Shown: piece after piece, positions 1 to 64,000 of the stretch
How positions within the stretch are numbered: the stretch's first letter is position 1
How the letters are laid out: each line of letters starts with the position of its first letter
Assembly (NCBI RefSeq): GCF_035084215.1
Contig: NC_090340.1
Coordinates: 2,852,001-2,916,000 of the forward strand
Reading direction: 5' to 3'
Origin: Heptranchias perlo
Taxonomy: Eukaryota
DNA length: 64,000 bases
Program-made: the position numbers and the translations under genes
Notes under the pieces: model-generated
Seen by the model: only the letters and a program-made list of their open reading frames with translations
Told to the model about the DNA's origin: nothing
Database searches by the model: none

Positions 1-190
1 TTCAAGACTAACAGGCCCAAGTTTTTTTTCCGAGCTTCATCCATTAACACAAAGATCTATATTAAGGATTTTCTGCAAGGCTTCATAACTTGCGTTTTGC
101 CGTTATCGTTTGGTGACCAAAAATAAACATAGCGCTCAAGGTGTGATCTGAGTACGGTAGTATGTCGTTCTTAGAATTATTACTATCTCA

Positions 191-572
191 CAGTTTAGAA
201 GTCTATAAAATAATGAGGGGCATAGATAAGGTAGATAGTCAAAATCTTTTCCCAAAGGTAGGGGAGTCTATAACGAGGGGGCATAGATTTAAGGTGGGAG
301 GGGAGAGATACAAAAGGGTGCAGAGGGGCAATTTTTTCACTCAAAGGGTGGTGAGTGTCTGGAACGAGCTGCCAGAGGCAGTAGTAGAGGCGGATACAAT
401 TTTGTCTTTTAAAAAGCATTTGGACAGTTACATGGGTAAGATGGGTATAGAGGGATATGGGCCAAGTGCAGGCAATTGGGACTAGCTTAGTGGTATAAAC
501 TGGGCGACATGGACATGTTGGGCCGAAGGGCCTGTTTCCATGTTGTAAACGTCTCTAATTCTATGATTCTAT
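191..572 (+). mobile_element. CR1 LINE 3' fragment (young subfamily)
   Basis: ORF2 C-terminus EVYKIMRG...TRGHRFKV...NFFTQRVVSVWNELP and ctatgattct tail; near-identical to the ends of the copies at 13856 and 29776. Confidence 0.9.
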
Positions 573-1451
573 TCAATACTGAACTGACCTTGCAACATAA
601 TTAGGCATACTATTCGCTTTGATCATTGCTGATCCACTCGCATTTTACATCTTAACTACTGAATCTACTGCCACGCCCAGATCTCTTTCTGCATCGTTTA
701 CTTTTGCTATTTCCAGAACATCGATAGTAATCTTGGACCAACCATTCTCCAACCAAATGTGCAATAAAGTTCATGCCCTGATGACAGACGTTTCATTCTC
801 GGGGCAAGGTGCCCACGTCCAATAAGCTGGATTGAAGGTGTATGGCACTATCTACTAGTTAATTACATCTCTTTATAATAAACTTTTGATCAATATGGCT
901 CTATTGGTCAATTTATGCTGCTCCAACAAATCAATAGGTGTCTGAACAGATACCAATGCCACTTCCTATTAAGTAAACATCTGGCAGCTAGCTGGCTTTT
1001 GTGAAAAATGTAGGTCAGATCTGAACCTTTCAAAGAGAACTGTATAGATAAGGTGAATTACCTTATGTGCGTTGCGGTATAATGCCGTGCATGAAGGCAC
1101 AGGCGAAAGCTGAGGGACATGGTTCTAAGTGAATAGCTCTTTCAGAGACGCGCGGATTCGAAAGGCAGTCCTGCTGTGATGGAAAATCTATGAATTGATC
1201 ACTCTAAGCAAGCTGCAGGAAACATGGTTACTCATGACATTTCATCCGACCTACTTCAGTGACCCACATACACTCTTAGACGCACTTCGGAACATAAGTT
1301 TGCAGGAGCAGGAAATATCATTTGAATTCGAAGGCCAGTTCCATCCCTCGTATTTGACACAATCTTCAATGGACCTGTCACTAAAAAAATCTACCCAACA
1401 AACAATTCAAATTTATAACATCTTCCACTACCTCTGTGAGTAAACTGTTTC

Positions 1452-2190
1452 ACATATTAGAGCTATACAGCACGGATAGAGGCCCTTCGGCCCATCGTGT
1501 CCGCGCCGGCCATCAAGCCCAGTCTAATCTAATCCCATATTCCAGCATTTGGTCCGTAGCCTTGTATGCTATGGCATTTCAAGTGCTCATCCAAATGCTT
1601 CTTGAATGTTGTGAGGGTTCCTGCCTCCACAACCCTCTCAGGCAGTGAGTTCCAGACTCCAACCACCCTCTGGGTGAAAACGTTCTTTCTCAAATCCCCT
1701 CTAAACCTCCCGCCTTTTACCTTGAATCTATGCCCCCTTGTTATAGAACCCTCAAAGAAGGGAAAAAGCTCCTTAGTATCCATCCTATCTGTGCCCCTCA
1801 TAATTTTGTACACCTCAATCATGTCCCCCTTCAGCCTCCTCTGCTCCAAGGAAAACAAACCCAATCTTCCCAGTCTCTCTTCATAGCTGAAGCGCTCCAG
1901 CCCTGGTAACATCCTGGTGAATCTCCTCTGCACCCTCTCCAAAGCGATCACATCCTTCCTGTAGTGCGGCGACCAGAACTGCACACAGTACTCCAGCTGT
2001 GGCCTAACCAGTGTTTTATACAGCTCCATCATAACCTCCTTGCTCTTATATTCTATGCCTCGGCTAATAAAGGTAAGTATCCCATATGCCTTCTTTACCA
2101 CCTTATCTACCTGTTCCGCCGCCTTCAGGGATCTGTGAACTTGCACACCAAGATCCATCTGACCCTCTGTCTTGCCTAGGGTCTTCCCAT
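1452..2190 (-). mobile_element. CR1 LINE 3' fragment
   Basis: ORF 1529-2233 contains LYKTLVRPQLEYCVQFWSP...TRGHRFK. Confidence 0.9.
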
Positions 2191-2339
2191 TCCCCAAACT
2201 TTGTCTGAACAAGTTATATCGTAGCTGGACCAAAATATGAAGTCAGGCCTGCGTTAAGGCCTGATTATTTTTTCACTCTTAGATAGATTTCGGCAATTCC
2301 TATAGAAGACTTATTTTCTTAGCTATTCTTGTGAGTTGG

Positions 2340-3930
2340 TGTGGAAGCAGGTCTTGCAGGTTTAGACCCTCCCCCTCACCCACCAGTCTCGCGAGGAGCA
2401 GTCTCTCCGCACCGCCCTGAACCGCTTAAATCTCCTATCTCCTTGAGGCTTCCCCATATTACTCCCATTCGCCACATGTCGGTACTTAGTGAAGTGCCGC
2501 TCTCACTTCCCTCCTACGCACACTGAGGCTCCAGGTGATCTCCGGTCGCCATTCCAGGTTCGAGTCTTTCCCGGAGGAGCCCACAGCTGCCCTCTGCTCT
2601 GCTTTGGCACCTTGTACTGTGTCTGGCTGGCTCTTCGCAATTGCCCCCTCCCCATCTCCCGTCAATGATCCCCCATGTTGATTCCTTAGGAATTCGTCTC
2701 TCTATCCTCTTCCCTTTCCTTCCTCACTGTCCCGTTGACGTCACCAAGGCGGACCTAACATACCAACTTCAGAAATGTCCACTTCCTTGTGAACATAGCC
2801 GATCCCATCTTGGGTGAAGCTATTTATATTGAACAACTGCTTAGACAAACACTTAATCTGCGTTGATTTCAACAATTGTCGAATTCAACTTATCGCTCCT
2901 TCTCTGATTTATCTGCCAGCTATCGTCCCTCAACCGTACCTGGAACATCAACTTGTCCAACCTCATCTATTGAGAACCTCGACCTATTGATCTGGCGAAT
3001 TTTCGTTGCAGCAAGGATCTGACACGACCAATTTGGATATGTTCTTCATCCCCATTACTACCAACGTCGCCCTACCTACCCTCAATCCCATTAACCTCAC
3101 CTGCCTGTGACAAAATTCCTACCAGCTTCCTGAGCCAAAACACTTTTCAATTGCCACTTCTTTCTCCTCTGGTCCTTCATGTAGTATGATACTGCTGCCT
3201 CTGTTGCCTTGCTCAAAAGTTCCCTCTATTCTGCCTCTGACACCCTCATCCCGAAGTAGCCACACAGTCAATGTTTCCTCGGTACATTTCTCTGTTCTGC
3301 AAATTTATGTCTGAGAGCCACGACTTGAATGCACCAGGTGAATGGCTGACTGAACAGCAGATATGGCTGGACGATGTCAGGAGAAAGAGTGTCACGCCTT
3401 TCATGGTCAAATCTCTCTGCTACTTTAGGATCATCCTGGAGGAGAAGGACGTTCCAGACTCCACCCCACAATGAACAATTGCCTCACCTGACTCCAGGCC
3501 TCATTTTCTCTTTTCCCACTTACAACGCCGTGTGAGGAGCATCTGATCACTTTGCTCTCAAAGAACGAGTCTGCTCAGGTGTCTGTCTCATTCAACGCGT
3601 ACGCCTATCCCTAGCCTTCTCTAAACCCTTTGTCATCCCTATCTGACCGCTTGTCACACTGTAACCTTGCTCTCACTTCTCCCATTCACAATACTTATCT
3701 CCTCCCTGAGCTCCATTTCCCGATCACTGGATCTTTTCCCACCCGAACCCTTGGCCAATTAACTTCACTGCTCACCGACATTGTCAGTGGATCGCTTATG
3801 ACAGATATAATTTCGCCAACGTTCAAATTGTCGTCATCTTCCCTTCCTAATAAATACCAGCCTGAAACACTTAACATTCTCTAACTCACACTCCATTTGT
3901 AACCTTTATCGGTCCTTGAGGATCCTTGCA
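2340..3930 (+). mobile_element. Probable highly decayed L2-like LINE
   Basis: C/T-rich stretch with fragmentary ORFs resembling L2 ORF2 composition. No intact motif seen; boundaries approximate. Confidence 0.35.
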
Positions 3931-3936
3931 CACATC

Positions 3937-5097
3937 ATCACTGGTAGAGTTCTGTTCTCACCTCTCTTATGGACTTCCAAAAAGAGTTGGAAAAAGTGCC
4001 TGTGAGCAAAGTTGAAACCGATGGAATAAAAAGGACAGTGGCAGCACGGATACGAAATTGGCGAAGTGACAGGAAACAGAGAGCAGTTGTGAACGGTTGT
4101 TTTTCGGACTGGAGGAAGGTATACAGTGGTGTTCCACAGGAGTCGGTACTAGGGCCATTGCTTTTCTTGATATATGGCTGTACCGGGCACAATTTCAAAA
4201 TTTGCAGATGGCACAAAACTTGGAAGTGTAGTGAACATTGAGGAGGATAGTAATAGACTTGAAAAGGACATAGGCAGGCTGATGGAATGGGCTGGCAAGC
4301 GGCAGATGAAATATAACGCATAGAAGTGCGAAGTGATACATTTTGGTAGGAAGAACGAGGAACGGCAATATAAAGTAAAGTGTAAAATTCTAAAAGGGGT
4401 GCAGGAACAGAGAGTCCTGGGGAAGATGTGCAGAAATCGCTGAAGGTGGCAGGACAGATTGAGAAAGCAGGATCTTGGGCTTTATAAATAGGGGCATAGA
4501 GTACCAAAGCAAGGAAGCTATGATGAACCATTATAAAACACTGGTTCGGCCACAACTGGAGCATTGTGTCTAATTCTGGGCACCGCACTTTTGGAAGGAT
4601 GTGAAGGTCTTAGAGAGGGTGCAGGAAGGATTTACTAGAATGGTTCCATGGATGAGGGACTTTTGTTACGTGGATAGACTGGAGAAGCTGGGGTTGTTCT
4701 CCTTAGATCAGAGAAGGTTGCGAGGAGATTTGATAGAGGTGTTCAAAATCATGAGGGGTCTATACAGAGTAGATAGAGAGAAGCTGTTCCCATTGGCGGG
4801 AGGGTCGAGAACCAGAGGACGCAGATTTAAAGTAATTGGCAATACTACTAAAGGCGACATTAGGAAAAACTTTTTTACGCAGCGAGTTATGATGATCTGG
4901 AATGCACTGCCTGAAAGGTTGGTGGAGGCGGATTCAATCGTGGCTTTCAAAATGGAATTAGATGAGTTCTTGAAAGAACACGAATGCAGGGTTACGGGGC
5001 AAAGGGTGGGGAGTGGGACTAACTGGATTGCAGACTGCCGGCACGGGCTCGACGGGCCGAATGGCCTCCTTCAGTGCTGTAACCATTCTATGATTCT
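3937..5097 (+). mobile_element. CR1 LINE RT/3' fragment
   Basis: SGVPQESVLGPLLF, LERVQ..FTRM, NFFTQRV..WNALP; tail ccattctatgattct. Confidence 0.9.
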
Positions 5098-6559
5098 ATT
5101 ACAATTTCGGAAAACGCTTTCCAAAAGGAGCCCCAGGGGATGAAAGATGCGGAGAACCGACGTTGTTGAGTGGAGACTCATGAAACACTGCCTTTCAGTT
5201 AAGAACGTAGGGGTATTTCTTCATTGTACCTGCTTTTAAAAGAATCAGGCTTACGGAACATCAAGAGCATATGTAACCATTCGATGACTGTTAAGCGTGC
5301 AGCCGATTTCAGATTGATTGGAGGCAACTCCGCATGAGTTGTATCCTGACACATGGCTTCAAAGGGCTTCAGCACCCCTCGGATTATAAGTCTTTGCCAA
5401 GGAGATCTGCAGCGGATTCTCAATGGACAGAGTGTAGTGTAGCCTCTGTTTGATCGATGGAAGATCCAATAGATGCCATATAATCTCGCGTGCCATGTTG
5501 GAGAATGCTTTCTCTTCCAGTCTCCAAATTACTGGGATACAGACATATATCTCGCATTAAGTTTGCTTTCCTACAGAGATTAACTATGTGAAAGCATAGC
5601 CCAGTACTTGTGACACGGCGGAATGGACAATAATAATTCTACTTATTCTCAGGTCGCACCAGATGTGGGACATCCAGCCTGCCTTACATGGCTGAAAGAT
5701 TCTAGGGCGAGACTGCCCACGGAGCTGCAGAAGATATTCAGCAGGCCCATCTCATTGAAACAAGGTCCAATTAAATCCTAACAAACACGGATAAGAAATC
5801 AAGTAGAGAATTTCACTTCACCAAAATTATGAGTCAATTCTGTGCTCTGGGTTTTAGTGCAAACATTATGGTATTCGGTCTCAAATGAGCGGAAATCTTC
5901 TTCCAATTTAATTCCATTCATCGACCAGGGCACATCCATTTCTGAGAGTCATAGCATACTGGCAGAACTGAAACAACTCTTGGTTCATGTTATTGAATCG
6001 ATACATTTTATTTAGTTACAATGAGAAATATTTCATTACGCGAGAGTCAATTAAATACCCATTGATATTAGCAATGTTGTGTTTAAAGTTTTATTTGACC
6101 TTATTTTCGAAATCTTAACACATGTATTATCAATTATACAGTGCAATGTGCTTTAAAAGGTTTAAAATCTCACAGAACGAGAAATCGAGCCGCTGCCCCG
6201 AGGGACCCTCCACATTACCTTCTCTAATTCTTAACCTTCCAATTTTAGTTTCAGCTCCACCATTAAGCCAATTTAATCAAGAAAACACCAAGCTCCAAAA
6301 CTTTAGAAGACAGGGAAATTGGAAAACATAGAAAAGTGAAAGCTTTAACTTCGACTAGTTTTAAATTACATTGCGTTACCCAAAGTAAGCGCATTGAACA
6401 GTCCGCGATTTATCGGATTATAATCATTATTTAATTTCATGGAATATTTTTTTTCCTTCAATAAAATTCACGATGATGAACAAAACATTGAAAAAGTTTG
6501 CTTTGACAATTGTTTCATGCACAGAACTTGTTTGCTGTTGAGAAAGTTCACGGAATGGT

Positions 6560-9522
6560 AATATTACCACTGGGGCAGTCTTGCAGGAGGGATGAGATCC
6601 TCCAGGCAGGTTTTAAGGAGTTATGGAAGAGATTAACCAGCAGGACCTCAAAGGTAGTATTCACCAGGTGCCACGCACTAGCGAGTATAGAAATAAAACG
6701 ATAGAGCAGATGAATGCGTGACTGGAGAGATGGTGCAGGAGGGAGGGCTTAAGATTCCTGGGGCATTGGGACCAGTTCTGGGGGAGGTAGGACTTGTACA
6801 TCCGGACGGTTCGCACCTCAACGGAGTTGGAACCAATGTCCTCGCGGGGAGGTTCGCTAGTGCTGTGGTGGCGGGGGGCGGGGGCGGGGTGCAGGGTGGG
6901 GGGGTGGTTAAACTAATTTGGCAGGGGGAAGGGCACCAGGATGTAGCATTGGAAATGAGAAACAAGGTGCACAAAGGATTGGGAGAGAAATATAGCACTA
7001 GAATAAGAAATAGTACTGTATTAGGTAGGATCAGACTAAGAGAGAGAGTACAAGAAAGTCTAAGATTGGTTTAAAATGCAAGTGTGTAAATGCACGAAGT
7101 ATGGTAAACAAGATTGGTGATCTGCAGGTGCAAATAGCCACATGGGAATATGATGCGGTGGTGATAGCGGAGACCTCGCTCAAAAAATGGCAGGAGTGGG
7201 TACTAAATATTCCTGGATAAAAGGTGTTCAGGAAAATAGGGAAGGAAAGAAATGCGGGGAGGTGGCAGTATTGATTTAGGAGAATGTTGCAGTGCTGGAG
7301 AGGGAGGATGTCCTGGAAGGGTCAAGGACAGAATCTAATTGTTTGGGGTAAGAAACAATAGAAGCGCCATTATACTACTGGGCGTATTCTATAGGCGACC
7401 AACTAGTGGGAAGGATATCGAGGAGCAAATTTACAGGGAAATTACAGAGAGGTGCAAAAGCCATAGAGTTGTGATAACGGTGGACTTACACTATCGTGAT
7501 TTAGACTGGGACAGCAATAGTAAAAGGGGCAAACAGCAGGAGGAATTGTTGACGTGTGTTCAGGAGAAGGTTCTTGACCAGAACGTTTCCAGCCCAATGA
7601 GGAAGAAGGCATTGCTGGATTTGGTTCTGGGGAATGAGCAGGGCCAAGTGGAGCAAGTGTCAGCGGGAGAATATTTCGGGAACAGCGATCATAGAATCAT
7701 AAGTTTTAGAATAACTATGGAAAAGGACATGGACCAACCAAAAGTAAAAATACTCATAGAAGGAGGGCCAATTTCAGTGGGATCAGAACAGATTTGGCAC
7801 GGGTAAATTGGAATCAAAGAATGGCAGGCAAAACTGTAATTGAACAGTGGGCGGCCTTTAAGGAGGAGATGGTTCAGATACAGTCTATGTACATTCCTAC
7901 GAGGAAGCAAGGTGGGGCAACTAAAGCCAGAGCTCCCTGGATGACAAAAAAGAGAGAGAGTAAGGTGAACCAGAAAAACGGGGCTTATGACAGATGTCAG
8001 GGTGATAAGTCAAGTGAGTGCCAGGCTGAATATAGAAAGTTCAGAGGGGAAGTGAGAAAGCAAATAAAAGGGGCAGAGTATAAGAATAGACTGGCAGCGA
8101 ACATAAATGGGAATCCAAAAGTCTTCTCTAGACATGTAAACAGTAAGAGGAGGGGTGAGGCCAATTAGGGACCAAAAAGGAGACCTACTCATGGAGGCAG
8201 AGGGCATGGCCCAGGTACTAAATGTATACTTTGCATCTATCTTTACCAAGGAAGAAGATGCTGCCAGAGTCTCAGTAAAGGAAGATGTAGTTGAGATAAT
8301 AGATGAGCTAAAAAATAATAAAAAGGAGGTACCAGAAAGGCTAGCTGTACTTAAAGTAGATAAGTCATCCGGTCCAGTTGGGATGCATCCTAGGTTGCTG
8401 ACTAAGGGTGGAAATTGCGGAGGTACTGGCCATAATGTTCCAAACATCCTTGGATATGGGGATGGTGCCAGAGGACTGGAGAATTGCAAACGTTAAACCC
8501 TTGTTCAGAACAGGGTGTAAAGATAAACCCAGCAACTATACGCCAGTCAATTTAACCTCAATGGTGGGGAAACTTTTAGAAACGATAATCCGGGACAGAA
8601 CTAGCAGTCACTTGGATAAGTGTGGATTGGTTAGGGAAAGCCAGCACGGATTTGTTAAAGGCAAATCGTGTTTAACTAACTTGATAGCGTATTTTGATGA
8701 AATAACAGAGAGGGTCGATGAGGGCAAAGCAGTTGATGTGGAAAATATGGACTTTCAAAAGGCGTTTTATAAAATACAGCATAAAAGGCTTGTCAACAAG
8801 ATTGAAACCCGTGGAATAAAGCTGGCAGTAGCAGCATGGTACAGAATTGGCGAAATAACTTGGTGCAGAGGTTGAGAAAGCGGTTAAAAATCATACCGGA
8901 CCCTGGGCTTTATAAATAGAGGCATAGAGTACAAAAGCAAAGAAGTTATCATGAACCTTTATAAAACACTGGTTCAGCCACAATTGAAGTATTGTGTCCA
9001 GTTCTGGGCACCCCACTTTAGGAAAGATGCGGAGGCATTGGAGAGGGTGCAGAAGAGATTTACTGGAATGATTGCAGGGGTGAAGGACTTTAGTTCTCTG
9101 GATAGACTGGAGAAGCTTGTCTATTCTCTTTGGAACAGAGAAGGTTGAGATGAGATTTGATAGAGGTATTCAAAATCATAAAGGGTCTAGACAGAGTAGA
9201 TAGAGAGTAACTGATCCCATTGGCGGCAGGGTCAAGAGCCAGAGAACATAGATTTAAGGCAATTAGCAAAAGAACCAAAGGTGACATGGGGAAAAGCTTT
9301 TTTACACAGCGAGTGGTTAGGATCTGGAATGCACTGTCTGAGGGGTGATGGAGGCGGATTCAATCATGGCCTTCAAAAGTGAACTGGATAAGTACTTGAA
9401 AGGAAAAAAAACACATGCAGGTGTACGGGGCTAGGGCGGGGGAGTGGCACTAGCCGGCGCCGTCTCGTTGGGCCAAATGGCCTCCTTCCATGCTGTAACC
9501 TTTCCATGATTCTGTGATTCTA
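6560..9522 (+). mobile_element. Long decayed CR1 LINE (ORF1 remnant, endonuclease, RT with internal deletion, 3' tail)
   Basis: DGSHLNGVGTNVLAGRF (ORF1 esterase-like), GVFYRRP/LDLVL/SDH (APE endonuclease), PEDWRIANV...QHGFVKGKSCLTNL (RT); many frameshifts. Confidence 0.88.
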
Positions 9523-9624
9523 TCACACAGGTGCACAGTAAAAATGCGATCAGTTAATCTTAACTTTTGCAAAGCACAGGAATTAGATAACTATCATTTC
9601 TAAAAATATTCAGCTATAAAGTAA

Positions 9625-9877
9625 TCGTTTTTATTGTAATACGTTGTGCGATATCATAGACTGACAGCCATGTCCGTTTCACTTGGTGACCGTCCCCTGG
9701 TTGCAGCACTTGTGAACACGACTGCATACTCTTACCCCACAGAACGCATCAAACAGAGCTTTGGAGGAACAACAATGTATCAAGTATCTTCACCTTTACC
9801 AATGTTATAGGCATTTTTTGTAACACATGACACCTGTTTTCCGATTAGCTGCTTCATTTCCCAGGTCGCAACAAGAT
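9625..9877 (-). other. Gene A: probable terminal exon (3' UTR) with polyadenylation signal
   Basis: Strong acceptor cccttttccgttgttgcag| at 9878-9879 and AATAAA on the minus strand near 9629-9634. If the upstream TAA were a sense codon, the phase-2 join would read RSCCDLGNEAANRKTGVMCYKKCL*. Confidence 0.5.
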
Positions 9878-11182
9878 CTGCAACAACGGAAAAGGGATTA
9901 GATTTTGGATAGGGTTGTCTTTTTTTTACATATCAGCGCTTCAGTGCTTTTACATAATCTGTAACTCATTCCCGCTATTTTTAAGTAACATATGTGGTTG
10001 CAATATTATATAAAATTATAAATATATGTTGCAGAATTATAGTACATTCTGAATTTCCAAACACCATTTTCTATAAAGTTGGAAACGGTTTTGTCACTTA
10101 GTACCGTTTAACTATATGACTGTTGACAAAAGTTTGGAATAAATCGGCAATCAATTACCTTTAAACACCTCTAAACCATATCTACACACGATGCACACAA
10201 AACTCTATTGCATTTCAGTTGCCGAATTGTACCAAGAGCTGTGCGGAGACTGGAGGGAGAGATAATTTCTCTCTGTTGTTTGCATAGAGCCGTTTATAAA
10301 ACGCGTTTACGACTTCGCAAATAAAACTCACAGAGTAAACCCCCTTCCCCCATTTATAGATTTTCCTGGTTAGACAATTATACGGATGTTTACTTTTTGA
10401 ACCCTAATAAAGCCTCTTGGAACGGGTAACATTGGAACATCATATTAAAATGAGTTTCCTGCTATTTGAGAAACAGGCAGCGAATTGCTCTAAATCAACT
10501 CCCCCTCATACCATTTCGACTTGCTTCGACATGACTACAATAAAGTTAACCTATATCTATTTTGCTATAATACTATGGCAAATATTTTACAATCAATTAG
10601 AAATCCCATATTTAAAGATATCCCGTGATTCTGCGATACTTTAGTAACACTTTCAAAGGAAAATAATCAGCTGTTCCAATGATATGTACGGGAATGTTTC
10701 TGTTTGATATCAAGGTGCAAATCCATCGCAACAATAAATGCCTCATTGACAAGCTGTATCGGATGAAAGTACAGTGGGGTATCGGAATAGAGGCTCTGGA
10801 TACGAATTAAGGAACTGAGAAACCAGGATTTTACTGTAATAAACCGATGAACCCTTGTTCAATATTAGATATGTTTAGATTATTCCACAAGTTACTAATA
10901 TTTTAAAATATGACAATTATTGTAGTAACTGATCATCAGCTCATCTGATAATACATAATCTGCAGTATGCCAGCTGTAGTCCGTGCTTTAACTGTGAAGT
11001 TCACCTTCTAAATGTACAATCCATTAATGATATGCACCAAGGTAAGTATATCTGCGTTAAAATAATCATGCGCCTGGACCATTTGTTTCGTATTTCCAGG
11101 GCTTCCGCAAAAGTTACTGCGAGATATCGGGTGAACTGCGGCAATTCTCCCCCATGGTCTGTAATTAGAAATTTTCCTACCT

Positions 11183-11292
11183 TTAAATGGGCGTTGATTT
11201 GAAATGGTCCACAATGATAATCGTCAGCAATAGAATCACCAGGAAGCACAATGCAAACCGAGGAATCAGAGAAACGTGAACATCAACAAAAT
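11183..11292 (-). CDS. Gene A: transmembrane exon with Arg and Asp and almost no tail (activating-type receptor)
   Basis: Not in the ORF track. Acceptor ttaattttag|, phase 1, reads DFVDVHVSLIPRFALCFLVILLLTIIIVDHFKSTPI*. TAA at 11183-11185 is followed by AG|gtagga (exon ends 11181). Aligns with the second TM exon at 52482-52596. Confidence 0.85.
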
Positions 11293-12312
11293 CTAAAATT
11301 AATGGAATACACACAAAGGATCTGATTATTATGGGTTCTATGCTGTAACTATAATTGCATGAAATAAATGAAAAGACGAATCAGGTACAGGAGTGAAATA
11401 AATTAATTCTGAATCGCCGTGTCACTACCTACATTAGGAGGGACATCTAGGATTTGGGTTTAGAACCAGCAATAAAACCGATTGTTTCTGTTCTAATTTC
11501 AGTTTCCTTTATATGAAACATTAACGACCGAGGTTATGTTAACTTTATTTAAGTTACTATCGAACGGTTCATCACTAGAAAGCTGTTCACATGAAATTCA
11601 CATTTTTTTTTACATAACGTCCGAAACTGCTCCATGTTCCGCTCTGTACCAGGTTCACTGGGTCGAAAACCAAATGTAAAATGTTCCAGAGAAAAAAGGT
11701 GTTTTCTCTTTAATTTTACCTCGGTGTAGCAGAAGAACCAATTAATATGCACCTGATTATCAGTTTATTCTTTGGAAGGCGAAATGGTTTATTTTGTTTT
11801 GTTTTTTCTGATGGAGTGAAGCATTCCAGATTAATCTGAGAAATAAAATTGCAGAGTAACTAATTTTATTTGGACGCATTTCACAGCGCTTAAAACCGGG
11901 GCGTCAACAATGTTGCTGGAATTAGCTAATTTTGAGTTATTCTGTGTAATTAATAAATCCACTTCGCAAATCGTTCTGTGTCGAGCTTTTTCTTTCCTTT
12001 CCACTGTCTGGCCCAGGATGTAGGTTTTGAGGAAGTTTTTTTATGTTGGAGAGAAACATAGCAAGGGAAATGATTTGCGAAGAGGATTTCCAGAGTGATC
12101 GAGCCTGTTGGGTGAATTATTTGCCATTGATCATAAAGCTCTGGGACAGCGGGCTACACAGCAGATCGGAGAGATGAGATCTGGGATTTCGGACTGGCGA
12201 AATTCTTGATGTGGCGTGGAGGAAAGCCACTGCTTTATAAGCAACGGCGTAAATTTTAATGTCAATTGGCCTAAAATACTTAATTGCGCCGCTAGGGATA
12301 TTTATTGCTCAC

Positions 12313-12624
12313 CTATTTTCCAATTCGGAGCTGTGAAGGTGACATTGGCTGGAATCTTGATCGTGGGGTGAGATACTTGACAGGTATAAACAGCCCCGTT
12401 CGGGACAGGTCGTGTGACTTTCAAAAAGCTGGAAAGTTCATACAGTCCTTCGGCATTCGGGTGCTTAATTGTCTTTATCCCGGTCGAAGTGCGAACGCTG
12501 TCCTTGTACCAACTTATGTTGATACTGTCTGGGTAAAAGGCAGCCGTTTTACACACAATAATTAAAATTCCGGATACATTACTCCCAGGTAATTCGGATT
12601 TAATACTCAACGGAATTGGAGGAA
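12313..12624 (-). CDS. Gene A: C1-set Ig domain exon
   Basis: Acceptor tttgttttgcag| and donor G|gtgagc; 312 nt, phase 1/1, in frame with the V exon. Translation VPPIPLSIK...IVCKTAAFYPDSINISWYKD...GLYELSSFLKV...YTCQVSHPT has the C1-set motifs CxxxxFYP, W and YTCxVxH. Confidence 0.92.
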
Positions 12625-12954
12625 CTGCAAAACAAATGAGAGACGGAGATGTTGCGACTCGTTTTTTTGTATAATTTAAGGTATTGAGGTAAGAATTTCT
12701 CCGTTATTATCTGCAATCACATAGTGCACCTGTCGGAAGATTTGTCTGTCCAGTGCTTCTTTTGCATATGGAAATAGCGATGTAAGAAAACTTCAAAAAC
12801 GTATTTAGGTATCTCTGTACATAGTGACCAGAGGCAATTTATCCCTATTATTCACCTTAAAGCGCTAAGAAATTGGCCTCGTTAACTTTATACAAGATAC
12901 ATCGAATATCTATTTAGAGAATCACTAGATCTGCATTATATACTGTATTGACCT

Positions 12955-13165
12955 ATTGTAAACAATTTTACAACACCAAGTTATAGTCCAACGATTTTAT
13001 TTTTAATCCCACAAGCTTTCGGGGACTTTCCCCTTCCTCAGGCGGAGGAAGGGGAAAGTCCCCGAAAGCTTGTGGGATTAAAAATAAAATCGTTGGACTA
13101 TAACTTGGTGTTGTAAAATTGTTTACAATTGTTAACCCCAGTCCATCACCGGCATCTCCACATCA
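12955..13165. mobile_element. Penelope-like inverted terminal-repeat insertion 1 with hammerhead ribozyme motif
   Basis: Perfect 85-bp inverted repeat (12955-13039 / 13045-13129), 5-nt loop, tail ...ccccagtccatcaccggcatctccacatca. TSD gtattgac(c/g)tat at 12945-12956 and 13167-13178. Minus strand reads CTGAGGA-A-GGGGA-AAG-TCCCC-GAAA-GCTT. Confidence 0.85.
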
Positions 13166-13210
13166 CGTATTGACGTATGGTATTGTTGATTATTATCTAT
13201 ATTTAAACTA

Positions 13211-13444
13211 TTGTAAGGAGTCGCACAACACCCGGTTATAGTCCAACAGCTTTATTTGAAATCACAAGCTTTCGGAGCTTTGGTCTTTCGTCAGGGATAT
13301 TTATGCTCACCTATTTTCCAATTCGGAGCTGTGAAGGTGACATTGGCTGACGAAGGAGCAAAGCTCCGAAAGCTTGTGATAACCTGGTGTTGTGCGACTC
13401 CTTACATTTGTCCACCCCAGTCCATCACCGTCATCTCCACATCA
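13211..13444. mobile_element. Penelope-like inverted terminal-repeat insertion 2 carrying a captured C1 exon fragment
   Basis: TSD tatttaaacta at 13200-13210 and 13445-13455. Inverted arms, with CTGACGA-A-GGAGC-AAA-GCTCC-GAAA-GCTT in the right arm and the same catca tail. Spacer 13293-13349 copies 12294-12351. Confidence 0.85.
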
Positions 13445-13616
13445 TATTTAAACTAATAAGGACCTTGTGAAACTTTGACACGAACATTTTGTTTCTTGTA
13501 AATATAATTTCCAATACATAATGAGGTAATTTTTCAGAAGAGAGTGAGAAATGTCATGATGTATTTTTAAAAAAGCATCGAGAGGAGGTTATCGTTGGAA
13601 AATCGTTTTATCCCTC

Positions 13617-13803
13617 GGGGGTTAGATCTTCATTATGTGCGATGATATAAAACGGGTGTTAGCGAATCGGCAGCCCGTTTTACATCTACCTCGATTTTAT
13701 TCATATTGACTTCAATGGAAATAAATTCCGGAGAGATGTAAAACAGACCGCCAATTCGCTACTATTCGTTTTACCCTAAGGCACAAAGTCAAGATCTATC
13801 CCC
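13617..13803. mobile_element. Palindromic MITE-like element
   Basis: Ends ggggttagatctt and aagatctatcccc; imperfect symmetry along its length around a central attgacttcaat. A related half copy lies at about 14861-14949. Confidence 0.65.
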
Positions 13804-13855
13804 AGTCTCTTCTTCAATCAGGAAATGAATGGAATTACATCTCAATTCACAATCC

Positions 13856-14860
13856 TCAGGGATCTGTGCTGGGTCCGCTGTTATTTGTTATTTATATTAA
13901 TGATTTGGATGAGAATTTAGGAGGCATGGTTAGTAAGTTTGCAGATGACACCAAGATTGGTGGCATTGTGGACAGTGAAGAAGGTTATCTGGGATTGCAA
14001 CGGGATCTTGATCAATGGGGCCAGTGGGCCGATGAATGGCAGATGGAGTTTAATTTAGATAAATGTGAGGTGATGCATTTTGGTAGATCGAATCGGGCCA
14101 GGACCTACTCCGTTAATGGTAGGGCGTTGGGGAGAGTTATAGAACAAAGAGATCTAGGAGTACAGATTCATAGCTCCTTGAAAGTGGAGTCACAGGTGGA
14201 TAGGGTGATGAAGAAGGCATTCGGCATGCTTGGTTTCATTGGTCAGAACATTGAATGCAGGAGTTGGGATGTCTTGTTGAAGTTGTACAGGGCATTGGTG
14301 AGGCCACACTTGGAGTACTGTGTACAGTTCTGGTCACCCTATTATAGAAAGGATATTATTAAACTAGAAAGAGTGCAGAAAAGATTTACTAGGATGCTAC
14401 CGGGACTTGATGGTTTGACTTACAGGGAGAGGTTAGACAGACTGGGACTTTTTTCCCTGGAGAGTAGGAGGTTAAGGGGTGATCTTATAGAAGTCTATAA
14501 AATAATGAGGGGCATAGATAAGGTCGATAGTCAAAATCTTTTCCCAAAGGTAGGGGAGTCTATATCGAGGGGGCATAGATTTAAGGTGAGAGGGGAGAGA
14601 TACAAAAGGGTCCAGAGGGGCAATTTTTTCACTCAAAGGATGGTGAGTGTCTGGAACGAGCTGTCAGAGGCAGTAGTAGAGGCGGGTACAATTTTGTCTT
14701 TTAAAAAGCATTTGGACAGTTACATGGGTAAGATGGGTATAGAGGGATATGGGCCAAGTGCAGGCAATTGGGACTAGCTTAGTGGTATAAACTGGGCGAC
14801 ATGGACATGTTGGGCCGAAGGGCCTGTTTCCATGTTGTAACTTCTATGATTCTATGATTC
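13856..14860 (+). mobile_element. CR1 LINE, 5'-truncated, open RT C-terminal ORF
   Basis: 303-aa ORF with KFADDTK; ctatgattct tail. Sits in the V-C1 intron, antisense to gene A. Confidence 0.93.
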
Positions 14861-15155
14861 TATAACTTTGGCGATAGTGCAAAACGGGCGATATGGGATC
14901 GGCTGCTTGTTATATATCTCGTCCGATCGTCTTTTCCATTGACTTCAATCATCAGCATACAATACGACACAGATAAATATTTACAATTATAATGTAAAGA
15001 ATTGAATGATTCAATATGATTGCTATTGAACCCATTGAAAAGCATAAAAGAAAACTTGCAAGCGGCCCAAACAAAATCATGTGAACATCTTGTCAAAAAT
15101 AATTCGCCACCGAACAATTTGTGGAACAATTATTTCAGCTAAACAATCCACTTAC

Positions 15156-15476
15156 CGTGGATAACAAGCTTTGACCCAGTTCCATTTGCAATCTGACCAT
15201 CCAGATGCTGCACTCCGCAGTAATAAACTCCAGAGTCCCCGGCGGTGACATTCAGGAACCGAAGAGAGGCCTCGTCTTTCTTTAAAGGAAGACATCGTAT
15301 TCTGCTGTCCAAACCTGACTGCAGAAACTCAGTTTCGCCGAGTTTCCACCAGTAAACATTTACATCGGAATTATCTGGAAAAACAGGGAACGCACAATAT
15401 AAAGTGATGTTTCCACCTGCGATCCTTTTGGCACGTTCAGGGGCTTGGGACACTCTGATCTGAATATCTGCAACAG
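15156..15476 (-). CDS. Gene A: V-set Ig domain exon, germline-joined VJ type (SIRP/NKp30-like)
   Basis: Acceptor tttctttctcacag| and donor G|gtaagt; 321 nt, phase 1/1. Translation (x)VADIQIRVSQAPERAKRIAGGNITLYCAFPVFPDNSDVNVYWWKLGETEF...DSGVYYCGVQHLDGQIANGTGSKLVIH has the B-strand Cys, C-strand Trp, DxGxYxC and a J-like GxG(S)xLxV motif in one exon. Confidence 0.92.
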
Positions 15477-17449
15477 CTGTGAGAAAGAAATGCAAACAAT
15501 GAATAAATATACCGTACGGCGCCAGAGGGGGAGAAGAGGAGGTCGAGAGTGCGAGATGGGAGGGCGAAAGAGAGGATTTGAATATATACCTGCATAAATA
15601 ATGCAGAGAAGCTTTATATGTCGAAAAACGGTGCCCAAAAACATTTTCAACCGTGGCAATTGACAATTCACTGAGAAGAAGTATTGGTTGTTTGGAAATA
15701 TTACTCGGAATCTATCCTCCAAGTTAAGTTCGTGCGTTAACTGCCTCACTTCTGGTGAAAGTTAACCAACGGCGCGGCAACCTGTCAGCCGCAACTCACA
15801 TGGTCAGTTAATTTGAATAATTATTCATCTCTGGCTGCACAGCTTTGGCCTTGCGTAGGGAGCGAACCTAATTGTCGATGAGAAGAAGGTTAAATTTAAA
15901 AAGATCTTCACACTTAAGGTTGAGTGGCCTCATATGGGCACACATATTGTTTCCGCGGTCATAAATATTTCAAATGCATTTAAAATATTTGTCATACTTT
16001 GCCAAGGCTGTGGGAGGGGAAGTGCCAGCGAAATCGAAACCAAATGTGTAGGCATGAAACAGATCACATGGACAAGTAATAGAAGAATACATCGCCAAAC
16101 CACCTGGGTGATGGCAGGTAAAATAGTCTTGGGGCTGTAGAGCGTGAGTCCAAGGAGAGATATCTCTTTATTCTTTCAGGGAACCCTTCCTATGGAACAT
16201 GGGTGCACTTTTCCTTGCAGTAGCCGATGACCAGGTTTAATAATGTCCGTACTACCCGCACTACCTGCGAATAGGTGCGTAGAACTCTAAGAAATGATCA
16301 AGTAGCAAATAGTATGACATGTTGGACGGAGAGCCCAGTACTGTATAACACAAAGTTTTACCTGTTTACCTTTTGCACAACTACTGTTTACCCATACCAA
16401 TACCTCACACAAGCTTATAGCTCCTGCCTTGTACCTCCTGCATATCCAAATCTGATCAGGGCTCACATTCAAGACACAGCAAACAATTGGAAGCCTTGAC
16501 ACATTCATATCTTCCAAATGCATTGCACCTCAAGTCACTGTAAACCGACCTAGCCTCATGATGTGTAGTCATGTACTGAGACCAGGCTGCCCTGTACATT
16601 CTGAGGTTTTGACTATTCTCCTTCAACCTCTAGCATCTAGTGACTACCTTTCTCCTTATCCGGCTAAGCTTTCCTGTTTAATGGTTGGTCTGCACCAGAC
16701 ATATAAATAATAGTTTTTAAATTCTTAAAGTTAACATTTGTTAACGAAAAACATGATATCCGTCACTTTTACATCCTTGTCCCTTTATATGCTGGAACAC
16801 AGGATCCCATTCCTAAATAAAAGTTAAAAGATACACGAAGACAGCGGTGTGATTTTCACCTAGGCCTTACTTTTGGACATCATGGAAAATATGTGCAACT
16901 TTTAATTCCACATTCGCACCTCCTTTTCCTGCAATGTTAATACACAGCTATTATCCGGGTGCTTTCTCATATCTCAGAACAAAGTGAGCCGTAGACCTGA
17001 ACCAATGGGTTACCTTCTGCTGCTTTACTCCCTCCTCCGTGTGTAAAGTTATTTAACATCGATTGAACATCGTCTAAGTCTATCGAAGTTAAGGTCAGCA
17101 ACGTAATGGAGTTGCAAAACAAGTATGAAACAAATCTCATCACTCTAGCTGATTATTAAAGAATCAATATGTGGTATCTTTTTCCTGTTAATATGCCATA
17201 GTTTTCTTTGAATACTTATAAAATAGCTTTATCTTCTCTTTCGTAACTTTGTAATTTGATTAAAAGTGACGCTTGCAAGATTGGCACAAGTTCCTGTGAG
17301 TAAGTTGTACTGTAACAATTTAGGTTAGGTTTGCATCAATCACACGTTGTTACTAAATACGCTATGAGTACATTGTGGCAGCATTTAGTGAGTTGCTATC
17401 ATTTTATTAATCACGGCACAACAACAGAGATAGCTCTCAATTAGATGCG

Positions 17450-18330
17450 CCTAGCACATTATGAAATGACCAAAAGTAGTCCGAAGGAGAACAATGGTCT
17501 GCCGGCTGGAAAGAAGTTAAGGGAGGTGACTCAAAAGCAGTGTCAAAGAGGCAAATGCTGAGGGGGCTGTTAAAATAAGGAGATTGAAAACAGTGCAGCA
17601 AGGGTTAGCAAGAAATCGCCAGGATGCAGAGACATTGTGAATGTTTTGTTGCAGATTTTCGTACGGATAGAATGGGAGATGAACATCAGATCAGAATATT
17701 AAGAGAAAAATCGATGACGGGAAATAGGGTCAGGGAACGTTTCTGAAGTGGGATTGACATTCTATACGAGATTTAGTGATGTTGACTCGTATTGGTTGTT
17801 AGGTGATGAGGCATTTGAAGTTGATGGGAGTAAGATGATGAGTGTGCGCATATATAGTACGACATTTGGATGAGCTCAAGTTTGTACAGGGTGGAGCTGG
17901 GCGGCTAGTAAAAATAAAATTGACAAAACTGAACTTTGAGGTGATAGAGGCATGGGCGGGGGACTCAATTTTCAAAATAAGTGATATGGTGACACGGGTC
18001 AAACATGTTACAGAGGTGGATGAAGGTTGTGTTGGTGATCAACTCGGTATGTGTTTCAAGTTTAACTAAGGGTCGAACCGGACACTAAGATGCAAACCGT
18101 CGGGTTCCGTCTGAGTGAGCAGCTGGGGAGGCACAGGTTTTCTGATGGGAGCTGAACAGATGGTTTTCGACTTCTAAAGTTGAGCTGAAGAAAGCTTTGC
18201 GACATTCAGGACTTGATATCGTCCAAGCCATTGGGCAACTCTGCAATAGGCAGGGAATCAAGGATAGTTGCTGATAGGTGCGGTTGCATATCGTTGCCCG
18301 TTGAAAACTAACCCCTGTATAAGGTCTTAT
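17450..18330 (-). mobile_element. Probable decayed L2-like LINE
   Basis: Purine-rich plus strand with fragmentary ORFs; weak resemblance only. Confidence 0.3.
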
Positions 18331-19149
18331 GCGTTGAGGAGCACTATAAGGACAGGTAATACAAGGGGTCGGGGTGGGGGAGGGGTGGATAGGAATACAA
18401 TTTTATGGCACACGAGAGGAGAATGCATGAACATGAGAGAATAAGCCACCGTAGAAGATAAACTGAGTGTCTTGCATAACCTAGGTATATAAACTAATAA
18501 AACAGGATATGAACTGGCTAACCTGCCTAATAACATTGTAGACTGAGGAAATTCAGACTGGTGCATTAAGCGTTCTTGCGTTATTACCACCGATGATAAT
18601 TTAAAGGCTTCAGTATGTCCGTATTCAATTCCTTTATCTACACTTTTAACATATTTAAAGTAAGGACTCAATTGTAAAAGTATTTGTAAATGTACCACTG
18701 CGATTTTATATGAGCAGGGCTGGCAGGTGAAGACCAGGACAATTTGTAGTCTATGATTTAGGAAAGCTAATTAAAGAATCCTGACGAAGACCATTCACCT
18801 GACATGAGCTTGAGATGGAAATATTCCCTCCATCAGCAACAGAGGGAGAGAATACTGCACAAAGTAACAGCATTTTATAGTTGCTACTATGAATTTCAAC
18901 GAAGACCAAATGATTCAAGTCGCGTGTTATTCTGATATGAATGCATTTTCAAATCGTTTAACAACCAGCATGTCTAAATGCTTGGATGCAAAGCGTTCCC
19001 CTTAAAATGGTTAGTCACAAAGCAAGAGAATGAAAAACAACATATTTTGCAAATGCGCACTGTACTTCTTCATTAGAATTTGGACAGGTAATACATTTGG
19101 TGTAGATTTACAGATGTAAATATCACAAGTATAACCATAACATGGGTTG

Positions 19150-19900
19150 AAATAGCACCATCCTGTTTTTTTATTCATGTCTGCACAAATGTATGGGTCT
19201 TGGCAAGCATTAAGGAAGGCTTTAGCAACGCATAGACGGATTAGTTGAATCGGATCGCAGGGAGCAGGTGCAAGTTCATTTGGACAAGTTTGAAATAATA
19301 CATTTTGAGAGTAAAACAAGGAACCGGCGTATACACGCAATGAAAAGTTGGTGAATGAGGAGAAATCTATCGGGGCACAAGTCAAAAAAAAATTAAAGAC
19401 AGAATGCAGGAGGACAAAGCCATAAAAAAAGGACCGCAACATTTTGGGATTTTATCTGAGGTAACATAGTACAGGAGTAACAACGGAATGATGAATTTAT
19501 ACTTGACGTTGAACAGGTCGCACTTAAAGTACTTTTTGCAGGTTTGTGCGCTCCATTACAGGAATAAAGCTTTCTTAAATTTGATGCAAATTTACCATGA
19601 AGGGAAAGTATAATTGAGATGCTGTGACTATTTCCATTGGAGCAGAGGAGGCTAAGAGGATGTTTATTCGAGTTTTTAAAAATGTGTAACGTTTTGTTGG
19701 AATGAATTGGGGTAGATTATGTACTCTAGTCGGGAGTCACTGCCCAGAGGACATCAATTTACAAAATGGCGCCAGGGGAATGTGGAGAGAGATTAGGATA
19801 AATTACTTTATCAAAGCGTTGGTGGAGTATAGGATGCTTTATCATGAGATTGGCTGAAACAAAAACCATTGAATATTTTCAGGGAACACATGCAGCTAAG
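19150..19900 (+). mobile_element. Old, heavily decayed CR1 fragment
   Basis: Residual CR1 phrases such as gcacttaaagtact and ttggagcagaggaggctaagaggatg. Confidence 0.55.
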
Positions 19901-20292
19901 GGGAAAGAGGGGCACAGACGGTAGATCTCTATGGGATCTACAGTATTTTCACTGAGAAAAGGTCAATGGTGAATTTCCTGACTACAATAAAATATATCAT
20001 GGATCAACATTTTTGAGCCAGTTTCGTTTCATAGTTTGTTACCCGGGTATCTGAGCTGGCAGCAATATTGGCCCAAACGTTCAAGAGCTGACAGAATACC
20101 GTACCTTCTTTAAAACAATGCAAACGCTAATTTCTGTTTGAACTTGCTATCGTAAACTTATTTTTTGTTAAGTATTCACCAACATATTTTTATATTTTCA
20201 CTGTTTTCAGTTAGAAGGAATGCAGCATTGAAGGATACAATCACATTGGTGCTTTGAGGGGGATTCCGCGAGGAATGAACACATTTTTAAAA

Positions 20293-21335
20293 ATTCGTTC
20301 ATGGGATGTGGGCGTCGCTGGCGAGGCCGGCATTTATTGCCCATCCATAATTGCCCTTGAGAAGGTGGTGGTGAGTGGCCTTCTTGAACCGTTGCAGTCC
20401 GTGTGGTGACGGTTCTCCCACAGTGCTGTTAGGAAGGGAGTTCCAGGATTTTGACCCAGCGACGATGAAGGAACGGCGATAGATTTCCAAGTCGGGATGG
20501 CGTGCGACTTGGACGGGAACATGCAGGTGGTGTTGTTCCCATGTGCCTGCTGCTCGTGTCTTTCTAGGTGGTAGAGGTCGCGGGTTTGGGAGGTGCTGTC
20601 GAAGAAGCCTTGGCGAGTTGCTGCAGTGCATCCTGTGGATGGTACACACTGCAGCCACTGTGCGCCGGTGGTGAAGGGAGTGAATGTTTAGGGTGGTGGA
20701 TGGGGTGCCAATCAAGCGGGCTGCTTTATCTTGGATGGTGTCGAGCTTCTTGAGTGTTGTTGGAGCTGCACTCATCCAAGCAAGTGGAGAGTATTCCATC
20801 ACACTCCTGACTTGTGCCTTGTAGATGGTGGAAAGGCTATGGGGAGTCAGGAGGTGAGTCACTCGCCGCAGAATACCCAGCCTCTGACCTGCTCTCGTAG
20901 CCACAGTATTTATATGGCTGGTCCAGTTAAGTTTCTGGTCAATGGTGACCCCCAGGATGTTGATGGTGGGGGATTCGGCGATCGAAATGCCGTTGAATGT
21001 CAAGGGGAGGTGGTTAGACTCTCTCTTGTTGAAGATGGTCATTGCCTGGCACTTATCTGGCGCGAATGTAACTTGCCACTTATCAGCCCAAGCCTGGATG
21101 TTGTCCAGGTCTTGCTGCATGCGGGCTCGGACTGATTCATTATTTGAGGGGTTGCGAATGATACTGAACACTGTGCAATCATCAGCGAACATCCCCATTT
21201 CTGAACTTATGATGGAGCGAAGTTCATTGATGAAGCAGTTGAAGATGGTTGGGCCTCGGACACTGCCCTGAGGAACACCTGCAGCAATGTCCTGGGGCTG
21301 AGATGATTGTCCTCCAACAACCACTACCATCTTCT
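20293..21335 (-). mobile_element. L2/CR1-group LINE, second family, 5'-truncated
   Basis: 343-aa ORF GVPQGSV.GP...MFADDCTV...YKAQVRSVMEY; 3' end ...gcccacatcccatgaacgaat. Confidence 0.9.
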
Positions 21336-22521
21336 TTAATCAAAACATTAGACTGACTTCAGAAAAAAGGAACGAAATAGGAGACAATAAGAAACATTTA
21401 ATGACAGTAACGATGCTCGAAAATTCAAAGAAGAGAATTGATAATTCAGCTCATAAACAGTCCTTCTTGCAGAAGCTTAAACGCTTCGATCACAAGCTCA
21501 TTTTAAAGATTTTGGGCTTTACTACTTTGCCTGGCAGAATATTTATCCAGTCATCAGTAAATAAATTCTTGCTATTATTTATCTTAAATCTACGTTGCAC
21601 TGATTTATGTTTTCCCCACTCGGGACCTACTTTTATGTCCTACTTCAAAGTAAACAAGATGGATCTCATCTAATGTTTAATATTGGGAAATTTATTTTCT
21701 CAGTGAGGTATGTCATAACCTGGATAACCTGGTTTCTTAATTTTTATATTAGTGTTGCAGTTCATCTATGGGCTGTGGTTAAATTGAGCACAGTTTCGTC
21801 TAAGGTGGCGACTAAGTCTGAACACGGTCCTCCAAGGGTAAACAGAACCATTCATTGGCAACACGGTGCATCACCTCTGAACACATGTACTCCATGGTTC
21901 AGAATATGTAGCTCAGCATTTCTTGCCTTTTAGAATCGTTTTCCCATTTTGTTTCGGCTTTTATTCTTAGGGCCCTTTCTAATCTGCCATGTGCAAATTC
22001 AGTTCCATTTTTATATACATATGGGTCACGTTTATGTGATCTATGTGCAACATTTTTCAATGATCACTTATATACAATCTTCATTTTTTATCATTTGATC
22101 AATCTGGCTATGCAGTTCAACAAATTTACATTCACTGTATATTGCTCATCTCGTTTTAGATTCGTTAACCGATTTGCACAGCTTAATTTTGAGATTCTGA
22201 TCAATTTTGTAGTTTAGAAACAATTCAACGGGTCAAACACCTTTCTGCACTCAAAAACTTATCCCAAATTAAATATAAATCTTTTCAGGACATTTAAAAA
22301 TGTTTTTCTAGTCCCATATTTGAACCTGGATTCTTTAGTTAACTTATAAATATTTTAGGTTGAACATTGGCGAAACATTTTTGAAAGTTCAATTACTGTG
22401 TCTCATATAAAGTTCCGCCACTTTGTGTATCTGTCATGCCCTCGAAGATATCAAGTGAATTTTTAGTTTCTAAATCCATGTTGGATATTTCCTGTTAAGT
22501 TATTGTTGCACAAATACTAAT

Positions 22522-24140
22522 AAGAACGTAAGAAATAGAAACAGCAGTCGGCCATATGGCCCCTCCAGCCTGCGCCGCCATTCAAGGAAATCATGGCTGA
22601 TGACATGCCTCAATTCCAATTTCTCGCCCTACCCCCATATAACTTGATTCCCTTCGTGTCCAAAAATCTATCGATCTCAGTTTTCAATATACTCAACGAC
22701 TGAGCATCTACAGCTCTCTACCAGTGGACTCCTCAGCATAGGTGTCATTAATTTACCTGCGAGTAGTGCTATGTTAAAGGACCCGTAGTTATATTGGTTA
22801 CACGTGCTACCTTTTTAGGTATAGGTATGCCTGTTTTCAACCCTGTGGAATCACAACAGTCTCCGATGATTCTTTCATGCAAATAGCCAATGTCCAATAA
22901 AAGTCCCTTTTACCTTCAATACCGTTGGTGTATCAATGGAACCTGAGAGAAAATTTGTGTAATCTTCTTTGGTGAATTGTTAGAGAGAAAATTGATTGAA
23001 TAAATAACTACCTTGTTATCTTCTTCAGCTAAAGATAAAGACAAAAAGACTGAGCAGAAGAAATTAACAACTTTCCACAAGTATTGTTAAACCCCTGAAT
23101 GTTTGGCAATATTGGTTTGCAGAACATCTGGTGTGAATTGAAGCAATATTATGCTGTCTTACAATGTTTAGGCTTACGGAGAGATGGGATATGTAATGTT
23201 GAGGTGCACTTAAAATGGATATTAGGCTAATATCCGCCAATAGTAGTCTCTTGGCTAATACTTCTTAGGAACATAGGAACATGAGTAGGCCATTCAGCCC
23301 CTCGAGTCTGTTCCTCCATTCAATGAGATCATGGCTCATCTGTATCCTAACTCCATTCACCCGCCTTGGCTCCATATTCTTCAATACCCTTGACTAACAA
23401 AGAGCTATCGATCTTAGATTTAAAATTATCAATTGAGCGACCGTCTTCTGCTTTTCACGGGGGACAGTTCTACACATCTACCACATTTTGTGTGAAGAAG
23501 TGATTCCTAACTTCTCTACAGAATTTCCTGGCTCTCATTTTAAGGTTATGTCCAATTGTCCTAGACTTGTCCACAAGCGGAAAAAGTTTCTCTTTATGTA
23601 ACCTAACAATCATTTCAAAATCCTAAAAAACACAATGAAATCACCCCTTTACCTTCCATATTCCACAGAATACAAGCCTAGACCACGAGTGTCCCATTCC
23701 TTCCAATTTGACTACATACCCGTTATCCCTACTCCCTGTCTTCCACTGCCCATTTTTTTTTCTAACCAGGCCAATGACTTGCGTTCAACGCCATGAGAAT
23801 TAATTTCAGCAAACAGTCTCATATGTGGTACGTCATCGCTTGCCTTCTGGAAGTCCATATAAACGACACCATTAGGCATTCTCCTTTCTGCTACTTTAGT
23901 TACTTCCTGCAAAATTTCGATTTGGTTCGCTAGACATGACCTACCCGATATAAATCCATGTTGGCTCTCTCTAATCAGCTCAAACTTCTCTAGGTGCTCG
24001 GTCACCCTGTCGTTAATTATAGATTCCAATAACTTCACCACAACAGATGTTGGACCTCAATATCTATAATTTTCTGTTTTCTCTTTCTCAACTTTCTTAT
24101 ATAATGGAGTTACATTGGCAATTTTCCTATCTAAAGGCAC
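22522..24140 (-). mobile_element. Decayed CR1 fragments (3' tails near 22522 and 23265, RT piece near 23712-24041)
   Basis: CR1 tail signatures (ggccattcagcccctcgag..., agatcatggct) and ORF LIRESQHGF...YMDFQKA; some unique DNA interleaved. Confidence 0.7.
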
Positions 24141-27090
24141 ATAGAAACATAGAAAAATAGAAAATAGGAGCAAGAGTAGGCCATTCGGCCTTTCGAGCCT
24201 GTTCTGCCATTCAATATGATCATGGCTGATCCTTTATCTCAATACCATATCCCAGCTCTCTGCCCATACAACTTGATGCCTTTTCTGTTTAGAAATCTAT
24301 CTAGCTCCTTCTTAAATAATATCAGTGACTTGGTCTCCACAGCCTTCTGTGGTAGAGAATTCCAAAGGTTCACCACCCTCTGGGTGAAGGAATTTCCCCT
24401 CATCTCAGTCCTAAATATCCTACCCCGTATCCTGAGACTGTGACCCCTCGTTCAGGACTCTCCAGCCAGGGGAAACATCCACCCTGCATCCAGTCTGTCC
24501 GGCCCTGTCAAAATGATATATGTTTCAATGAGATCCCCTCTCATTCTTCTAAACTCGATTGAATACAGGCCAAGTCGACCCAATCTCTCCTCATATGACA
24601 GTCCGGCCATCCCAGAGATCAGTCTGAAGAACGTTCGCTGCACTCCCTCTATGGGAAGTATATCCTTTCTTAGGTAAGAAGACCAAAACTGCACACAATA
24701 CTCCAGGTGTGAACTCACCAAGGCCCTGTATAACTGCAGTACGACATCCTTGCTTCTATACTCAAATCGTCTTGCACTGAAGGCCAACATACCATTTGCC
24801 TTCCGAACTGCTTGCTGCACCTGCATGTTTGCTTTCAGTGACTGGTGTACAAGGACACAAACGTCCCTTTGTAGATCAACATTCCCCAATCTATCATCAT
24901 TTAAATAATGCTTCACCTTTCTGTTTTTCCTTCCGAAGTGGATAACTTCACATTTATCCACATTATACTGCATCTGCCATGTATTTGCCTACTCACTCAA
25001 CTTGTCTAAATCGCCTTGAAGCCTCTTTGCATCCTCCTCACAACTCACGATCCCACCTAGTTTTGTATCGCCAGCAGACTTGGAAATATCACATTTGATT
25101 CCCTCAACCAAATCATTGATATATATTGTGAATAGCTGGGGCCCAAGTACTGATCCCTGTGGTACCCCACTAGTCACTGCCTGCTACCCCGAAAAAGACC
25201 CATTTATTCCTACTCTCTTTTTCCTGCCCATCTATGCCAGTATATTACTACCAATCCCATGTTCTTTAATTTTACACACTAACCTCTTTATTTGGTACTT
25301 TACGAAATGCCTTCTGAATTCCAAATAAACCACATCCACTGGTTTTCCCTTATCTATTCCACTAGTTACATCCTCAAAAAACTCCAGGAGTTTTGTCAAA
25401 CATGATTTGCCTTTCATAAATCCATGTTGACTTTGTCTAACCCCATTGATATTTTCTAAGTATCCTGTTATCACATCCTTTATATTATACTCCATCATTT
25501 CCCCTACTATTGATTTTAGGCTCACTGGTCTTTAGATTCCTGTTTTCTGTCTCCCTCCTTTTTCAAATAGTGGGGTTACATTTGCCACTCTCTAATCTGC
25601 AGGAACTGTTCCATAATCTATAGAAATTTGGAAGATGACAACTAATGCATCCACTATTTCCACTATTTCCATGGCTATCTCTTTTATTACTCTGTGATGC
25701 AGATTATCAGGCCCTTTGGATTTATAAGCTTACAGTCCCATTAATTTCTCCAGCACTATTTTTTTACCAATAATAATTTCTTTTAATTCCTCCTTCTCAC
25801 TAATCCAGTGGGTCCCGAGCATTTCTGGGATGTTATTTGTTTCCTCTTCCTTGAAAACAGAACCAAAGTATTTGCTTAATTGCTCTGCCATTTCCCTGTT
25901 CCCCATTATAAATTCTCCCGTTTCTGACTGTAAGGGACCTACATTTGTCTTCACCAATCTTTTTCTTTTTACAGTCCACTTTTATGTTCCTTGCAAGTTT
26001 ACTCTCTTATTCTATTTTCCCCCTCTTGATCAATCTCTTGGTCCTTTTTTGCTGAATTCTAAACTGCTCCTAATCCTCAGGCTTGCTACTTTTTCCGGCA
26101 ACTTTATCTGACTCCTTTTTGGATCTGATACTATCCTTAATTTCTTTTGTTAGCCATGGTTGGCCCGCATTTCCTTTTGTGTTTTTACGCCAGAAAGGAA
26201 TGCATAATTGTTGGAATTCTTGAATTCGTTCCTTAAATGTCAGCCATTGCCTATCCACAGTCAAGCCTTTTAATGATTCTTTTAATGAAGCTTCCCAATC
26301 TATCATTGCCAACTCAATCCTCACACCTTAGAAGTCCCCTTTGTTTAGATTGAGGACCCTAGTTTCGGATTGGACTACTTCACTTTCCATCTTAATGAAG
26401 AATTCTATCATGTTATTGTCACTCTTCCCTAAAGGACCCCCCACAACAAGATTATTAATTAACCCCTTCTCATTGCACAATACCCAATCTAGGATAACCT
26501 GTTCTCTGATATTCTCCTCAACGTACTGGTCTAAAGAAATCTTGTACACACTCCAGGAATTCATCCTCCACAGTATTATTGCTAATATGGTTTGTACAGT
26601 CTATATGTAGATTAAAGTCACCCATGATTACAATAGTACCCTTGTTACATGCATCTCTAGTTGCCTGTTTGATCCCATCCCTTACATTACTGCTACTGTT
26701 TGGAGGCCGGTAGACAACTCCCACCAGTGTTTTCTGCCACTTGGTGCTTCTTACCTCCACGCAGACTGATTGTACATCTTGATTTTCTGAGCCAATATCC
26801 GTTCCCACTATTGCTTTGATTTCATCAATTACTAACAACGCCACCCCAACTCCTTTTCCTTTTTGCCTGTCTTTCCTAAATAACGAATACCCTTGGATAT
26901 TCAGCTCCCAGCCTTTGTCGCCCTGCAGCCATGTCTCTGTAATTCCTATTATATTTGATCCATTCACATCTATTTGCTTTGTTAATTCTCCTACCTTATT
27001 ACGAATGCTTTGTGCATTCAGATACAGTGCCTTTATATTTGTCTTTTATAACATTTTATACGTCTTAACATTTTTTTTTGCACTATGACC
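24141..27090 (-). mobile_element. Long decayed CR1 LINE (endonuclease to 3' tail)
   Basis: [44 protein letters not shown] in successive broken ORFs; tail atagaaacatagaa on the plus strand. Confidence 0.92.
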
Positions 27091-27109
27091 CTATTTGCCT
27101 TATTACCAT

Positions 27110-29420
27110 TTTTTCCTAACCCAGATTTCCAGGACAATTGCTGAATCGAGACAGCTTTGGAAGATTATAGCTAAAACATCTCTAATTTCCTAATTTATTT
27201 CGTTTAAAAGCCTAGAGTGCAAACGATCAGGCCCTGAGGATTTGTCAGTCTTTAGTGCCATTATTTTTATCTAATACTGTTTGTTCATGTTAACTTTATT
27301 GAGTTCAATACCTTGATTCATTATTAGTTTCCAAGGAAAGTCACGTATATTATCCTGTTCATCTTCTGTTAAGACTGACACTAAGTAATTATTCAACAAT
27401 CTGCCATTTTCTTATTTTTAATTGCGATGTTACCCACGACTGTTTTTAAAGAGACCTCATTATTCTTGACAACCCTTTTTCTTCGAATATAATTGTAAAA
27501 ACTATTGGTGTTAATCTTGATATCCCACACAAGTCTTATTGATAATGCCATCACTCAAATCAATTTCTCCTAATCTCCACTTTGCTTCTTTTGCCAGTTA
27601 TCTTAAATTGGTAACCTTCAGTTATCGAACCACCTGCCATTGGAAAAAAAATCCTCATATACATTATCAAGTCCCCTCCTAATTTTGAACATGTCTATTG
27701 GATCTCCCTTTAACTTTCTCTGATCTTCGGTAATTAATCCCAGATTCACTTTTTTCCACCACATAAATGAAGTTCCTTATACCTGGTATCATTCTGGTAA
27801 GTCTCCTTTTCATCCGCTCCAAGACTTTGACATCCTTCCTAAATAGTGGTTCGCAGAATTGGACACAATTTTGTAGCTGCGGTCAAACCAGCGATTTTTA
27901 AGGGTTTGGCCAAATTTCCTTGCTTTTGTACTCTATGCCTCTATTTATAAAGCCTAAGATCCCGTATGTTTTTTTTAACAGCTTGATCAACTTGGCCTGC
28001 CGCTTCAATGATATGTGCATTTCCACCCCATGGTTTCTGTTCCTACACCCCCTTTAAAATTGTACCATTTCGTTTAGTTTTCCTCTCCCCATTCTCCCTT
28101 CCAAAATGTATCACTTAACGCTTATCTGCATTAAATTTCATCTGCCATGCATCTGCGCATTTCACCAGTCTTTCTATACCCTCCTGAAATCCGATATTAT
28201 ACTCCTCACTGTTTACTACACTTCTGAGTTTCGTGTCATCTGCAAATTATGAAATTATGCCCTGTATACACAAGTCAGGTCATTAATACTTTTTTAATAT
28301 TCGTTCATGGGATATGGGCGTCGCTGGCGAGGCTGGCATTTATTGCCCATCCCTAATTGCCCTTGAGAAGGTGGTGGTGATCCGCCTTCTTGAACCGCTG
28401 CAGTCCGTGTGGTGAAGGTTCCCCCACTGTGCTGTTGGGAAGGGAGTTCCAGGATTTTGACCCAGTGACGATGAAGGAACGGCGATATATTTCCAAGTCG
28501 GGATGGTATGTGACTTGGAGGGGAACGTGAAGGTGGTGATGTTCCCATGAACCTGCTGCTCTTGTCCGTCTAGGCGGTAGAGGTCACGGGTTTGGAAGCT
28601 GTTGTCGAAGAAGCCTTGGCGAGTTGCTGCAGTGTATCCTCTGGATGATACACACTGCAGCCACAGTGCGCCAGTGGTGATGGGAGTGAATGTTTAGGGT
28701 GGTGGATGGGGTGCCAATCGAGCGGGCTGTTTTATCCTGGATGGTGTCGAGCTTCTTGAGTGTTGTTGGAGCTGCACTCATCCAGGCAAGTGGAGATTAT
28801 TCCATCACAGTCCTGACTTGTGCCTTGCAGATGGTGGAAAGGCTTCGGGGAGTCCGGAGGTGAGTCACTCGCCGCAGAATACACAGGCTCTGACCTGCTC
28901 TTGTAGCCACAGTATTTATATTGCTGGTCCAGTTAATTTTCTGGTCAATGATGACACCCAGGATGTTGATGGTGGGGGATTCGGCGATTGTAATGCCGTT
29001 GAATGTCAAGGGGAAGTGGTTAGACTCTCTCTTGTTGGAGATGGTCATTGCCTGGCACTTGTCTGGTGCGAATGTTACTTGCCACTTATCAGCCCAAGCC
29101 TGGGTGTTGTCCAGGTCTTGCTGCATGCGGGCTCGGACTGCTTCATAATTTGAGGGGTTGTTAATCAATATATATCAAAAAGAGCAGTGTCCCAATACCG
29201 ACCTGTGGTGGGGGTCGGGGGGCACACCACTGTATACGTTCCTCCAAACTGAAAAACAACAGTTCATAACTGCTCCCTGATCTCTATCTCATAGCCAATG
29301 TCATATCCACATTCATTACGTGGGCTTCAATTTTGATAACAAGTATGCTATGTGGCACCCTATCGAACGTATTTTTTACGTCCATATATACAACAACCAC
29401 ACTACCGTGATCAACCCTCC
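27110..29420 (-). mobile_element. Decayed CR1 interrupted by a second-family LINE (about 28297-29160)
   Basis: CR1 RT sequence breaks at ...gtcaggtcattaata and resumes at tatatcaaaa. The insert encodes DKWQVTFAPDKCQ...KAQVRTVME, similar to 20293-21335. Confidence 0.85.
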
Positions 29421-29775
29421 CAAGCCCAGTGTTTGAAATGCTTCCATATAAGAGCCGCTTTCTGGAATTTGCTATATGAAGACTAAATATATAATTTGTA
29501 CTCTTATGCCGTCTGAAAAGTGATTGGATGAATTTAAGGAAAAGAGAAATGAATGTTGAGGAAAGAGAAGTGAAGGGAAAGCCTTCGTAGCTGGAACCTA
29601 TGCACCGAGCGCCGTGGGGGTCAGGAAACATGAAGCGGCGTGAATGGTATGCATATTAATAGCATTCTGTTCTGGAAGGTTTGTCCCTGGCCATTGATAC
29701 TTGAGAGAAGCATTGTGTGGGTGCATATTAGTGTCTGCTCCTACATATATACGTGGATTAAATTTTCATCCTATA

Positions 29776-32305
29776 AAAATTGAGGAGCAAATATGTAAGG
29801 AGATTAGAGACAGCTGCAAGAAAAATAGGGTGGTAATAGTAGGGGACTTTAACTTTCCCAACATTGACTGGGACAGCCATAGCATTAGGGGCTTGGATGG
29901 AGAGAAATGTGTTGAGTGTATTCAGGAGGAATTTCTCATTCAGTATGTGGATGACCAGACTAGAGAGGGGGCAAAACTTGACCTCCTCTTGGGAAATAAG
30001 GAAGGGCAGGTGACAGAAGTGTCAATGAGGGATCACTTTGGGACCAGTGATCATAATTCCATTAGTTTTAAGATAGCTATGGAGAATGATAGGTCTGGCC
30101 CAAAAGTTAAAATTCTAAATTGGGGAAAGGCCAATTTTGATGGTATTAGACAGGAACTTTCAGAAGTTGATTGGGAGAGTCTGTTGGCAGGCAAAGGGAC
30201 GTCTGGTAAGTGGGAGGCTTTCAAAAGTGTTCAGGGTAAGCACATTCCTTATAAAGTGAAGGGCAAGTTTGGTAGAAGTAGGGAACCTTGGATGACTCGG
30301 GAGATTGAGGCCCTAGTCAAAAGGAAGAAGGAGGCAAATGACATGCATAGACAGCTGGGATCAAGTGAATCCCTTGAAGAGTATAGAGATTGCCGGAGTA
30401 GAGTGAAGAGAGAAACCAGGAGGGCAAAAATGGGACATTAGATTGCTTTGGCAGGCAAGGCAAAGGAGAATCCAAAGAGCTTCTACAAATATGTAAAGGG
30501 CAAAAGAGTAACTAGGGAGAGAGTAGGGCCTCTTAAGGATCAACAAGGTCATCTATGTGCGGAACCACAAGAGATGGGTGAGATCCTAAATGAATATTTC
30601 ACATCAGTATTTACGGTTGAGAAAGGCATGGATGTTAGGGAACTTGGGGAAATAAATAGTGATGTCTTGAGGAGTGTAAATATTACAGAGAGGGAGGCGC
30701 TGGAAGTCTTAACGCACATCAATTAGATAAATCTCCAGGACCTGATGAAATGTATCCCAGGACGTTATGGGAGGTTAGGGAGGAAATTGCGGGTCCCCTT
30801 GCAGAGATATTTGAATCATCCACCGCTACAGGTGAGGTGCCTGAAGATTGGAGGGTAGCAAATGTTGTGCCTTTGTTTAAGAAGGGAGGCAGGGAAAAGC
30901 CTGGGAACTACAGACCGGTGAGCCTGACATCTGCAGTGAGTAAGTTGTTAGAGGGTATTCTGTGAGACAGGATCTACAGGCATTTGGAGAGGCAGGGACT
31001 GATTAGGAACAGTCAGCATGGTTTTGTGAGAGGAGAATCATGTCTCACGAATTTGATTGAGTTTTTTGAAGGGGTAACCAAGAAGATAGATGAGGGCTGT
31101 GCAGTAGACGTGGTCTACATGGACGTTAGCAAAGCCTTTGACAAGGTACCGCATGGTAGTTTGTTACATAAGTTTAAATCTCACGGGATCCAAGGTGAGG
31201 TAGCCAATTGGATACAAAATTGGATTGACGACAGAAGACAGAGGGTGGTTGTGGAGGGTTATGTTTCAAACTGGAGACCTGTGACCAGCGGTGTGCCTTA
31301 GGGATCGGTGCTGGGTCCGCTGTTATTTGTTATTTATATTAATGATTTGGATGAGAATTTAGGGGGCATGGTTAGTAAGTTTGCAGATGACACCAAGATT
31401 GGTGGCACTTTGGACAGTGAAGTAGGTTATCTAGGATTGCAACGGGATCTTGATAAATTGGGCCAGTGGGCCGATGAATGGCAGATGGAGTTTAATTTAG
31501 ATAAATGTGAGGTGCTGCATTTTGGTAGATCGAATCGGGCCAGGACCTACTCCGTTAATGGTAGGGCGTTGGGGAGAGTTATAGAACAAAGAGATCTAGG
31601 AGTACAGGTTCATAGCTCCTTGCAAGTGGAGTCACAGGTGGATAGGGTGGTGAAGAAGGCATTCAGCATGCTTGGTTTCATTGGTCAGAACATTGAATGC
31701 AGGAGTTGGGATGTCTTGTTGAAGTTGTACAGGGCATTGGTGAGGCCACACTTGGAGTACTGTGTACAGTTCTGGTCACCCTATTATAGAAAGGATATTA
31801 TTAAACTAGAAAGAGTGCAGAAAAGATTTACTAGGATGCTACCGGGACTTGATGGTTTGACTTACAGGGAGAGGTTAGACAGACTGGGCCTTTTTTCCCT
31901 GGAGAGTAGGAGGTTTAGTGGTGATCTTATAGAAGTCTATAAATTAATGAGGGGCATAGATAAGGTCGATAGTCAAAATCTTTTCGCAAAGGTAGGGGAG
32001 TCTATAACGAGGGGGCATAGATTCAAGGTGAGAGGGGAGAGATACAAAAGGGTCCAGGAGGGGCAATTTTTTAACTCAAAGGGTGGTGAGTGTCTGGAAC
32101 GAGCTGCCAGAGGCAGTAGTAGAGGCGGGTACAATTTTGTCTTTTTAATATTATTTGGACAGTTACATGGGTCGGATGGGTATCGAGGGATATGTGCCAA
32201 GTGTAGGCAATTGGGACTAGCTTAGTGGTATAAACTGGGCGACATGGACATGTTGGGCCGAAGGGCCTGTTTCCATGTTGTAAACTTCTATGATTCTATG
32301 ATTCT
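29776..32305 (+). mobile_element. CR1 LINE, young subfamily, about 2.5 kb with few disablements
   Basis: VGDFNFPNIDW, PEDWRVANV, QHGFVRG, KFADDTK; same 3' UTR and ctatgattct tail as 13856-14860. Confidence 0.93.
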
Positions 32306-33559
32306 AAATAAAACATAATTAAAGATACATTACGTCATACTTCAAAGGAAACTGATCTACACAAAAAATCCCTAGACATATCCCTATTTATGGCTGTTCA
32401 TCTATTAAAGAAGTAGCAAGCAACCTTTTGACTTAATAGTTCATACTTTTGCCGCTACCATTTTCGGGAGTGTGGTGTTGAGAGCAGCGGGATCACGGGA
32501 TCAGTTGTAACGAATTAACAAGTCATCAGCGCAACAGCAGCCACAGTATCTAAACCAGAACATGTATGCCCATAGTTAAGCAATCATTGCAATCCAGACT
32601 AACTCGCGGTATTAAATTGTCTTGAGCCACAACATGACCTGCCGTTGCATAGTTACTGAAATACGGGTAATGTGTTATGGGCGAGCCGCATAGGAAATTA
32701 AATGGAAGATTTCCCAGGTCAGTTGTTGCTAGCCAAATCATTTTTTTCCAAAATAAATGGTTTGCAACATCGCTAGAAATAAATATTCGGTCACTATTTG
32801 CTGCTGAGTTAAGTATTTGCTGATATGGTGACCTGTCGGAAATCATCTCCGCAAATGTGCAATAGCTGGAACCAATAACCACAAGGCGTATTTCCATTAT
32901 GATGCAATCAAAAGACTTATATTCAGTGCTTGAACTCCTGGTGCCCGGAAATGAACCAATAAGCAGCTTCTTTTATTTATCTCAAAACTGTGAGGTACTT
33001 TTTCAACAAGACTTTAAAATAGGTCAGAAAATCAAATTTCCCCTCGACTGATATGTCAACTATTTCCTGTAGAATGATGTACGTCCAAGTAGGTAGAGTT
33101 TAGCCGAATCGCAGAGACCACAAATGAACTCTTTCACTGTTGAACCTATATTGCTTCACATTGTGTTAACTGGTGCAAAAGGATGCTTGAACTCTAGTCT
33201 GAAACATTATCATGATCAGTCAATACATTTACGAGAAATCCAAAAGTAATCTGCTGTCATTATTAAACAACAGTCCAGTTTAATTCGCACTTTGAAAAGT
33301 AAATTATCACTGTAGTTCAACAATAGTATAAAAAACTGAAAATGACAAACGAGAATGAGTAACTGAATTGGAATAAGAAGTATACGACTTTTTTTCCAGA
33401 ACCAGGAATTTGCGGAGCTAACAGACAGTTCTTAGCTCTACTTGGTAATGGGAAATGACCCAGAAGGCATAAAAAAGCCGATAGAGATGAAGCTGTTACT
33501 GATGTGAAACACAAAATTAATTCATTGTAATAAAAGGAAGGATTTACAGCTACACATTA

Positions 33560-36500
33560 ATGTCTAAGGAACCTGGTTGAATATTTTGAGGAGGTAACTA
33601 ACAGGTAGAAAGTAGCAATTCACCCGATCCAAGTGGGATGCATCCTCGGTTCCCGAGGGAAGTAAGGATGGAACTTACGGAGGCTCTGGCCACAATATTT
33701 CAGTCCTCCTTCGACATGGGGGTGGTGCTGGAGGACTGGAGGGATGCAAATGTTACACCCTGTTCAAAAAAGGGGAGAGGGATAAACCCAGCAATTACAG
33801 TCCAGTCAGCCTAACGTCGGTGGTGGGGAAGCTTTTAGAGCCAATAACCCTGGACAAAATTTATTGACACTTAAAAAGGTATGGGCTAATAAATGGGCAC
33901 GGAATTGTTAAAGGAAAATCGTGTTTGATTGGCTTGTTTGAGTTACTTAGAATTACACAGGATGCACACAACAGAAACAGGTTATTTGGCCCAACAGGTC
34001 GATGCCGGTGTTTATGCTCCACATGAACATCCTACTTCCCCACTTCATCTCACCCTATCAGCATATGCTTCTATTCCTTTCTCCCTCATATGTTTACCAT
34101 CTTCCACTTAAAATAATCTATGCTAGTCGGCTGAACTGCTCCATGTGATAGCGAGTTCCACATTTTAACACTCTCAGGGTAAAGAAGTTTCTCCTGAATT
34201 CCTTATTGGAATTATTAGTATTTATCTTATATTTATGGACCCTAGTTCTGGTCTCTCCCGCAATTGGAAATATCTTCTCTATGTCTACCCTATTAAACAC
34301 TTTCATAATCTTAAAGACCTCTATCAGTTCATCCCTCAGTATTCTCTTCCATAGAGACAAGAGCCCCAGCCTGCTCAATCTTTCTTGATAGCTATAACCT
34401 CTCAGTTCTGGTATGATCCTAGTAAATCTTGTTTGCAACTACTCCTGTGCCTCCGCTATATCCTGTTTTTTTAATATGGAGACCAGAATTGTTCGCATTA
34501 CTCCAACTGTGGTCTAACCAAGGTTCAATACAAGTTTAACATAACTTCTCTGCTTTTCAATTCTATCTCTGTAGAAATGAACCCCAGTACTTGGTTTGAT
34601 TTTTTATGGCCGCATTAACCTGCATCTCTACTTTTAGTGATTTATGTATCTGTACCCCCGGTCCTTCTGCTCATCTACCCCATTTAGATTCTTATTATCC
34701 AAGCAGTATGTGGCCCCCTTAGTCTTCCTAAACAAAAGGAATACATCATACTATCTATATTGAAATTCATTTTGCCAATTACACGTTCATTCTGCAAGTT
34801 TATTAATGTATTTCTGCATTCCTACTCGGTATTAACTATACTCCGCAATTTCCTGTTGTCGTTCTTTGATAAAGGAACGAAGAGGGTTGATGAGAGTGGT
34901 GCAGTTGTTATTCTGAATATGGACTTGATAGGCTTGTTAGCAAAATTAAACCCCACGACGTTAAAGGGACAGTGGCAGCGTGGATACAAGTTTGGGCAAG
35001 GGACAGAAAACAGAGAGTAGTGGTGAACGGTTATCTTTCAGACTGGAGGGAAGAATACAGTAATGTTGTCTAGGGGTCAGTATTACGACTACTGCTCGTT
35101 TTGATATATATTAATGAACTGGACTTAGGTATGGAGGGAATAATTTCAAAGCCGCAGATGAAACGAAACTCAGAAATGTAATAAGCAATGTGGAAGGTAG
35201 CAATAGAGTTTAGGAGGACCTAGACAGAGTGGTGAAATGTTCAGACACATGGCAGATTAAATTTGACTCAAAGAAGTGTGAAGTGATATATTTTAGTAGG
35301 AGGAATGCGAAGAGACAAAATAAACTAAAAGGTGCAATTTTAAAGGGGGTGCAGGAACAGAGGTGTATGGTCAAAAGTATTTCAAGGTGGCAGGACAAGT
35401 TGAGAAGGCTGTTAAAAAGCAGATGGGATCCTAGGCTTTATTAATAGAGGCTTATAATACAAAAGCAAGGAAGTTATGATAGAAACATAGAAACATAGAA
35501 AGTAGGAGCAGGAGTTGACCATTCATCCCTTCGATCCTGCTTCGCCATTCAATATGATCATGGCTGATCCTCTATCTAATTACGATATTCTCGCTCTCTC
35601 CCCATACCCCTTGATGCCTTTTGTGTCTGGAAATCTATCTAGCTCCTTTTTAAATATATTCAGTGACTTGGACTCCACAGCCTTCTGTGGTAGAGAATTC
35701 CACAGGTTCACCACCCTCTGAGTGAATAAATTTCTTCTAATCTCAGTCCTCAATGTCCTATCCGTATCCTGAGAATGTGACCCCTCGTTCTGGACCCCAG
35801 AGCCAGGGGAAACAACCTCCCAGCACCCAGTCTGTCTAGCCCTGTCAGAATCTTATATGTTTCAATGAGATCCCCTCTCATTCTTCTAAACTCGAGTGAA
35901 TACAGGCCAAGTCGACCCAATCTCTCCTCATATGACAGTCCTGCCATCCCAGGGAGCAAGTTATTATCTTAATGGCAAGAAACTGGAAAGTACTGCAGTA
36001 CAGAGGGATCTGGGGGTCCTAGTGCAAGAAAATCAAAAAGTTAGTATGCAGGTGCAGCAGGTGATCAAGAAGGCCAACGGAATATTGGCTTTTATTGCTA
36101 GGGGGATAGAATATAAAAACAGGGATGTATTGCTGCAGTTATATATTGTAAACAATTTTACAACACCAAGTTATAGTCCAGCAATTTTATTTTCAATTCA
36201 CAAGCTTTCGGAGGCTTCCTCCTTCGTCAGGTGAACGATGTTCACCTGTTCACATCGCAGTTATATAAGGTATTGGTGAGACCGCACCTGGAATACTGCA
36301 TACAGTTTTGGTCTCCATACTTAAGAAAAGACATACTTGCTCTCGAGGCAGTACAAAGAAGGTTCACTCGGTTAATCCCGGGGATGAGGGGGCGGACATA
36401 TGAGGAGAGGTTGAGTAGATTGGGACTCTACTCATTGGAGTTCAGAAGAATGAGAGGCGATCTTATTGAAACATATAAGATTGCGAAGGGGCTTGATCGG

Positions 36501-39500
36501 GTGGATGCGGTAAGGATGTTCCCAAGGATGGGTGAAACAAGAACTAGGGGGCATAATCATAGAATAAGGGGCTGCTCTTTCAAAACTGAGATGAGGAGAA
36601 ACCTCTTCACTCAGAGGGTAGTAGGTCTGTGGAATTTGCTGCCCCAGGAATCTGTGGAAGCTACATCATTAAATAAATTTAAAACAAATCGACAGTTTCC
36701 TCGAAGTAAAGGGAATTACGGTGAGCGGGCAGGAAATTGGACATGAATTTAGATTTGAGGTTAGGATCAGATCAGCCATGATCTTATTGAATGGCGGAGC
36801 AGGCTCGAGGGGCCGATTGGCCTACTCCTGCTCCTATTTCTTATGTTCTTAAAACTGTATGCAGTACTCCAGTCATGGTCTCACCAAAGCCCTGTACAAC
36901 TCTAGCAAGACTTCCTTACTCTTGTACTCCAACTCCCTTGCAACAACTCATTGTTTTCCTACTTGCTTGATGTTAACTTTCTGTGATTTGTGTACAACGA
37001 CAGCCAGATTCCTCTGAATATCAACATTTCCTATTCTCTCACTCTTTTAAAAAATATCCTGCTTTTTTATTCTTGCTACCAAAGTGGATAATTTCACATT
37101 TCCACACATTATACTCCATCTGCCCCATTCTTACCCAATCACTTAACCTGTCTATATCCGTTTGCAGCCTCTTTGCGCCCTCCTCACCACTTACTTTTCC
37201 ACCTAGCTTTGTATCGTCAGCAATCTTGTATACATTATACTCGTTCCCCTCATTTAAGTCATTGATATGGATTCTAAGTAGCTGAGATCCAAGCACTGAT
37301 CCCTGAGACACCGAACTAGTTACAAGCTGCCAACCGGAAAATGACCAGTTTATTCCAATACTCTGTTTTATATCCGTCACCCTATCCTCAATCCATGCTG
37401 ATATGTTACCCCCAATTGCATGAGCCCTAATCTGTGTAACAAACTCTTTTGTTGCATCTTCTCGAATGCCTTTTGAAATCCAAATATACGACTCCCACTG
37501 GTTCCCCTTATCTACCCTGTTAGTTACACCCTCAAAAAACTCTAATAGATTTGTCAAATACGAATTACCTTTCAGATTTAACTTTCTTACACGAAACACA
37601 GAAACTTAACATGCAGGTACATCAAGCAAGTAGGAAAACAAATGGGATAAAGCAAGGGAGTTAGAGAGTGTTGACTCTGGAACCATAGAACCATAGAAAA
37701 GATTCAGCACAGAAGGGGGCCATTCGGCCCATTGTGTCCGCGCCGGCTCGAACAAAAACCAGGTGCCCAATCTAATCCCACCTTCCAGCACCCGGTCCGT
37801 TTCCCTGCACCTTACAGCACTTTAGGTGCAGGTTCAGGTACTTTTTAAAAGAGTTGAGGGTCCCTGCCTCTACCACCAATTCGAACAGCTAATTCTATAC
37901 ACCCACCACCCTCTGGGTAAAAGGTTTTTCCTCATGTCCCCTCTAATCCTTCCGCCAATCAGCTTAAATCTAGGTCCTCTAGTTCTTGAACTCTTCGCTC
38001 GGGGAAACAGGTACTTCCTGTCTACTCTATCTGGGCCCCTCATAATTTTGTACACCTCAATCAGGTCTCCCCTCAGCCTCCTCTGCGCCAAGGAAAACAA
38101 CCCCAGACTATCCAATCTCTCCTCGTAGCTGCAATTTTGAAGCCCTGGTAACATTCTTGTAAATCTTCTCTGCACTCTCTCCAGAGCAATTACGTCCTTC
38201 CTGTGATGTGGTGAACAGAACTGTGCACAATACTCCAGCTGTGGCCTTACCAGCGTTTTATACAGTTCCATCATTACATCCCTGCTTTTGTATTCTATGC
38301 CTCGACTAATAATGGAGAGCATTCCGTATGCCTTCTTCACAACCTTATCTGCCTGTACTGCCACCTTCAGGGACCTGTACACATACACTCCAACGTCTCT
38401 CACTTCCTCTACCCCTCTCAATATATTCCCGGTTACTGCGTATTCCCTTTCAATGTTTGCCCTCCCTAAAGGCATTATCTCACACTTCTCCCGGTTGAAC
38501 TCCATTTGTCACTTTTCCTCCCACTCCACCAACCCATTGAAATCTTCTTGGAGTCTACAGCTATCCCCTTCACTATGAACTACACGGCCAATTTTGAGTC
38601 GTCTGCAAGATGAGACTCTGCCTAATCATATTATGATTTACTATGTACCCTGATACCACGTCCTTCATAATAGATTATAGCATTTTCGCTACTACTGATG
38701 TCAGGCTAACTGGCCTATCGTGCCATATTTCCTCTCTCCCTCTTTCCTTGAATATTATTATAGCAATATCTTCTGCACCCTTTCCAAGGCCTTGGTATCT
38801 TTCCTAAAGTGTGGTGCCCAGAATTGGATACAATACTCCAGCTAAGGCCTAACCAGTAATTGATAATATCATAACTTCCCTGCTTTTGTACTGTATGCCT
38901 CCATTTACAAGGCCAGGATCTCGTAAGCTTTATAATAGCTTTATCAACTTGTCCATTCGCTTTCAAAAATTTGGTATGTAAATCCCCAGGTCTCTCTGAA
39001 AGTGCACCCCCTTTAATACCATGCCAGCGGTTAAGATAGCATAGGGGATCCTGGGCTTTATAAATAGAGGCATAAAATACAAAAGCAGGAGGTTATGATG
39101 AATCTTCATAAAACACTGTTTCGGCTACAACTGGTGTGTTGTGTCCAGTTCTGGGCACCGCAATTTAGGAAGGATGTTAAGGTCTTAGAGAGGGTGTAGA
39201 AAAGATTTACTGGAATGATTTCAGTCATGAGGGACTTAAGTTACGTGCATAGACTGGAGAAGCTAGGGTAGTTCTCCTTAGAGCAGAGAAGGTTGAGAGG
39301 AGATTTGACAGAGGTTTTCAAAATCATGAAGGGTCGGGACAGAGTAGATAGCGAGAAACTGTTCCCATTGGCGGAGGGGTTAAGAGACAGAGGGCAAGAT
39401 TTAAGGTGATTGGAAAAAGAAACAAAGGCGACATGAGAAAAAAACATTTTTATGCAGCGAGTGGTAATGATCTGGAATGCACCGCCCGAGGGGATGGTGG

Positions 39501-40480
39501 AGGCAGATTCAATCTTGGCTTTAAAAGGGGAATTGGATAGGTATTTAAAGAAAAAGAATTGCAGGGCTACGGGGATACGGCGGTGAAGAGGGATTCGATG
39601 GGTTGCTCTAGCAGAGAGCCTGCACGGACTTGATGGGCCGAATGGCCTTCTTCCGTGCTGTAACCATTCTATGATTCTATAATTGTGTGATTTCATTTAT
39701 ATTGGCCCTCTTCATTCATCCTTCCAAAATGCATCACTTTACACTTCTTTGCGTTAAATTTTATCTGCTATGTGTTTGCCCATTTCAACAGTTCGTCTAA
39801 GTCCTCCTGCAGTCTGCTACTATCCTCCTGAATGCATTGCCGAGTTTTGAACTGTCTGCAAACTTTGAAATGATGCTTTTCATACCGAAGTCGAGGTCAG
39901 TAATATACATCAACAAGAGCAGTGTGTCCTCATACCGCTGGAGGATACCATTATATTTTCCTCCAGTCTAAAAAACAAACGTTCAACAGTACTCTCTTTT
40001 CTGTTTCGTATCCACAGTGCCACTGTATCATTAATCCCATTGGATTGAATTTTGCTAAATGTCTATTATGTGCAAATTTAGAATCTCAGTTATGCCCTCT
40101 GCCTCCACAAAGAGATTTCCTCATAGATCCTTAATAGGTCGCACCCTTCCTTCGACTATCCTATTACTCTGTATATGTTTGTAAATGATTTTAGTATTTC
40201 CCTTTATATTACCTGATAACCTTTTCTCATACATTCTCTTTGGCTCTCATTTCATTTTCAGTTCTCCTCTGCACGTTCTGTATTCTGTTTGATTCTCTAT
40301 TGTATTATGAACCTAACATTTATCAGATTCCGCCCTTTTCTGTTTCATTTTAATATCAATATTTTTAGTCATCCAGTGACCTCTAGCTTTGCATGCCCTT
40401 CTATCCCCACCCCTCATAGGAATGAATTTCTTCTTTATCTGTACTGTGTCCTGCTTGAATTCCACCCATTGTTCGTTTAA
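33560..40480. mobile_element. Nest of CR1 fragments in both orientations
   Basis: Approximate pieces: + 33560-33945 resuming 34860-35478; - 33950-34850; - 35478-35953; + 35954-36850; - 36855-37560; - 37683-38610; - 38760-39020 resuming 39700-40480; + 39030-39680. Each has CR1 RT or 3' motifs in the ORF track. Confidence 0.85.
36146..36256 (-). mobile_element. Penelope-like insertion 3 (one full arm, intact minimal hammerhead) inside a CR1 ORF
   Basis: TSD gcagttatata at 36135-36145 and 36257-36267, interrupting CR1 ...LLQLY|KVLVRPHLEY. Minus strand reads ttcac-CTGACGA-A-GGAGG-AAG-CCTCC-GAAA-GCTT-gtgaa. The right arm is reduced to gttcacctg...cacatc. Confidence 0.85.
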
Positions 40481-41679
40481 TGTTTTAGTAAATGACAACA
40501 AGTTTCTTTGTTCAAACATGAGATTTATTGCCACAAGAAATAAATGGAAGGACTGTGGATTGTGATGATCTCCTAAGTAGGTCTGCAGATAAGTCTTTGC
40601 GTAATGTTGAACAATGGGAATCATTTACTGTACGAGGGATTTTATTTTCCCAGATACCCATTTGCCTCATCCTGAGCTACCTAGTTTTCGGGTGGAGGTT
40701 GTGGCGGGGCGGGGGTGGGGGGTGGGGCGGGCGGAGGGCGTGGGAGTGAAATGTTGTGGATATTATAAATGATTGTTTATTTATACGAGATGTTAAACCA
40801 AGCAATATGCGAATTCAGGTCAGAAAATGAAAGGTGTTGAAGATCCATGGTCAGAGTCGCATGTCTGTCATAAAAGCAATTGAGTGTTAGGATGCAGTGC
40901 AAAACTAAAAGTACGATCGCAATCTTATACAATATCACGCTCCGGTTTCATCCAGAAAACTTTGCCCAATTTGCGTCCCTCGTATGATTAGGAATATCAA
41001 GGCTCTGATAAAGATTGAAAGAAGGAGCGCTCGATTGATGCGAAGTTTAAGGAGCCTGAGTCATCAGAAAACTCTTAGAGAGTTGACTTTTTATCATGTT
41101 TTTAAATTTTGAAGGAAATAGATTATTTTCAAGCGGTAGATTATTTAAATTAGATAGGCAGCAGGGAGCTCGGGATATCAATATAAACTGCGAAGCATAA
41201 GCTTAGAGTAAATGCCTGGTCGGTCTTCTTTTGCAGAGTTGTGGATCTGTGGAACAAGTAACCAGCGCTGGCGCTGAGTGTAATTTCGCTACAGGCGTTC
41301 AAATAGGAGCAGGAAGAGTTCCTGCAAGTGAAAGATATCTCCAGTGGTAGAGTTGGGTGGATGGGATAGTGATATTGGTTATTGTGATCATGTGGCTTTA
41401 ACTTGATTGTCTGCAGAGGTCAGTGAGGAATGTTCCAGATTTATTTTATTTAAAAATGGAGGAAAGTTATTTTTCTCTTTTTTAGCTCTCCCAAGATATT
41501 GCTTGGTCGGGGCTGGGGGAGGAGAGCTGGGTTAGATTATGGACAGAGAAAGCTCGGTTGAGCGACTGGTCATTTCGTGGCCTTTCTTGTAAGCTAGGAT
41601 CAGATTTCTGGATCTTACATCCGAGAGATTGAGTAGATTCAGATACTCCCGACTTTGAGACACAGATAAGGAAGTGCTA

Positions 41680-43050
41680 CTGTTAGCCTGACATCAGTCG
41701 CCGGGAAAATGCTGGAATCTATTATTAAGGAAGTGGTAATAGGGCACTTAGAAAATCATAATATGATTGGGCAGAGTCAACATGGTTTTATGAAAGGGAA
41801 ATCGTGTTTGACAAATCTATCAGAGTTTTTTGAGGATGTAACCAGCAGGGTAGATAAAGGGGAACCAGTCAATGTTGTATATTTGGATTTTCAAAAGGTT
41901 ATTAAGGCGATAAAGTGCCACACAAATGGTTGTTACACGAGTTAATGGATCATGGGTTTGAGGTAATGTATTACCGTGGATAGAGGATTGGTTAATGGAC
42001 AGAAAACAGAGATTCGGAATAAACGGGTCATTCTCAGGTTGGCAGGCTGTAACTAGTGAGGTTGCTGCAAGGATCAGTGCTTGGGCCTCAGCTATTTACA
42101 ATTTATATTAATGACTTAGATGAAGGGCCCGAGTGTAATGTATCCAAATTTACTGACGATATATAGCTAAGTGGGAAAGTATGCTGTGAGGACAAAAAGT
42201 GTCTGCAAAGAAATATAGACAGGTTAAGTAAGTGGGCAAGAAGGTGGCCGATGGAGTATAATGTGGGGAAATGTGAGGTTGTTCACATTGGTTGGGAGAA
42301 CAGAAAAACAGAATGTTTTTAAATGGTAAGAAACTATTCAATGTAGTTGAGAGAGATTTACAGAGATATGTGCTTTTACACGAAACACAGAAAGTTAACA
42401 TGCAGGTACTGCAAGCAAATAGGAAGGCAAATGGTATTTATTACAAAGGGGTTGGAGTACAAGAGTATGGAAGCCTTGCTACAAATGTACAGGGCTTTGA
42501 TGAGACCACACCTAGAGTACTGTGTACAATTTTTGTCTCATTGCCTAAGGAAGGATATACTTGTCTTAGAGGTAGGGCAACGAAAAACCACGAGATTTAT
42601 TCCTGGGATGAAAGTGTTGTCCTATGAGGCGAGATTGAGTAAAATTGGCCTATATTCTCTGAAGTTTCGAAGAATGAGAGGTGATCTCATTGAAACGTAT
42701 AACATTCTTAGATGGCTTGACAGGGTAGATACTGAGAGGCTGTTTCCTCCGGCTGGAGAGCCGAGAACTCAGGGGCATAGTCTCAGGATAAGGGGTTGAA
42801 CATTTAGGGCTGAGATGAGGAGGAATTTCTTCACTCAGAGGGTTGTGAATCTTTAGAATTCACTATCCCAGAGGGCTGTGGATGCTCAGTTATCATGGTT
42901 GAAATCGATGGATTTTTGGACTCTGAAGGAATCAAGAGATATGGGGAGCGGACGGGAAAGTGCATTTGAGGTCGAAGATCTTATTGAATGACGGAGCAGT
43001 CTCGAGGGGCCATATGGACTACTCCTCTTCCTATTTCTTATGTTCTTATT
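41680..43050 (+). mobile_element. CR1 LINE RT/3' fragment
   Basis: QHGFMKGKSCLTNL, RPHLEYCVQF; tail atttcttatgttctta. Confidence 0.9.
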
Positions 43051-43645
43051 TTCTAAGAAGATTGGATATTTTATAGGGATAGGAACTAAAACGTGTAGAA
43101 TAAGAAAAGTACATTTGGGCAGTCCAGCAGAGCCTTTACAATAGGTTTTGTACAACTAGTTATATGATGGAGTCTGTATCATTGGCGAATCATTACAGGT
43201 ATATCATCCAACAAGGTTAACGTGTATGAAATCTTTTGCTGTTCAAAGAATAAAGTGAAGAACAATTACAAGGGATTAATTTAAGGTAATGACCTTTATT
43301 AAATATTCACTGAAATTTACGTTGCTCTCATGGTAATTGAATTGCCCCACTATCACACGAGAGACAATATTCCATAAAGCATTCTGTCCGAATCGAGAAT
43401 TTTCATTGCATTTATTTAGACGCCTCCAGCAGAAGTCGCTCGATACCGACAAGTCGCGCAAACTCTTCCACACAGTGGATCGTGAAGTAATTGTGCCCCG
43501 CCCAATTTTCCTTTATTTAGAGCAGCTAATTGAGCCCGTATCGAGTAAATAAACTGGTACATGCTTCGTCCATAAGATAATTGACCTGTGCAATGAAATA
43601 GGAAAGTCTCGGGCTTGTTGTCCTAACAACCTTCTCTATTAGGGG

Positions 43646-43919
43646 TTACCTCCTTCGTCAGGTGAACGAGGCGTCTAAATAAATGCAATGAAAATTCTCG
43701 ATTCGGACAGAATGCTTTATGGAATATTGTCTCTCGTGTGATAGTGGGACAATTCAATTATCATGATCAATTATCATTCAATTTTCACTTCGTTCACCTG
43801 ACGAAGGAGGTAGCCTCCGAAAACTTGTGAATTTAAAATAAAATTGCTGGACTATAACTTGGTGTTGTAAAATTGTTTACAATTGTCAACCCCAGTCCAT
43901 CACCGGCATCTCCACATCA
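43646..43919 (+). mobile_element. Penelope-like insertion 4 carrying a captured 99-bp local sequence
   Basis: TSD tctctattagggg at 43633-43645 and 43920-43932. Short inverted left arm (43646-43669) and full right arm ttcac-CTGACGA-A-GGAGG-TAG-CCTCC-GAAA-aCTT-gtgaa...catca. Spacer 43668-43766 is the reverse complement of 43328-43426. Confidence 0.87.
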
Positions 43920-44448
43920 TCTCTATTAGGGGAGCAGCGAACATCGTTAATTCATACATCTTGTTAATTCTTATATAGGGTCCCAATGTTTTATTACTTG
44001 TCGTCTTTTGAGTCAACAATTAAATGTTTTCTGGATGGGCCCAGCTAGTTGAGTACCTTTAATTCTAATAGTTTCTTTCGAATGATGATTTGCACCAATG
44101 GCTGATAAACTTTATTATCAGCATTTCTTTGAAATATATAACCATTAGGTAACAATATTCATGTACCATTGTGCATGAGATTAAACATATTCAATATTTG
44201 ATATTTAAAAAGAGTGTTTCTGTCCTTTGCATTTATTTGTTCAGAAGCCAGCAAGTGTTATCAATCTGTTTTAATGATTTCACCCCACAGATTAGCACCG
44301 ATTTATAAAATTAACTATTTAATTGTGCGTCATATGATGCAGGTAATGTATTTTCCACGATTATAAAATGCATCTTTGATCATTGTTGTTCACATAAGCC
44401 GGTTTTAATTTCCTTTCTTACCTTTAAACATTCATTCGATTGTCCTTG

Positions 44449-44479
<31 letters not shown>
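44449..44479. repeat. (AT)n microsatellite
   Basis: atatatat... run with one interruption. Confidence 0.9.
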
Positions 44480-44624
44480 CCCTTTAGTATTTGATATATT
44501 TCAACGCGGTCCCTCCGTAGCTCATTTTTTTAATAGAATTTAATGCTTAAGCTGTTCCCATTTTTCTTCAAGGTTCACCCTTTTTGCGCCCGAAATGACT
44601 CTAATCCACTTTTGTAGCGAAAAT

Positions 44625-45020
44625 ATCCACTTTGGTAGGAACAATAGCAAAGCAGAATATTTTTGAAAGGTGAGAGACTAAGAAATGTTGTTATTCAGGG
44701 GGATTTGGGTGTCCTTGTACATGAATCACAACGAGTTACAATGCAGGTTCAGCCAGCAATTAGAAAGGCAAATTATGTGTAAGCTTTTATTTAAAGGGGA
44801 TTGGAGAGTATAAGAGTAATGAGGTCTTGCTGCAATTATACAGGGCTTTTGTAAGACCACACCTGGAGTATTGATAGATTTTTGGACACTAAGGGAATCA
44901 AGGGTTCCGGAGATATGGCGGGAAAGTGGAGTTGAGGCCAAAGATCAGCCATGATCTTATTGAATGGTGATGCAGTCTTGAGGGGTTGTATGGCCTACTC
45001 CTGCCCCTATTTCTTATTTT
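44625..45020 (+). mobile_element. Internally deleted CR1 3' fragment
   Basis: atccacttttggtagg..., gaccacacctggagta joined to the 3' UTR gatcagccatgatcttattgaatgg. Confidence 0.75.
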
Positions 45021-45469
45021 GTTGTTACTTTTTTTCTGAAGTTCTGAGTGCATATACTACTTTAGTATTTAACCGCATATTTGCATTGTATTGCATGTGA
45101 TGTAACTAAAATTAATACCAAGTCGCTTTCTAACACTGCATTCATCGTATTCTAACCTCCGATGTCTAATTTAAATGAACCGAAATTACTTCCATAAGTT
45201 ATAAGTTAATAAACTAGTCCTGTCTTATTCTGATTCAGCCCATCTCTTCCCATGTTGGAAGTTAATTTGAAGGGCGACCTTGGAGCAGAGCTTTTTGCAA
45301 GAATTACATTGGTGCAGTTTGCATATTCCACTTTAATGTCTGTGGGCTGTATCCAGATCTCTCGCCAAAAATTCGGCTATTATCGGCGGAACCCACGCAG
45401 GTGCAAATGCCCCAAAAGGCCGTTAACGCTGTTGCTGCGTCGTTCTCTCCGATCTGACAACGAACTTAC

Positions 45470-45506
45470 GACAGGAGATCGCGGTCTTGAACGAGAGAGT
45501 AAGCAT
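45470..45506 (-). CDS. Candidate leader (signal peptide) exon of gene A, apparently shortened by an in-frame deletion
   Basis: cacaATG CTT ACT CTC TCG TTC AAG ACC GCG ATC TCC TGT C|gtaagt reads MLTLSFKTAISC, with a consensus donor and phase 1 matching the V exon. A longer inverted copy lies at 46009-46097. Linkage to the V exon over about 30 kb is inference. Confidence 0.45.
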
Positions 45507-45696
45507 TGTGATATACTGTTAATTTTAGTCCCATGGCTTTACAAGCCTCAAAATTGGACCTGGAAATTATTCATTAAGAGCAACACTTGTCTCAATTGCT
45601 TTAAATCAGTTTCTTAGGGTGCCGAGGACTGAAACATTCAGTCCATACAGAAACCTCCAAGAAGGTGCGGCGCAGTAGCATGCAAATGATTCTCCT

Positions 45697-46195
45697 TCAT
45701 AGAATCATAGAATCGTCACAGCACAGAAGGAGGTCATTCAGCCCATCAAGCCCGTTCCGGCTATTTGTAAGAGTCATCCAGTTAGTCCCATTCACCAACA
45801 CTTTCCCCGTGGCCCTGCAATTGTTTTCCGTCCAAATATGTTTCCAATTCCTTTTTGAAAGCCACGATTGAATCTGCTTCCACCCAGTTTCAGACAATGC
45901 AGTCCAGATCATAACTACTCGCTTAGTAAAAAAGTTTTTCCTCATGTCGCTTTTGGTCGTTTTGCCAATCACCTTAAATCTTTGTCCAATGGTACTCGAT
46001 CCTTCCTCAACAGCATATCACAATGCTTACTCTCTTGTTCCAGACCAGGCGTAATATTTCCTTGAGGTTCTCCCGATCTCCTGTCGTAAGTTCGTTGGAT
46101 GGGAATAGTTTCCCTTTATTTAGTTTAGCTAAACACGTCATGATTTTGAACACTTCTATCAAATCTCCTCTCAACCTTCTCTGCTCTAAGGAGAA
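45697..46195 (-). mobile_element. CR1 3' fragment containing a templated host insert
   Basis: DMRKNFFTKRVVMIW and tail catagaatcatagaatc on the plus strand; interrupted at 46009-46097 by non-LINE sequence. Confidence 0.8.
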
Positions 46196-46199
46196 TCTT

Positions 46200-46820
46200 C
46201 ATAGAGAGTGAGCAAGAGAGAGGACGAGTGTTCATGGGAGGGGGAGAGAGAGAGGGTGAGTGTTGAGGGGAGGGAGTGAGAGAGAGAGGTCGAGTGTTGA
46301 TGGGAGGGAGTGAGAGAGAGAGGACGAGTGTTGATGGGAGTGAGTGAGAGAGAGAACGAGTGTTGAAGGGGAGGGAGTGAGAGAGAGAGAGGACGAGTGT
46401 TGAAGGGGAGGGAGTGAGAGAGAGAACGAGTGTTGAGGGGAGGGAGTGAGAGAGATAGCACGAGTGCTGATGGGAGGGAGTGAGAGGGAGAGGACGAGTG
46501 TTTATGGGAGTGAGTGAGAGAGAGAACGAGTGTTGAAGGGGAGTGAGTGAGAGAAACAGGTCGAATATTGAAGGGGAGGGAGTGGGAGAGGGGATGAGTG
46601 TTGAAGGGGAGGGAGTGAGAGAGAGGACTAGTGTTGAGAGGGAGGGGAGAGGGAGAGAGGTGGAGAGATGACGAGTACAGAATGGAGGAAGAGAGATAAG
46701 GAGTAGTCGATTATTGATGGGAGGGAGATGGATAGAGAGGGAGAGAACGAATATTAATGCAAGAGAAAGAGAGAATGAGGGAGAGAATGAATGTTCATAA
46801 GAGAGACAGAGGGTGAGAGG
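46200..46820 (+). repeat. GA-rich minisatellite (about 30-33 bp unit) decaying into low-complexity purine tract
   Basis: Repeated gagagagaggacgagtgttga(a/t)gggga gggagt units, clearest at 46215-46640. Confidence 0.85.
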
Positions 46821-46824
46821 TGGA

Positions 46825-49480
46825 ACGCCTTGCTTTTTGTGATATATATCAAAGAATTAGACTTAAATGTAGGGGGTATGATTACGAAGTTTGCAATCGA
46901 TACAAAAATTGGCCGTGTGGTTGACAGTGAAGAGGAAAGCTGTAGACTTCAGGAAGATATCAATGGATTGGTCAGGTGGGAAGGAAATGCGATAAAAAAG
47001 GAGGGGGGTAGCATTATTGGTTAAATAATCAATTATAGTTGTGAGAAGGGATGATATGCTAGATGGATCATCAATCGAGGCCAAATGGGTTGAGCTAAGA
47101 AATAAAAAAGGGGCGGTCTCACTACTAGGACTGTACTATAAACCCAGGAATAGCGAAAGGGATATAGAAGAACAAATATCTGAGTCCAAAATAAGAGGGC
47201 AATAATACTAGGGGACTACCCTAACATCAACTGGGATTCAAATAGTGTGAGGAGCACAGGGGACGCAAAATTCTTGATCGGTGTCCAGGAGAACGTTTTT
47301 AGCCAGTACGTAACAAGCCCAACAAGCGGGGATGCAATTCTAGATTTAGTCCGAGGAAATGAAGATGGGCAAGTAAGTGAAATGACAGTGGGTGACCATA
47401 TTGGGGATAGTGACCACAATTCAGTTAATTTTAGCATTATTATGGAAAAGGACAGAGTTAAATCAGGAGTAAACGTTTTAAATTGAGGGAAGGCAAATTT
47501 TACAGAACTAAGAGTGTGATTTGGCAGAAGTGGACTGGACACAACTACTTGAAAAGAAATCAGTGCAAGCCAGTGGGAGGCACTAAAAAGTGAAACTGTA
47601 TGGGTACAATGCAGACACGTCCCCTCAAAGAAAAAGGGTGGCAATGCCAAAATTAGAGCCCCTTGGTTGTCTTGAAGTATACGGGGCAAGATAAAGCAGA
47701 AAAAGAAAGCTTATGACTGTCACAGCAAACTAAATACTGCAGAAAGTCTAGAGGATTATAGAAAGTACAGAGATGACGTAAAATGGAAATAAGGAAAGCA
47801 AAGATAGGGCATGGAAACATATCAGCCAGTAAGATTAAAGAAAACACAAAGTTGATTTATCAGTACGTTAAGAACGAGAGGATAGCTAAGGAAAAGGTGG
47901 GACCTATCAGGGATGATATGGGTAACTTGTGTGTAGAAGCAGAGGGTGTGGGTAGGGATTTAAATGAATATTTTGTCTCCGTATTCACAAAGGAAAGGGA
48001 TGATCCGGACGTAGTAGTTGAAGAGGAGAGGAGAGAAATATTGGATAAGGTAAACATAACAAGAGAGGAAGTACTAGTGGGACTGGAATCCTTCAAAGTT
48101 GATAAGTCAGCAGGACCGGATGGATTGTTTCCTAGGCTATTGAAGGAAGCCAGGGACGAAATAGCGGATGCTCTGAGGATAATTTTACTATCCTCAGAAA
48201 ATACAGGGGACGTACCAGAGGACTGGAAGACTGCAAACGTAGTGCCATTGTTTGAAATGGGTACGAGGGAAAGGCCAAACAATTATAGGCCGGTCAGTCT
48301 TACCTCGGTGCTGGGAAAACTATTAGAATCAATACTGAGAGATAGGAAAAACTGTCACTTGGAAAGGCATGGTTTCATCAGGGATAGTCAGCATGGATTT
48401 GTTCAGAGAATGTCATGCCTAAAAATTTGATTAAATTCTTTGAGGAAGTGAAAGGAGGATTGATGAGGGTAAAGCAGTGGATGTTGTCTACATGGATTTT
48501 AGTAAGGCATTTGACAAGGTCCCACTTGGCAGACTGGTCAGAAAGGTAAAAGTCCAGCGGATACAGGGAAATGTGGCGAATTGGATCCAAAATTGGCTCA
48601 GTAACAGGAAACAAAGGGTAAATATCAATGGATGCCTTTGCGAATGGAAATCCGTTTCCAGTGATGTGCCACAGGACTCAGTGTTGGGTCCATTGCTGTT
48701 TGTGGTATATATTAATGATTTGGCCTTGAATGTAGGGGGCATGATTGGTAAATTTGCAGACGACACAAAAATTGGCCGTGTTGTTGATAGTGAAGAGGAT
48801 AGCTGTAGACTCCAAGAAGATATCAATGGGTTAGTGGAGTGGGCGGAAAAGTGGCAAATGGAGTTCAACCCGGAGAAGTGTGAGGTAACGCACTTAGGAG
48901 GTTAAATAGTAAAAGGGAATACACAGTAAACGGGAATATATTGAGAGGGGTAGACGAAGTAAGAGTCCTTGCAGTGCATGTGCACAGGTCCCTGAAAGTG
49001 GCAGTACAGGTAGATAAGTTTGTGAAGAAGGCATACGGAATGCTCTCCATTATTAGCCGAGCTATAGAATACAAAAGCAGGGATGCAATGATGGAACTGT
49101 ATAAAACGCTGATAAGGCCACAGCTGGAGTATTGATCACCACATTACAGGAAGGACGTAATTGTTCTGGAGAGAGTGCAGAGAAGATTTACAAGAATGTT
49201 ACCAGGGCTTGAAAATTGCAGCTACGAGGAGAGATTGAATAGTCTGGGGTTGTTTTCCTTGGAGCAGAGGAGGCTGAGGGGAGATTGGATTGATGTGTAC
49301 AAAATTGTGAGTGTCCCAGATAGAGTAGACAGAAAGTACCCGTTTCCCCGAGCGGAGAGTTCAAGAACTAGAGGACATAGATTTAAGCTGATTGGCAGAA
49401 GGATTAGAGGGGGCATGAGGAAAAACGTTTTTACCCAGAGGGTGGTGATGGAATTTGCGGCCGAATTGGTGGTAGAGGCC
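46825..49480 (+). mobile_element. Long decayed CR1 LINE preceded by a short RT fragment
   Basis: ILDLV..SDHNSV, PEDWKTANVVPLF, QHGFV, KFADDTK, TRGHRFK. Confidence 0.9.
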
Positions 49481-51106
49481 TTGGGGGCCACATGCTGCAT
49501 CATATATTAACTTGAGTCATGGTGATATCTTGGGTTGTCACAGGTATCAGCACGATATGATCTATCTTGGTCAATTTTGTCCGTAGGAAACAAAAGTTTG
49601 AGGATTCTATTGCGCACATTTGGTCACCTTGCTCATACCTGGATTTTGTGGTAATCACACAATATTCCGTTCGTCCCAGATAGACACTTTTCATCTGGTG
49701 GGTATCCCATGTCTGCTGTTGCACTGCATACGTAGCAGACTGGGCTTGAGACTACAGTTTTCAAAATATGCCTGGGAATGCAACATGTTTCATAGCCGGG
49801 GACTGGGGCCGACACATAGCCGTCCCTGGGAGAGGGTAACCAAACCTTTTGATCCAGTACTGCTAGTGGGTCGAAGTTCAACTTACCGCCCAGTCCTAAT
49901 GCTGCCATTGTTAATTATACAACCCATTGAATTCAAGGGAAATAAATATCTGGCGGTCTCCATATCAGGCCGCCAATTCGTTGAAAATGTCCCTCATTGG
50001 GGGTTATTTCAACCTTACCACGGTGTGCGGAACTGCCGCTATCAGATGCACCGTTTTGACTTCAACAGAAAATGAACCTCTGAATGGTTTACTTTTTAAT
50101 TATTGGGGTGCAAATTATTCTTCAACGACAGCGGAAAACGGACAATAAGGAATGGGTAGATCATTTTACACCCGCCAGAAATTCTTTTTAATAGAAAACA
50201 AAATCGCTCGAGTGTAAAGCGGCCCACCGCTGAAGACGTATTACACCTCCATTTGCCGAGTAATATGAAAGTTTGGATTTAATTTAGGCAACTGTAGATG
50301 ACAGCCTAAATGTAACAAACTAAAACTCTTAGAACCTGTTACTGCAAACAGAATATTAAATTATTCAAGAACACGGTAGCGATTTCCCAGTTATGAAATT
50401 GTTATTTTTAAAATAATAATATCAAATGCTGAATGCAAACTTTTGAGGTGGTAATGTGTAGGTTTTCTTGTTTACGAGACATTCAACTGGGTTTATACAG
50501 CTGGTTACAGAACTACTGAAAAGAAAAAAAAATATGTTCTTAAAGTAAAGTTGAAAAAACAACAAAAAAACACAGAAGTAAGCTTTTGCAAAATAGTAAA
50601 ATGCCCACCATAAAAAAAAACACAGTAGGCTACGTATTAAATATAACCCTTCGGCATAAGTAGTCATGTAACAATGTGCCAAAAATCAACAAGCTAGCAA
50701 AATGCTTTCCACAATGCGGAGCAAGTTAAAATCTACCTCAGGACATCTATATGTAATATGCCTTTGGTTGAGGTTTCAAATACATATACATATCTTGGTC
50801 AATTGTTGATATACAAGTTTAAATAATGGTTTAGCAACATAAAGTTGGCTTTTTGCACCTAGCCTTTCACGCTACTATTATAAATTCGACTGATTTCAGT
50901 ATATTTCCTTAGAATGAATTGTCTAATTTTCCAAGGCTGCCTCGAAGACCCAGGTAAAACCCCCCGTTTCTATTACGTTCAGGCTGGTGTACTATCCATG
51001 AAAAGGGAAAACCAGCTTCTGGAGAGTAAGATAACGTTCATCAGTTTGTGCTTCAAAACGGCATAACTGTACGTCCTGGTGAAATAGTTTATTTCCCAGC
51101 TATATG

Positions 51107-51209
51107 CTAAATTTCTTCCCTTGGGTTAATTGGCAGTAATAGTTCGCCGAATGTAACTTCCAGCAGTTCAGATCCACAGATCTCTCGTGTCCTGTTCCTT
51201 TTTACATAT
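51107..51209 (-). CDS. Short cytoplasmic terminal exon following the second TM exon
   Basis: Acceptor ctgatttttgtgtttag|; phase-2 join reads YVKRNRTREICGSELLEVTFGELLLPINPREEI*. AATAAA on the minus strand at 51088-51093. Confidence 0.6.
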
Positions 51210-52481
51210 CTAAACACAAAAATCAGAAGATTGTTTAGTTTATTTCTAATTATTTGATCACTTGACCACTATCATTGGTTCTTGATTTTGTTTTCAACCC
51301 AAATGCATTTCTTTACCGTCTCACTGTGAGATCCACCAACTTGGATCGAAGTTATGGCGGAAGATCGGAAGAGTTCTTCGCCGAACATTCTGGCGTTTTA
51401 TATATAACCGATAACAAAGTGAAGCCGCTAATTCCTAGGTTTTCGATTTGGCTCAAAAAAAAATAGTTTCAAATGGTAAATTTTTCACCGGCTTCGCCGC
51501 AACTTCGACCAATACCACAGGACAACGTCGTATCAATCTATCATTCTGTTCTTTTCCAGGAACGGAAGTTAGGGAGATGACCCCCCAGCAGGAATTCTGC
51601 CTTCATGATTATATTTGTTGTACAAGAACCAGAAGATGAGCGATGGGTGCACAAATTTGCGACTTACCAAGTGCCTCCCGCTCGAACTCCAGCACGAGAT
51701 CCGGCAAAGTCCCGGAGAAATGGTTTAACCTGAAAACTGCAATTTACCTGTTCATCCGGAGCTTCCCAGGAAGTGACAATAATTTTCTCACTAAACCTGT
51801 TTAATCAAAAGGGGCCTGAAATTCTATGGGGATTCTCCCGCTTTCCTTCCCTAACATTTGTGGGAAACTGTGGGGCATCTAAGAAAAAATGGCTTAAACG
51901 GTTGAAATGGCGATTTGCGCCCTTCCAGATGCGTTTCTACCTATCTAGTATCGAAGTTAGGCGGGACATCGGTGGCATGCTGGACAGTTTCGGGCCTTGG
52001 ATGTTAAATGCTCCTGTAATCGAAATTAAGGCTCTAAATCTGTTCCTGAAGAACGGAATTTCGTGGGTGCTCCCCGACATCCCGTGTACCTTTGGCGGTA
52101 GATTAAAGGGATTTCGGGTAAAGACCCAAACGGATAAAATCTCCAATGCATACTAATTGGCCATTGTTTCCGCTAAAGTTAAAGTGGGAGATTAGGAGAA
52201 TCGGGCAGAAAGTCACCTCTTCTTCCACTTGGGTATTTCTATATAGTTCTTCATCCACTTCGTTTAAAGGAAATTTGTACAACTTATGACACCAGCAGAC
52301 CGAATTGTCGGGGATGCTCCCCATTCACCGCCGCAACTTCGATAAAGAACCACTTTAACGGTTTTTCCGGTGAACTCCGACGGAAGATTACCCAGGACAA
52401 GGGGAAGATATTCACTCACTCTTATTTTAGATAATTCTATATTAAAATAATAATTGCTTGGAAAACGAAATGAAATCTTAC

Positions 52482-52596
52482 CTTTCGAAAGGAATCGTTT
52501 TACAGTAATCCACAATCATGGTGGACAGCATCAGAATTAGGAAAACAGCCGATATAAAGCGGGATGTCAGACCAATTCGGGAAACATTATCGGAGG
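52482..52596 (-). CDS. Second charged transmembrane exon (Arg...Asp), paralogous to the gene A TM exon
   Basis: Acceptor ttttatttacatcttgcag|, donor AG|gtaaga; 115 nt, phase 1/2. Reads (x)SDNVSRIGLTSRFISAVFLILMLSTMIVDYCKTIPFER. Confidence 0.8.
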
Positions 52597-52679
52597 CTGC
52601 AAGATGTAAATAAAACAGAAATGCAGTGTTTTGTATTCGACTGAGTGTTCTCATAGTAACATTACATAAATAAACGAAG

Positions 52680-52729
52680 GAATGAATGAATGCTTGAATG
52701 GATAAATGCATGAATGAATGAATGAATGA
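52680..52729. repeat. (TGAA)n imperfect microsatellite
   Basis: gaatgaatgaatg... units just upstream (minus strand) of the second TM exon acceptor. Confidence 0.8.
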
Positions 52730-52977
52730 TTGCATTAATTAGACAGGGACAGGGCGCAAATTTCTGTTTCATTGCTATAGCATTGCTAACTTGATTTTTA
52801 TTTACAGGTAGGGTGACAACGATCATTTCAGCGGCTTCAGGTAAGGGTAAATTTATAAGTCTGAAGAGAAAAGTCAAGGCTGTGGAGCTGAGTAACGATT
52901 TGGGTAAAAACAAGTAGAATGTGTCAGGAAGGGACAGAAAGTTTAACAAAGGTAATAGGTCATTAGTGACTTTTTTT

Positions 52978-55250
52978 GGATTCGTTCATGGGATATGGGC
53001 GACGCTGGCGAGGCTGGCATTTATTGCCGATCCCTAATTGCCCTTGAGAAGGTGGTGGTGAGCCGCCTTCTTGAACCGCTGCAGTCCGTGTGGTGAAGGT
53101 TCTCCCACAGTGCTGTTAGGAAGGGAGTTCCAGGATTTTGACCCAGCGACGATGAAGGAACGGCGATATATTTCCAAGTTGGGTGTTGTGTGACTTGGAG
53201 GGGAACGTGCAGTTGGTGTTGTTCCCATGTACACGCTGCTCTTGTCCTTTTAGGTGGTAGAGGTCGCCGGTTTGGGAGGTGCTGTCGAAGAAGCCTTGGC
53301 GAGTCGCTGCAGTGCATCCTGTGGATGGTACACACTGCAGCCACAGTACACCGGTGGTGAAGGGAGTGAATGTTTAGGTTGGTGGAAGGGGTGCCAATCA
53401 AGCGGGCTGCTTTGTCCTGGATGGTGTCGAGCTTCTTGAGTGTTGTTGGAGCTGCACTCATGCAGGCAAGTGGAGAGTATTCCATCACACTCCTGACTTG
53501 TGCCTTGTAGATGGTGGAAAGGCATTGGGGAGTCAGGAGGTGAGTCACTCGCCGCAGAATACCCAATCTCTGTCCTGCTCTTGTAGCCACAGTATTTATA
53601 TGGCTGGTCCAGTTAAGTTTCTGGTCAATGGTGACCACCGGGATGTTGATGGTGGGGGATTCGGCGATGGTAATGCCGTTGAATGTCAAGGGGAGGTGGT
53701 TAGACTGTCTCTGGCTGGAGATAGTCAATGTGTACCACTTGTCTGGCGTAAATGTTGCTTGCCACTTATGAGCCCAAGCCTGGATGTTGTCCAGGTCTTG
53801 TTGCATGCGGGCTCGGACTGCTTCATTATTTGAGGGGTTATGAATGGAACTGAACACTGTGCAATCATCAGCGAACATCCCCATGTCTGACCTTATGATG
53901 AAGGGAAGGTCATTGATGAAGCAGCTGAAGATGGTTAGGCCTGGGACACTGTCCTGAGGAACTCCTGCAGCAATGTCATGGGGCTGAGAAGATTGACCTC
54001 CAACAACCACTACCATCTTCCTTTGTGCTAGGTATGACTCCAGCCACTGGAGAGTTTCCCCCTTGATTCCCATTGACTTCAATTTTACTCTGGCTCCTTG
54101 GTGCCACACTCGGTCAAAGACAGCCTTAATGTCAAGGGCAGTCATTCTCATCTCACCTCTGGAATTCAGCTCTTTTATCCATGTTTGGACCAATGCTGTA
54201 ATGAGGCCTGGAGCCGAGTGGTCCTGGCGGAACCCAAACTGAGCATCAGTGAGCATGTTATTGGTGAGTAAGTGCCGCTTCATAGCATTGTCGACGACAC
54301 CTTCCATCACTTTTCTGATGATTGAGAGTAGACTGATGGGGAGATAATTGGCCGGATTGGATTTGTCCTGCTTTTTCGGACAGGACATACCTGGGCAATT
54401 TTCACATTGTCGCGTAGATGCCAGTGTTGCATCTGTATTGGAACAGTTTGGCTAGAGGCACAGCTAGTTCTGGAGCACAAGTCTTCAGCACTACAGCTGG
54501 GATGTTGTCGGGGCCCATAGCCTTTGCTGTATCCGTGCACTCACCCGTTTCTTGATATGACATGGAGTGAATCGAATTTGCTGAAGACTGGCTTCTGTGA
54601 TGTTGGAGATATCGGGAGCAGGACGAAATGGATCATTCACTCTGCACTTCTGGCTGAAGACAGTTGCAAACGCTTCAGCCTTGTCGTTTGCACTCACGTG
54701 ATGGACTCCGCCATCATTGAGGATAGGGATGTGTGCAGAGCATCCTCCTCCCGTTAGTTGTTTAATTATCCACCACCATTCACGACTGTATGTGACAGGA
54801 CTGCAGAACTTTGATCTGATCCGTTGGTTGTGGAATCGCTTAGCTCTGTCTATAGCATGTTACGTCCGCTGTTTAGCATGCATGTAGGACTGAATTGTAG
54901 CTTCACCAGGTTGGTACCTCATTTTTAAATATGCTAGGTGCTGCTCCTGGCTTGTTCTTCTACATTCTTCATTGAACCAGGGTTGATCCCCTGGCTTGTT
55001 GGTAATGTTAGATTGAGGAATATGCCGGGCCATGAGGTTACAGATTCTGCTGGAATACAATTCTGCTGCTGCTGATGGCCCCAAATGCCGCATGGATGCC
55101 AAGTTTTGAGCTGCTGGATCTGTTCTGAATCTATCCCATTTAGCACGGTGGTAGTGCCACACAACATGTTGGATGGTGACCTCAGTGCGAAGACGAGATT
55201 TCATCTCCACGAGGACTGTGTGGTGGTCGCTCCTACCAATACTGACTAAG
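52978..55250 (-). mobile_element. L2/CR1-group LINE, second family, about 2.3 kb
   Basis: 455-aa ORF with QFGFR, LDIKAVFDRVWH, MFADDCTV; upstream SDHHTV endonuclease motif. Confidence 0.92.
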
Positions 55251-55259
55251 GTCATATCA

Positions 55260-58025
55260 AGGAAAAATATTGAAACGTTAAAATTAAAGGCGCTCTATCT
55301 GAATGTTCTATATATTTGTAAGAAGAGAGATGAATGACGGGCACAAATAGGTAAAATGTGCTAGATTTAGTAGCCATTACTGAGGGGGAGATATTTGCAG
55401 GGAGACCAAGGTTTGAAAATAAATATTCTAGGGTACTTGACTTTTGGAAAAGATCGGCAAAATGGAAATGAGCGGGGATAGCCCTGATAATAAAGGACGA
55501 GATAAAGACAGTAATGAGGAAGGAACTTTGCTCAGAAAATCAGAAGGTAGAATGAGTATAGGTGGAGGTAAGAAATAACAGGGGGTAGAAAGCACTGCTG
55601 AGAGTAGTTTGAAGGCCCCCGAACAATAGTTATAGCTTTGGTCAGGGTGTAAATCAGGAAATTAGAGAAGCATGTAACAAGGGTAATGCAATAATCGTGG
55701 GGGACTTTAATCATCAGCTATACTGGACAAACTCAATTGGAGAAGTTAAATTGAAGCATGAATTCATGGAATGCATTCGAGACAGTTTTCTAGAACAATA
55801 TGTTGAGGAACCAACTAGGGAACAGGGTATTTTAGATGTAGCGTTGTGTAATGAGATTGGGTTAATTATTAAATTATAGTTAAGTACCCTCTGCTGAATG
55901 AATGGTCATAATATTATCGAATTTTGTGTTCAGTTTGAGAGTGATGCAGTTAAGTCCGAAACTAGGGTCTTAAAGTTAAACAAAGCCAATTACATAGGTA
56001 TGAGGGGCGATTTGGATAAAATAGGTTGGGAAATTAGATTAAAATATATAATAGCAGTTAAGGAATGGCAAACATTTAAATAAATAACTCATAATTCTCA
56101 ATGAATATACATTCTCTGGAGAAAAAAAATCTCCACGGGAATGTGATCCAACCATGGCTAAGTAAAGGAGTTAAGGATAGTATTTGATTTAAAAAAAGAG
56201 GCTTGAAATGTTACAAAAAGAGCAGTCAACCTAAGGGCTGGGATCATTTTAGAAATCAGCAAAGGATGACCAAGAAATTGATGAAGAGGGAGAAAAATGA
56301 ATATGAGAGTAAATTAGCAAGAAATATAAAAACAGATTGTACCAGTTTCTACAATTATGCAAAAAGGAAGAGATTAGCGAAAGTGAACATGAGTCCCTTA
56401 GAGGCAGAGACAGAAGAAATTATAATGGGGAATCAGAACATGGTAGAGACGTTAAACAAGTATTTTGAATCTGTCTTCACGGTAGAAGACAAAAAAAAAC
56501 ATACGAAATAGTGGGGAACCAAGGGTCTAAAGAGAGGGAGGAAATACAAGTAATAAAGATTAGTAAAGAAAAAGTGCAGTAGAAATTAATGGGACTAAAA
56601 GCCAACAAATACCTTGGACCCGAAGGCCTACATCTTCGGGTTTTAAGAGAGGTGGCTGCAGAGATAGTGGATGCAGTGGTTTTGATCTTCTAGAATCCTC
56701 TTGAATCTAGAACGGTCCCAATGGATTGGAAGATGGCAAATGTAATTCTGCCATTCAAGAAAGGAGGGAGGGAGAAAATACGAAATTACAGGACAGGTAG
56801 CCAGTCATCAGTAGTGGGGAAAATGCTGGAATCTATTGTTAAGGACGTAGTAACAGGACACTTAGAAAATAATAATATGATTAGGCAGAGTCAACATGAT
56901 TTTATGAAAGGGAAATCGTGTTTGAAAAATCTATTAGACTTATTTTGAGGGTGCAACTAGCAGGGTAGCTAATGGGGAATTAGTGGCAGTAGTATATTTG
57001 GATTTTCAAAAGTCATTCGAAAAATTGCCACACAAATGGTTGTTATACAAGATTAGTGTTCATTGGATTGGGGGTAATACATTAGAATGGTGTGAAGATT
57101 GGTTATCTGACAGAAAACAGAGAGTAGGTATAAACGGTTCATTTTTCGGTTGGCAGGTTGTAACTAGTTGGGTGCTACAAGGATCAGTGCTTGGGCCTCA
57201 GCTGTTTACAATACATATCATTGACTTAGATGAGGTGATCGAGTGTAATATATTCAAGCTTGCTGACGATACATAGCTAGGTGGGAAAATAAGCTGTGAG
57301 GAGGACACAAAGGAGCTGCTCCGGGGTATAGACAGGTTAAGTGAATGGGCGAGAAGGTGGCAGGTGGAGTATAATGTGGGAAAATTATCCACTTTGGTAG
57401 GAAGAATACAAAAGCAGAATATGTTTTAAAAGGCGAGAGATTCAGAATTGTTGCTGGTTAGAGGGATTTGGATTGCCTTGTACACGAATCACAACGCAGT
57501 TAACATGCAGATACAGCAAGCAAATAAGAAGGCAAATGGAATGTTAGCCTTTATTGCAAGTGGGTTGGAGTAGAAGAGTTAGGAGGCATTGCTGCAATTA
57601 CATAGGGCTGTGGTGAGACCACCCCTGGAGTACTGTGTATAGATTTGGCATCCTTACCTACGGACGGATATACTTGCCTTAAAGGGGGTGCAACGGAGGT
57701 TCATTAGATTGATTCCTTGGATGATAGGGTTGTCCTATGAGGAGAGATTATGTAGAATATGCCTATAGTCTCTGTAGTTTAGAAAAATGAGAAGTGGTCT
57801 CATTGAAATGGATCAAATTCTTAGAGGCTGTTTCCCCTGGCTGGAGAATCTAGAACTAGGGATCATAGACTCAAGATAAGGGGTCAGCCATTGAGGACCG
57901 AGATGAGGAAAATTTCTTCATTCAGACGATTGTGAATCTTTGGAATTCTCTACCCAGAGGGCTGCCGATGCTCAGTCGTTGAGTATATTCAAGGTCGATA
58001 GATTTTTAGACACTAAGGGAATCTG
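55260..58025 (+). mobile_element. Long decayed CR1 LINE
   Basis: [35 protein letters not shown] in broken ORFs; 3' UTR missing. Confidence 0.9.
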
Positions 58026-58083
58026 GTGGTAACTTTTGTACAGGCAACTGGGACAGCCCTCTGTGGTAGAGAATTCCAAAGAT

Positions 58084-58308
58084 TCACAATCCTCTGAGTG
58101 CAGAAATTTTCCTCATCTCTGCATAGGTAAACACATTAGGTGATTTTTGTTTCGGTGTATATGGCCTCCGCTGTTCTTTTTGGGTTTTCATTGGTAACTG
58201 CGCATATTCGGAACTTTTGGTCTTGCGTTTAGGCTTTTCTGTTTTCTTGGTTTCAACCAATTCCAGCGCAGTATATGTCAGACTGTTCTCTGCTGTCCTT
58301 TGCTTTGT
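58084..58308 (-). CDS. Gene B: ITIM-bearing cytoplasmic exon (SIRP-alpha-like tail, part 2)
   Basis: Not in the ORF track (no start codon). Acceptor cgttttacag|, phase 0, reads TKQRTAENSLTYTALELVETKKTEKPKRKTKSSEYAQLPMKTQKEQRRPYTPKQKSPNVFTYAEMRKISALRGL*. Contains ITIMs LTYTAL and SEYAQL plus FTYAEM. The last 11 codons and the stop are CR1-derived. Confidence 0.82.
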   Translation of the reverse strand, partial: TKQRTAENSLTYTALELVETKKTEKPKRKTKSSEYAQLPMKTQKEQRRPYTPKQKSPNVFTYAEMRKISALRGL

Positions 58309-58485
58309 CTGTAAAACGATCGTTGGGGAATGTCATTAGTACATGGCCAGTGTCAGTTTGTTCACTAGGCAAATGAACCATCAAAAATAGGAAATCCAAC
58401 GCGCAATGCGATTTAAATATACCAGAGTATCCAAATAATATAGTTACTCCGCGACCATGGGTGACCCGTTTTTTATGTTGCCTAC

Positions 58486-58586
58486 TCGGGAATACACAGT
58501 CCTCTCCTCTTGATACTTGTCTCTTACAGTTTTCTTTGACCTGGTCAAATTTAATGCAGCGTAAGTCGCTATCTTATTCACGATCG
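58486..58586 (-). CDS. Gene B: cytoplasmic exon with tyrosine motifs (SIRP-alpha-like tail, part 1)
   Basis: Acceptor atctatgcag|, donor CGA|gtaggc; 101 nt, phase 1/0. Reads IVNKIATYAALNLTRSKKTVRDKYQEERTVYSR; TYAALNL..KK parallels the SIRP-alpha TYADLNL..KK motif. Confidence 0.75.
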
Positions 58587-59034
58587 CTGCATAGATCGCA
58601 AAGTAATATGTTGCAATCAAAAATCTTAGGCATAATGTCTGACCTGCCGTTACACCGGGATGTACGAACAAACCATTTCCTTTTTTTAACCCAATGCTTG
58701 TGATTAAATTGACATTCAACAAGGCTATCAAATAGGGCAGAAACCGCAATTCGGTTCACAACAAAAAAGGTCACATACTTCTTGTTAAACGTATGAGCGG
58801 CCAGACCGGCAAGGGCATTTTAATAGGATAGGTCTGTAGCAGAAACCACAGTTTAACGCTGTGACTGCTGCAGATGATTGCTACACGCTCTTAACCACTT
58901 ATCTTGTTAACCTGCTTCATGGGTTGTAATTTCGTGTTGTTATTAACTAAGAAACCAAATGGCAAGAACATCAAAGGTCAACAGTCAAACAACTATTAAC
59001 ATTTCCTTTGCATTGATCGAAATTTTATCTATCG

Positions 59035-59370
59035 AGGCTGTTTCCCCTGGCTGGAGAGTCTGGAACTAGATATCATAGTCTCAAGATAAGGGGTCGACTA
59101 TTTAGGACCGAAATAAGGAAACATTTCTTCACTCAGAGCGTTGTGAATCTTTGGAATTCTTTACCCCAGACGGCTGTCGATGTTCAGTCGACGATTATAT
59201 TCAAGACTGAGATCGATGGATATATAGACACTAGGCAATCAAGAGATATGGGGACAGGGTGTGAAAGTGGCGTTGAAGTGAAAGATCAGCCATGATCTTA
59301 TTGAATGGCGGAGCAGGCTCGAGCAGCCGAATGGCCGACACCTGCTCCTATTTCTTATGTTCTTATGTTC
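59035..59370 (+). mobile_element. CR1 3' fragment
   Basis: gaggctgtttcccctggctggagagtc... through tail atttcttatgttcttatgttct. Confidence 0.85.
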
Positions 59371-60169
59371 TCTCCACATCACTGAAGTCGTACATTTCTA
59401 GTATAATTCTGGTAAACCTCCTTTGTATCCTGTCCAAGGCCTTGGCGACCTTCCTAAAAAGGGATCCCCATAATTCAACACAATAACTAAGTTCTAACCA
59501 GTGATTATTAAAGGATTCGTTTAGGTTCAGAATCACGAGGAAATTAAGAGTTTTTATTGATAAAGAAGATAGGAATTTCTGAGAAAATATTAAATTGGAA
59601 TCTTAGAATAGAGTAATGTAACATATCTGAATGCGTCCTGGCCAGGGCCGAGAAATAACGACAAGATACATGAGGACTACGTGGTGATTCAAAACCAGGC
59701 AGAACAAATTTCCGGTAATGGGAACTTAACAATAGTTGGGCAACACAAAATGTTGCTGGGAAGTTGTTATTTAGATCAAGTGGGGTTATTGGCACTGACG
59801 TCAAAATTGGAATAATTCAGTCTGCTTGAACTTTGAAATAATGATGGAAAGGATCCTTGCCAATTTACTTATATGTGTGACAAAGGAACTGCCGCGCCTT
59901 GACAAAAAGAAAATTATGTGATACTTAGGTACTCCAGGGCTGCTTTGGTACTTTGGGTGAAGCAACTTCACCGCAGATTCGAAATTATACTTTGGGGCGC
60001 ATCTAAACGCAATGCATGCGGCCTGGTCTTAGCATTCACGCTAAACTTTCGCTTTCTGCACTGGTGTTTGAGCCTTGAACTGGTCCGACGCCAAGCAGGG
60101 TGACACTCTCGTTATCACCGCTCTTTGCTATAGGGTCAGATTTGGTCCTGACTCCAATGTAAGGGTACA

Positions 60170-61715
60170 TTTCCAATATGCCTTGTAGATGGTGGAGAGA
60201 CTTTGGGGAATCAAGAGTTAAGCCCTTCCCCGCAGAATAACCAGCGTCTGACCTGCTCTGGTAGCCACCATATTTATGTAACTGTTCCAGTTGAGTTTCT
60301 AGTCAATGGTGCCCCCAAGGATGTTGATAATGGGGAAATCAGCTATGGCAATCTATTGAATGTCAAGGGGTGGCGCTTAGACTCTATTTTGTTGGAGGTG
60401 GTCGTTGCCTGGCAATTGACTGCCACGATTGTTGTTTGCCACTTAGCAGCCCATCTTCCTACATTCTGGTGTGGACTGCTTCAATATCTGAGCCATTGTT
60501 AATGCAATTGAACACTGTGCAATCATCAGCAAACCGTCCCCCTTCTGAATTTATGATGGAAGGGAAGGCTATTGAGGAAGCAGCTACCGATCATTAGTCT
60601 AGGACGCTGCATTGAGCAACTCTTACAGCGATGTCCTGGGGCTTAGGCGATTGGCTCGAACAAACAAAATCATCTTCCTTTGTGCGAGGTATGGCTCCTG
60701 CCACTGCAGAGTTTACCCTCTGATCCCCATTGGCTTCATTTTTACCAGGGATCCTTGGTGCCACACACCCTTGAATGTTGCATTGATATCAAATGCAGTC
60801 ACCCTCACCTCGCATCGGGAATTCAGCTCTTTTGTCCATGTTTGGACCAAGGCTGTAATGAGTTCTGAAGCTGAGTGCTCCTGGCGGAACCCAAACTGAA
60901 CATCGGTGAGCAAGCTACTGGTGAGTAAGTGCTGCTTGATAGCACTATTGACGACTCCTTACTTCACATTGCTGATGATTAAGTGCAGGCTGATAGGACG
61001 GTAATTGGGTGGGTTAGATTGTCCTGCTATTCGGGGACAGAACATGCCTGGGCAATTTTCCACATTGTCGGGAAAATGCCGGTGTTATTGTTTTGCTGGA
61101 ACTGCTTGGCTAGAGGCATGGCTAGTTCTGGATCACAGGTCTTCAGCACTGCAGCCGGGATCTTGTCGGAGCCCATAGCCTTTGCTGCATCCAGTGCACT
61201 GAGCCGTTTCTTGATATCACATGGAATGAATCAAATTGGTTGGAGACTAAAATAAGTGAAATTTGAGACCTCCCAAGGAGGCCGTGAAGGATCATCCATT
61301 CAGTACTTCTGGCTAAAGATTGATGTGAACGCTTCAATCTTGTCTTTTGCACTCACGTGCTGGACTCTTTCAATATTCAGGTTGGGGGTGTTCACGGAGC
61401 TTCCTCCTCCCGTTAGTTGTTTAATGGTCCACCACCATTCACGACTAGATGTGGCAGGACTTCAGACTTTTGAACTGAACCGTTGGTTGTGGGATCGCTC
61501 TGTCAAAAGCATGCAGCTTCCGCCGCTTTAGCTTGCATGTAGTCCTGTGTTGTAGCTTCACCAGGTTGGCACCTCTTTTACAGGTACGTCTGGTGCTGCT
61601 CCTGGCATGCTCTTCTACACTTCTCATTTAAAATGAGTTGGTGAACTGACAAAGATGGTGATGGAGGAGAGAGGGATATGCTGGGCCATGAGGTTCAGAT
61701 TGTGGTTGAATACAA
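60170..61715 (-). mobile_element. Older copy of the second LINE family
   Basis: QFGFRQEHSASELITALVQTW; collinear with, but more diverged than, 52978-55250. Confidence 0.85.
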
Positions 61716-61724
61716 TTCAGATGC

Positions 61725-63750
61725 TGATCCATCCGTGGCTTACTAAAAAAGTTAATGATAGTATTAGGTTAAAAGAAGAAACCTATAATATTATCAAGAT
61801 GAGTAGTAAGCCTGAGGTTTCGGAGAGTGTTAGAAACCAGCAAAGGATAACAAAAAAATTGATAAAAAGTGAGAATACAGAATATGAGAGTAAACTAGCA
61901 AGACATATAAAAATCAGATTGTAAGAGCTTCTAACAGGAAGAGAGTAGCAGAAGTAAACGTTGGTCCCTTACAGGCTGAGACAGGAAAAATTATAATGGA
62001 GAATAAAGAAATGGCAGACATGAAACAAATATGTTGTATCTGTCTTCACAGCATAAGGCACAAAAAGCATACCAAAAATATTGGAAAACAAAGGAGCAAA
62101 TAAAAGTGAGGAACATTAAACAATTAATATCAGTAGAGAAAATTACTAGACAAACTAATGGGACTAAAAACCAACAAATTCGCTGGACCTGATAGCCTAC
62201 ATCCTGGGGCTTTAAAAGAGGTGGCTGCAGAGATAAAGGATGCATTGGTTGTGATCTTCCAAATTTCCCTAGATTCTAAAATGGTTCCAGCGGATTGGAA
62301 GGTAGCAAATGTAACGACACTTTTCAAGAAATAAGGGAGAAAGAAAACAGGGAACTGCATGCCAGTTCGCCAGACATCAGTCGTCGGGAAAATGCTAGAA
62401 TCCATCATTAAGGAAGTTGTAACAGAACACTTAGTAAATCATAATATGATTAGGCAGAGCCGACATGGTTTTATGAAAGGGAAATCGTCTTTAACAAATT
62501 TATTAGAGTTGCTTGAGAATGTAACTTCCAGGGTAGATAAAGGGGAACCAATGGATGCAGTATATTTAGATATTCAAAAGGCGTTCGATAAGGTGCCACA
62601 TAAAGGTTGCTACGCTGGATAAGATTCATGGGATTAGGGATAATATATTAGCATGGATAGAAGATCGGTTAGCGGATAAGAACAGGCAGTAAGGGTAAAC
62701 AGGTCATTTTCAGGTTGGTAGGCTGTAACTAGTGGAATGCCACAAGGATCAGTGCTGGGGCCTCAGCTATTTACAATCTATAGTAATTACTTAGGTAAAG
62801 GGACCGAGTGTAACGTATGCAAATTTGCTGACGATACAAAGGTAGATCGGAAAGTAATCTGTGAAGATGAAAAATAGTCTGCAAAGAGATATAGACAAGT
62901 GAATGGGCAAAAAGGTGACAGATGGAGTATAATATGAGGAAATGCGAGGTTATTCGCTTTGGTTGGAAGAATAGAAAAGCAGATTTTTTTTTTAAAATGG
63001 TGAGAAACAATTAAATGTGCAGAGATATCCGGGTGTCCTCATACAGGAAACACAGAATGTTAGCATGTAGGTACAGCAAGCAATTAGGAAGGTAAATGGT
63101 ATGTTGGCCTTTATTGCAGGGGGGTTGGAGTACAAAAGTAAGGAAGTCTTGCTACAATTGTGGAGGGCTTTGGTGAGACCATACCTGCAGTACTGTGTAC
63201 AGTTTTGGTCTCCTTATCTAAGGAAGGATAGAATTGCCTTGGAGGCGGTGCAACGAAGATTCCCTAGATTGATTCCTGGGATGAAAGGATTGTCCTGTGA
63301 GGAAAGATTAAGTAGAATGGGCCCATTCTCTCTGGAGTTTAGAAGAAAGAGTGGTGATCTCATTGAAACATATAAGATTCTGAGGGGGCTTGACAGGGCA
63401 GATACTAAGAAGTTGTTTCCTCTGGCTGGCGAGTCTAGAGCTCGGGGGCTTAGTCTCAGGATAAGGCGTCGGCCATTTAAGACTGGGATGAGGAGGAATT
63501 TCTTCACACGGAGGGTTATGAATCTTTGGAATTCTCTACCCCAGAGACTGTGGATGCTGAGTCATTGATTATATTCAAGGTTGAGATAGATAGCTTTTTG
63601 GACTCAAGGGAAATCAAAGCGTATGTGGATCGGGCGGGAAAGTGGAGTTGAGGCCATAGATCAGCCATGATCTTATTGAATGGCGGAGCGGGCTCGAGGG
63701 GCTGCATGGCCTATTACTGCTCCTATTTATTATGTTCTTTTGTTCTTATG
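61725..63750 (+). mobile_element. Decayed CR1 LINE
   Basis: HGFMKGKSSLTNL, RPYLQYCVQFWSP; tail atgttcttttgttcttatg. Another CR1 piece starts near 63800. Confidence 0.9.
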
Positions 63751-64000
63751 AAACAGATTGTGGTGGAATAAAATTCTGCTGCTGACGGACCACTGGGCTG
63801 CTTGTTTTTAGAAGCATGATCTGTTCTTATTCTGAGGGTAAAGAGCAAGATGATAACGAAGGAAAGAGTAGAATTTAATTGAGGCCAAAAAGATAACCTA
63901 CGTGTGGAGACAGAAGATGTGGGTATGATTCTTAATGAATACTTTCCGTCTGTCTTCTCAAAAGAGGGGGGTGATGCTAAGATTGTATTTAAGGAGGTGA

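What the first reader, a model, noticed from the sequence alone, without database searches (positions are those of the whole stretch)
12955..43932. Hammerhead-armed Penelope-type insertions that capture neighbouring host DNA between their inverted arms
Seen: four TSD-flanked insertions (12955-13165, 13211-13444, 36146-36256, 43646-43919) share one plan: inverted arm, spacer, arm, ...ccacatca tail. The arms turn around at or beside the hammerhead CTGANGA motif. Two have a spacer of only 3-5 nt. In the other two the spacer is a near-exact copy of DNA lying 0.2-1 kb from that copy's own insertion site, once direct and once inverted, with 2-3 nt junction microhomology. Established: Penelope-like elements carry minimal hammerheads in their terminal repeats and often form inverted structures. 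Inference: because the cargo matches the target locus, it was picked up at or after integration (RT template jumping or polymerase-theta-type repair of the hairpin tip), not transduced from a donor site. That would be a repeatable mechanism for local micro-duplication. I cannot tell whether it has been described.
Basis: partly seen in the sequence, partly recalled or inferred. Interest (0 to 1): 0.85.

Follow-up and report, generated by a model that had tools for sequence, protein, structure and literature searches.

The report
Retroelement fold-backs that copied nearby DNA
Four short hammerhead-bearing Penelope-type retroelement insertions sit here as fold-backs, and in two of them the joint between the arms holds a near-exact copy of DNA from 0.2-1 kb away, most likely a repair-type filler rather than a new kind of mobile element.

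Summary
All four insertions have target-site duplications (8-13 bp). Three carry a 36-nt tail at one end only. The spacers of c2 and c4 are 98% copies of DNA 942 bp (direct) and 242 bp (inverted) away, with 3-, 3- and 2-nt junction microhomology.

- c3's right arm and tail are vestiges.
- c4's left arm is only about 23 nt.
- Other genomic copies turn around elsewhere, not only at the hammerhead.

The fold-back plus one-sided tail is the published Penelope-like plan, and the hammerhead fits the published minimal type with compensatory changes. No Penelope RT/endonuclease gene is in the window.

Best reading: the cargo is templated filler laid down when the two arm ends were joined, at integration. 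Later breakage of the palindrome centre cannot be excluded.

Two similar local copies in the window lie at sites without Penelope arms. This points to a repair-type process (host polymerase, or any reverse transcriptase copying DNA) rather than a Penelope-specific trick.

Comparable fillers are published for L1 and T-DNA, and host-DNA spacers for rotifer Penelope.

First-stage notes of this scan report similar captures on other DNA of this genome; I did not check them.

The parts
12955..13165 (+). c1: fold-back insertion. Left (antisense) arm 12955-13039, 5-nt loop 13040-13044, right arm 13045-13129, 36-nt tail 13130-13165. Exact 8-bp TSD at 12945-12952 and 13167-13174.
   Evidence: arms 98.3% over 175 nt; I3: 5 nt between arms
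13210..13444 (+). c2: fold-back insertion of a second subfamily. Left arm 13210-13294, spacer 13295-13346, right arm 13347-13408 (23-nt internal deletion), tail 13409-13444. TSD 13200-13210 and 13445-13455.
   Evidence: (I10, I12)
13293..13349 (+). c2 cargo: direct copy of 12294-12351 (57 of 58 aligned columns). AGG and CTG microhomology at its two ends.
   Evidence: It is absent from other copies of the family laid on c2 (joints 13279>13347 and 13295>13349).
12294..12351 (-). Source of the c2 cargo: the last 39 nt of an Ig C1-set exon of a minus-strand gene, its GT donor, and 19 nt of the intron.
   Evidence: C1-set, E 1.9e-12. A contig of run X5 ends at 12313, the exon end.
36145..36256 (-). 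c3: full antisense arm 36145-36238, a 10-nt stub of the opposite arm 36239-36248, and an 8-nt piece like the tail's end 36249-36256. TSD 36135-36145 and 36257-36267. Inserted in a CR1-like LINE reading frame.
43646..43919 (+). c4: 23-24-nt left arm 43646-43669, cargo, stutter 43767-43777, 12 nt of unclear origin 43778-43789, right arm 43790-43883, tail 43884-43919. 13-bp TSD 43633-43645 and 43920-43932.
   Evidence: (I14)
43668..43766 (-). c4 cargo: inverted copy of 43328-43426 (97 of 99). GA microhomology at the left junction. The right junction is followed by an 11-nt re-copy of the cargo's own end.
43328..43426 (+). Source of the c4 cargo, 242 bp from the insertion.
43790..43842 (+). Best-preserved hammerhead-like motif. 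Helix I 5' strand, CUGACGA, extra A, helix II GGAGG/CCUCC, GAAA, AACUU (AGCUU in the other arms), helix I 3' strand GUGAAU.
   Evidence: No Rfam hit.

Best explanation
These are copies of a very abundant, short (about 130 nt), non-autonomous Penelope-like retroelement. The element consists of a minimal hammerhead followed by the region where the Penelope reverse transcriptase starts.

Each insertion was made at a staggered double nick, which gives the TSD. It ended up as a head-to-head fold-back. One arm starts at the inner start site (...ACAAT). The other starts 36 nt further on (...CCACATCA), and that extra stretch is the 'tail'.

The fold-back could arise in two ways: both nicked target strands primed cDNA on the same RNA, or one cDNA snapped back on itself. 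In either case two 3' ends of identical sequence meet in the middle and cannot simply anneal. They must be joined by a microhomology-primed polymerase step.

- Usually this leaves 0-6 nt between the arms.
- In c2 and c4 a free 3' end first annealed by 2-3 nt to single-stranded DNA of the neighbouring flank and copied 55-99 nt. It then let go, and re-primed once in c4. Finally it annealed by 2-3 nt to the other arm.

The cargo is therefore a templated filler of the polymerase-theta/MMBIR type, or the same reaction done by the reverse transcriptase on a DNA template.

**Shown:** the structures, TSDs, tail, local origin of the cargo, microhomology and stutter.

**Inferred:** the order of events, the enzyme, and that it happened at integration.
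For: **Architecture**
- 3 of 3 informative left arms start at ...ACAAT without a tail; c4's 23-nt left arm starts internally and is not informative. 3 of 4 right arms end with the 36-nt tail.
- This matches the published inverted 5'-truncated copy with a 30-40-bp tail at one end (PMC8557442).
- It also matches the published in vitro result that a Penelope protein nicks and extends both strands from two start sites that bracket the tail (PMC11167929).

**Arm symmetry**
- The arms end at the same element position in c3 and c4 (TCGTTCACC) and within 1 nt in c2.
- The four joints listed within c1 from other copies are near-symmetric.
- The middle is therefore a joint of two equal ends.

**Cargo**
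- The cargo is local, 98% identical, once direct and once inverted.
- The cargo is absent from other family members.
- Microhomology is AGG and CTG in c2, and each can pair a 3' end with its next template. It is GA in c4. Chance is about 4e-4.
- c4 shows an 11-nt re-copy, which is a stutter.

**Not Penelope-specific**
- Two more local inverted copies lie at non-Penelope sites in the same 64 kb: 92 nt at 46007-46098 and 66 nt at 58054-58119. The copying activity therefore needs no Penelope element.

**DNA rather than RNA template**
- The c2 source crosses an exon-intron boundary of an immune-type receptor gene.
- I infer that such a gene is unlikely to be transcribed in germ cells, which favours a DNA template.

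**Published parallels**
- Templated fillers at Pol-theta joints map to flanks (PMC10923293).
- L1 insertions can carry templated genomic DNA (PMC11702581).
Against: - There are only two events here, with no genome-wide census.
- Nothing dates the cargo relative to the insertion. Arm-arm versus cargo-source divergence cannot be told apart: c2 3/62 vs 1/58, p 0.62; c4 0/23 vs 2/99, p 1.
- Fillers of 55-99 nt copied from 0.24-0.94 kb away are longer and more distant than the usual Pol-theta scars, which from recall are mostly under 30 nt and within about 100 bp.
- Exposing a template 0.94 kb away needs long resection or strand invasion.
- c2's two arms differ (94-96%) and one has a 23-nt deletion. 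Its history is therefore more complex than one step.
- No read-level confirmation of the hairpins was possible.
Confidence: 0.55

Rival explanations
1. Post-integration repair. The element first inserted as a plain near-perfect palindrome like c1. Later the palindrome extruded as a hairpin or cruciform and was cut at its tip. The break was sealed by microhomology-mediated end joining with a templated insertion, which also stabilised the palindrome.
For: - The arms of c2 end within 1 nt of each other, and those of c4 at the same position. A break exactly at the centre would give this.
- c2's cargo differs from its source less (1/58) than its arms differ from each other (3/62). This is not significant.
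- Local templated copies occur at non-Penelope sites too.
- Centre-break revision of palindromes is established in mouse cells (recalled, not from a call).
Against: - c1 has kept 85-nt arms with a 5-nt loop while accumulating about 1.7% arm divergence, so palindromes of this size persist here.
- First-stage notes list several perfect 79-102-bp hairpins elsewhere in this genome (unchecked).
- c4's left arm is only 23 nt. That is too short to form a palindrome prone to extrusion, unless the arm was shortened later without touching the TSD.
Confidence: 0.22
2. RNA-templated capture. The Penelope reverse transcriptase jumped from the 5' end of the element RNA onto a nascent, unspliced host transcript tethered at the locus. 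It copied 55-99 nt and jumped back.
For: - Template jumps and capture of host sequence are proposed for Penelope elements (PMC3846280).
- The c2 source lies in the same transcription unit as the insertion, and includes an exon end plus intron as pre-mRNA would.
- Either orientation of cargo can be produced, depending on which arm's cDNA jumped (inference).
Against: - The host gene is an Ig-superfamily receptor (C1-set and V-set exons). I infer it is unlikely to be transcribed in the germ line, where heritable insertions arise.
- The same kind of local copy occurs at two sites without a Penelope element.
- No transcript evidence exists for the c4 source.
Confidence: 0.15
3. Assembly artefact or chance similarity.
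For: No contig of the four runs laid spans a hairpin, so there is no independent read-level support. Penelope fold-backs are known to trouble assemblies (PMC8557442).
Against: - Every insertion is framed by a TSD of 8-13 bp.
- E-values of the cargo matches within the window are 1.7e-23 and 6.6e-48.
- The junctions fall exactly at arm ends, with microhomology.
- Contigs of X1 and X4 match 11800-12977 with no differences, and a contig of X1 matches 13144-13232 likewise.
Confidence: 0.04
4. The cargo belongs to the element (a subfamily consensus) or was transduced from a donor locus.
For: None found. 33 contigs in X1 run on into unlike sequence upstream of the c2 right arm (table 7), so longer variants or other flanks exist.
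Against: - Word depth falls about 14-fold in the bin holding the c2 spacer (81,145 against 1.1-1.27 million beside it).
- Other copies join the arms with 1-6 nt.
- The source is a coding exon end for c2.
- The source is contiguous unique DNA for c4.
Confidence: 0.02

Closest known systems
Canonical Penelope-like element insertions (Penelope/Poseidon clade): inverted 5'-truncated copy plus one-sided 30-40-bp tail; PAc in vitro system
   Same: - Fold-back of two copies of the 3' region.
- A 36-nt tail at one end only.
- TSDs.
- A hammerhead about 60-95 nt upstream of the two ends.
- Ends that fall in a predicted stem-loop.
- Papers PMC8557442 (passages) and PMC11167929 (main text).
   Different: - The copies here are only about 110-275 bp and have no ORF.
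- No Penelope RT/GIY-YIG gene is in the window.
- Two copies carry locally templated cargo at the arm-arm joint. The passages and main text I read do not mention this.
Host-DNA spacers and self-priming palindromes in Adineta vaga Penelope elements (Arkhipova et al. 2013, PMC3846280; passages)
   Same: Unique host-derived spacers inside Penelope insertions. Palindromes at the inverted junction, read as self-priming. Template jumps proposed.
   Different: - There the spacers are 0.9-1.5 kb, lie between the element body and the 3' pLTR, and their source was not traced.
- Here the cargo is 55-99 nt, lies between the inverted arms, and comes from 0.24-0.94 kb away.
Polymerase-theta end joining with templated insertions ('filler DNA'), for example at T-DNA and CRISPR breaks (PMC10923293; passages)
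   Same: Microhomology of 2-3 nt at each switch. Template in the flank of the break, in either orientation. Iterative priming and release (the stutter in c4).
   Different: The fillers here are longer and from further away than I recall as typical. Enzyme dependence is untested. A reverse transcriptase could do the same on DNA.
L1 insertions with 5' inversion (twin priming), foldbacks and templated genomic DNA insertions (PMC11702581; passages)
   Same: Both target ends are used. There is microhomology at inner junctions. Genomic DNA is occasionally copied into the insertion. c4's 23-nt left arm looks primed internally on 4 nt of homology, as in twin priming.
   Different: In twin priming the two pieces come from adjacent, different parts of the RNA. 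Here both arms copy the same part, which gives a true palindrome.
Non-LTR retrozymes (tandem hammerhead repeats giving circRNAs; preprint 10.64898/2026.07.22.740005, abstract and passages)
   Same: Short non-autonomous hammerhead-bearing derivatives of the Penelope pLTR region. Reported in one cartilaginous fish among other vertebrates.
   Different: Retrozymes are defined by tandem arrays. The four copies here are dispersed and inverted, not tandem.

Membership tests
Penelope-like element (insertion architecture) | Inverted 5'-truncated copy next to the direct copy, forming an inverted repeat | tested here: met
   4 of 4 copies have an inverted arm: 85, 85, 94 and about 23 nt.
Penelope-like element (insertion architecture) | 30-40-bp tail present at one end only | tested here: met
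   A 36-nt tail sits at the right end of 3 of 4 copies and at no left end. c3 keeps only 8 nt resembling the tail's end.
Penelope-like element (insertion architecture) | Short target-site duplication | tested here: met
   TSDs of 8, 10-11, 10-11 and 13 bp.
Penelope-like element | ORF with telomerase-like RT and GIY-YIG endonuclease | tested here: not met
   0 of 22 ORFs of 150 aa or more hit GIY-YIG. RVT_1 hits (6) go with LINE-type APE endonuclease hits (2). I read one of the RTs and it looks LINE-like. These copies are therefore non-autonomous, and the parent was not found.
Minimal hammerhead of Penelope-like elements (Cervera and de la Pena 2014) | CUGANGA and GAAA cores in the right order and spacing | tested here: met
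   5 of 6 arms have both cores. c1's right arm starts inside the CUGANGA box. There is no Rfam hammerhead hit, even at E up to 10, in the two regions tested.
Minimal hammerhead of Penelope-like elements | [quoted passage not shown] | tested here: met
   An extra A is present in 6 of 6 arms. G-C at the first helix II pair in 5 of 6. Criteria are from PMC4209133.
Minimal hammerhead of Penelope-like elements | Palindromic positions 15.2-16.2 (dimeric helix III) | tested here: met
   AGCU follows GAA in 5 of 6 arms. c4 has AACU.
Minimal hammerhead of Penelope-like elements | Helices I and II supported by covariation | tested here: met
   83% of 66 cells are paired. 4 of 11 pairs have changes on both sides. 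0 of 500 shuffles reach the score. Slid controls give 20-53% paired. Caveat: only 6 rows from 4 insertions, so they are not independent.
Minimal hammerhead of Penelope-like elements | Self-cleavage | not testable with these tools
   Needs an in vitro cleavage assay.
Polymerase-theta-type templated insertion | Microhomology at each template switch | tested here: met
   AGG, CTG and GA at 3 of 3 readable junctions. The fourth is a stutter. Chance is about 4e-4.
Polymerase-theta-type templated insertion | Template near the break, in cis or trans, either orientation | tested here: met
   Sources lie 242 bp (inverted) and 942 bp (direct) away. These distances and lengths exceed what I recall as typical.
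Polymerase-theta-type templated insertion | Dependence on Pol theta | not testable with these tools
   Needs genetics or biochemistry.
Non-LTR retrozyme | Tandem head-to-tail repeats of the hammerhead unit | tested here: not met
   No direct tandem of the unit is in the window. c1 and c2 are separate insertions 45 bp apart, each with its own TSD.
L1-type twin priming | The inverted piece copies a different, adjacent part of the RNA | tested here: not met
   Both arms copy the same segment.

The most novel reading that the evidence does not exclude
Penelope-type integration may obligatorily end with the joining of two identical cDNA 3' ends. If so, every one of the very many fold-back copies in this genome would be a fossil of one germ-line end-joining event. 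A measurable fraction would carry fillers copied from the resected flank, 0.1-1 kb away. That would make the family two things:
- A natural, genome-wide recorder of germ-line microhomology-mediated repair: resection length, template choice and strand.
- A recurrent source of local micro-duplication that can move exon ends and splice signals into introns. An example is the copied C1-exon donor now sitting in the upstream intron of its own gene.
Probability: 0.3. Interest if true: 0.65.

Novelty: new variant of a known kind. Interest (0 to 1): 0.45.

Why it matters
The way Penelope-like elements finish integration is still open. [quoted passage not shown]

Fold-back joints that sometimes hold locally templated filler are direct sequence evidence about that last step. 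They suggest a microhomology-primed polymerase reaction on nearby single-stranded DNA.

If the pattern is general, three things follow:
- It gives a cheap computational read-out of germ-line alternative end joining in a vertebrate.
- It explains some short local duplications.
- It shows how pieces of exons and splice sites can be scattered within a gene.

With two events the claim is modest. The element architecture itself is ordinary for this class.

Tried and rejected
**Rfam.** No hammerhead family matched. There was no gathering-score match in the whole window and none at E up to 10 in 12900-13500 and 43600-43950. The microRNA-like hits there only reflect the long hairpins. I judged the hammerhead by the published minimal-motif criteria instead.

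**More copies of the element.**
- Two metagenome scans gave nothing: 0 hits for the tail and 1 chance hit in a bacterial gene for a 20-nt arm pattern (locus L001, not used).
No further regions of this genome could be fetched, and no census was possible.

**Reads.**
- The one read-laying run returned only short Logan contigs. They break inside the repeats.
- It gave family-level information: huge summed word depth over the element (0.4-1.5 million against 9-27 in unique flanks), about 17,000 contig records per DNA run, and short inter-arm letters in other copies.
- It gave no spanning support and no empty site. The one run of a second organism (X9) held only repeat pieces.

**Autonomous parent.** None among 22 ORFs of 150 aa or more. 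I did not classify each RVT_1 hit by phylogeny.

**Dating the capture.** Comparing arm-arm with cargo-source divergence had no power.

**Template strand.** Each cargo can be explained by extension of either arm. The orientation therefore does not discriminate RNA from DNA template, or which flank strand was used.

**Readings rejected.**
- Transduction from a donor, and cargo being part of the consensus.
- Retrozyme membership, since there are no tandem units.
- Classical twin priming, since the arms copy the same segment.

**Papers.** Three sets may bear on the comparison and I did not see them:
- Figures S1-S2 of PMC11167929 (genomic ends and tails).
- The supplementary hammerhead families of PMC4209133.
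- The supplementary insertion catalogues of PMC11702581.

Some statements come from recall and from no call:
- The original twin-priming paper.
- The Pol-theta snap-back and trans-extension biochemistry.
- Typical filler sizes.
- Centre-break palindrome revision.
- A viroid hammerhead with an extra core nucleotide.

Full report
**What is there.**

I read the four regions and compared each with the whole window by blastn. All four are insertions framed by target-site duplications.
- c1 (12955-13165) is a near-perfect palindrome. It has two 85-nt arms, 98.3% alike over the 175-nt self-alignment, separated by 5 nt and followed by a 36-nt tail. It is flanked by an exact 8-bp duplication.
- c2 (13210-13444) belongs to a second subfamily. 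It has an 85-nt left arm, a 52-nt spacer, a right arm with a 23-nt internal deletion, the tail, and a 10-11-bp duplication.
- c3 (36145-36256) has a full 94-nt antisense arm. Only 10 nt of the opposite arm and 8 nt that resemble the tail's end follow. The duplication is 10-11 bp.
- c4 (43646-43919) has a left arm of only 23-24 nt, then 99 nt of cargo, an 11-nt re-copy of the cargo's end, and 12 nt of unclear origin. A full right arm, the tail and a 13-bp duplication follow.

The 30-nt tail pattern occurs 3 times in the window at up to 3 mismatches, always at the right end of c1, c2 and c4. An alignment of all arms shows that the left arms of c1, c2 and c3 begin exactly at ...ACAAT. The right arms run 36 nt further, to ...CCACATCA.

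**The cargo.**

The c2 spacer region 13293-13349 is a direct copy of 12294-12351 (57 of 58 aligned columns), 942 bp away. The c4 region 43668-43766 is an inverted copy of 43328-43426 (97 of 99), 242 bp away. Each has this single match in the 64-kb window.

If a single match could fall anywhere in the window, the chance that both lie this close is about 2e-4.

Lining up insertion, arm continuation and source at each junction gives shared AGG and CTG at the two ends of the c2 cargo and GA at the left end of the c4 cargo. Three junctions with at least 3, 3 and 2 nt have a chance of about 4e-4. The right end of the c4 cargo is followed by a re-copy of its own last 11 nt.

The c2 source is the last 39 nt of an immunoglobulin C1-set exon of a minus-strand gene, its GT donor, and 19 nt of intron (C1-set E 1.9e-12). 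A V-set reading frame lies upstream on the same strand. The copy now sits in the upstream intron of the same gene.

**Is the cargo part of the element?** No.

When contigs of four public runs were laid on 11800-14000, summed word depth was 9-27 in the unique flanks and 0.4-1.5 million over the arms and tail. It dropped about 14-fold in the bin that holds the c2 spacer.

Contigs from other copies of the family join the arms across the spacer with only 1-6 other letters. Examples are 13279 to 13347 with CAC and 13295 to 13349 with TGAG.

The same table lists four joints inside c1: 12992/13093, 12992/13097, 12998/13089 and 13011/13065. They come from copies with shorter but nearly symmetric arms. 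The turn-around at the hammerhead is therefore not a general rule, while arm symmetry seems to be.

All runs were short Logan contigs, and none spans a hairpin. A contig of X1 and one of X4 match 11800-12977, and one of X1 matches 13144-13232, all without differences. The assembly of the hairpins is therefore not independently confirmed.

**What kind of element.**

The plan is the published one for Penelope-like elements: an inverted 5'-truncated copy, a 30-40-bp tail at one end, and a target duplication (PMC8557442, passages; PMC3846280, passages).

The in vitro study of the Anolis element shows three relevant things (PMC11167929, main text):
- The protein nicks and extends both target strands.
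- It starts reverse transcription at two internal sites in a stem-loop about 85-92 nt downstream of the hammerhead cut site (26 bp into the ORF), at 111-118 bp into the ORF.
- The tail is the stretch between the two start sites.

The geometry here is the same. The hammerhead-like motif is followed after about 57 and 93 nt by the two ends. In the predicted fold of the c4 unit the inner end lies in an apical hairpin. The fold also reproduces helices I and II of the hammerhead (z -2.79, 0 of 200 shuffles as stable).

Rfam finds no hammerhead. The motif nevertheless meets the published traits of the minimal Penelope hammerhead (PMC4209133, passages):
- CUGANGA and GAAA cores in 5 of 6 arms.
- A G-C first pair of helix II in 5 of 6.
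- A palindromic AGCU in 5 of 6.

On the named structure, 83% of 66 cells pair and 4 of 11 pairs change on both sides. No shuffle of 500 reaches the score. The rows are only six, from four insertions.

No GIY-YIG domain was found in any of the 22 ORFs of 150 aa or more. The RVT_1 hits go with LINE-type endonuclease hits. These are non-autonomous copies, and the parent is elsewhere.

**How it most likely works.**

Two routes give a head-to-head palindrome with one tail:
- cDNA synthesis from both nicked strands on the same RNA, each from one of the two start sites.
- Snap-back of one cDNA on itself, the self-priming reading of PMC3846280.

Both predict equal arm ends. This is what c2 (within 1 nt), c3 and c4 (same position, TCGTTCACC) show, as do the four joints listed within c1 from other copies.

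Use of both strands accounts more simply for c4. There the left target end, ending in GGGG, appears to have primed inside helix II on 4 nt of homology and copied only the last 23 nt. It also accounts more simply for c3. I cannot decide between the routes.

In either case two 3' ends of the same sequence meet in the middle and must be joined by a microhomology-primed step.

For c2 the observed microhomologies fit a simple path:
1. The 3' end ...CGTCAG of the right-hand cDNA pairs with CTG at 12349-12351 on the plus strand of the left flank.
2. It copies back to 12294.
3. Its new end ...CCT pairs with the ...AGG end of the left arm.

For c4, the left arm's 3' end ...GA folds back on its own strand at 43427-43428 and copies 99 nt. 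It releases, re-primes once, and is then joined.

This is the behaviour described for polymerase-theta joints with templated fillers (PMC10923293, passages). L1 insertions made in cultured cells also sometimes contain templated genomic DNA (PMC11702581, passages).

**Evidence that it is not a Penelope speciality.**

I made a self-comparison of the window at 90% identity or more. Apart from the arms themselves, a 29-nt match between two repeat copies (267-295 / 1719-1747) and a 30-nt palindrome (44449-44478), it lists four local duplications within 5 kb: the two cargos and two others.
- 46007-46098 is a 92-nt insertion inside a CR1-like LINE copy that its relatives lack. It is an inverted copy of 45458-45520, about 0.5 kb away.
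- 58054-58119 is an inverted copy (62 of 66) of 57900-57964, 90 nt away, next to a LINE fragment.

Neither has Penelope arms. Local templated copying therefore happens here without Penelope. Even so, two of four events fall exactly on the centres of four fold-backs, which makes those centres strongly favoured sites.

**Rivals.**

*Later breakage of the palindrome centre, followed by repair, would give the same product.*
- Against: c1 has kept its palindrome while its arms diverged by 1.7%.
- Against: c4's 23-nt arm is too short to be prone to extrusion.
- The divergence comparison has no power.

*A jump of the reverse transcriptase onto nascent host RNA is possible.*
- It is disfavoured by the non-Penelope events.
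- It is also disfavoured by my inference that an immune-receptor gene is unlikely to be transcribed in germ cells.

*Artefact and donor transduction are unlikely,* for the reasons given above.

**Known or new.**

The architecture and the hammerhead are known. Host-DNA spacers in Penelope elements are known, but there they are long, placed differently, and of untraced origin. Templated fillers are known for T-DNA, CRISPR breaks and L1.

In those searches and the passages I read, I found no report that the cargo between Penelope fold-back arms comes from the target's own neighbourhood. I could not see supplements, and subscription papers are not covered. I file it as a new variant of a known kind.

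**Earlier notes of this scan.**

First-stage notes on this window describe the same two cargos and the 46-kb inverted copy. I checked those.

Notes on other pieces of the same genome report:
- Several perfect 79-102-bp Penelope hairpins.
- A 3.2-kb palindrome.
- A dual-start-site reading.
- Two further possible captures, one of about 300 bp of a neighbouring intron.

I could not check these. They are leads suggesting that the pattern recurs.

**Limits.**

There are two events and one window. There was no census, no spanning reads, no empty sites and no parent element. The organism was given only as a coded name.

Noticed in passing
window 46007-46098 (source 45458-45520): A 92-nt insertion inside a CR1-like LINE 3' copy, absent from three related copies. 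It is an inverted copy of DNA about 0.5 kb upstream and carries about 30 nt that the source lacks. It has no Penelope arms. It looks like a templated insertion at an ordinary break.
   Followed up: partly
window 58054-58119 (source 57900-57964): An inverted copy (62 of 66) of a LINE segment lying 90 nt upstream, placed just past the point where the LINE alignment stops. It may be a snap-back copy at a LINE junction.
   Followed up: partly
window 12314-12613 (-) and 15139-15666 (-): An Ig C1-set exon (Pfam E 1.9e-12) and a V-set reading frame lie on the minus strand. A contig of the possibly-RNA run X5 ends exactly at the exon's donor (12313) and runs on into unlike sequence, as a spliced transcript would.
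   Followed up: partly
window 13293-13349: The c2 cargo places a second copy of the C1 exon's last 39 nt and its GT donor in the upstream intron of the same gene, in the same orientation. It is a potential decoy splice donor.
   Followed up: no
window 12955-13444: c1 and c2, from two subfamilies, inserted 45 bp apart in the same orientation. Three of the four TSDs contain ATT, the motif reported as preferred by the Anolis Penelope endonuclease. This is weak evidence of target preference.
   Followed up: no
window 13618-13803: A degenerate palindrome with 92-nt arms, 72% complementary, 2 nt apart. It has no hammerhead motif that I could see. It is an unidentified older fold-back or MITE-like element.
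   Followed up: no
window 36046-36350: c3 interrupts a CR1-like LINE reading frame. The TSD splits a conserved ...LLQLY / KVLVRPHLEYC... stretch.
   Followed up: no
window 20284-21337, 28277-29165, 52957-54023: Three copies of a young LINE family (91-92.5% alike). One has a 455-aa open RT frame (53021-54388, minus strand).
   Followed up: partly
window 12910-13500: The element family is extremely abundant in the DNA runs. Summed word depth is 0.4-1.5 million, against about 15 in the flanks. It is also strongly represented in the run guessed to be RNA. Most other copies read C where c1 has T at 13133.
   Followed up: no
window 44449-44478: A 30-nt near-perfect palindrome (93%).
   Followed up: no

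What the first reader, a model, noticed from the sequence alone, without database searches (positions are those of the whole stretch)
13293..13349. C1 exon end and its splice donor copied into a retroelement hairpin in the upstream intron
Seen: 13293-13349 matches 12294-12351 except for one deleted T. It includes the last codons of the C1 exon (ANVTFTAPNWKI) and the G|gtgagc donor, in the same orientation. Junctions share ag and ctg with the element arms. Inference: this puts a duplicate donor in the V-C1 intron, held in the loop of an RNA hairpin, which could seed a cryptic exon.
Basis: partly seen in the sequence, partly recalled or inferred. Interest (0 to 1): 0.7.

Follow-up and report, generated by a model that had tools for sequence, protein, structure and literature searches.

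The report
Exon end patched into Penelope hairpin
A small mirror-image jumping-gene insertion in an intron of a shark-type immune gene holds a 57-base copy of the next exon's end and its splice signal, most likely a patch copied from nearby DNA while the insertion was being sealed; it could encode a tiny extra in-frame exon, but that exon is predicted to be hidden by the hairpin and no RNA evidence for it was found.

Summary
Observation confirmed. 13293-13349 copies 12294-12351 (57 of 58 columns, one T lost; longest exact match 46 nt, at most 14 in 200 shuffles). The source is the conserved end of the C1 exon plus donor of a V-C1-TM, NCR3LG1-like gene. The copy sits where two head-to-head Penelope-like pLTR stumps meet, inside a 12-bp target duplication, with 3-nt microhomologies at both ends. 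A sister insertion in this window (43644-43919) holds a 99-nt inverted copy of nearby DNA with no Pfam match, so 2 of 4 family insertions here carry local fillers of 50 nt or more; a splice site need not be involved. Likely mechanism: a templated bridge made while the two cDNA ends were joined, as reported for human L1. New detail: the arm supplies a pyrimidine tract and AG, defining a 36-nt in-frame micro-exon (+12 aa). Its acceptor is predicted 91% paired (native acceptors 36-72%). Four putative RNA runs of one sample showed only the native C1-TM splice and did not cover the V-C1 junction, so use is untested. Verdict: a real insertion scar of a known kind; splicing effect unlikely (about 7%).

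The parts
12294..12351 (-). Source segment: last 39 nt of the C1 exon (12313-12351) plus first 19 nt of the following intron with the native donor G|gtgagc
   Evidence: donor used in a putative RNA contig; exon end conserved in a shark ortholog
13293..13349 (-). Copied filler, 57 nt including both microhomologies (13296-13346 is unambiguous filler); one T deleted
13199..13210 (+). Left copy of the 12-bp target-site duplication
   Evidence: family D9, 100%
13444..13455 (+). Right copy of the 12-bp target-site duplication
13212..13294 (-). Inverted, tail-less pLTR stump (left arm), starting at the CUGA core of a minimal hammerhead; stem II damaged by 2 substitutions
   Evidence: left boundary bridged by a DNA contig 13144-13232 with 0 differences
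13347..13445 (+). Direct pLTR stump (right arm) starting at the same CUGA core, with a 23-nt internal deletion and a 37-39-nt one-sided tail
13311..13346 (-). Potential 36-nt in-frame micro-exon (would add ANVTFTAPNWKI between V and C1); use not shown
   Evidence: frame; predicted pairing; not covered
13347..13370 (-). Acceptor-like site (12 of 17 pyrimidines, then CAG) formed by the antisense of the arm's ribozyme stem II; predicted 9% unpaired
12313..12624 (-). C1-set exon of the host gene (312 nt)
   Evidence: Pfam C1-set E 2e-12; boundaries
15156..15476 (-). V-set exon of the host gene (321 nt)
   Evidence: Pfam V-set E 2.7e-8; homologs; boundaries
11181..11292 (-). Transmembrane exon of the host gene
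   Evidence: RNA joint 11292/12313; open frame to the stop
12955..13166 (.). Neighbouring, separate insertion of the same family: 85-bp identical arms that abut with no host filler, own 12-bp duplication (11 of 12)
43644..43919 (.). Sister case: 26-nt left arm, 99-nt inverted copy (43668-43766) of 43328-43426, right arm, 13-bp duplication
   Evidence: no Pfam match in the two ORFs over the source

Best explanation
The 57-base segment is a copy of the C1 exon end and its donor lying between two head-to-head Penelope-like end repeats inside one 12-bp target duplication, and it was most likely written as a templated bridge while the insertion was being sealed, with a likely negligible effect on splicing. 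Steps: (1) inferred, from in vitro work on a lizard Poseidon element: the element's endonuclease nicks both strands about 12 bp apart and both 3' ends are extended on pLTR RNA from two start sites about 37 nt apart. (2) Shown: the two arms end at the same base of the ribozyme core and only one has the tail. (3) Inferred: the two new ends could not pair, so one end used a 3-nt match to a sequence about 850 bp away (about 630 bp if the neighbouring insertion is younger), copied about 51 nt and left on a CTG that pairs with the other end's CAG. The template was more likely chromosomal DNA (about 0.65) than the gene's unspliced RNA (about 0.3); the polarity allows both. (4) Shown: the arm plus filler spell acceptor, 36 nt, donor, in frame. 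(5) Predicted: the arms pair and bury the acceptor within 50-85 nt of further transcription, so the exon is skipped.
For: Single target duplication around arm-filler-arm. 3-nt overlaps at both junctions; chance about 0.003 under a simple model, counting the family's upstream C on the left. Direction of copying: the 12.3k segment is part of an exon 62% identical to a shark ortholog, through the copied residues. Recurrence: 2 of 4 family insertions in the window have local host fillers of 50 nt or more, one direct and one inverted; other junction letters between arms in other copies (table 5c). Filler not amplified with the arms. Element anatomy matches PLE descriptions (PMC8557442 passages; PMC3846280 passages; PMC4209133; PMC11167929). 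L1 precedents for local templated DNA (bioRxiv 2024.08.27.596794; PMC11702581) and for nearby pre-mRNA (PMC10191854). Acceptor 0.09 unpaired against 0.28-0.64 for three native acceptors; exonising Alus have less stable structure (PMC2639721 abstract).
Against: The filler has 0 substitutions in 57 nt while the arms differ at 3 of 60 positions plus a 23-nt deletion, which would fit a filler younger than the arms (my arithmetic: P about 0.06-0.25, not significant; the arms may also come from two RNAs). The L1 templated insertions typically come from within 15 bp, much closer than here. No PLE reverse transcriptase or endonuclease was tested. In three DNA runs one contig runs unbroken through the source although a 46-nt exact repeat should break it, the right flank was hardly covered (depth 0.8) and no listed piece bridged the filler. 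The cryptic donor is about as accessible as the native one (0.24 vs 0.28-0.32), and the acceptor is free (0.43-0.46) until the second arm is transcribed.
Confidence: 0.72

Rival explanations
1. The insertion first landed as a perfect palindrome like its neighbour; the tip later broke (cruciform or fold-back cleavage) and was repaired with a patch templated from the exon end.
For: The neighbouring insertion has arms ending at about the same base with no filler. The filler shows fewer substitutions (0 of 57) than the arms (3 of 60). That palindromes are fragile is recalled knowledge, not tested here.
Against: The 43k case has a 99-nt filler with a left arm of only 26 nt, short for a cruciform. 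Position 13347 is a common family end: 17 and 15 contigs in two DNA runs leave the stretch there, so symmetric ends need no later break. Neither arm is resected past the core.
Confidence: 0.13
2. The scar is the same, but the 36-nt unit is spliced in at a meaningful level, giving an isoform with a 12-residue linker (with an N-V-T sequon) between the V and C1 domains, gated by the hairpin.
For: Acceptor with 12 of 17 pyrimidines (native acceptors 11-14) and a donor identical to the native one at -3..+6; frame stays open, 258 vs 246 residues from the V exon on. Only consensus-type donor match in the intron. The gene is spliced in one putative RNA run.
Against: Acceptor and branch zone predicted 91% and 96% paired. 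Exons under about 50 nt are poorly recognised without enhancers (recalled). No sign of selection: single recent copy, frame kept automatically because the microhomology is the exon's own CAG.
Confidence: 0.07
3. The 57-mer travelled with the element (transduction from a source copy that carries it) or derives from a paralogous V-C1 gene elsewhere.
For: PLEs can carry host DNA between pLTRs (PMC3846280 passages). Immunoglobulin-superfamily genes often have paralogs (general knowledge); the whole genome could not be searched.
Against: 57 of 58 identity to the copy 1 kb away, including intron. Filler-bin depth is about four orders of magnitude below the arm bins (the tool warns that depth is no copy number). 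The source region shows flat single-contig depth and no other letters.
Confidence: 0.04
4. Assembly artefact at a palindrome-rich spot.
For: Short-read contigs did not bridge the filler and ran unbroken through the source; only 0.77-0.80 of sampled words were held by the four DNA runs.
Against: Clean target duplication, microhomologies, a one-base difference and the same architecture at 43k. The left boundary of the insertion is bridged by a contig with 0 differences at single-copy depth. Graph cleaning next to very high-copy repeats would be expected to drop such short links (inference).
Confidence: 0.04

Closest known systems
Head-to-head inverted pLTR insertions of endonuclease-bearing Penelope-like elements (PMC3846280 and PMC8557442, passages; PMC11167929, parts 1-2 of 4)
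   Same: Inverted 5'-truncated copy next to a direct pLTR, one-sided 30-40-bp tail, short target duplication around the whole unit, AT-rich target, minimal hammerhead in the pLTR.
   Different: No ORF here (pLTR stumps only). In the passages read the inverted junction is a palindrome or overlap; host capture there is of long spacers or genes between pLTRs, not a short patch traced to DNA within 1 kb of the target.
L1 templated insertions (bioRxiv 10.1101/2024.08.27.596794 passages: 22 cases, typically under 250 bp and within 15 bp; PMC11702581 passages: 3 cases from DNA near the site)
   Same: Short host segment from near the target co-inserted during retrotransposition; microhomology at junctions.
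   Different: Different element class; source about 850 bp away; germline-fixed in this assembly; placed between two mirror-image arms rather than next to one cDNA.
Co-insertion of nearby pre-mRNA by L1 strand switching (PMC10191854 passage, one case)
   Same: The filler spans an exon-intron border and its polarity is what copying of the unspliced transcript from the left arm would give.
   Different: Here DNA and RNA templates cannot be told apart; the 43k sister filler comes from sequence with no detected coding match.
Exonisation of antisense Alu elements (PMC2639721, abstract and outline only)
   Same: An antisense retroelement supplies a pyrimidine tract and AG (the Alu detail is recalled); structure lowers the chance of use (abstract).
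   Different: Donor and exon body come from the host's own exon; the silencing stem is built into the same insertion; use not shown.

Membership tests
Endonuclease-bearing Penelope-like element insertion | ORF with telomerase-like RT and GIY-YIG endonuclease | not testable with these tools
   The insertion is about 235 nt of end repeats and filler; no genome is held to look for the autonomous partner.
Endonuclease-bearing Penelope-like element insertion | Minimal type I hammerhead in the pLTR (CUGAnGA, extra base, G-C closing stem II, GAAA, palindromic 15.2-16.2) | tested here: met
   Read by eye against the description in PMC4209133: complete in the 36k sister copy, with a 5-bp stem I. In the finding's own arms the core is present but the 5' strand of stem I is cut off. 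Rfam gave no hammerhead hit on 12800-13600 at E up to 5.
Endonuclease-bearing Penelope-like element insertion | Inverted 5'-truncated copy at the 5' end (head-to-head) | tested here: met
   Arms 13212-13294 and 13347-13406.
Endonuclease-bearing Penelope-like element insertion | 30-40-bp tail on one end only | tested here: met
   39 nt (2 shared with the duplication) here, 37 nt in the neighbour.
Endonuclease-bearing Penelope-like element insertion | Short target-site duplication around the unit | tested here: met
   12 bp here; 11-13 bp in the other three family insertions of the window.
Templated insertion at a retrotransposition junction | Short non-element segment identical to DNA near the target, inside the target duplication | tested here: met
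Templated insertion at a retrotransposition junction | Microhomology at the switch points | tested here: met
   AG(G) and CTG
Templated insertion at a retrotransposition junction | Made in the same event as the insertion | tested here: inconclusive
   Architecture fits; divergence of filler vs arms does not decide; no empty or filler-less allele could be examined.
Exonised (cryptic) exon | AG/GT borders with a pyrimidine tract | tested here: met
Exonised (cryptic) exon | Junction reads showing inclusion | tested here: inconclusive
   0 of 9 listed joints join it to V or C1, but the V exon had depth 0 in all 4 runs.

The most novel reading that the evidence does not exclude
Head-to-head Penelope stumps are one-step exon makers: whichever strand is transcribed, the first arm is antisense and ends in a pyrimidine tract plus CAG exactly at the filler, so any captured host donor completes an exon, and the insertion's own stem keeps it silent until mutation (such as the 23-nt deletion and 3 mismatches already here) loosens it. 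At this locus that would give an in-frame 12-residue, glycosylatable linker between the V and C1 domains of an NCR3LG1-like immune protein.
Probability: 0.07. Interest if true: 0.6.

Novelty: new member of a known kind. Interest (0 to 1): 0.24.

Why it matters
As a scar it adds one clean example that Penelope insertions are closed by joining two cDNA ends, with a local patch when they cannot pair. Because the patch spans an exon-intron border in the polarity that RNA copying would give, it belongs to the subset that can test DNA versus pre-mRNA templates genome-wide. If the micro-exon were used, it would show a route from an insertion accident to a new in-frame, structure-gated exon in an immune gene. 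Neither point is shown, and the pattern recurs in this window and in earlier scan notes, so the single case is of modest value.

Tried and rejected
Whole-genome count of the 57-mer and of family fillers: no genome is held. Empty site in relatives: no eukaryote genomes in the tools; the one run from a second organism covered only the repeat arms (depth 0 over 12270-12925). Expression search: no listed holder is on record as RNA; four runs guessed to be RNA, all one sample, were laid: one covered parts of C1 and the C1-TM joint, none covered the V exon, so absence of micro-exon joints is no evidence. DNA lay (three runs of one sample, possibly the assembly's own): no empty-site joint among the 15 joints shown, 89 more not shown, so heterozygosity is not excluded. 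Metagenome scan with a short arm motif: 3 hits, all matching the window over only 20 nt and lying in prokaryote-like ORF-dense DNA, taken as chance. Rfam on 12800-13600: 22 matches, all below gathering score, mostly miRNA-precursor models fitting any long hairpin; rejected. Immunoglobulin or T-cell receptor constant exon: rejected; the V exon includes its own J-like strand, lies 2.5 kb from C1, and the 4 homologs found are V-C1 proteins named NCR3LG1-like (2) or Ig-lambda-like (2) by automatic annotation. One search's translation used V and TM borders off by one and was redone. Selection for a splice site: a random 57-mer within 2 kb of the target covers one of the six mapped splice sites 4% of the time, which is not rare given many insertions. 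Paper searches with no usable result: hammerhead+Penelope+palindrom+shark, 0 papers; LINE-1+local sequence+template switch+pre-mRNA+insertion, 0; Penelope+inverted+filler DNA, 1 paper on DNA transposons, listing only; exonization search, listing only.

Full report
Observation. The segment 13293-13349 aligns to 12294-12351 at 98.3% over 58 columns on the same strand, with one T missing. It has no other match below E=1 in the 64-kb window. The longest exact match is 46 nt against at most 14 in 200 shuffles. The shared ag and ctg at the junctions are present.

Host gene. On the minus strand there is a V-set exon (15476-15156), a C1-set exon (12624-12313) and a transmembrane exon (11292-11181), with an open frame of 246 residues from the V exon to the stop. 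A search with the V exon against longer proteins found 4 proteins among 289 candidates, all from sharks, 58-67% identical, automatically named NCR3LG1-like (2) or Ig-lambda-like (2). The C1 exon is 62% identical to one of them through the copied residues, so the exon is the source and the intronic piece the copy. One run guessed to be RNA has a contig joining 12313 to 11292 at GT-AG: the native donor is used.

The element. The copy sits between an inverted arm (13212-13294) and a direct arm (13347-13445), inside a perfect 12-bp duplication (13199-13210, 13444-13455). Both arms begin at CTGACGA. Less truncated copies in the window show this to be the core of a minimal type I hammerhead as described for Penelope-like elements (read against PMC4209133 parts 1-2 of 4); Rfam did not detect it. 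Only the right arm has a 37-39-nt tail. An inverted truncated copy, a one-sided 30-40-bp tail and a short duplication are the described PLE insertion structure (PMC8557442 passages; PMC3846280 passages). In vitro, the lizard Poseidon protein cleaves and extends both strands and starts reverse transcription at two sites that bound the tail (PMC11167929 parts 1-2 of 4). No RT or endonuclease could be tested here, so PLE membership rests on 4 of 5 listed features.

Is capture special? The window holds four insertions of this family. The neighbour at 12955-13166 has abutting arms. The one at 36145-36256 has a single arm and a short scramble of its own end. The one at 43644-43919 has a 26-nt left arm, a 99-nt inverted 98% copy of 43328-43426, a right arm and a 13-bp duplication; the two ORFs over that source have no Pfam match. 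So 2 of 4 carry local host fillers of 50 nt or more, one direct and one inverted. Contigs from public runs show further head-to-head joints at many positions, with other short letters between the arms. In three DNA runs of one sample the filler bin has depth 32-66, single-copy flank 9-15 and the adjacent arm bins 400,000-630,000; depth is no copy number, but the filler is plainly not a fixed part of the family. A random 57-mer within 2 kb covers a mapped splice site 4% of the time. Earlier AI notes of this scan describe the same pattern in this and other genomes; they are unchecked and I count them only as a sign of recurrence.

Mechanism. Shown: geometry, duplication, 3-nt overlaps at both ends (chance about 0.003 in a simple model; the left one is 3 nt only if the family's upstream C is counted). 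Inferred: both nicked ends were extended on pLTR RNA to about the same 5' boundary (17 and 15 contigs in two runs leave the stretch at 13347). Both then ended in CAG and could not pair. One end annealed to the exon region about 850 bp away, copied about 51 nt and ended on CTG, which pairs with the other CAG. Extension from the left arm could have used the minus DNA strand or the unspliced transcript; extension from the right arm only DNA. Human L1 gives precedents for both: templated DNA insertions (22 cases, typically within 15 bp, bioRxiv 2024.08.27.596794 passages; 3 cases, PMC11702581 passages) and one co-inserted nearby pre-mRNA (PMC10191854 passage). I favour DNA (about 0.65) because the sister filler has no detected gene and germline transcription of this gene is unknown. 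Against the same-event reading: the filler has 0 substitutions while the arms differ at 3 of 60, weakly favouring a later repair at the palindrome tip.

Splicing. On the transcribed strand the right arm ends in a pyrimidine-rich tract and CAG (12 of 17 pyrimidines; native acceptors 11, 13, 14), followed by 36 nt and the copied donor. Inclusion would keep the frame and add ANVTFTAPNWKI. The copied donor is the only match to the donor patterns scanned in the 2531-nt intron. Folding predicts the acceptor 0.09 unpaired at 37 and 20 C, against 0.28-0.64 for the three native acceptors; the donor is 0.22-0.24, near the native 0.24-0.32. In truncated transcripts the acceptor is 0.43-0.46 unpaired until the second arm appears and 0.09 once about 85 nt beyond it are made. 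Exonising Alus have less stable local structure than non-exonising ones (PMC2639721 abstract). The RNA test failed for lack of coverage: 0 of 9 listed joints join the micro-exon to V or C1, but the V exon had depth 0 in all four runs.

Results against or unexplained. In three DNA runs a single contig crosses the source unbroken although a 46-nt exact repeat should split it, no listed piece bridges the filler, and the right flank has depth under 1 (43,886 pieces not shown, and the tool filters some records). The left boundary of the insertion is bridged with 0 differences. Graph cleaning beside very high-copy repeats is my explanation, untested; an assembly error keeps about 4%.

Comparison and novelty. 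It works like an L1 templated insertion placed at the inverted junction of a PLE. I found no paper describing short local fillers in PLE inverted junctions (searches; open-access library only), while host capture between pLTRs is described. A 2026 preprint on PLE-derived retrozymes (part 1 of 5 and passages) concerns tandem units, not this structure. I file it as a new member of a known kind, interest 0.24; the in-frame, stem-gated micro-exon is the only feature that could raise it, at about 7%.

Noticed in passing
window 43633-43932: Second arm-filler-arm insertion of the same family: 99-nt inverted copy of 43328-43426, a roughly 23-nt scrambled junction, 13-bp target duplication.
   Followed up: yes
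window 12955-13166: Separate insertion 33 bp from the finding's target site, with 85-bp arms that are 100% identical to each other but about 11% different from sister copies; a long perfect RNA hairpin in the same intron.
   Followed up: partly
window 36135-36267: Single tail-less inverted arm inside a CR1-like LINE piece, 11-bp duplication, junction made of short repeats of the element's own end; its minimal hammerhead is complete.
   Followed up: partly
window 13618-13803: Older 92-bp inverted repeat (72% complementary, 2 nt apart) in the same intron, unrelated to the Penelope arms by BLAST.
   Followed up: no
window 11181-11292: The host gene's stop codon lies 2 nt before a GT donor at the end of the TM exon, so any further exons would be 3' UTR; the predicted cytoplasmic tail is very short.
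   Followed up: no
table 5c, joint 13162 to 12954: Contigs in two putative RNA runs show an element end followed by 12 letters and then the start of another inverted arm, as expected if a second copy inserted into the first one's 12-bp target.
   Followed up: no
window 46200-46820: Degenerate 34-nt purine-rich tandem array.
   Followed up: no

What the first reader, a model, noticed from the sequence alone, without database searches (positions are those of the whole stretch)
51088..58586. ITIM-tail exons followed directly by an activating-type TM exon: one gene with two signalling ends, or a deletion scar
Seen: on the minus strand the ITIM exons (58586-58084) are followed after about 5.5 kb, nearly all LINE, by an intact phase-1 Arg/Asp TM exon and a short-tail exon with AATAAA. 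I find no leader or Ig exon between them. Established: paired receptors such as SIRP-alpha/beta normally use separate inhibitory and activating genes. Inference: either one ectodomain (outside this window) is spliced to alternative inhibitory or activating 3' ends, making a paired receptor in one gene, or the TM exon was orphaned by deletion of its Ig exons.
Basis: partly seen in the sequence, partly recalled or inferred. Interest (0 to 1): 0.75.

Follow-up and report, generated by a model that had tools for sequence, protein, structure and literature searches.

The report
Deletion scar in shark receptor cluster
In a shark immune-receptor gene cluster, the frameshifted 'off-switch' tail of one gene sits beside a lone 'on-switch' membrane exon, across a rearranged retrotransposon; this is likely ordinary debris from a deletion between neighbouring genes rather than one gene with two signalling ends.

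Summary
The exons are real. Two ITIM-tail exons, about 5.5 kb that is 96% LINE, an open Arg/Asp TM exon and a short-tail exon lie in that order, with no V or C1 between. The 'intact ITIM path' is not: a spliced contig of a close homolog shows that each ITIM exon here lacks one base. Exon A (101 nt instead of 102) reads Arg-Ser-stop; exon B is frameshifted, and its 58084 end is read-through into LINE. Thirteen bases past the ancestral stop lies a rearrangement junction: a CR1-like LINE lacking the 3' ~135 nt kept by 6 of 6 other copies, plus a 70-nt inverted self-copy. No annotated family gene pairs both tails (0 of 11 isoform sets). Best reading: a deletion scar with an orphan TM exon in a birth-and-death cluster of VJ-C1 paired receptors (0.62). 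A hybrid activating gene (0.17) or a true two-ended gene (0.10) stays possible, because the ectodomain lies outside the window and no transcript of this locus was available. The scan noted this family, and another orphan TM exon, earlier on other DNA of this genome.

The parts
58486..58586 (-). Cytoplasmic exon A of an inhibitory VJ-C1 receptor gene; 101 nt (homolog 102), one base missing near 58580, so phase-0 reading stops at codon 3 (TGA 58580-58578). AG and GT intact.
   Evidence: 71% aa identity to P0013; homolog contigs in X3 and X4 cover 58488-58579, and their 5' loose end fixes the phase; length and translation
58309..58485 (-). 177-nt GT-AG intron between exons A and B
   Evidence: a contig of run X4 skips 177 nt at this place; splice sites
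58136..58308 (-). Cytoplasmic exon B, coding part to the ancestral stop (TAA 58138-58136). Holds both canonical ITIMs (LTYTAL, SEYAQL); 1-nt deletion at about 58178, after the ITIMs; present frame reads on to a stop at 58086-58084 inside LINE sequence
   Evidence: 73% to P0013; tblastn shows the frame change; homolog contig has one extra base at 58178
58053..58122 (-). 70-nt inverted copy of the adjacent LINE's own sequence (57900-57960), followed by about 21 nt of filler (58032-58052): rearrangement junction 13 nt after the ancestral stop
   Evidence: 55-nt arms 95% complementary; 62/66 identical to the adjacent copy versus 78-89% to six other copies
52836..58031 (+). CR1-like LINE (RT and endonuclease remnants), cut short at its 3' end by about 135 nt; 5' limit near 52836 inferred from repeat contigs
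   Evidence: Pfam RVT_1 and Exo_endo_phos_2; self-BLAST; 6 of 6 other window copies run on past this point; repeat contigs over 52836-52970
52972..55242 (-). Second, younger LINE nested in the first, flanked by a 5-nt target-site duplication (52967-52971 / 55243-55247)
   Evidence: RVT_1 E 9e-25; 91-92% to other window copies; duplication
52597..52835 (-). Unique 239-nt stretch before the TM exon, likely the remnant of a C1-TM intron; holds a TTCA repeat and an AATAAA (52802-52797) of unknown role
   Evidence: weak alignment to the C1-TM intron of the downstream gene (14 of 200 shuffles reach it alone; 0 of 200 with the exon included)
52482..52596 (-). Activating-type TM exon (115 nt, phase 1 in, phase 2 out; conserved Arg and Asp), open, splice sites intact, no ectodomain between it and the ITIM exons
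   Evidence: least hydrophobic of 16 family TMs of this class
51088..51209 (-). Candidate short-tail / 3' exon (33 codons, stop 51107-51105, AATAAA 51093-51088); no significant match to 8 family tails tested, so its use is unproven
   Evidence: sequence; shuffle test, best 51 of 1000
19999..20259 (-). Decayed V exon of the same family (stops, frameshifts)
   Evidence: tblastn E 1.6e-6 with P0013, 15 family hits; DNA alignment 1 of 300 shuffles
16929..17128 (-). Probable decayed C1 exon belonging with the V remnant
   Evidence: DNA alignment to the intact C1, score 41 versus shuffle maximum 40 (0 of 100; marginal); not found by tblastn
11181..15644 (-). Intact paralog: leader 15644-15590, VJ-type V 15476-15156, C1 12624-12313, Arg/Asp TM exon with stop 11292-11181; shows the normal layout of an activating-type gene
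   Evidence: Pfam V-set and C1-set; homologs P0005-P0007; splice sites

Best explanation
This is likely a deletion scar: the frameshifted tail exons of an inhibitory-type VJ-C1 receptor gene now abut the TM exon of what was likely a separate activating-type neighbour, whose promoter, leader, V and C1 exons were likely deleted. Shown: the exon order; the 1-nt losses in both ITIM exons; the absence of V and C1 in the gap; and a junction of 3'-truncated LINE, filler and inverted self-copy 13 nt after the ancestral stop. Inferred steps: (1) a CR1-like LINE inserted into the C1-TM intron of the activating gene, about 240 nt before the TM exon; (2) a later break-and-repair event with a template switch joined that LINE, minus its 3' end, to the 3' UTR of the upstream ITIM gene and removed everything between; (3) the ITIM gene's exon-A-containing mRNA now carries a stop 93 nt before the last junction, a likely nonsense-mediated-decay target (established 50-55-nt rule), so that gene is a pseudogene or at best yields an exon-A-skipped form; (4) the TM exon is an orphan whose open frame needs no selection to explain. 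The intact family members likely work as paired receptors: ITIM tails would recruit SHP-type phosphatases, and Arg-bearing TMs would pair with an ITAM adaptor such as FcR-gamma (by analogy, untested in sharks).
For: Homolog contig in run X4 splices exon A to B and has one more base at 58178; its 5' loose end puts exon A in phase 0, where the window reads R-S-stop. tblastn shows the same frame change against P0013. The CR1 copy lacks the 3' ~135 nt kept by 6 of 6 other copies, and the fragment beside exon B is an inverted copy of this same element (62/66 versus 78-89% to others). The downstream intact gene needs about 4.35 kb from ATG to TM exon, whereas only 239 nt of unique DNA precede this TM exon. 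Other decayed family exons lie in the window. 0 of 11 RefSeq multi-isoform sets and 0 of 9 pairs with identical C1 among 112 parsed family proteins combine an ITIM tail with a charged TM. The closest homolog P0013 carries no isoform label, and the ray homolog's two isoforms both use a neutral TM. A 115-nt exon stays free of stops, frameshifts and splice loss in 17-76% of neutral simulations at 3-12% divergence. This TM is the least hydrophobic of 16 (2.28 versus 2.50-3.62). Lone-TM-exon pseudogenes are reported in bowfin DICP clusters (bioRxiv 10.1101/2021.06.11.448072, passages).
Against: The junction proves a local rearrangement but not its size: a clean insertion into the ITIM gene's 3' UTR plus a small deletion would look similar, and an AATAAA lies 34 nt beyond the LINE's 5' end (about 0.2 expected by chance; my estimate). 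The TM exon, both its splice sites, Arg and Asp, and a downstream exon with AATAAA are all intact. TM versus the paralogous TM gives dN/dS about 0.23, but dS is saturated and this covers both lineages. Both canonical ITIMs sit in exon B before the frameshift, and exon-A skipping occurs in the family (P0236; P0008 lacks the exon). The phase of this gene's own upstream exon was not seen. The family sample is partial, and isoforms with different tails can fall in clusters not retrieved.
Confidence: 0.62

Rival explanations
1. Hybrid activating gene (tail swap in progress). The same deletion happened, but the upstream gene's V-C1 now splices over its damaged neutral-TM/ITIM exons to the Arg/Asp TM exon, so the locus makes an activating receptor with a formerly inhibitory ectodomain.
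For: The TM exon is phase 1, like a C1 donor; exon, splice sites and a 3' exon with AATAAA are intact while the ITIM path is damaged. Tail swaps exist in the family: P0011 (Heterodontus) has a charged TM on an ectodomain whose C1 is 82% identical to ITIM-bearing P0008. Earlier scan notes propose such hybrids at other loci (e1-9827369, e1-9812614; not tested here).
Against: It needs a splice of more than 11 kb past a neutral TM exon, three tail exons and at least three AATAAA hexamers (57555, 53025, 52802). The TM is the least hydrophobic of 16, and the tail exon has no detected family homolog. No transcript was seen.
Confidence: 0.17
2. One gene with two working signalling ends: alternative last-exon choice gives an inhibitory form (neutral TM, exon A skipped, exon B ITIMs) and an activating form (Arg/Asp TM).
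For: The exon order and phases allow it. Both canonical ITIMs precede the exon B frameshift, and exon-A skipping is annotated in a paralog (P0236). No ectodomain lies between the two ends.
Against: Both homolog contigs include exon A (2 of 2), and exon A here has intact splice sites and a premature stop. The ITIM gene's 3' UTR is cut by a rearrangement. 0 of 11 isoform sets show both tails, and the closest homologs show only neutral TMs.
Confidence: 0.1
3. Assembly artefact: a mis-join inside LINE sequence collapsed two places, and/or the 1-nt losses are consensus errors.
For: The junction lies in repeat DNA of a many-copy cluster; the exon B loss is next to an A-run; no DNA run of this individual covering the unique parts was available.
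Against: Long frames elsewhere are open (476-aa RT frame in the nested LINE, 350-aa and 307-aa LINE frames, intact V and C1), so indel errors are not common. The exon A loss is not in a homopolymer. The inverted fragment differs from its source at 4 of 66 sites, which suggests some age.
Confidence: 0.08

Closest known systems
SIRP family (SIRP-alpha inhibitory / SIRP-beta activating)
   Same: V plus C1-set ectodomains, multi-tyrosine inhibitory tails and charged-TM short-tailed sister genes; NCBI names many family members 'SHPS-1-like'. SIRP features from PMC12975943 (passages).
   Different: One C1, not two; the charged TM here has Arg plus Asp (SIRP-beta uses Lys with DAP12; the residue is recalled, the DAP12 link is); CD47 binding and orthology untested; at this locus the parts are broken.
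Xenopus XFL / mammalian LILRA, NKp46, GPVI, OSCAR 'NxxR' TM module (FcR-gamma-associating)
   Same: Arg at the N-terminal edge of the TM, short tail, and activating and inhibitory genes intermingled in a birth-and-death cluster with gene fragments (PMC2413239, passages).
   Different: Different ectodomains. The conserved family Arg is not in an NxxR context in most members (this exon has an NxxR six residues earlier). There is an added Asp at the cytoplasmic edge.
Bowfin DICP lone-TM pseudogenes (dicp15p, dicp17p)
   Same: Paired-receptor cluster members reduced to a single TM exon (bioRxiv 10.1101/2021.06.11.448072, passages).
   Different: An unrelated Ig family in a ray-finned fish; no junction anatomy described in the passages seen.
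SIGLEC14/5 fusion-deletion
   Same: A deletion between adjacent activating and inhibitory paired-receptor genes that removes one partner (PMC4042635, passages).
   Different: That event is homologous recombination giving a clean fusion; here the breakpoints lie in a 3' UTR and a LINE, leaving damaged tail exons in place.
UrIg / NKp30 / PRARP non-rearranging VJ genes
   Same: Unsplit VJ-type V exon with a GxGT-like G strand; UrIg is VJ-C1 (PMC10751288, PMC11599192, passages).
   Different: A find in the UrIg paper PMC12227049 gave no ITIM, SIRP or 'inhibitory'; orthology and MHC linkage were not tested.

Membership tests
Cartilaginous-fish VJ-C1 paired receptor family (P0005-P0013 group) | Tail exons homologous to inhibitory members | tested here: met
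   71% and 73% aa identity to P0013; spliced homolog contig 87-91% identical
Cartilaginous-fish VJ-C1 paired receptor family (P0005-P0013 group) | TM exon homologous to activating-type members (Arg, Asp/Glu 18 residues later) | tested here: met
   47% to P0007; DNA match to the window's second TM exon above 200 of 200 shuffles
Cartilaginous-fish VJ-C1 paired receptor family (P0005-P0013 group) | Own leader, V and C1 exons upstream of the charged TM exon | tested here: not met
   no V or C1 in 58083-52597, nor any ectodomain, TM or first tail exon of the ITIM gene in 58590-64000; a short leader alone could be missed
Functional ITIM receptor | (S/I/V/L)xYxx(I/V/L) motifs present | tested here: met
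   LTYTAL and SEYAQL in exon B; the exon A motifs are not canonical (consensus as)
Functional ITIM receptor | Motifs reached in frame from the TM | tested here: not met
   with exon A included, phase-0 reading stops at codon 3; an exon-A-skipped form could not be tested
One gene with alternative inhibitory and activating 3' ends | The same C1 exon spliced to both ends in transcripts | not testable with these tools
   ectodomain outside the window, no genome held, no RNA holder of this locus listed
One gene with alternative inhibitory and activating 3' ends | Both isoform types annotated for one gene among homologs | tested here: not met
   0 of 11 RefSeq isoform sets and 0 of 2 Callorhinchus UniRef sets; partial sample
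SIRP | One V plus two C1-set domains | tested here: not met
   P0013, P0011 and the window's intact paralog have one V and one C1
SIRP | CD47 binding / orthology by synteny or tree | not tested
   no synteny data available; no tree built
NxxR FcR-gamma-associating TM module | NxxR at the TM N-terminus and adaptor association | tested here: inconclusive
   this exon has N-V-S-R six residues before the family-conserved Arg; most family TMs lack NxxR at that Arg; association untested

The most novel reading that the evidence does not exclude
The locus is a paired receptor inside one gene, or a snapshot of an inhibitory-to-activating switch: one VJ-C1 ectodomain spliced either to a neutral TM with an exon-A-skipped, two-ITIM tail or, more than 11 kb further on, to a captured Arg/Asp TM exon from a deleted neighbour. 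That would show tail swaps in this family arising by splicing capture before the old tail is lost.
Probability: 0.2. Interest if true: 0.65.

Novelty: new member of a known kind. Interest (0 to 1): 0.24.

Why it matters
As read here it is ordinary birth-and-death debris. Its value is as a well-resolved breakpoint, showing how LINE-associated deletions bring inhibitory and activating modules together in a shark paired-receptor cluster. The family itself was not found described in my eight library searches, but the scan has noted it repeatedly in this genome, so this locus adds little to it. If a C1-to-52596 splice were found, it would show how activating partners arise from inhibitory genes without first duplicating the ectodomain, and one RT-PCR could test that.

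Tried and rejected
No genome is held for the window, so sequence beyond 64000 and synteny could not be read. The sequencing-run search used a LINE-rich stretch: no RNA holder listed, four runs of one sample with shares 0.06-0.07. Laying them on 49500-59500 at 90% was swamped by LINE contigs, and the bin holding the TM exon's 3' end had no cover; this blank is no evidence on expression. The second lay went to the ITIM exons, so the TM exon was never laid at 80%. The protein search with exon B alone found nothing (45 candidates). The upstream first tail exon was sought by motif (0 matches at 3 mismatches) and by tblastn: not in the window. Introns and flanks downstream of the two TM exons do not align above shuffles (19/60, 16/100, 26/60). 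Sliding identity of the CR1 copy to seven other copies showed no clear subfamily switch, so recombination between two LINE copies is not supported, and no convincing target-site duplication flanks the whole block. A 'phase 1' exon A and an ITSM-like TVYSRV read-through were rejected once the homolog splice was seen. Substitution pattern against the homolog contig: 14 nonsynonymous to 5 synonymous in exon B (pN/pS 0.79; p=0.59 against neutral) and 3 to 0 in exon A, using only the 22 of 32 differences listed; too weak and not lineage-specific to count. Two regex 'activating' flags (P0138, P0185) were false and ignored; 7 of 119 proteins had no parsable C1 end and were left out. No fold or complex prediction was run, as it would not decide the question. 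Look-ups of earlier findings by place 'near' and by sequence gave nothing.
Full report
Setting. The window is LINE-rich vertebrate DNA; all named homologs of its Ig exons come from sharks, rays and a chimaera. No genome is held, so nothing beyond 64000 could be read. Besides the finding, the minus strand carries an intact gene: leader 15644-15590, VJ-type V 15476-15156, C1 12624-12313 and an Arg/Asp TM exon with stop at 11292-11181. It also carries a decayed V at 20259-19999 and a probable decayed C1 at about 17128-16929 (marginal). Homolog searches returned a family of V-C1-TM proteins of two kinds: neutral TM with tyrosine-motif tails (e.g. P0008, P0013) and short-tailed with Arg and Asp/Glu in the TM (e.g. 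P0005-P0007, P0011).

Observation. The order reported is correct, and the pieces are family exons far above chance: exon A 71% and exon B 73% to P0013, the TM exon 47% to P0007, and the TM exon matches the window's second TM exon above all 200 shuffles. The gap 58083-52597 is 96% LINE. It holds a CR1-like element on the plus strand (about 52836-58031) with a younger LINE nested in it between a 5-nt target-site duplication. tblastn with 119 family proteins finds no V or C1 in it, although it detects the decayed V elsewhere.

A 418-nt contig of run X4 and a 168-nt contig of X3 (2 of 4 runs, one sample) lie on these exons at 87-91% identity, and their residues match P0013, so they come from a close homolog, not this allele. 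The X4 contig skips the 177-nt intron 58485-58309, fixing the end of exon A at 58486 and the start of exon B at 58308. It has one more base at 58178; in that frame the window reads on to a stop at 58138-58136 that matches the end of P0013. The end at 58084 is therefore read-through into LINE. The contigs' 5' loose end continues the P0013 sequence and places the start of exon A at the window's AG (58586) in phase 0. Family proteins that join the first tail exon straight to exon B (P0008, P0236) agree with phase 0. The homolog exon is 102 nt and the window's is 101 nt, reading Arg-Ser-stop. By the established 50-55-nt rule that mRNA is a likely decay target. Against over-reading this: both canonical ITIMs are in exon B before the frameshift, so skipping exon A would keep them, and this gene's own upstream exon was not seen.

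Part 2: the junction is a scar. Thirteen bases after the ancestral stop begins a 70-nt inverted copy of the neighbouring LINE's own sequence (arms 95% complementary; 62/66 to this copy, 78-89% to six others). About 21 nt of filler follows, then the LINE, cut about 135 nt short of the 3' end that 6 of 6 other window copies keep. Retrotransposition normally keeps the 3' end and truncates the 5' end (established), so this pattern points to a later break repaired with a template switch (inference). On the far side only 239 nt of unique DNA precede the TM exon, weakly similar to the C1-TM intron of the intact paralog (14 of 200 shuffles alone). The intact paralog needs about 4.35 kb from ATG to TM exon. 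The simplest history is a deletion from the ITIM gene's 3' UTR into a LINE in the C1-TM intron of the next, activating-type gene. The size of the deletion is not shown. An AATAAA at 52802 leaves room for a small deletion within an older, already compact layout.

Is the TM exon alive? It is open, with good splice sites, Arg and Asp. This is weak evidence: such an exon survives intact in 17-76% of neutral simulations at 3-12% divergence. It is the least hydrophobic of 16 family TMs of this class and is 47% identical to its nearest homolog, against 82% for the intact paralog's TM. The proposed tail exon matches none of 8 family tails tested. On the other side, dN/dS against the paralog is about 0.23, but with saturated dS and over both lineages.

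Precedent for two ends in one gene within the family: none found. Of 112 parsed proteins, nine pairs had identical C1 regions and all shared a TM class or differed by exon skipping; the closest neutral-versus-charged pairs were 84% and 82%. Eleven RefSeq multi-isoform sets and two Callorhinchus UniRef sets showed skipping and alternative splice sites but never a switch between ITIM tail and charged TM. P0013 has no isoform label, and its ray homolog's two isoforms are both neutral. The sample is partial. P0011, a charged TM on a P0008-like ectodomain, shows that tail swaps do occur between genes, which keeps the hybrid reading alive.

Literature. Eight library searches found no paper on this shark family and none describing alternative ITIM versus charged-TM exons in one gene. 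The library lacks most subscription journals, and no supplements were read (bioRxiv supplements are closed and could bear on the bowfin case). Seen as passages only: PMC2413239 (Arg/NxxR TMs associate with FcR-gamma; intermingled activating and inhibitory genes and fragments), bioRxiv 10.1101/2021.06.11.448072 (bowfin pseudogenes consisting of a single TM exon), PMC4042635 (SIGLEC14/5 fusion-deletion), PMC12975943 (SIRP architecture), PMC10751288, PMC11599192 and PMC12227049 (non-rearranging VJ genes), and PMC7042247, PMC13212111, PMC5856374, PMC2832619 and PMC2195720 (paired receptors as separate genes, loss of ITIMs by splicing). PMC5078064 (NKp44 splice variants with or without ITIM) was seen only as a search listing. 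The labels 'CR1-like', the SIRP-beta lysine and the decay rule are from my own knowledge.

Verdict. Real exons, ordinary cause: likely a deletion scar with an orphan activating-type TM exon beside a decaying inhibitory gene (0.62). Rivals are a hybrid activating gene (0.17), a working two-ended gene (0.10) and an assembly artefact (0.08). The family works like SIRP-type paired receptors by architecture (inferred) but fails the SIRP domain test (one C1). The scan's earlier notes on this genome already describe the family, hybrids and another orphan TM exon; they are unreviewed and were used as leads only.

Noticed in passing
window 15644-11181 (-): Intact non-rearranging leader-VJ-C1-TM gene of the activating type, with Arg/Asp TM and a stop inside the TM exon; nearest homologs P0005-P0007 (62-67% in V). 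Its V is equally close (68%) to inhibitory P0013.
   Followed up: partly
window 20259-19999 and about 17128-16929 (-): Decayed V exon and probable decayed C1 exon of another family copy just upstream of the intact gene. A bamboo-shark gene model (P0207) likewise has a stray C1 piece directly upstream of the homologous gene, hinting at a conserved dead neighbour.
   Followed up: partly
window 13349-13293 and 12351-12294: A 58-nt copy (98% identical) of the 3' end of the intact gene's C1 exon, including its donor region, sits in the V-C1 intron inside a small repeat element.
   Followed up: no
window 12955-13129: 175-nt near-perfect palindromic element (98% self-complementary) in the V-C1 intron, related to short repeats at 36144-36231 and 43782-43920; MITE-like.
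   Followed up: no
window 13854-14862 and 31296-32306: Young LINE copies 96.5% identical with long open RT frames; one lies in the V-C1 intron of the intact gene.
   Followed up: no
P0011 (XP_067905015) versus P0008/P0012/P0170: One ectodomain lineage carries an ITIM tail in three sharks and a charged TM in Heterodontus, a likely tail swap between genes.
   Followed up: partly
window 46130-46800: Long CT-rich tandem repeat.
   Followed up: no
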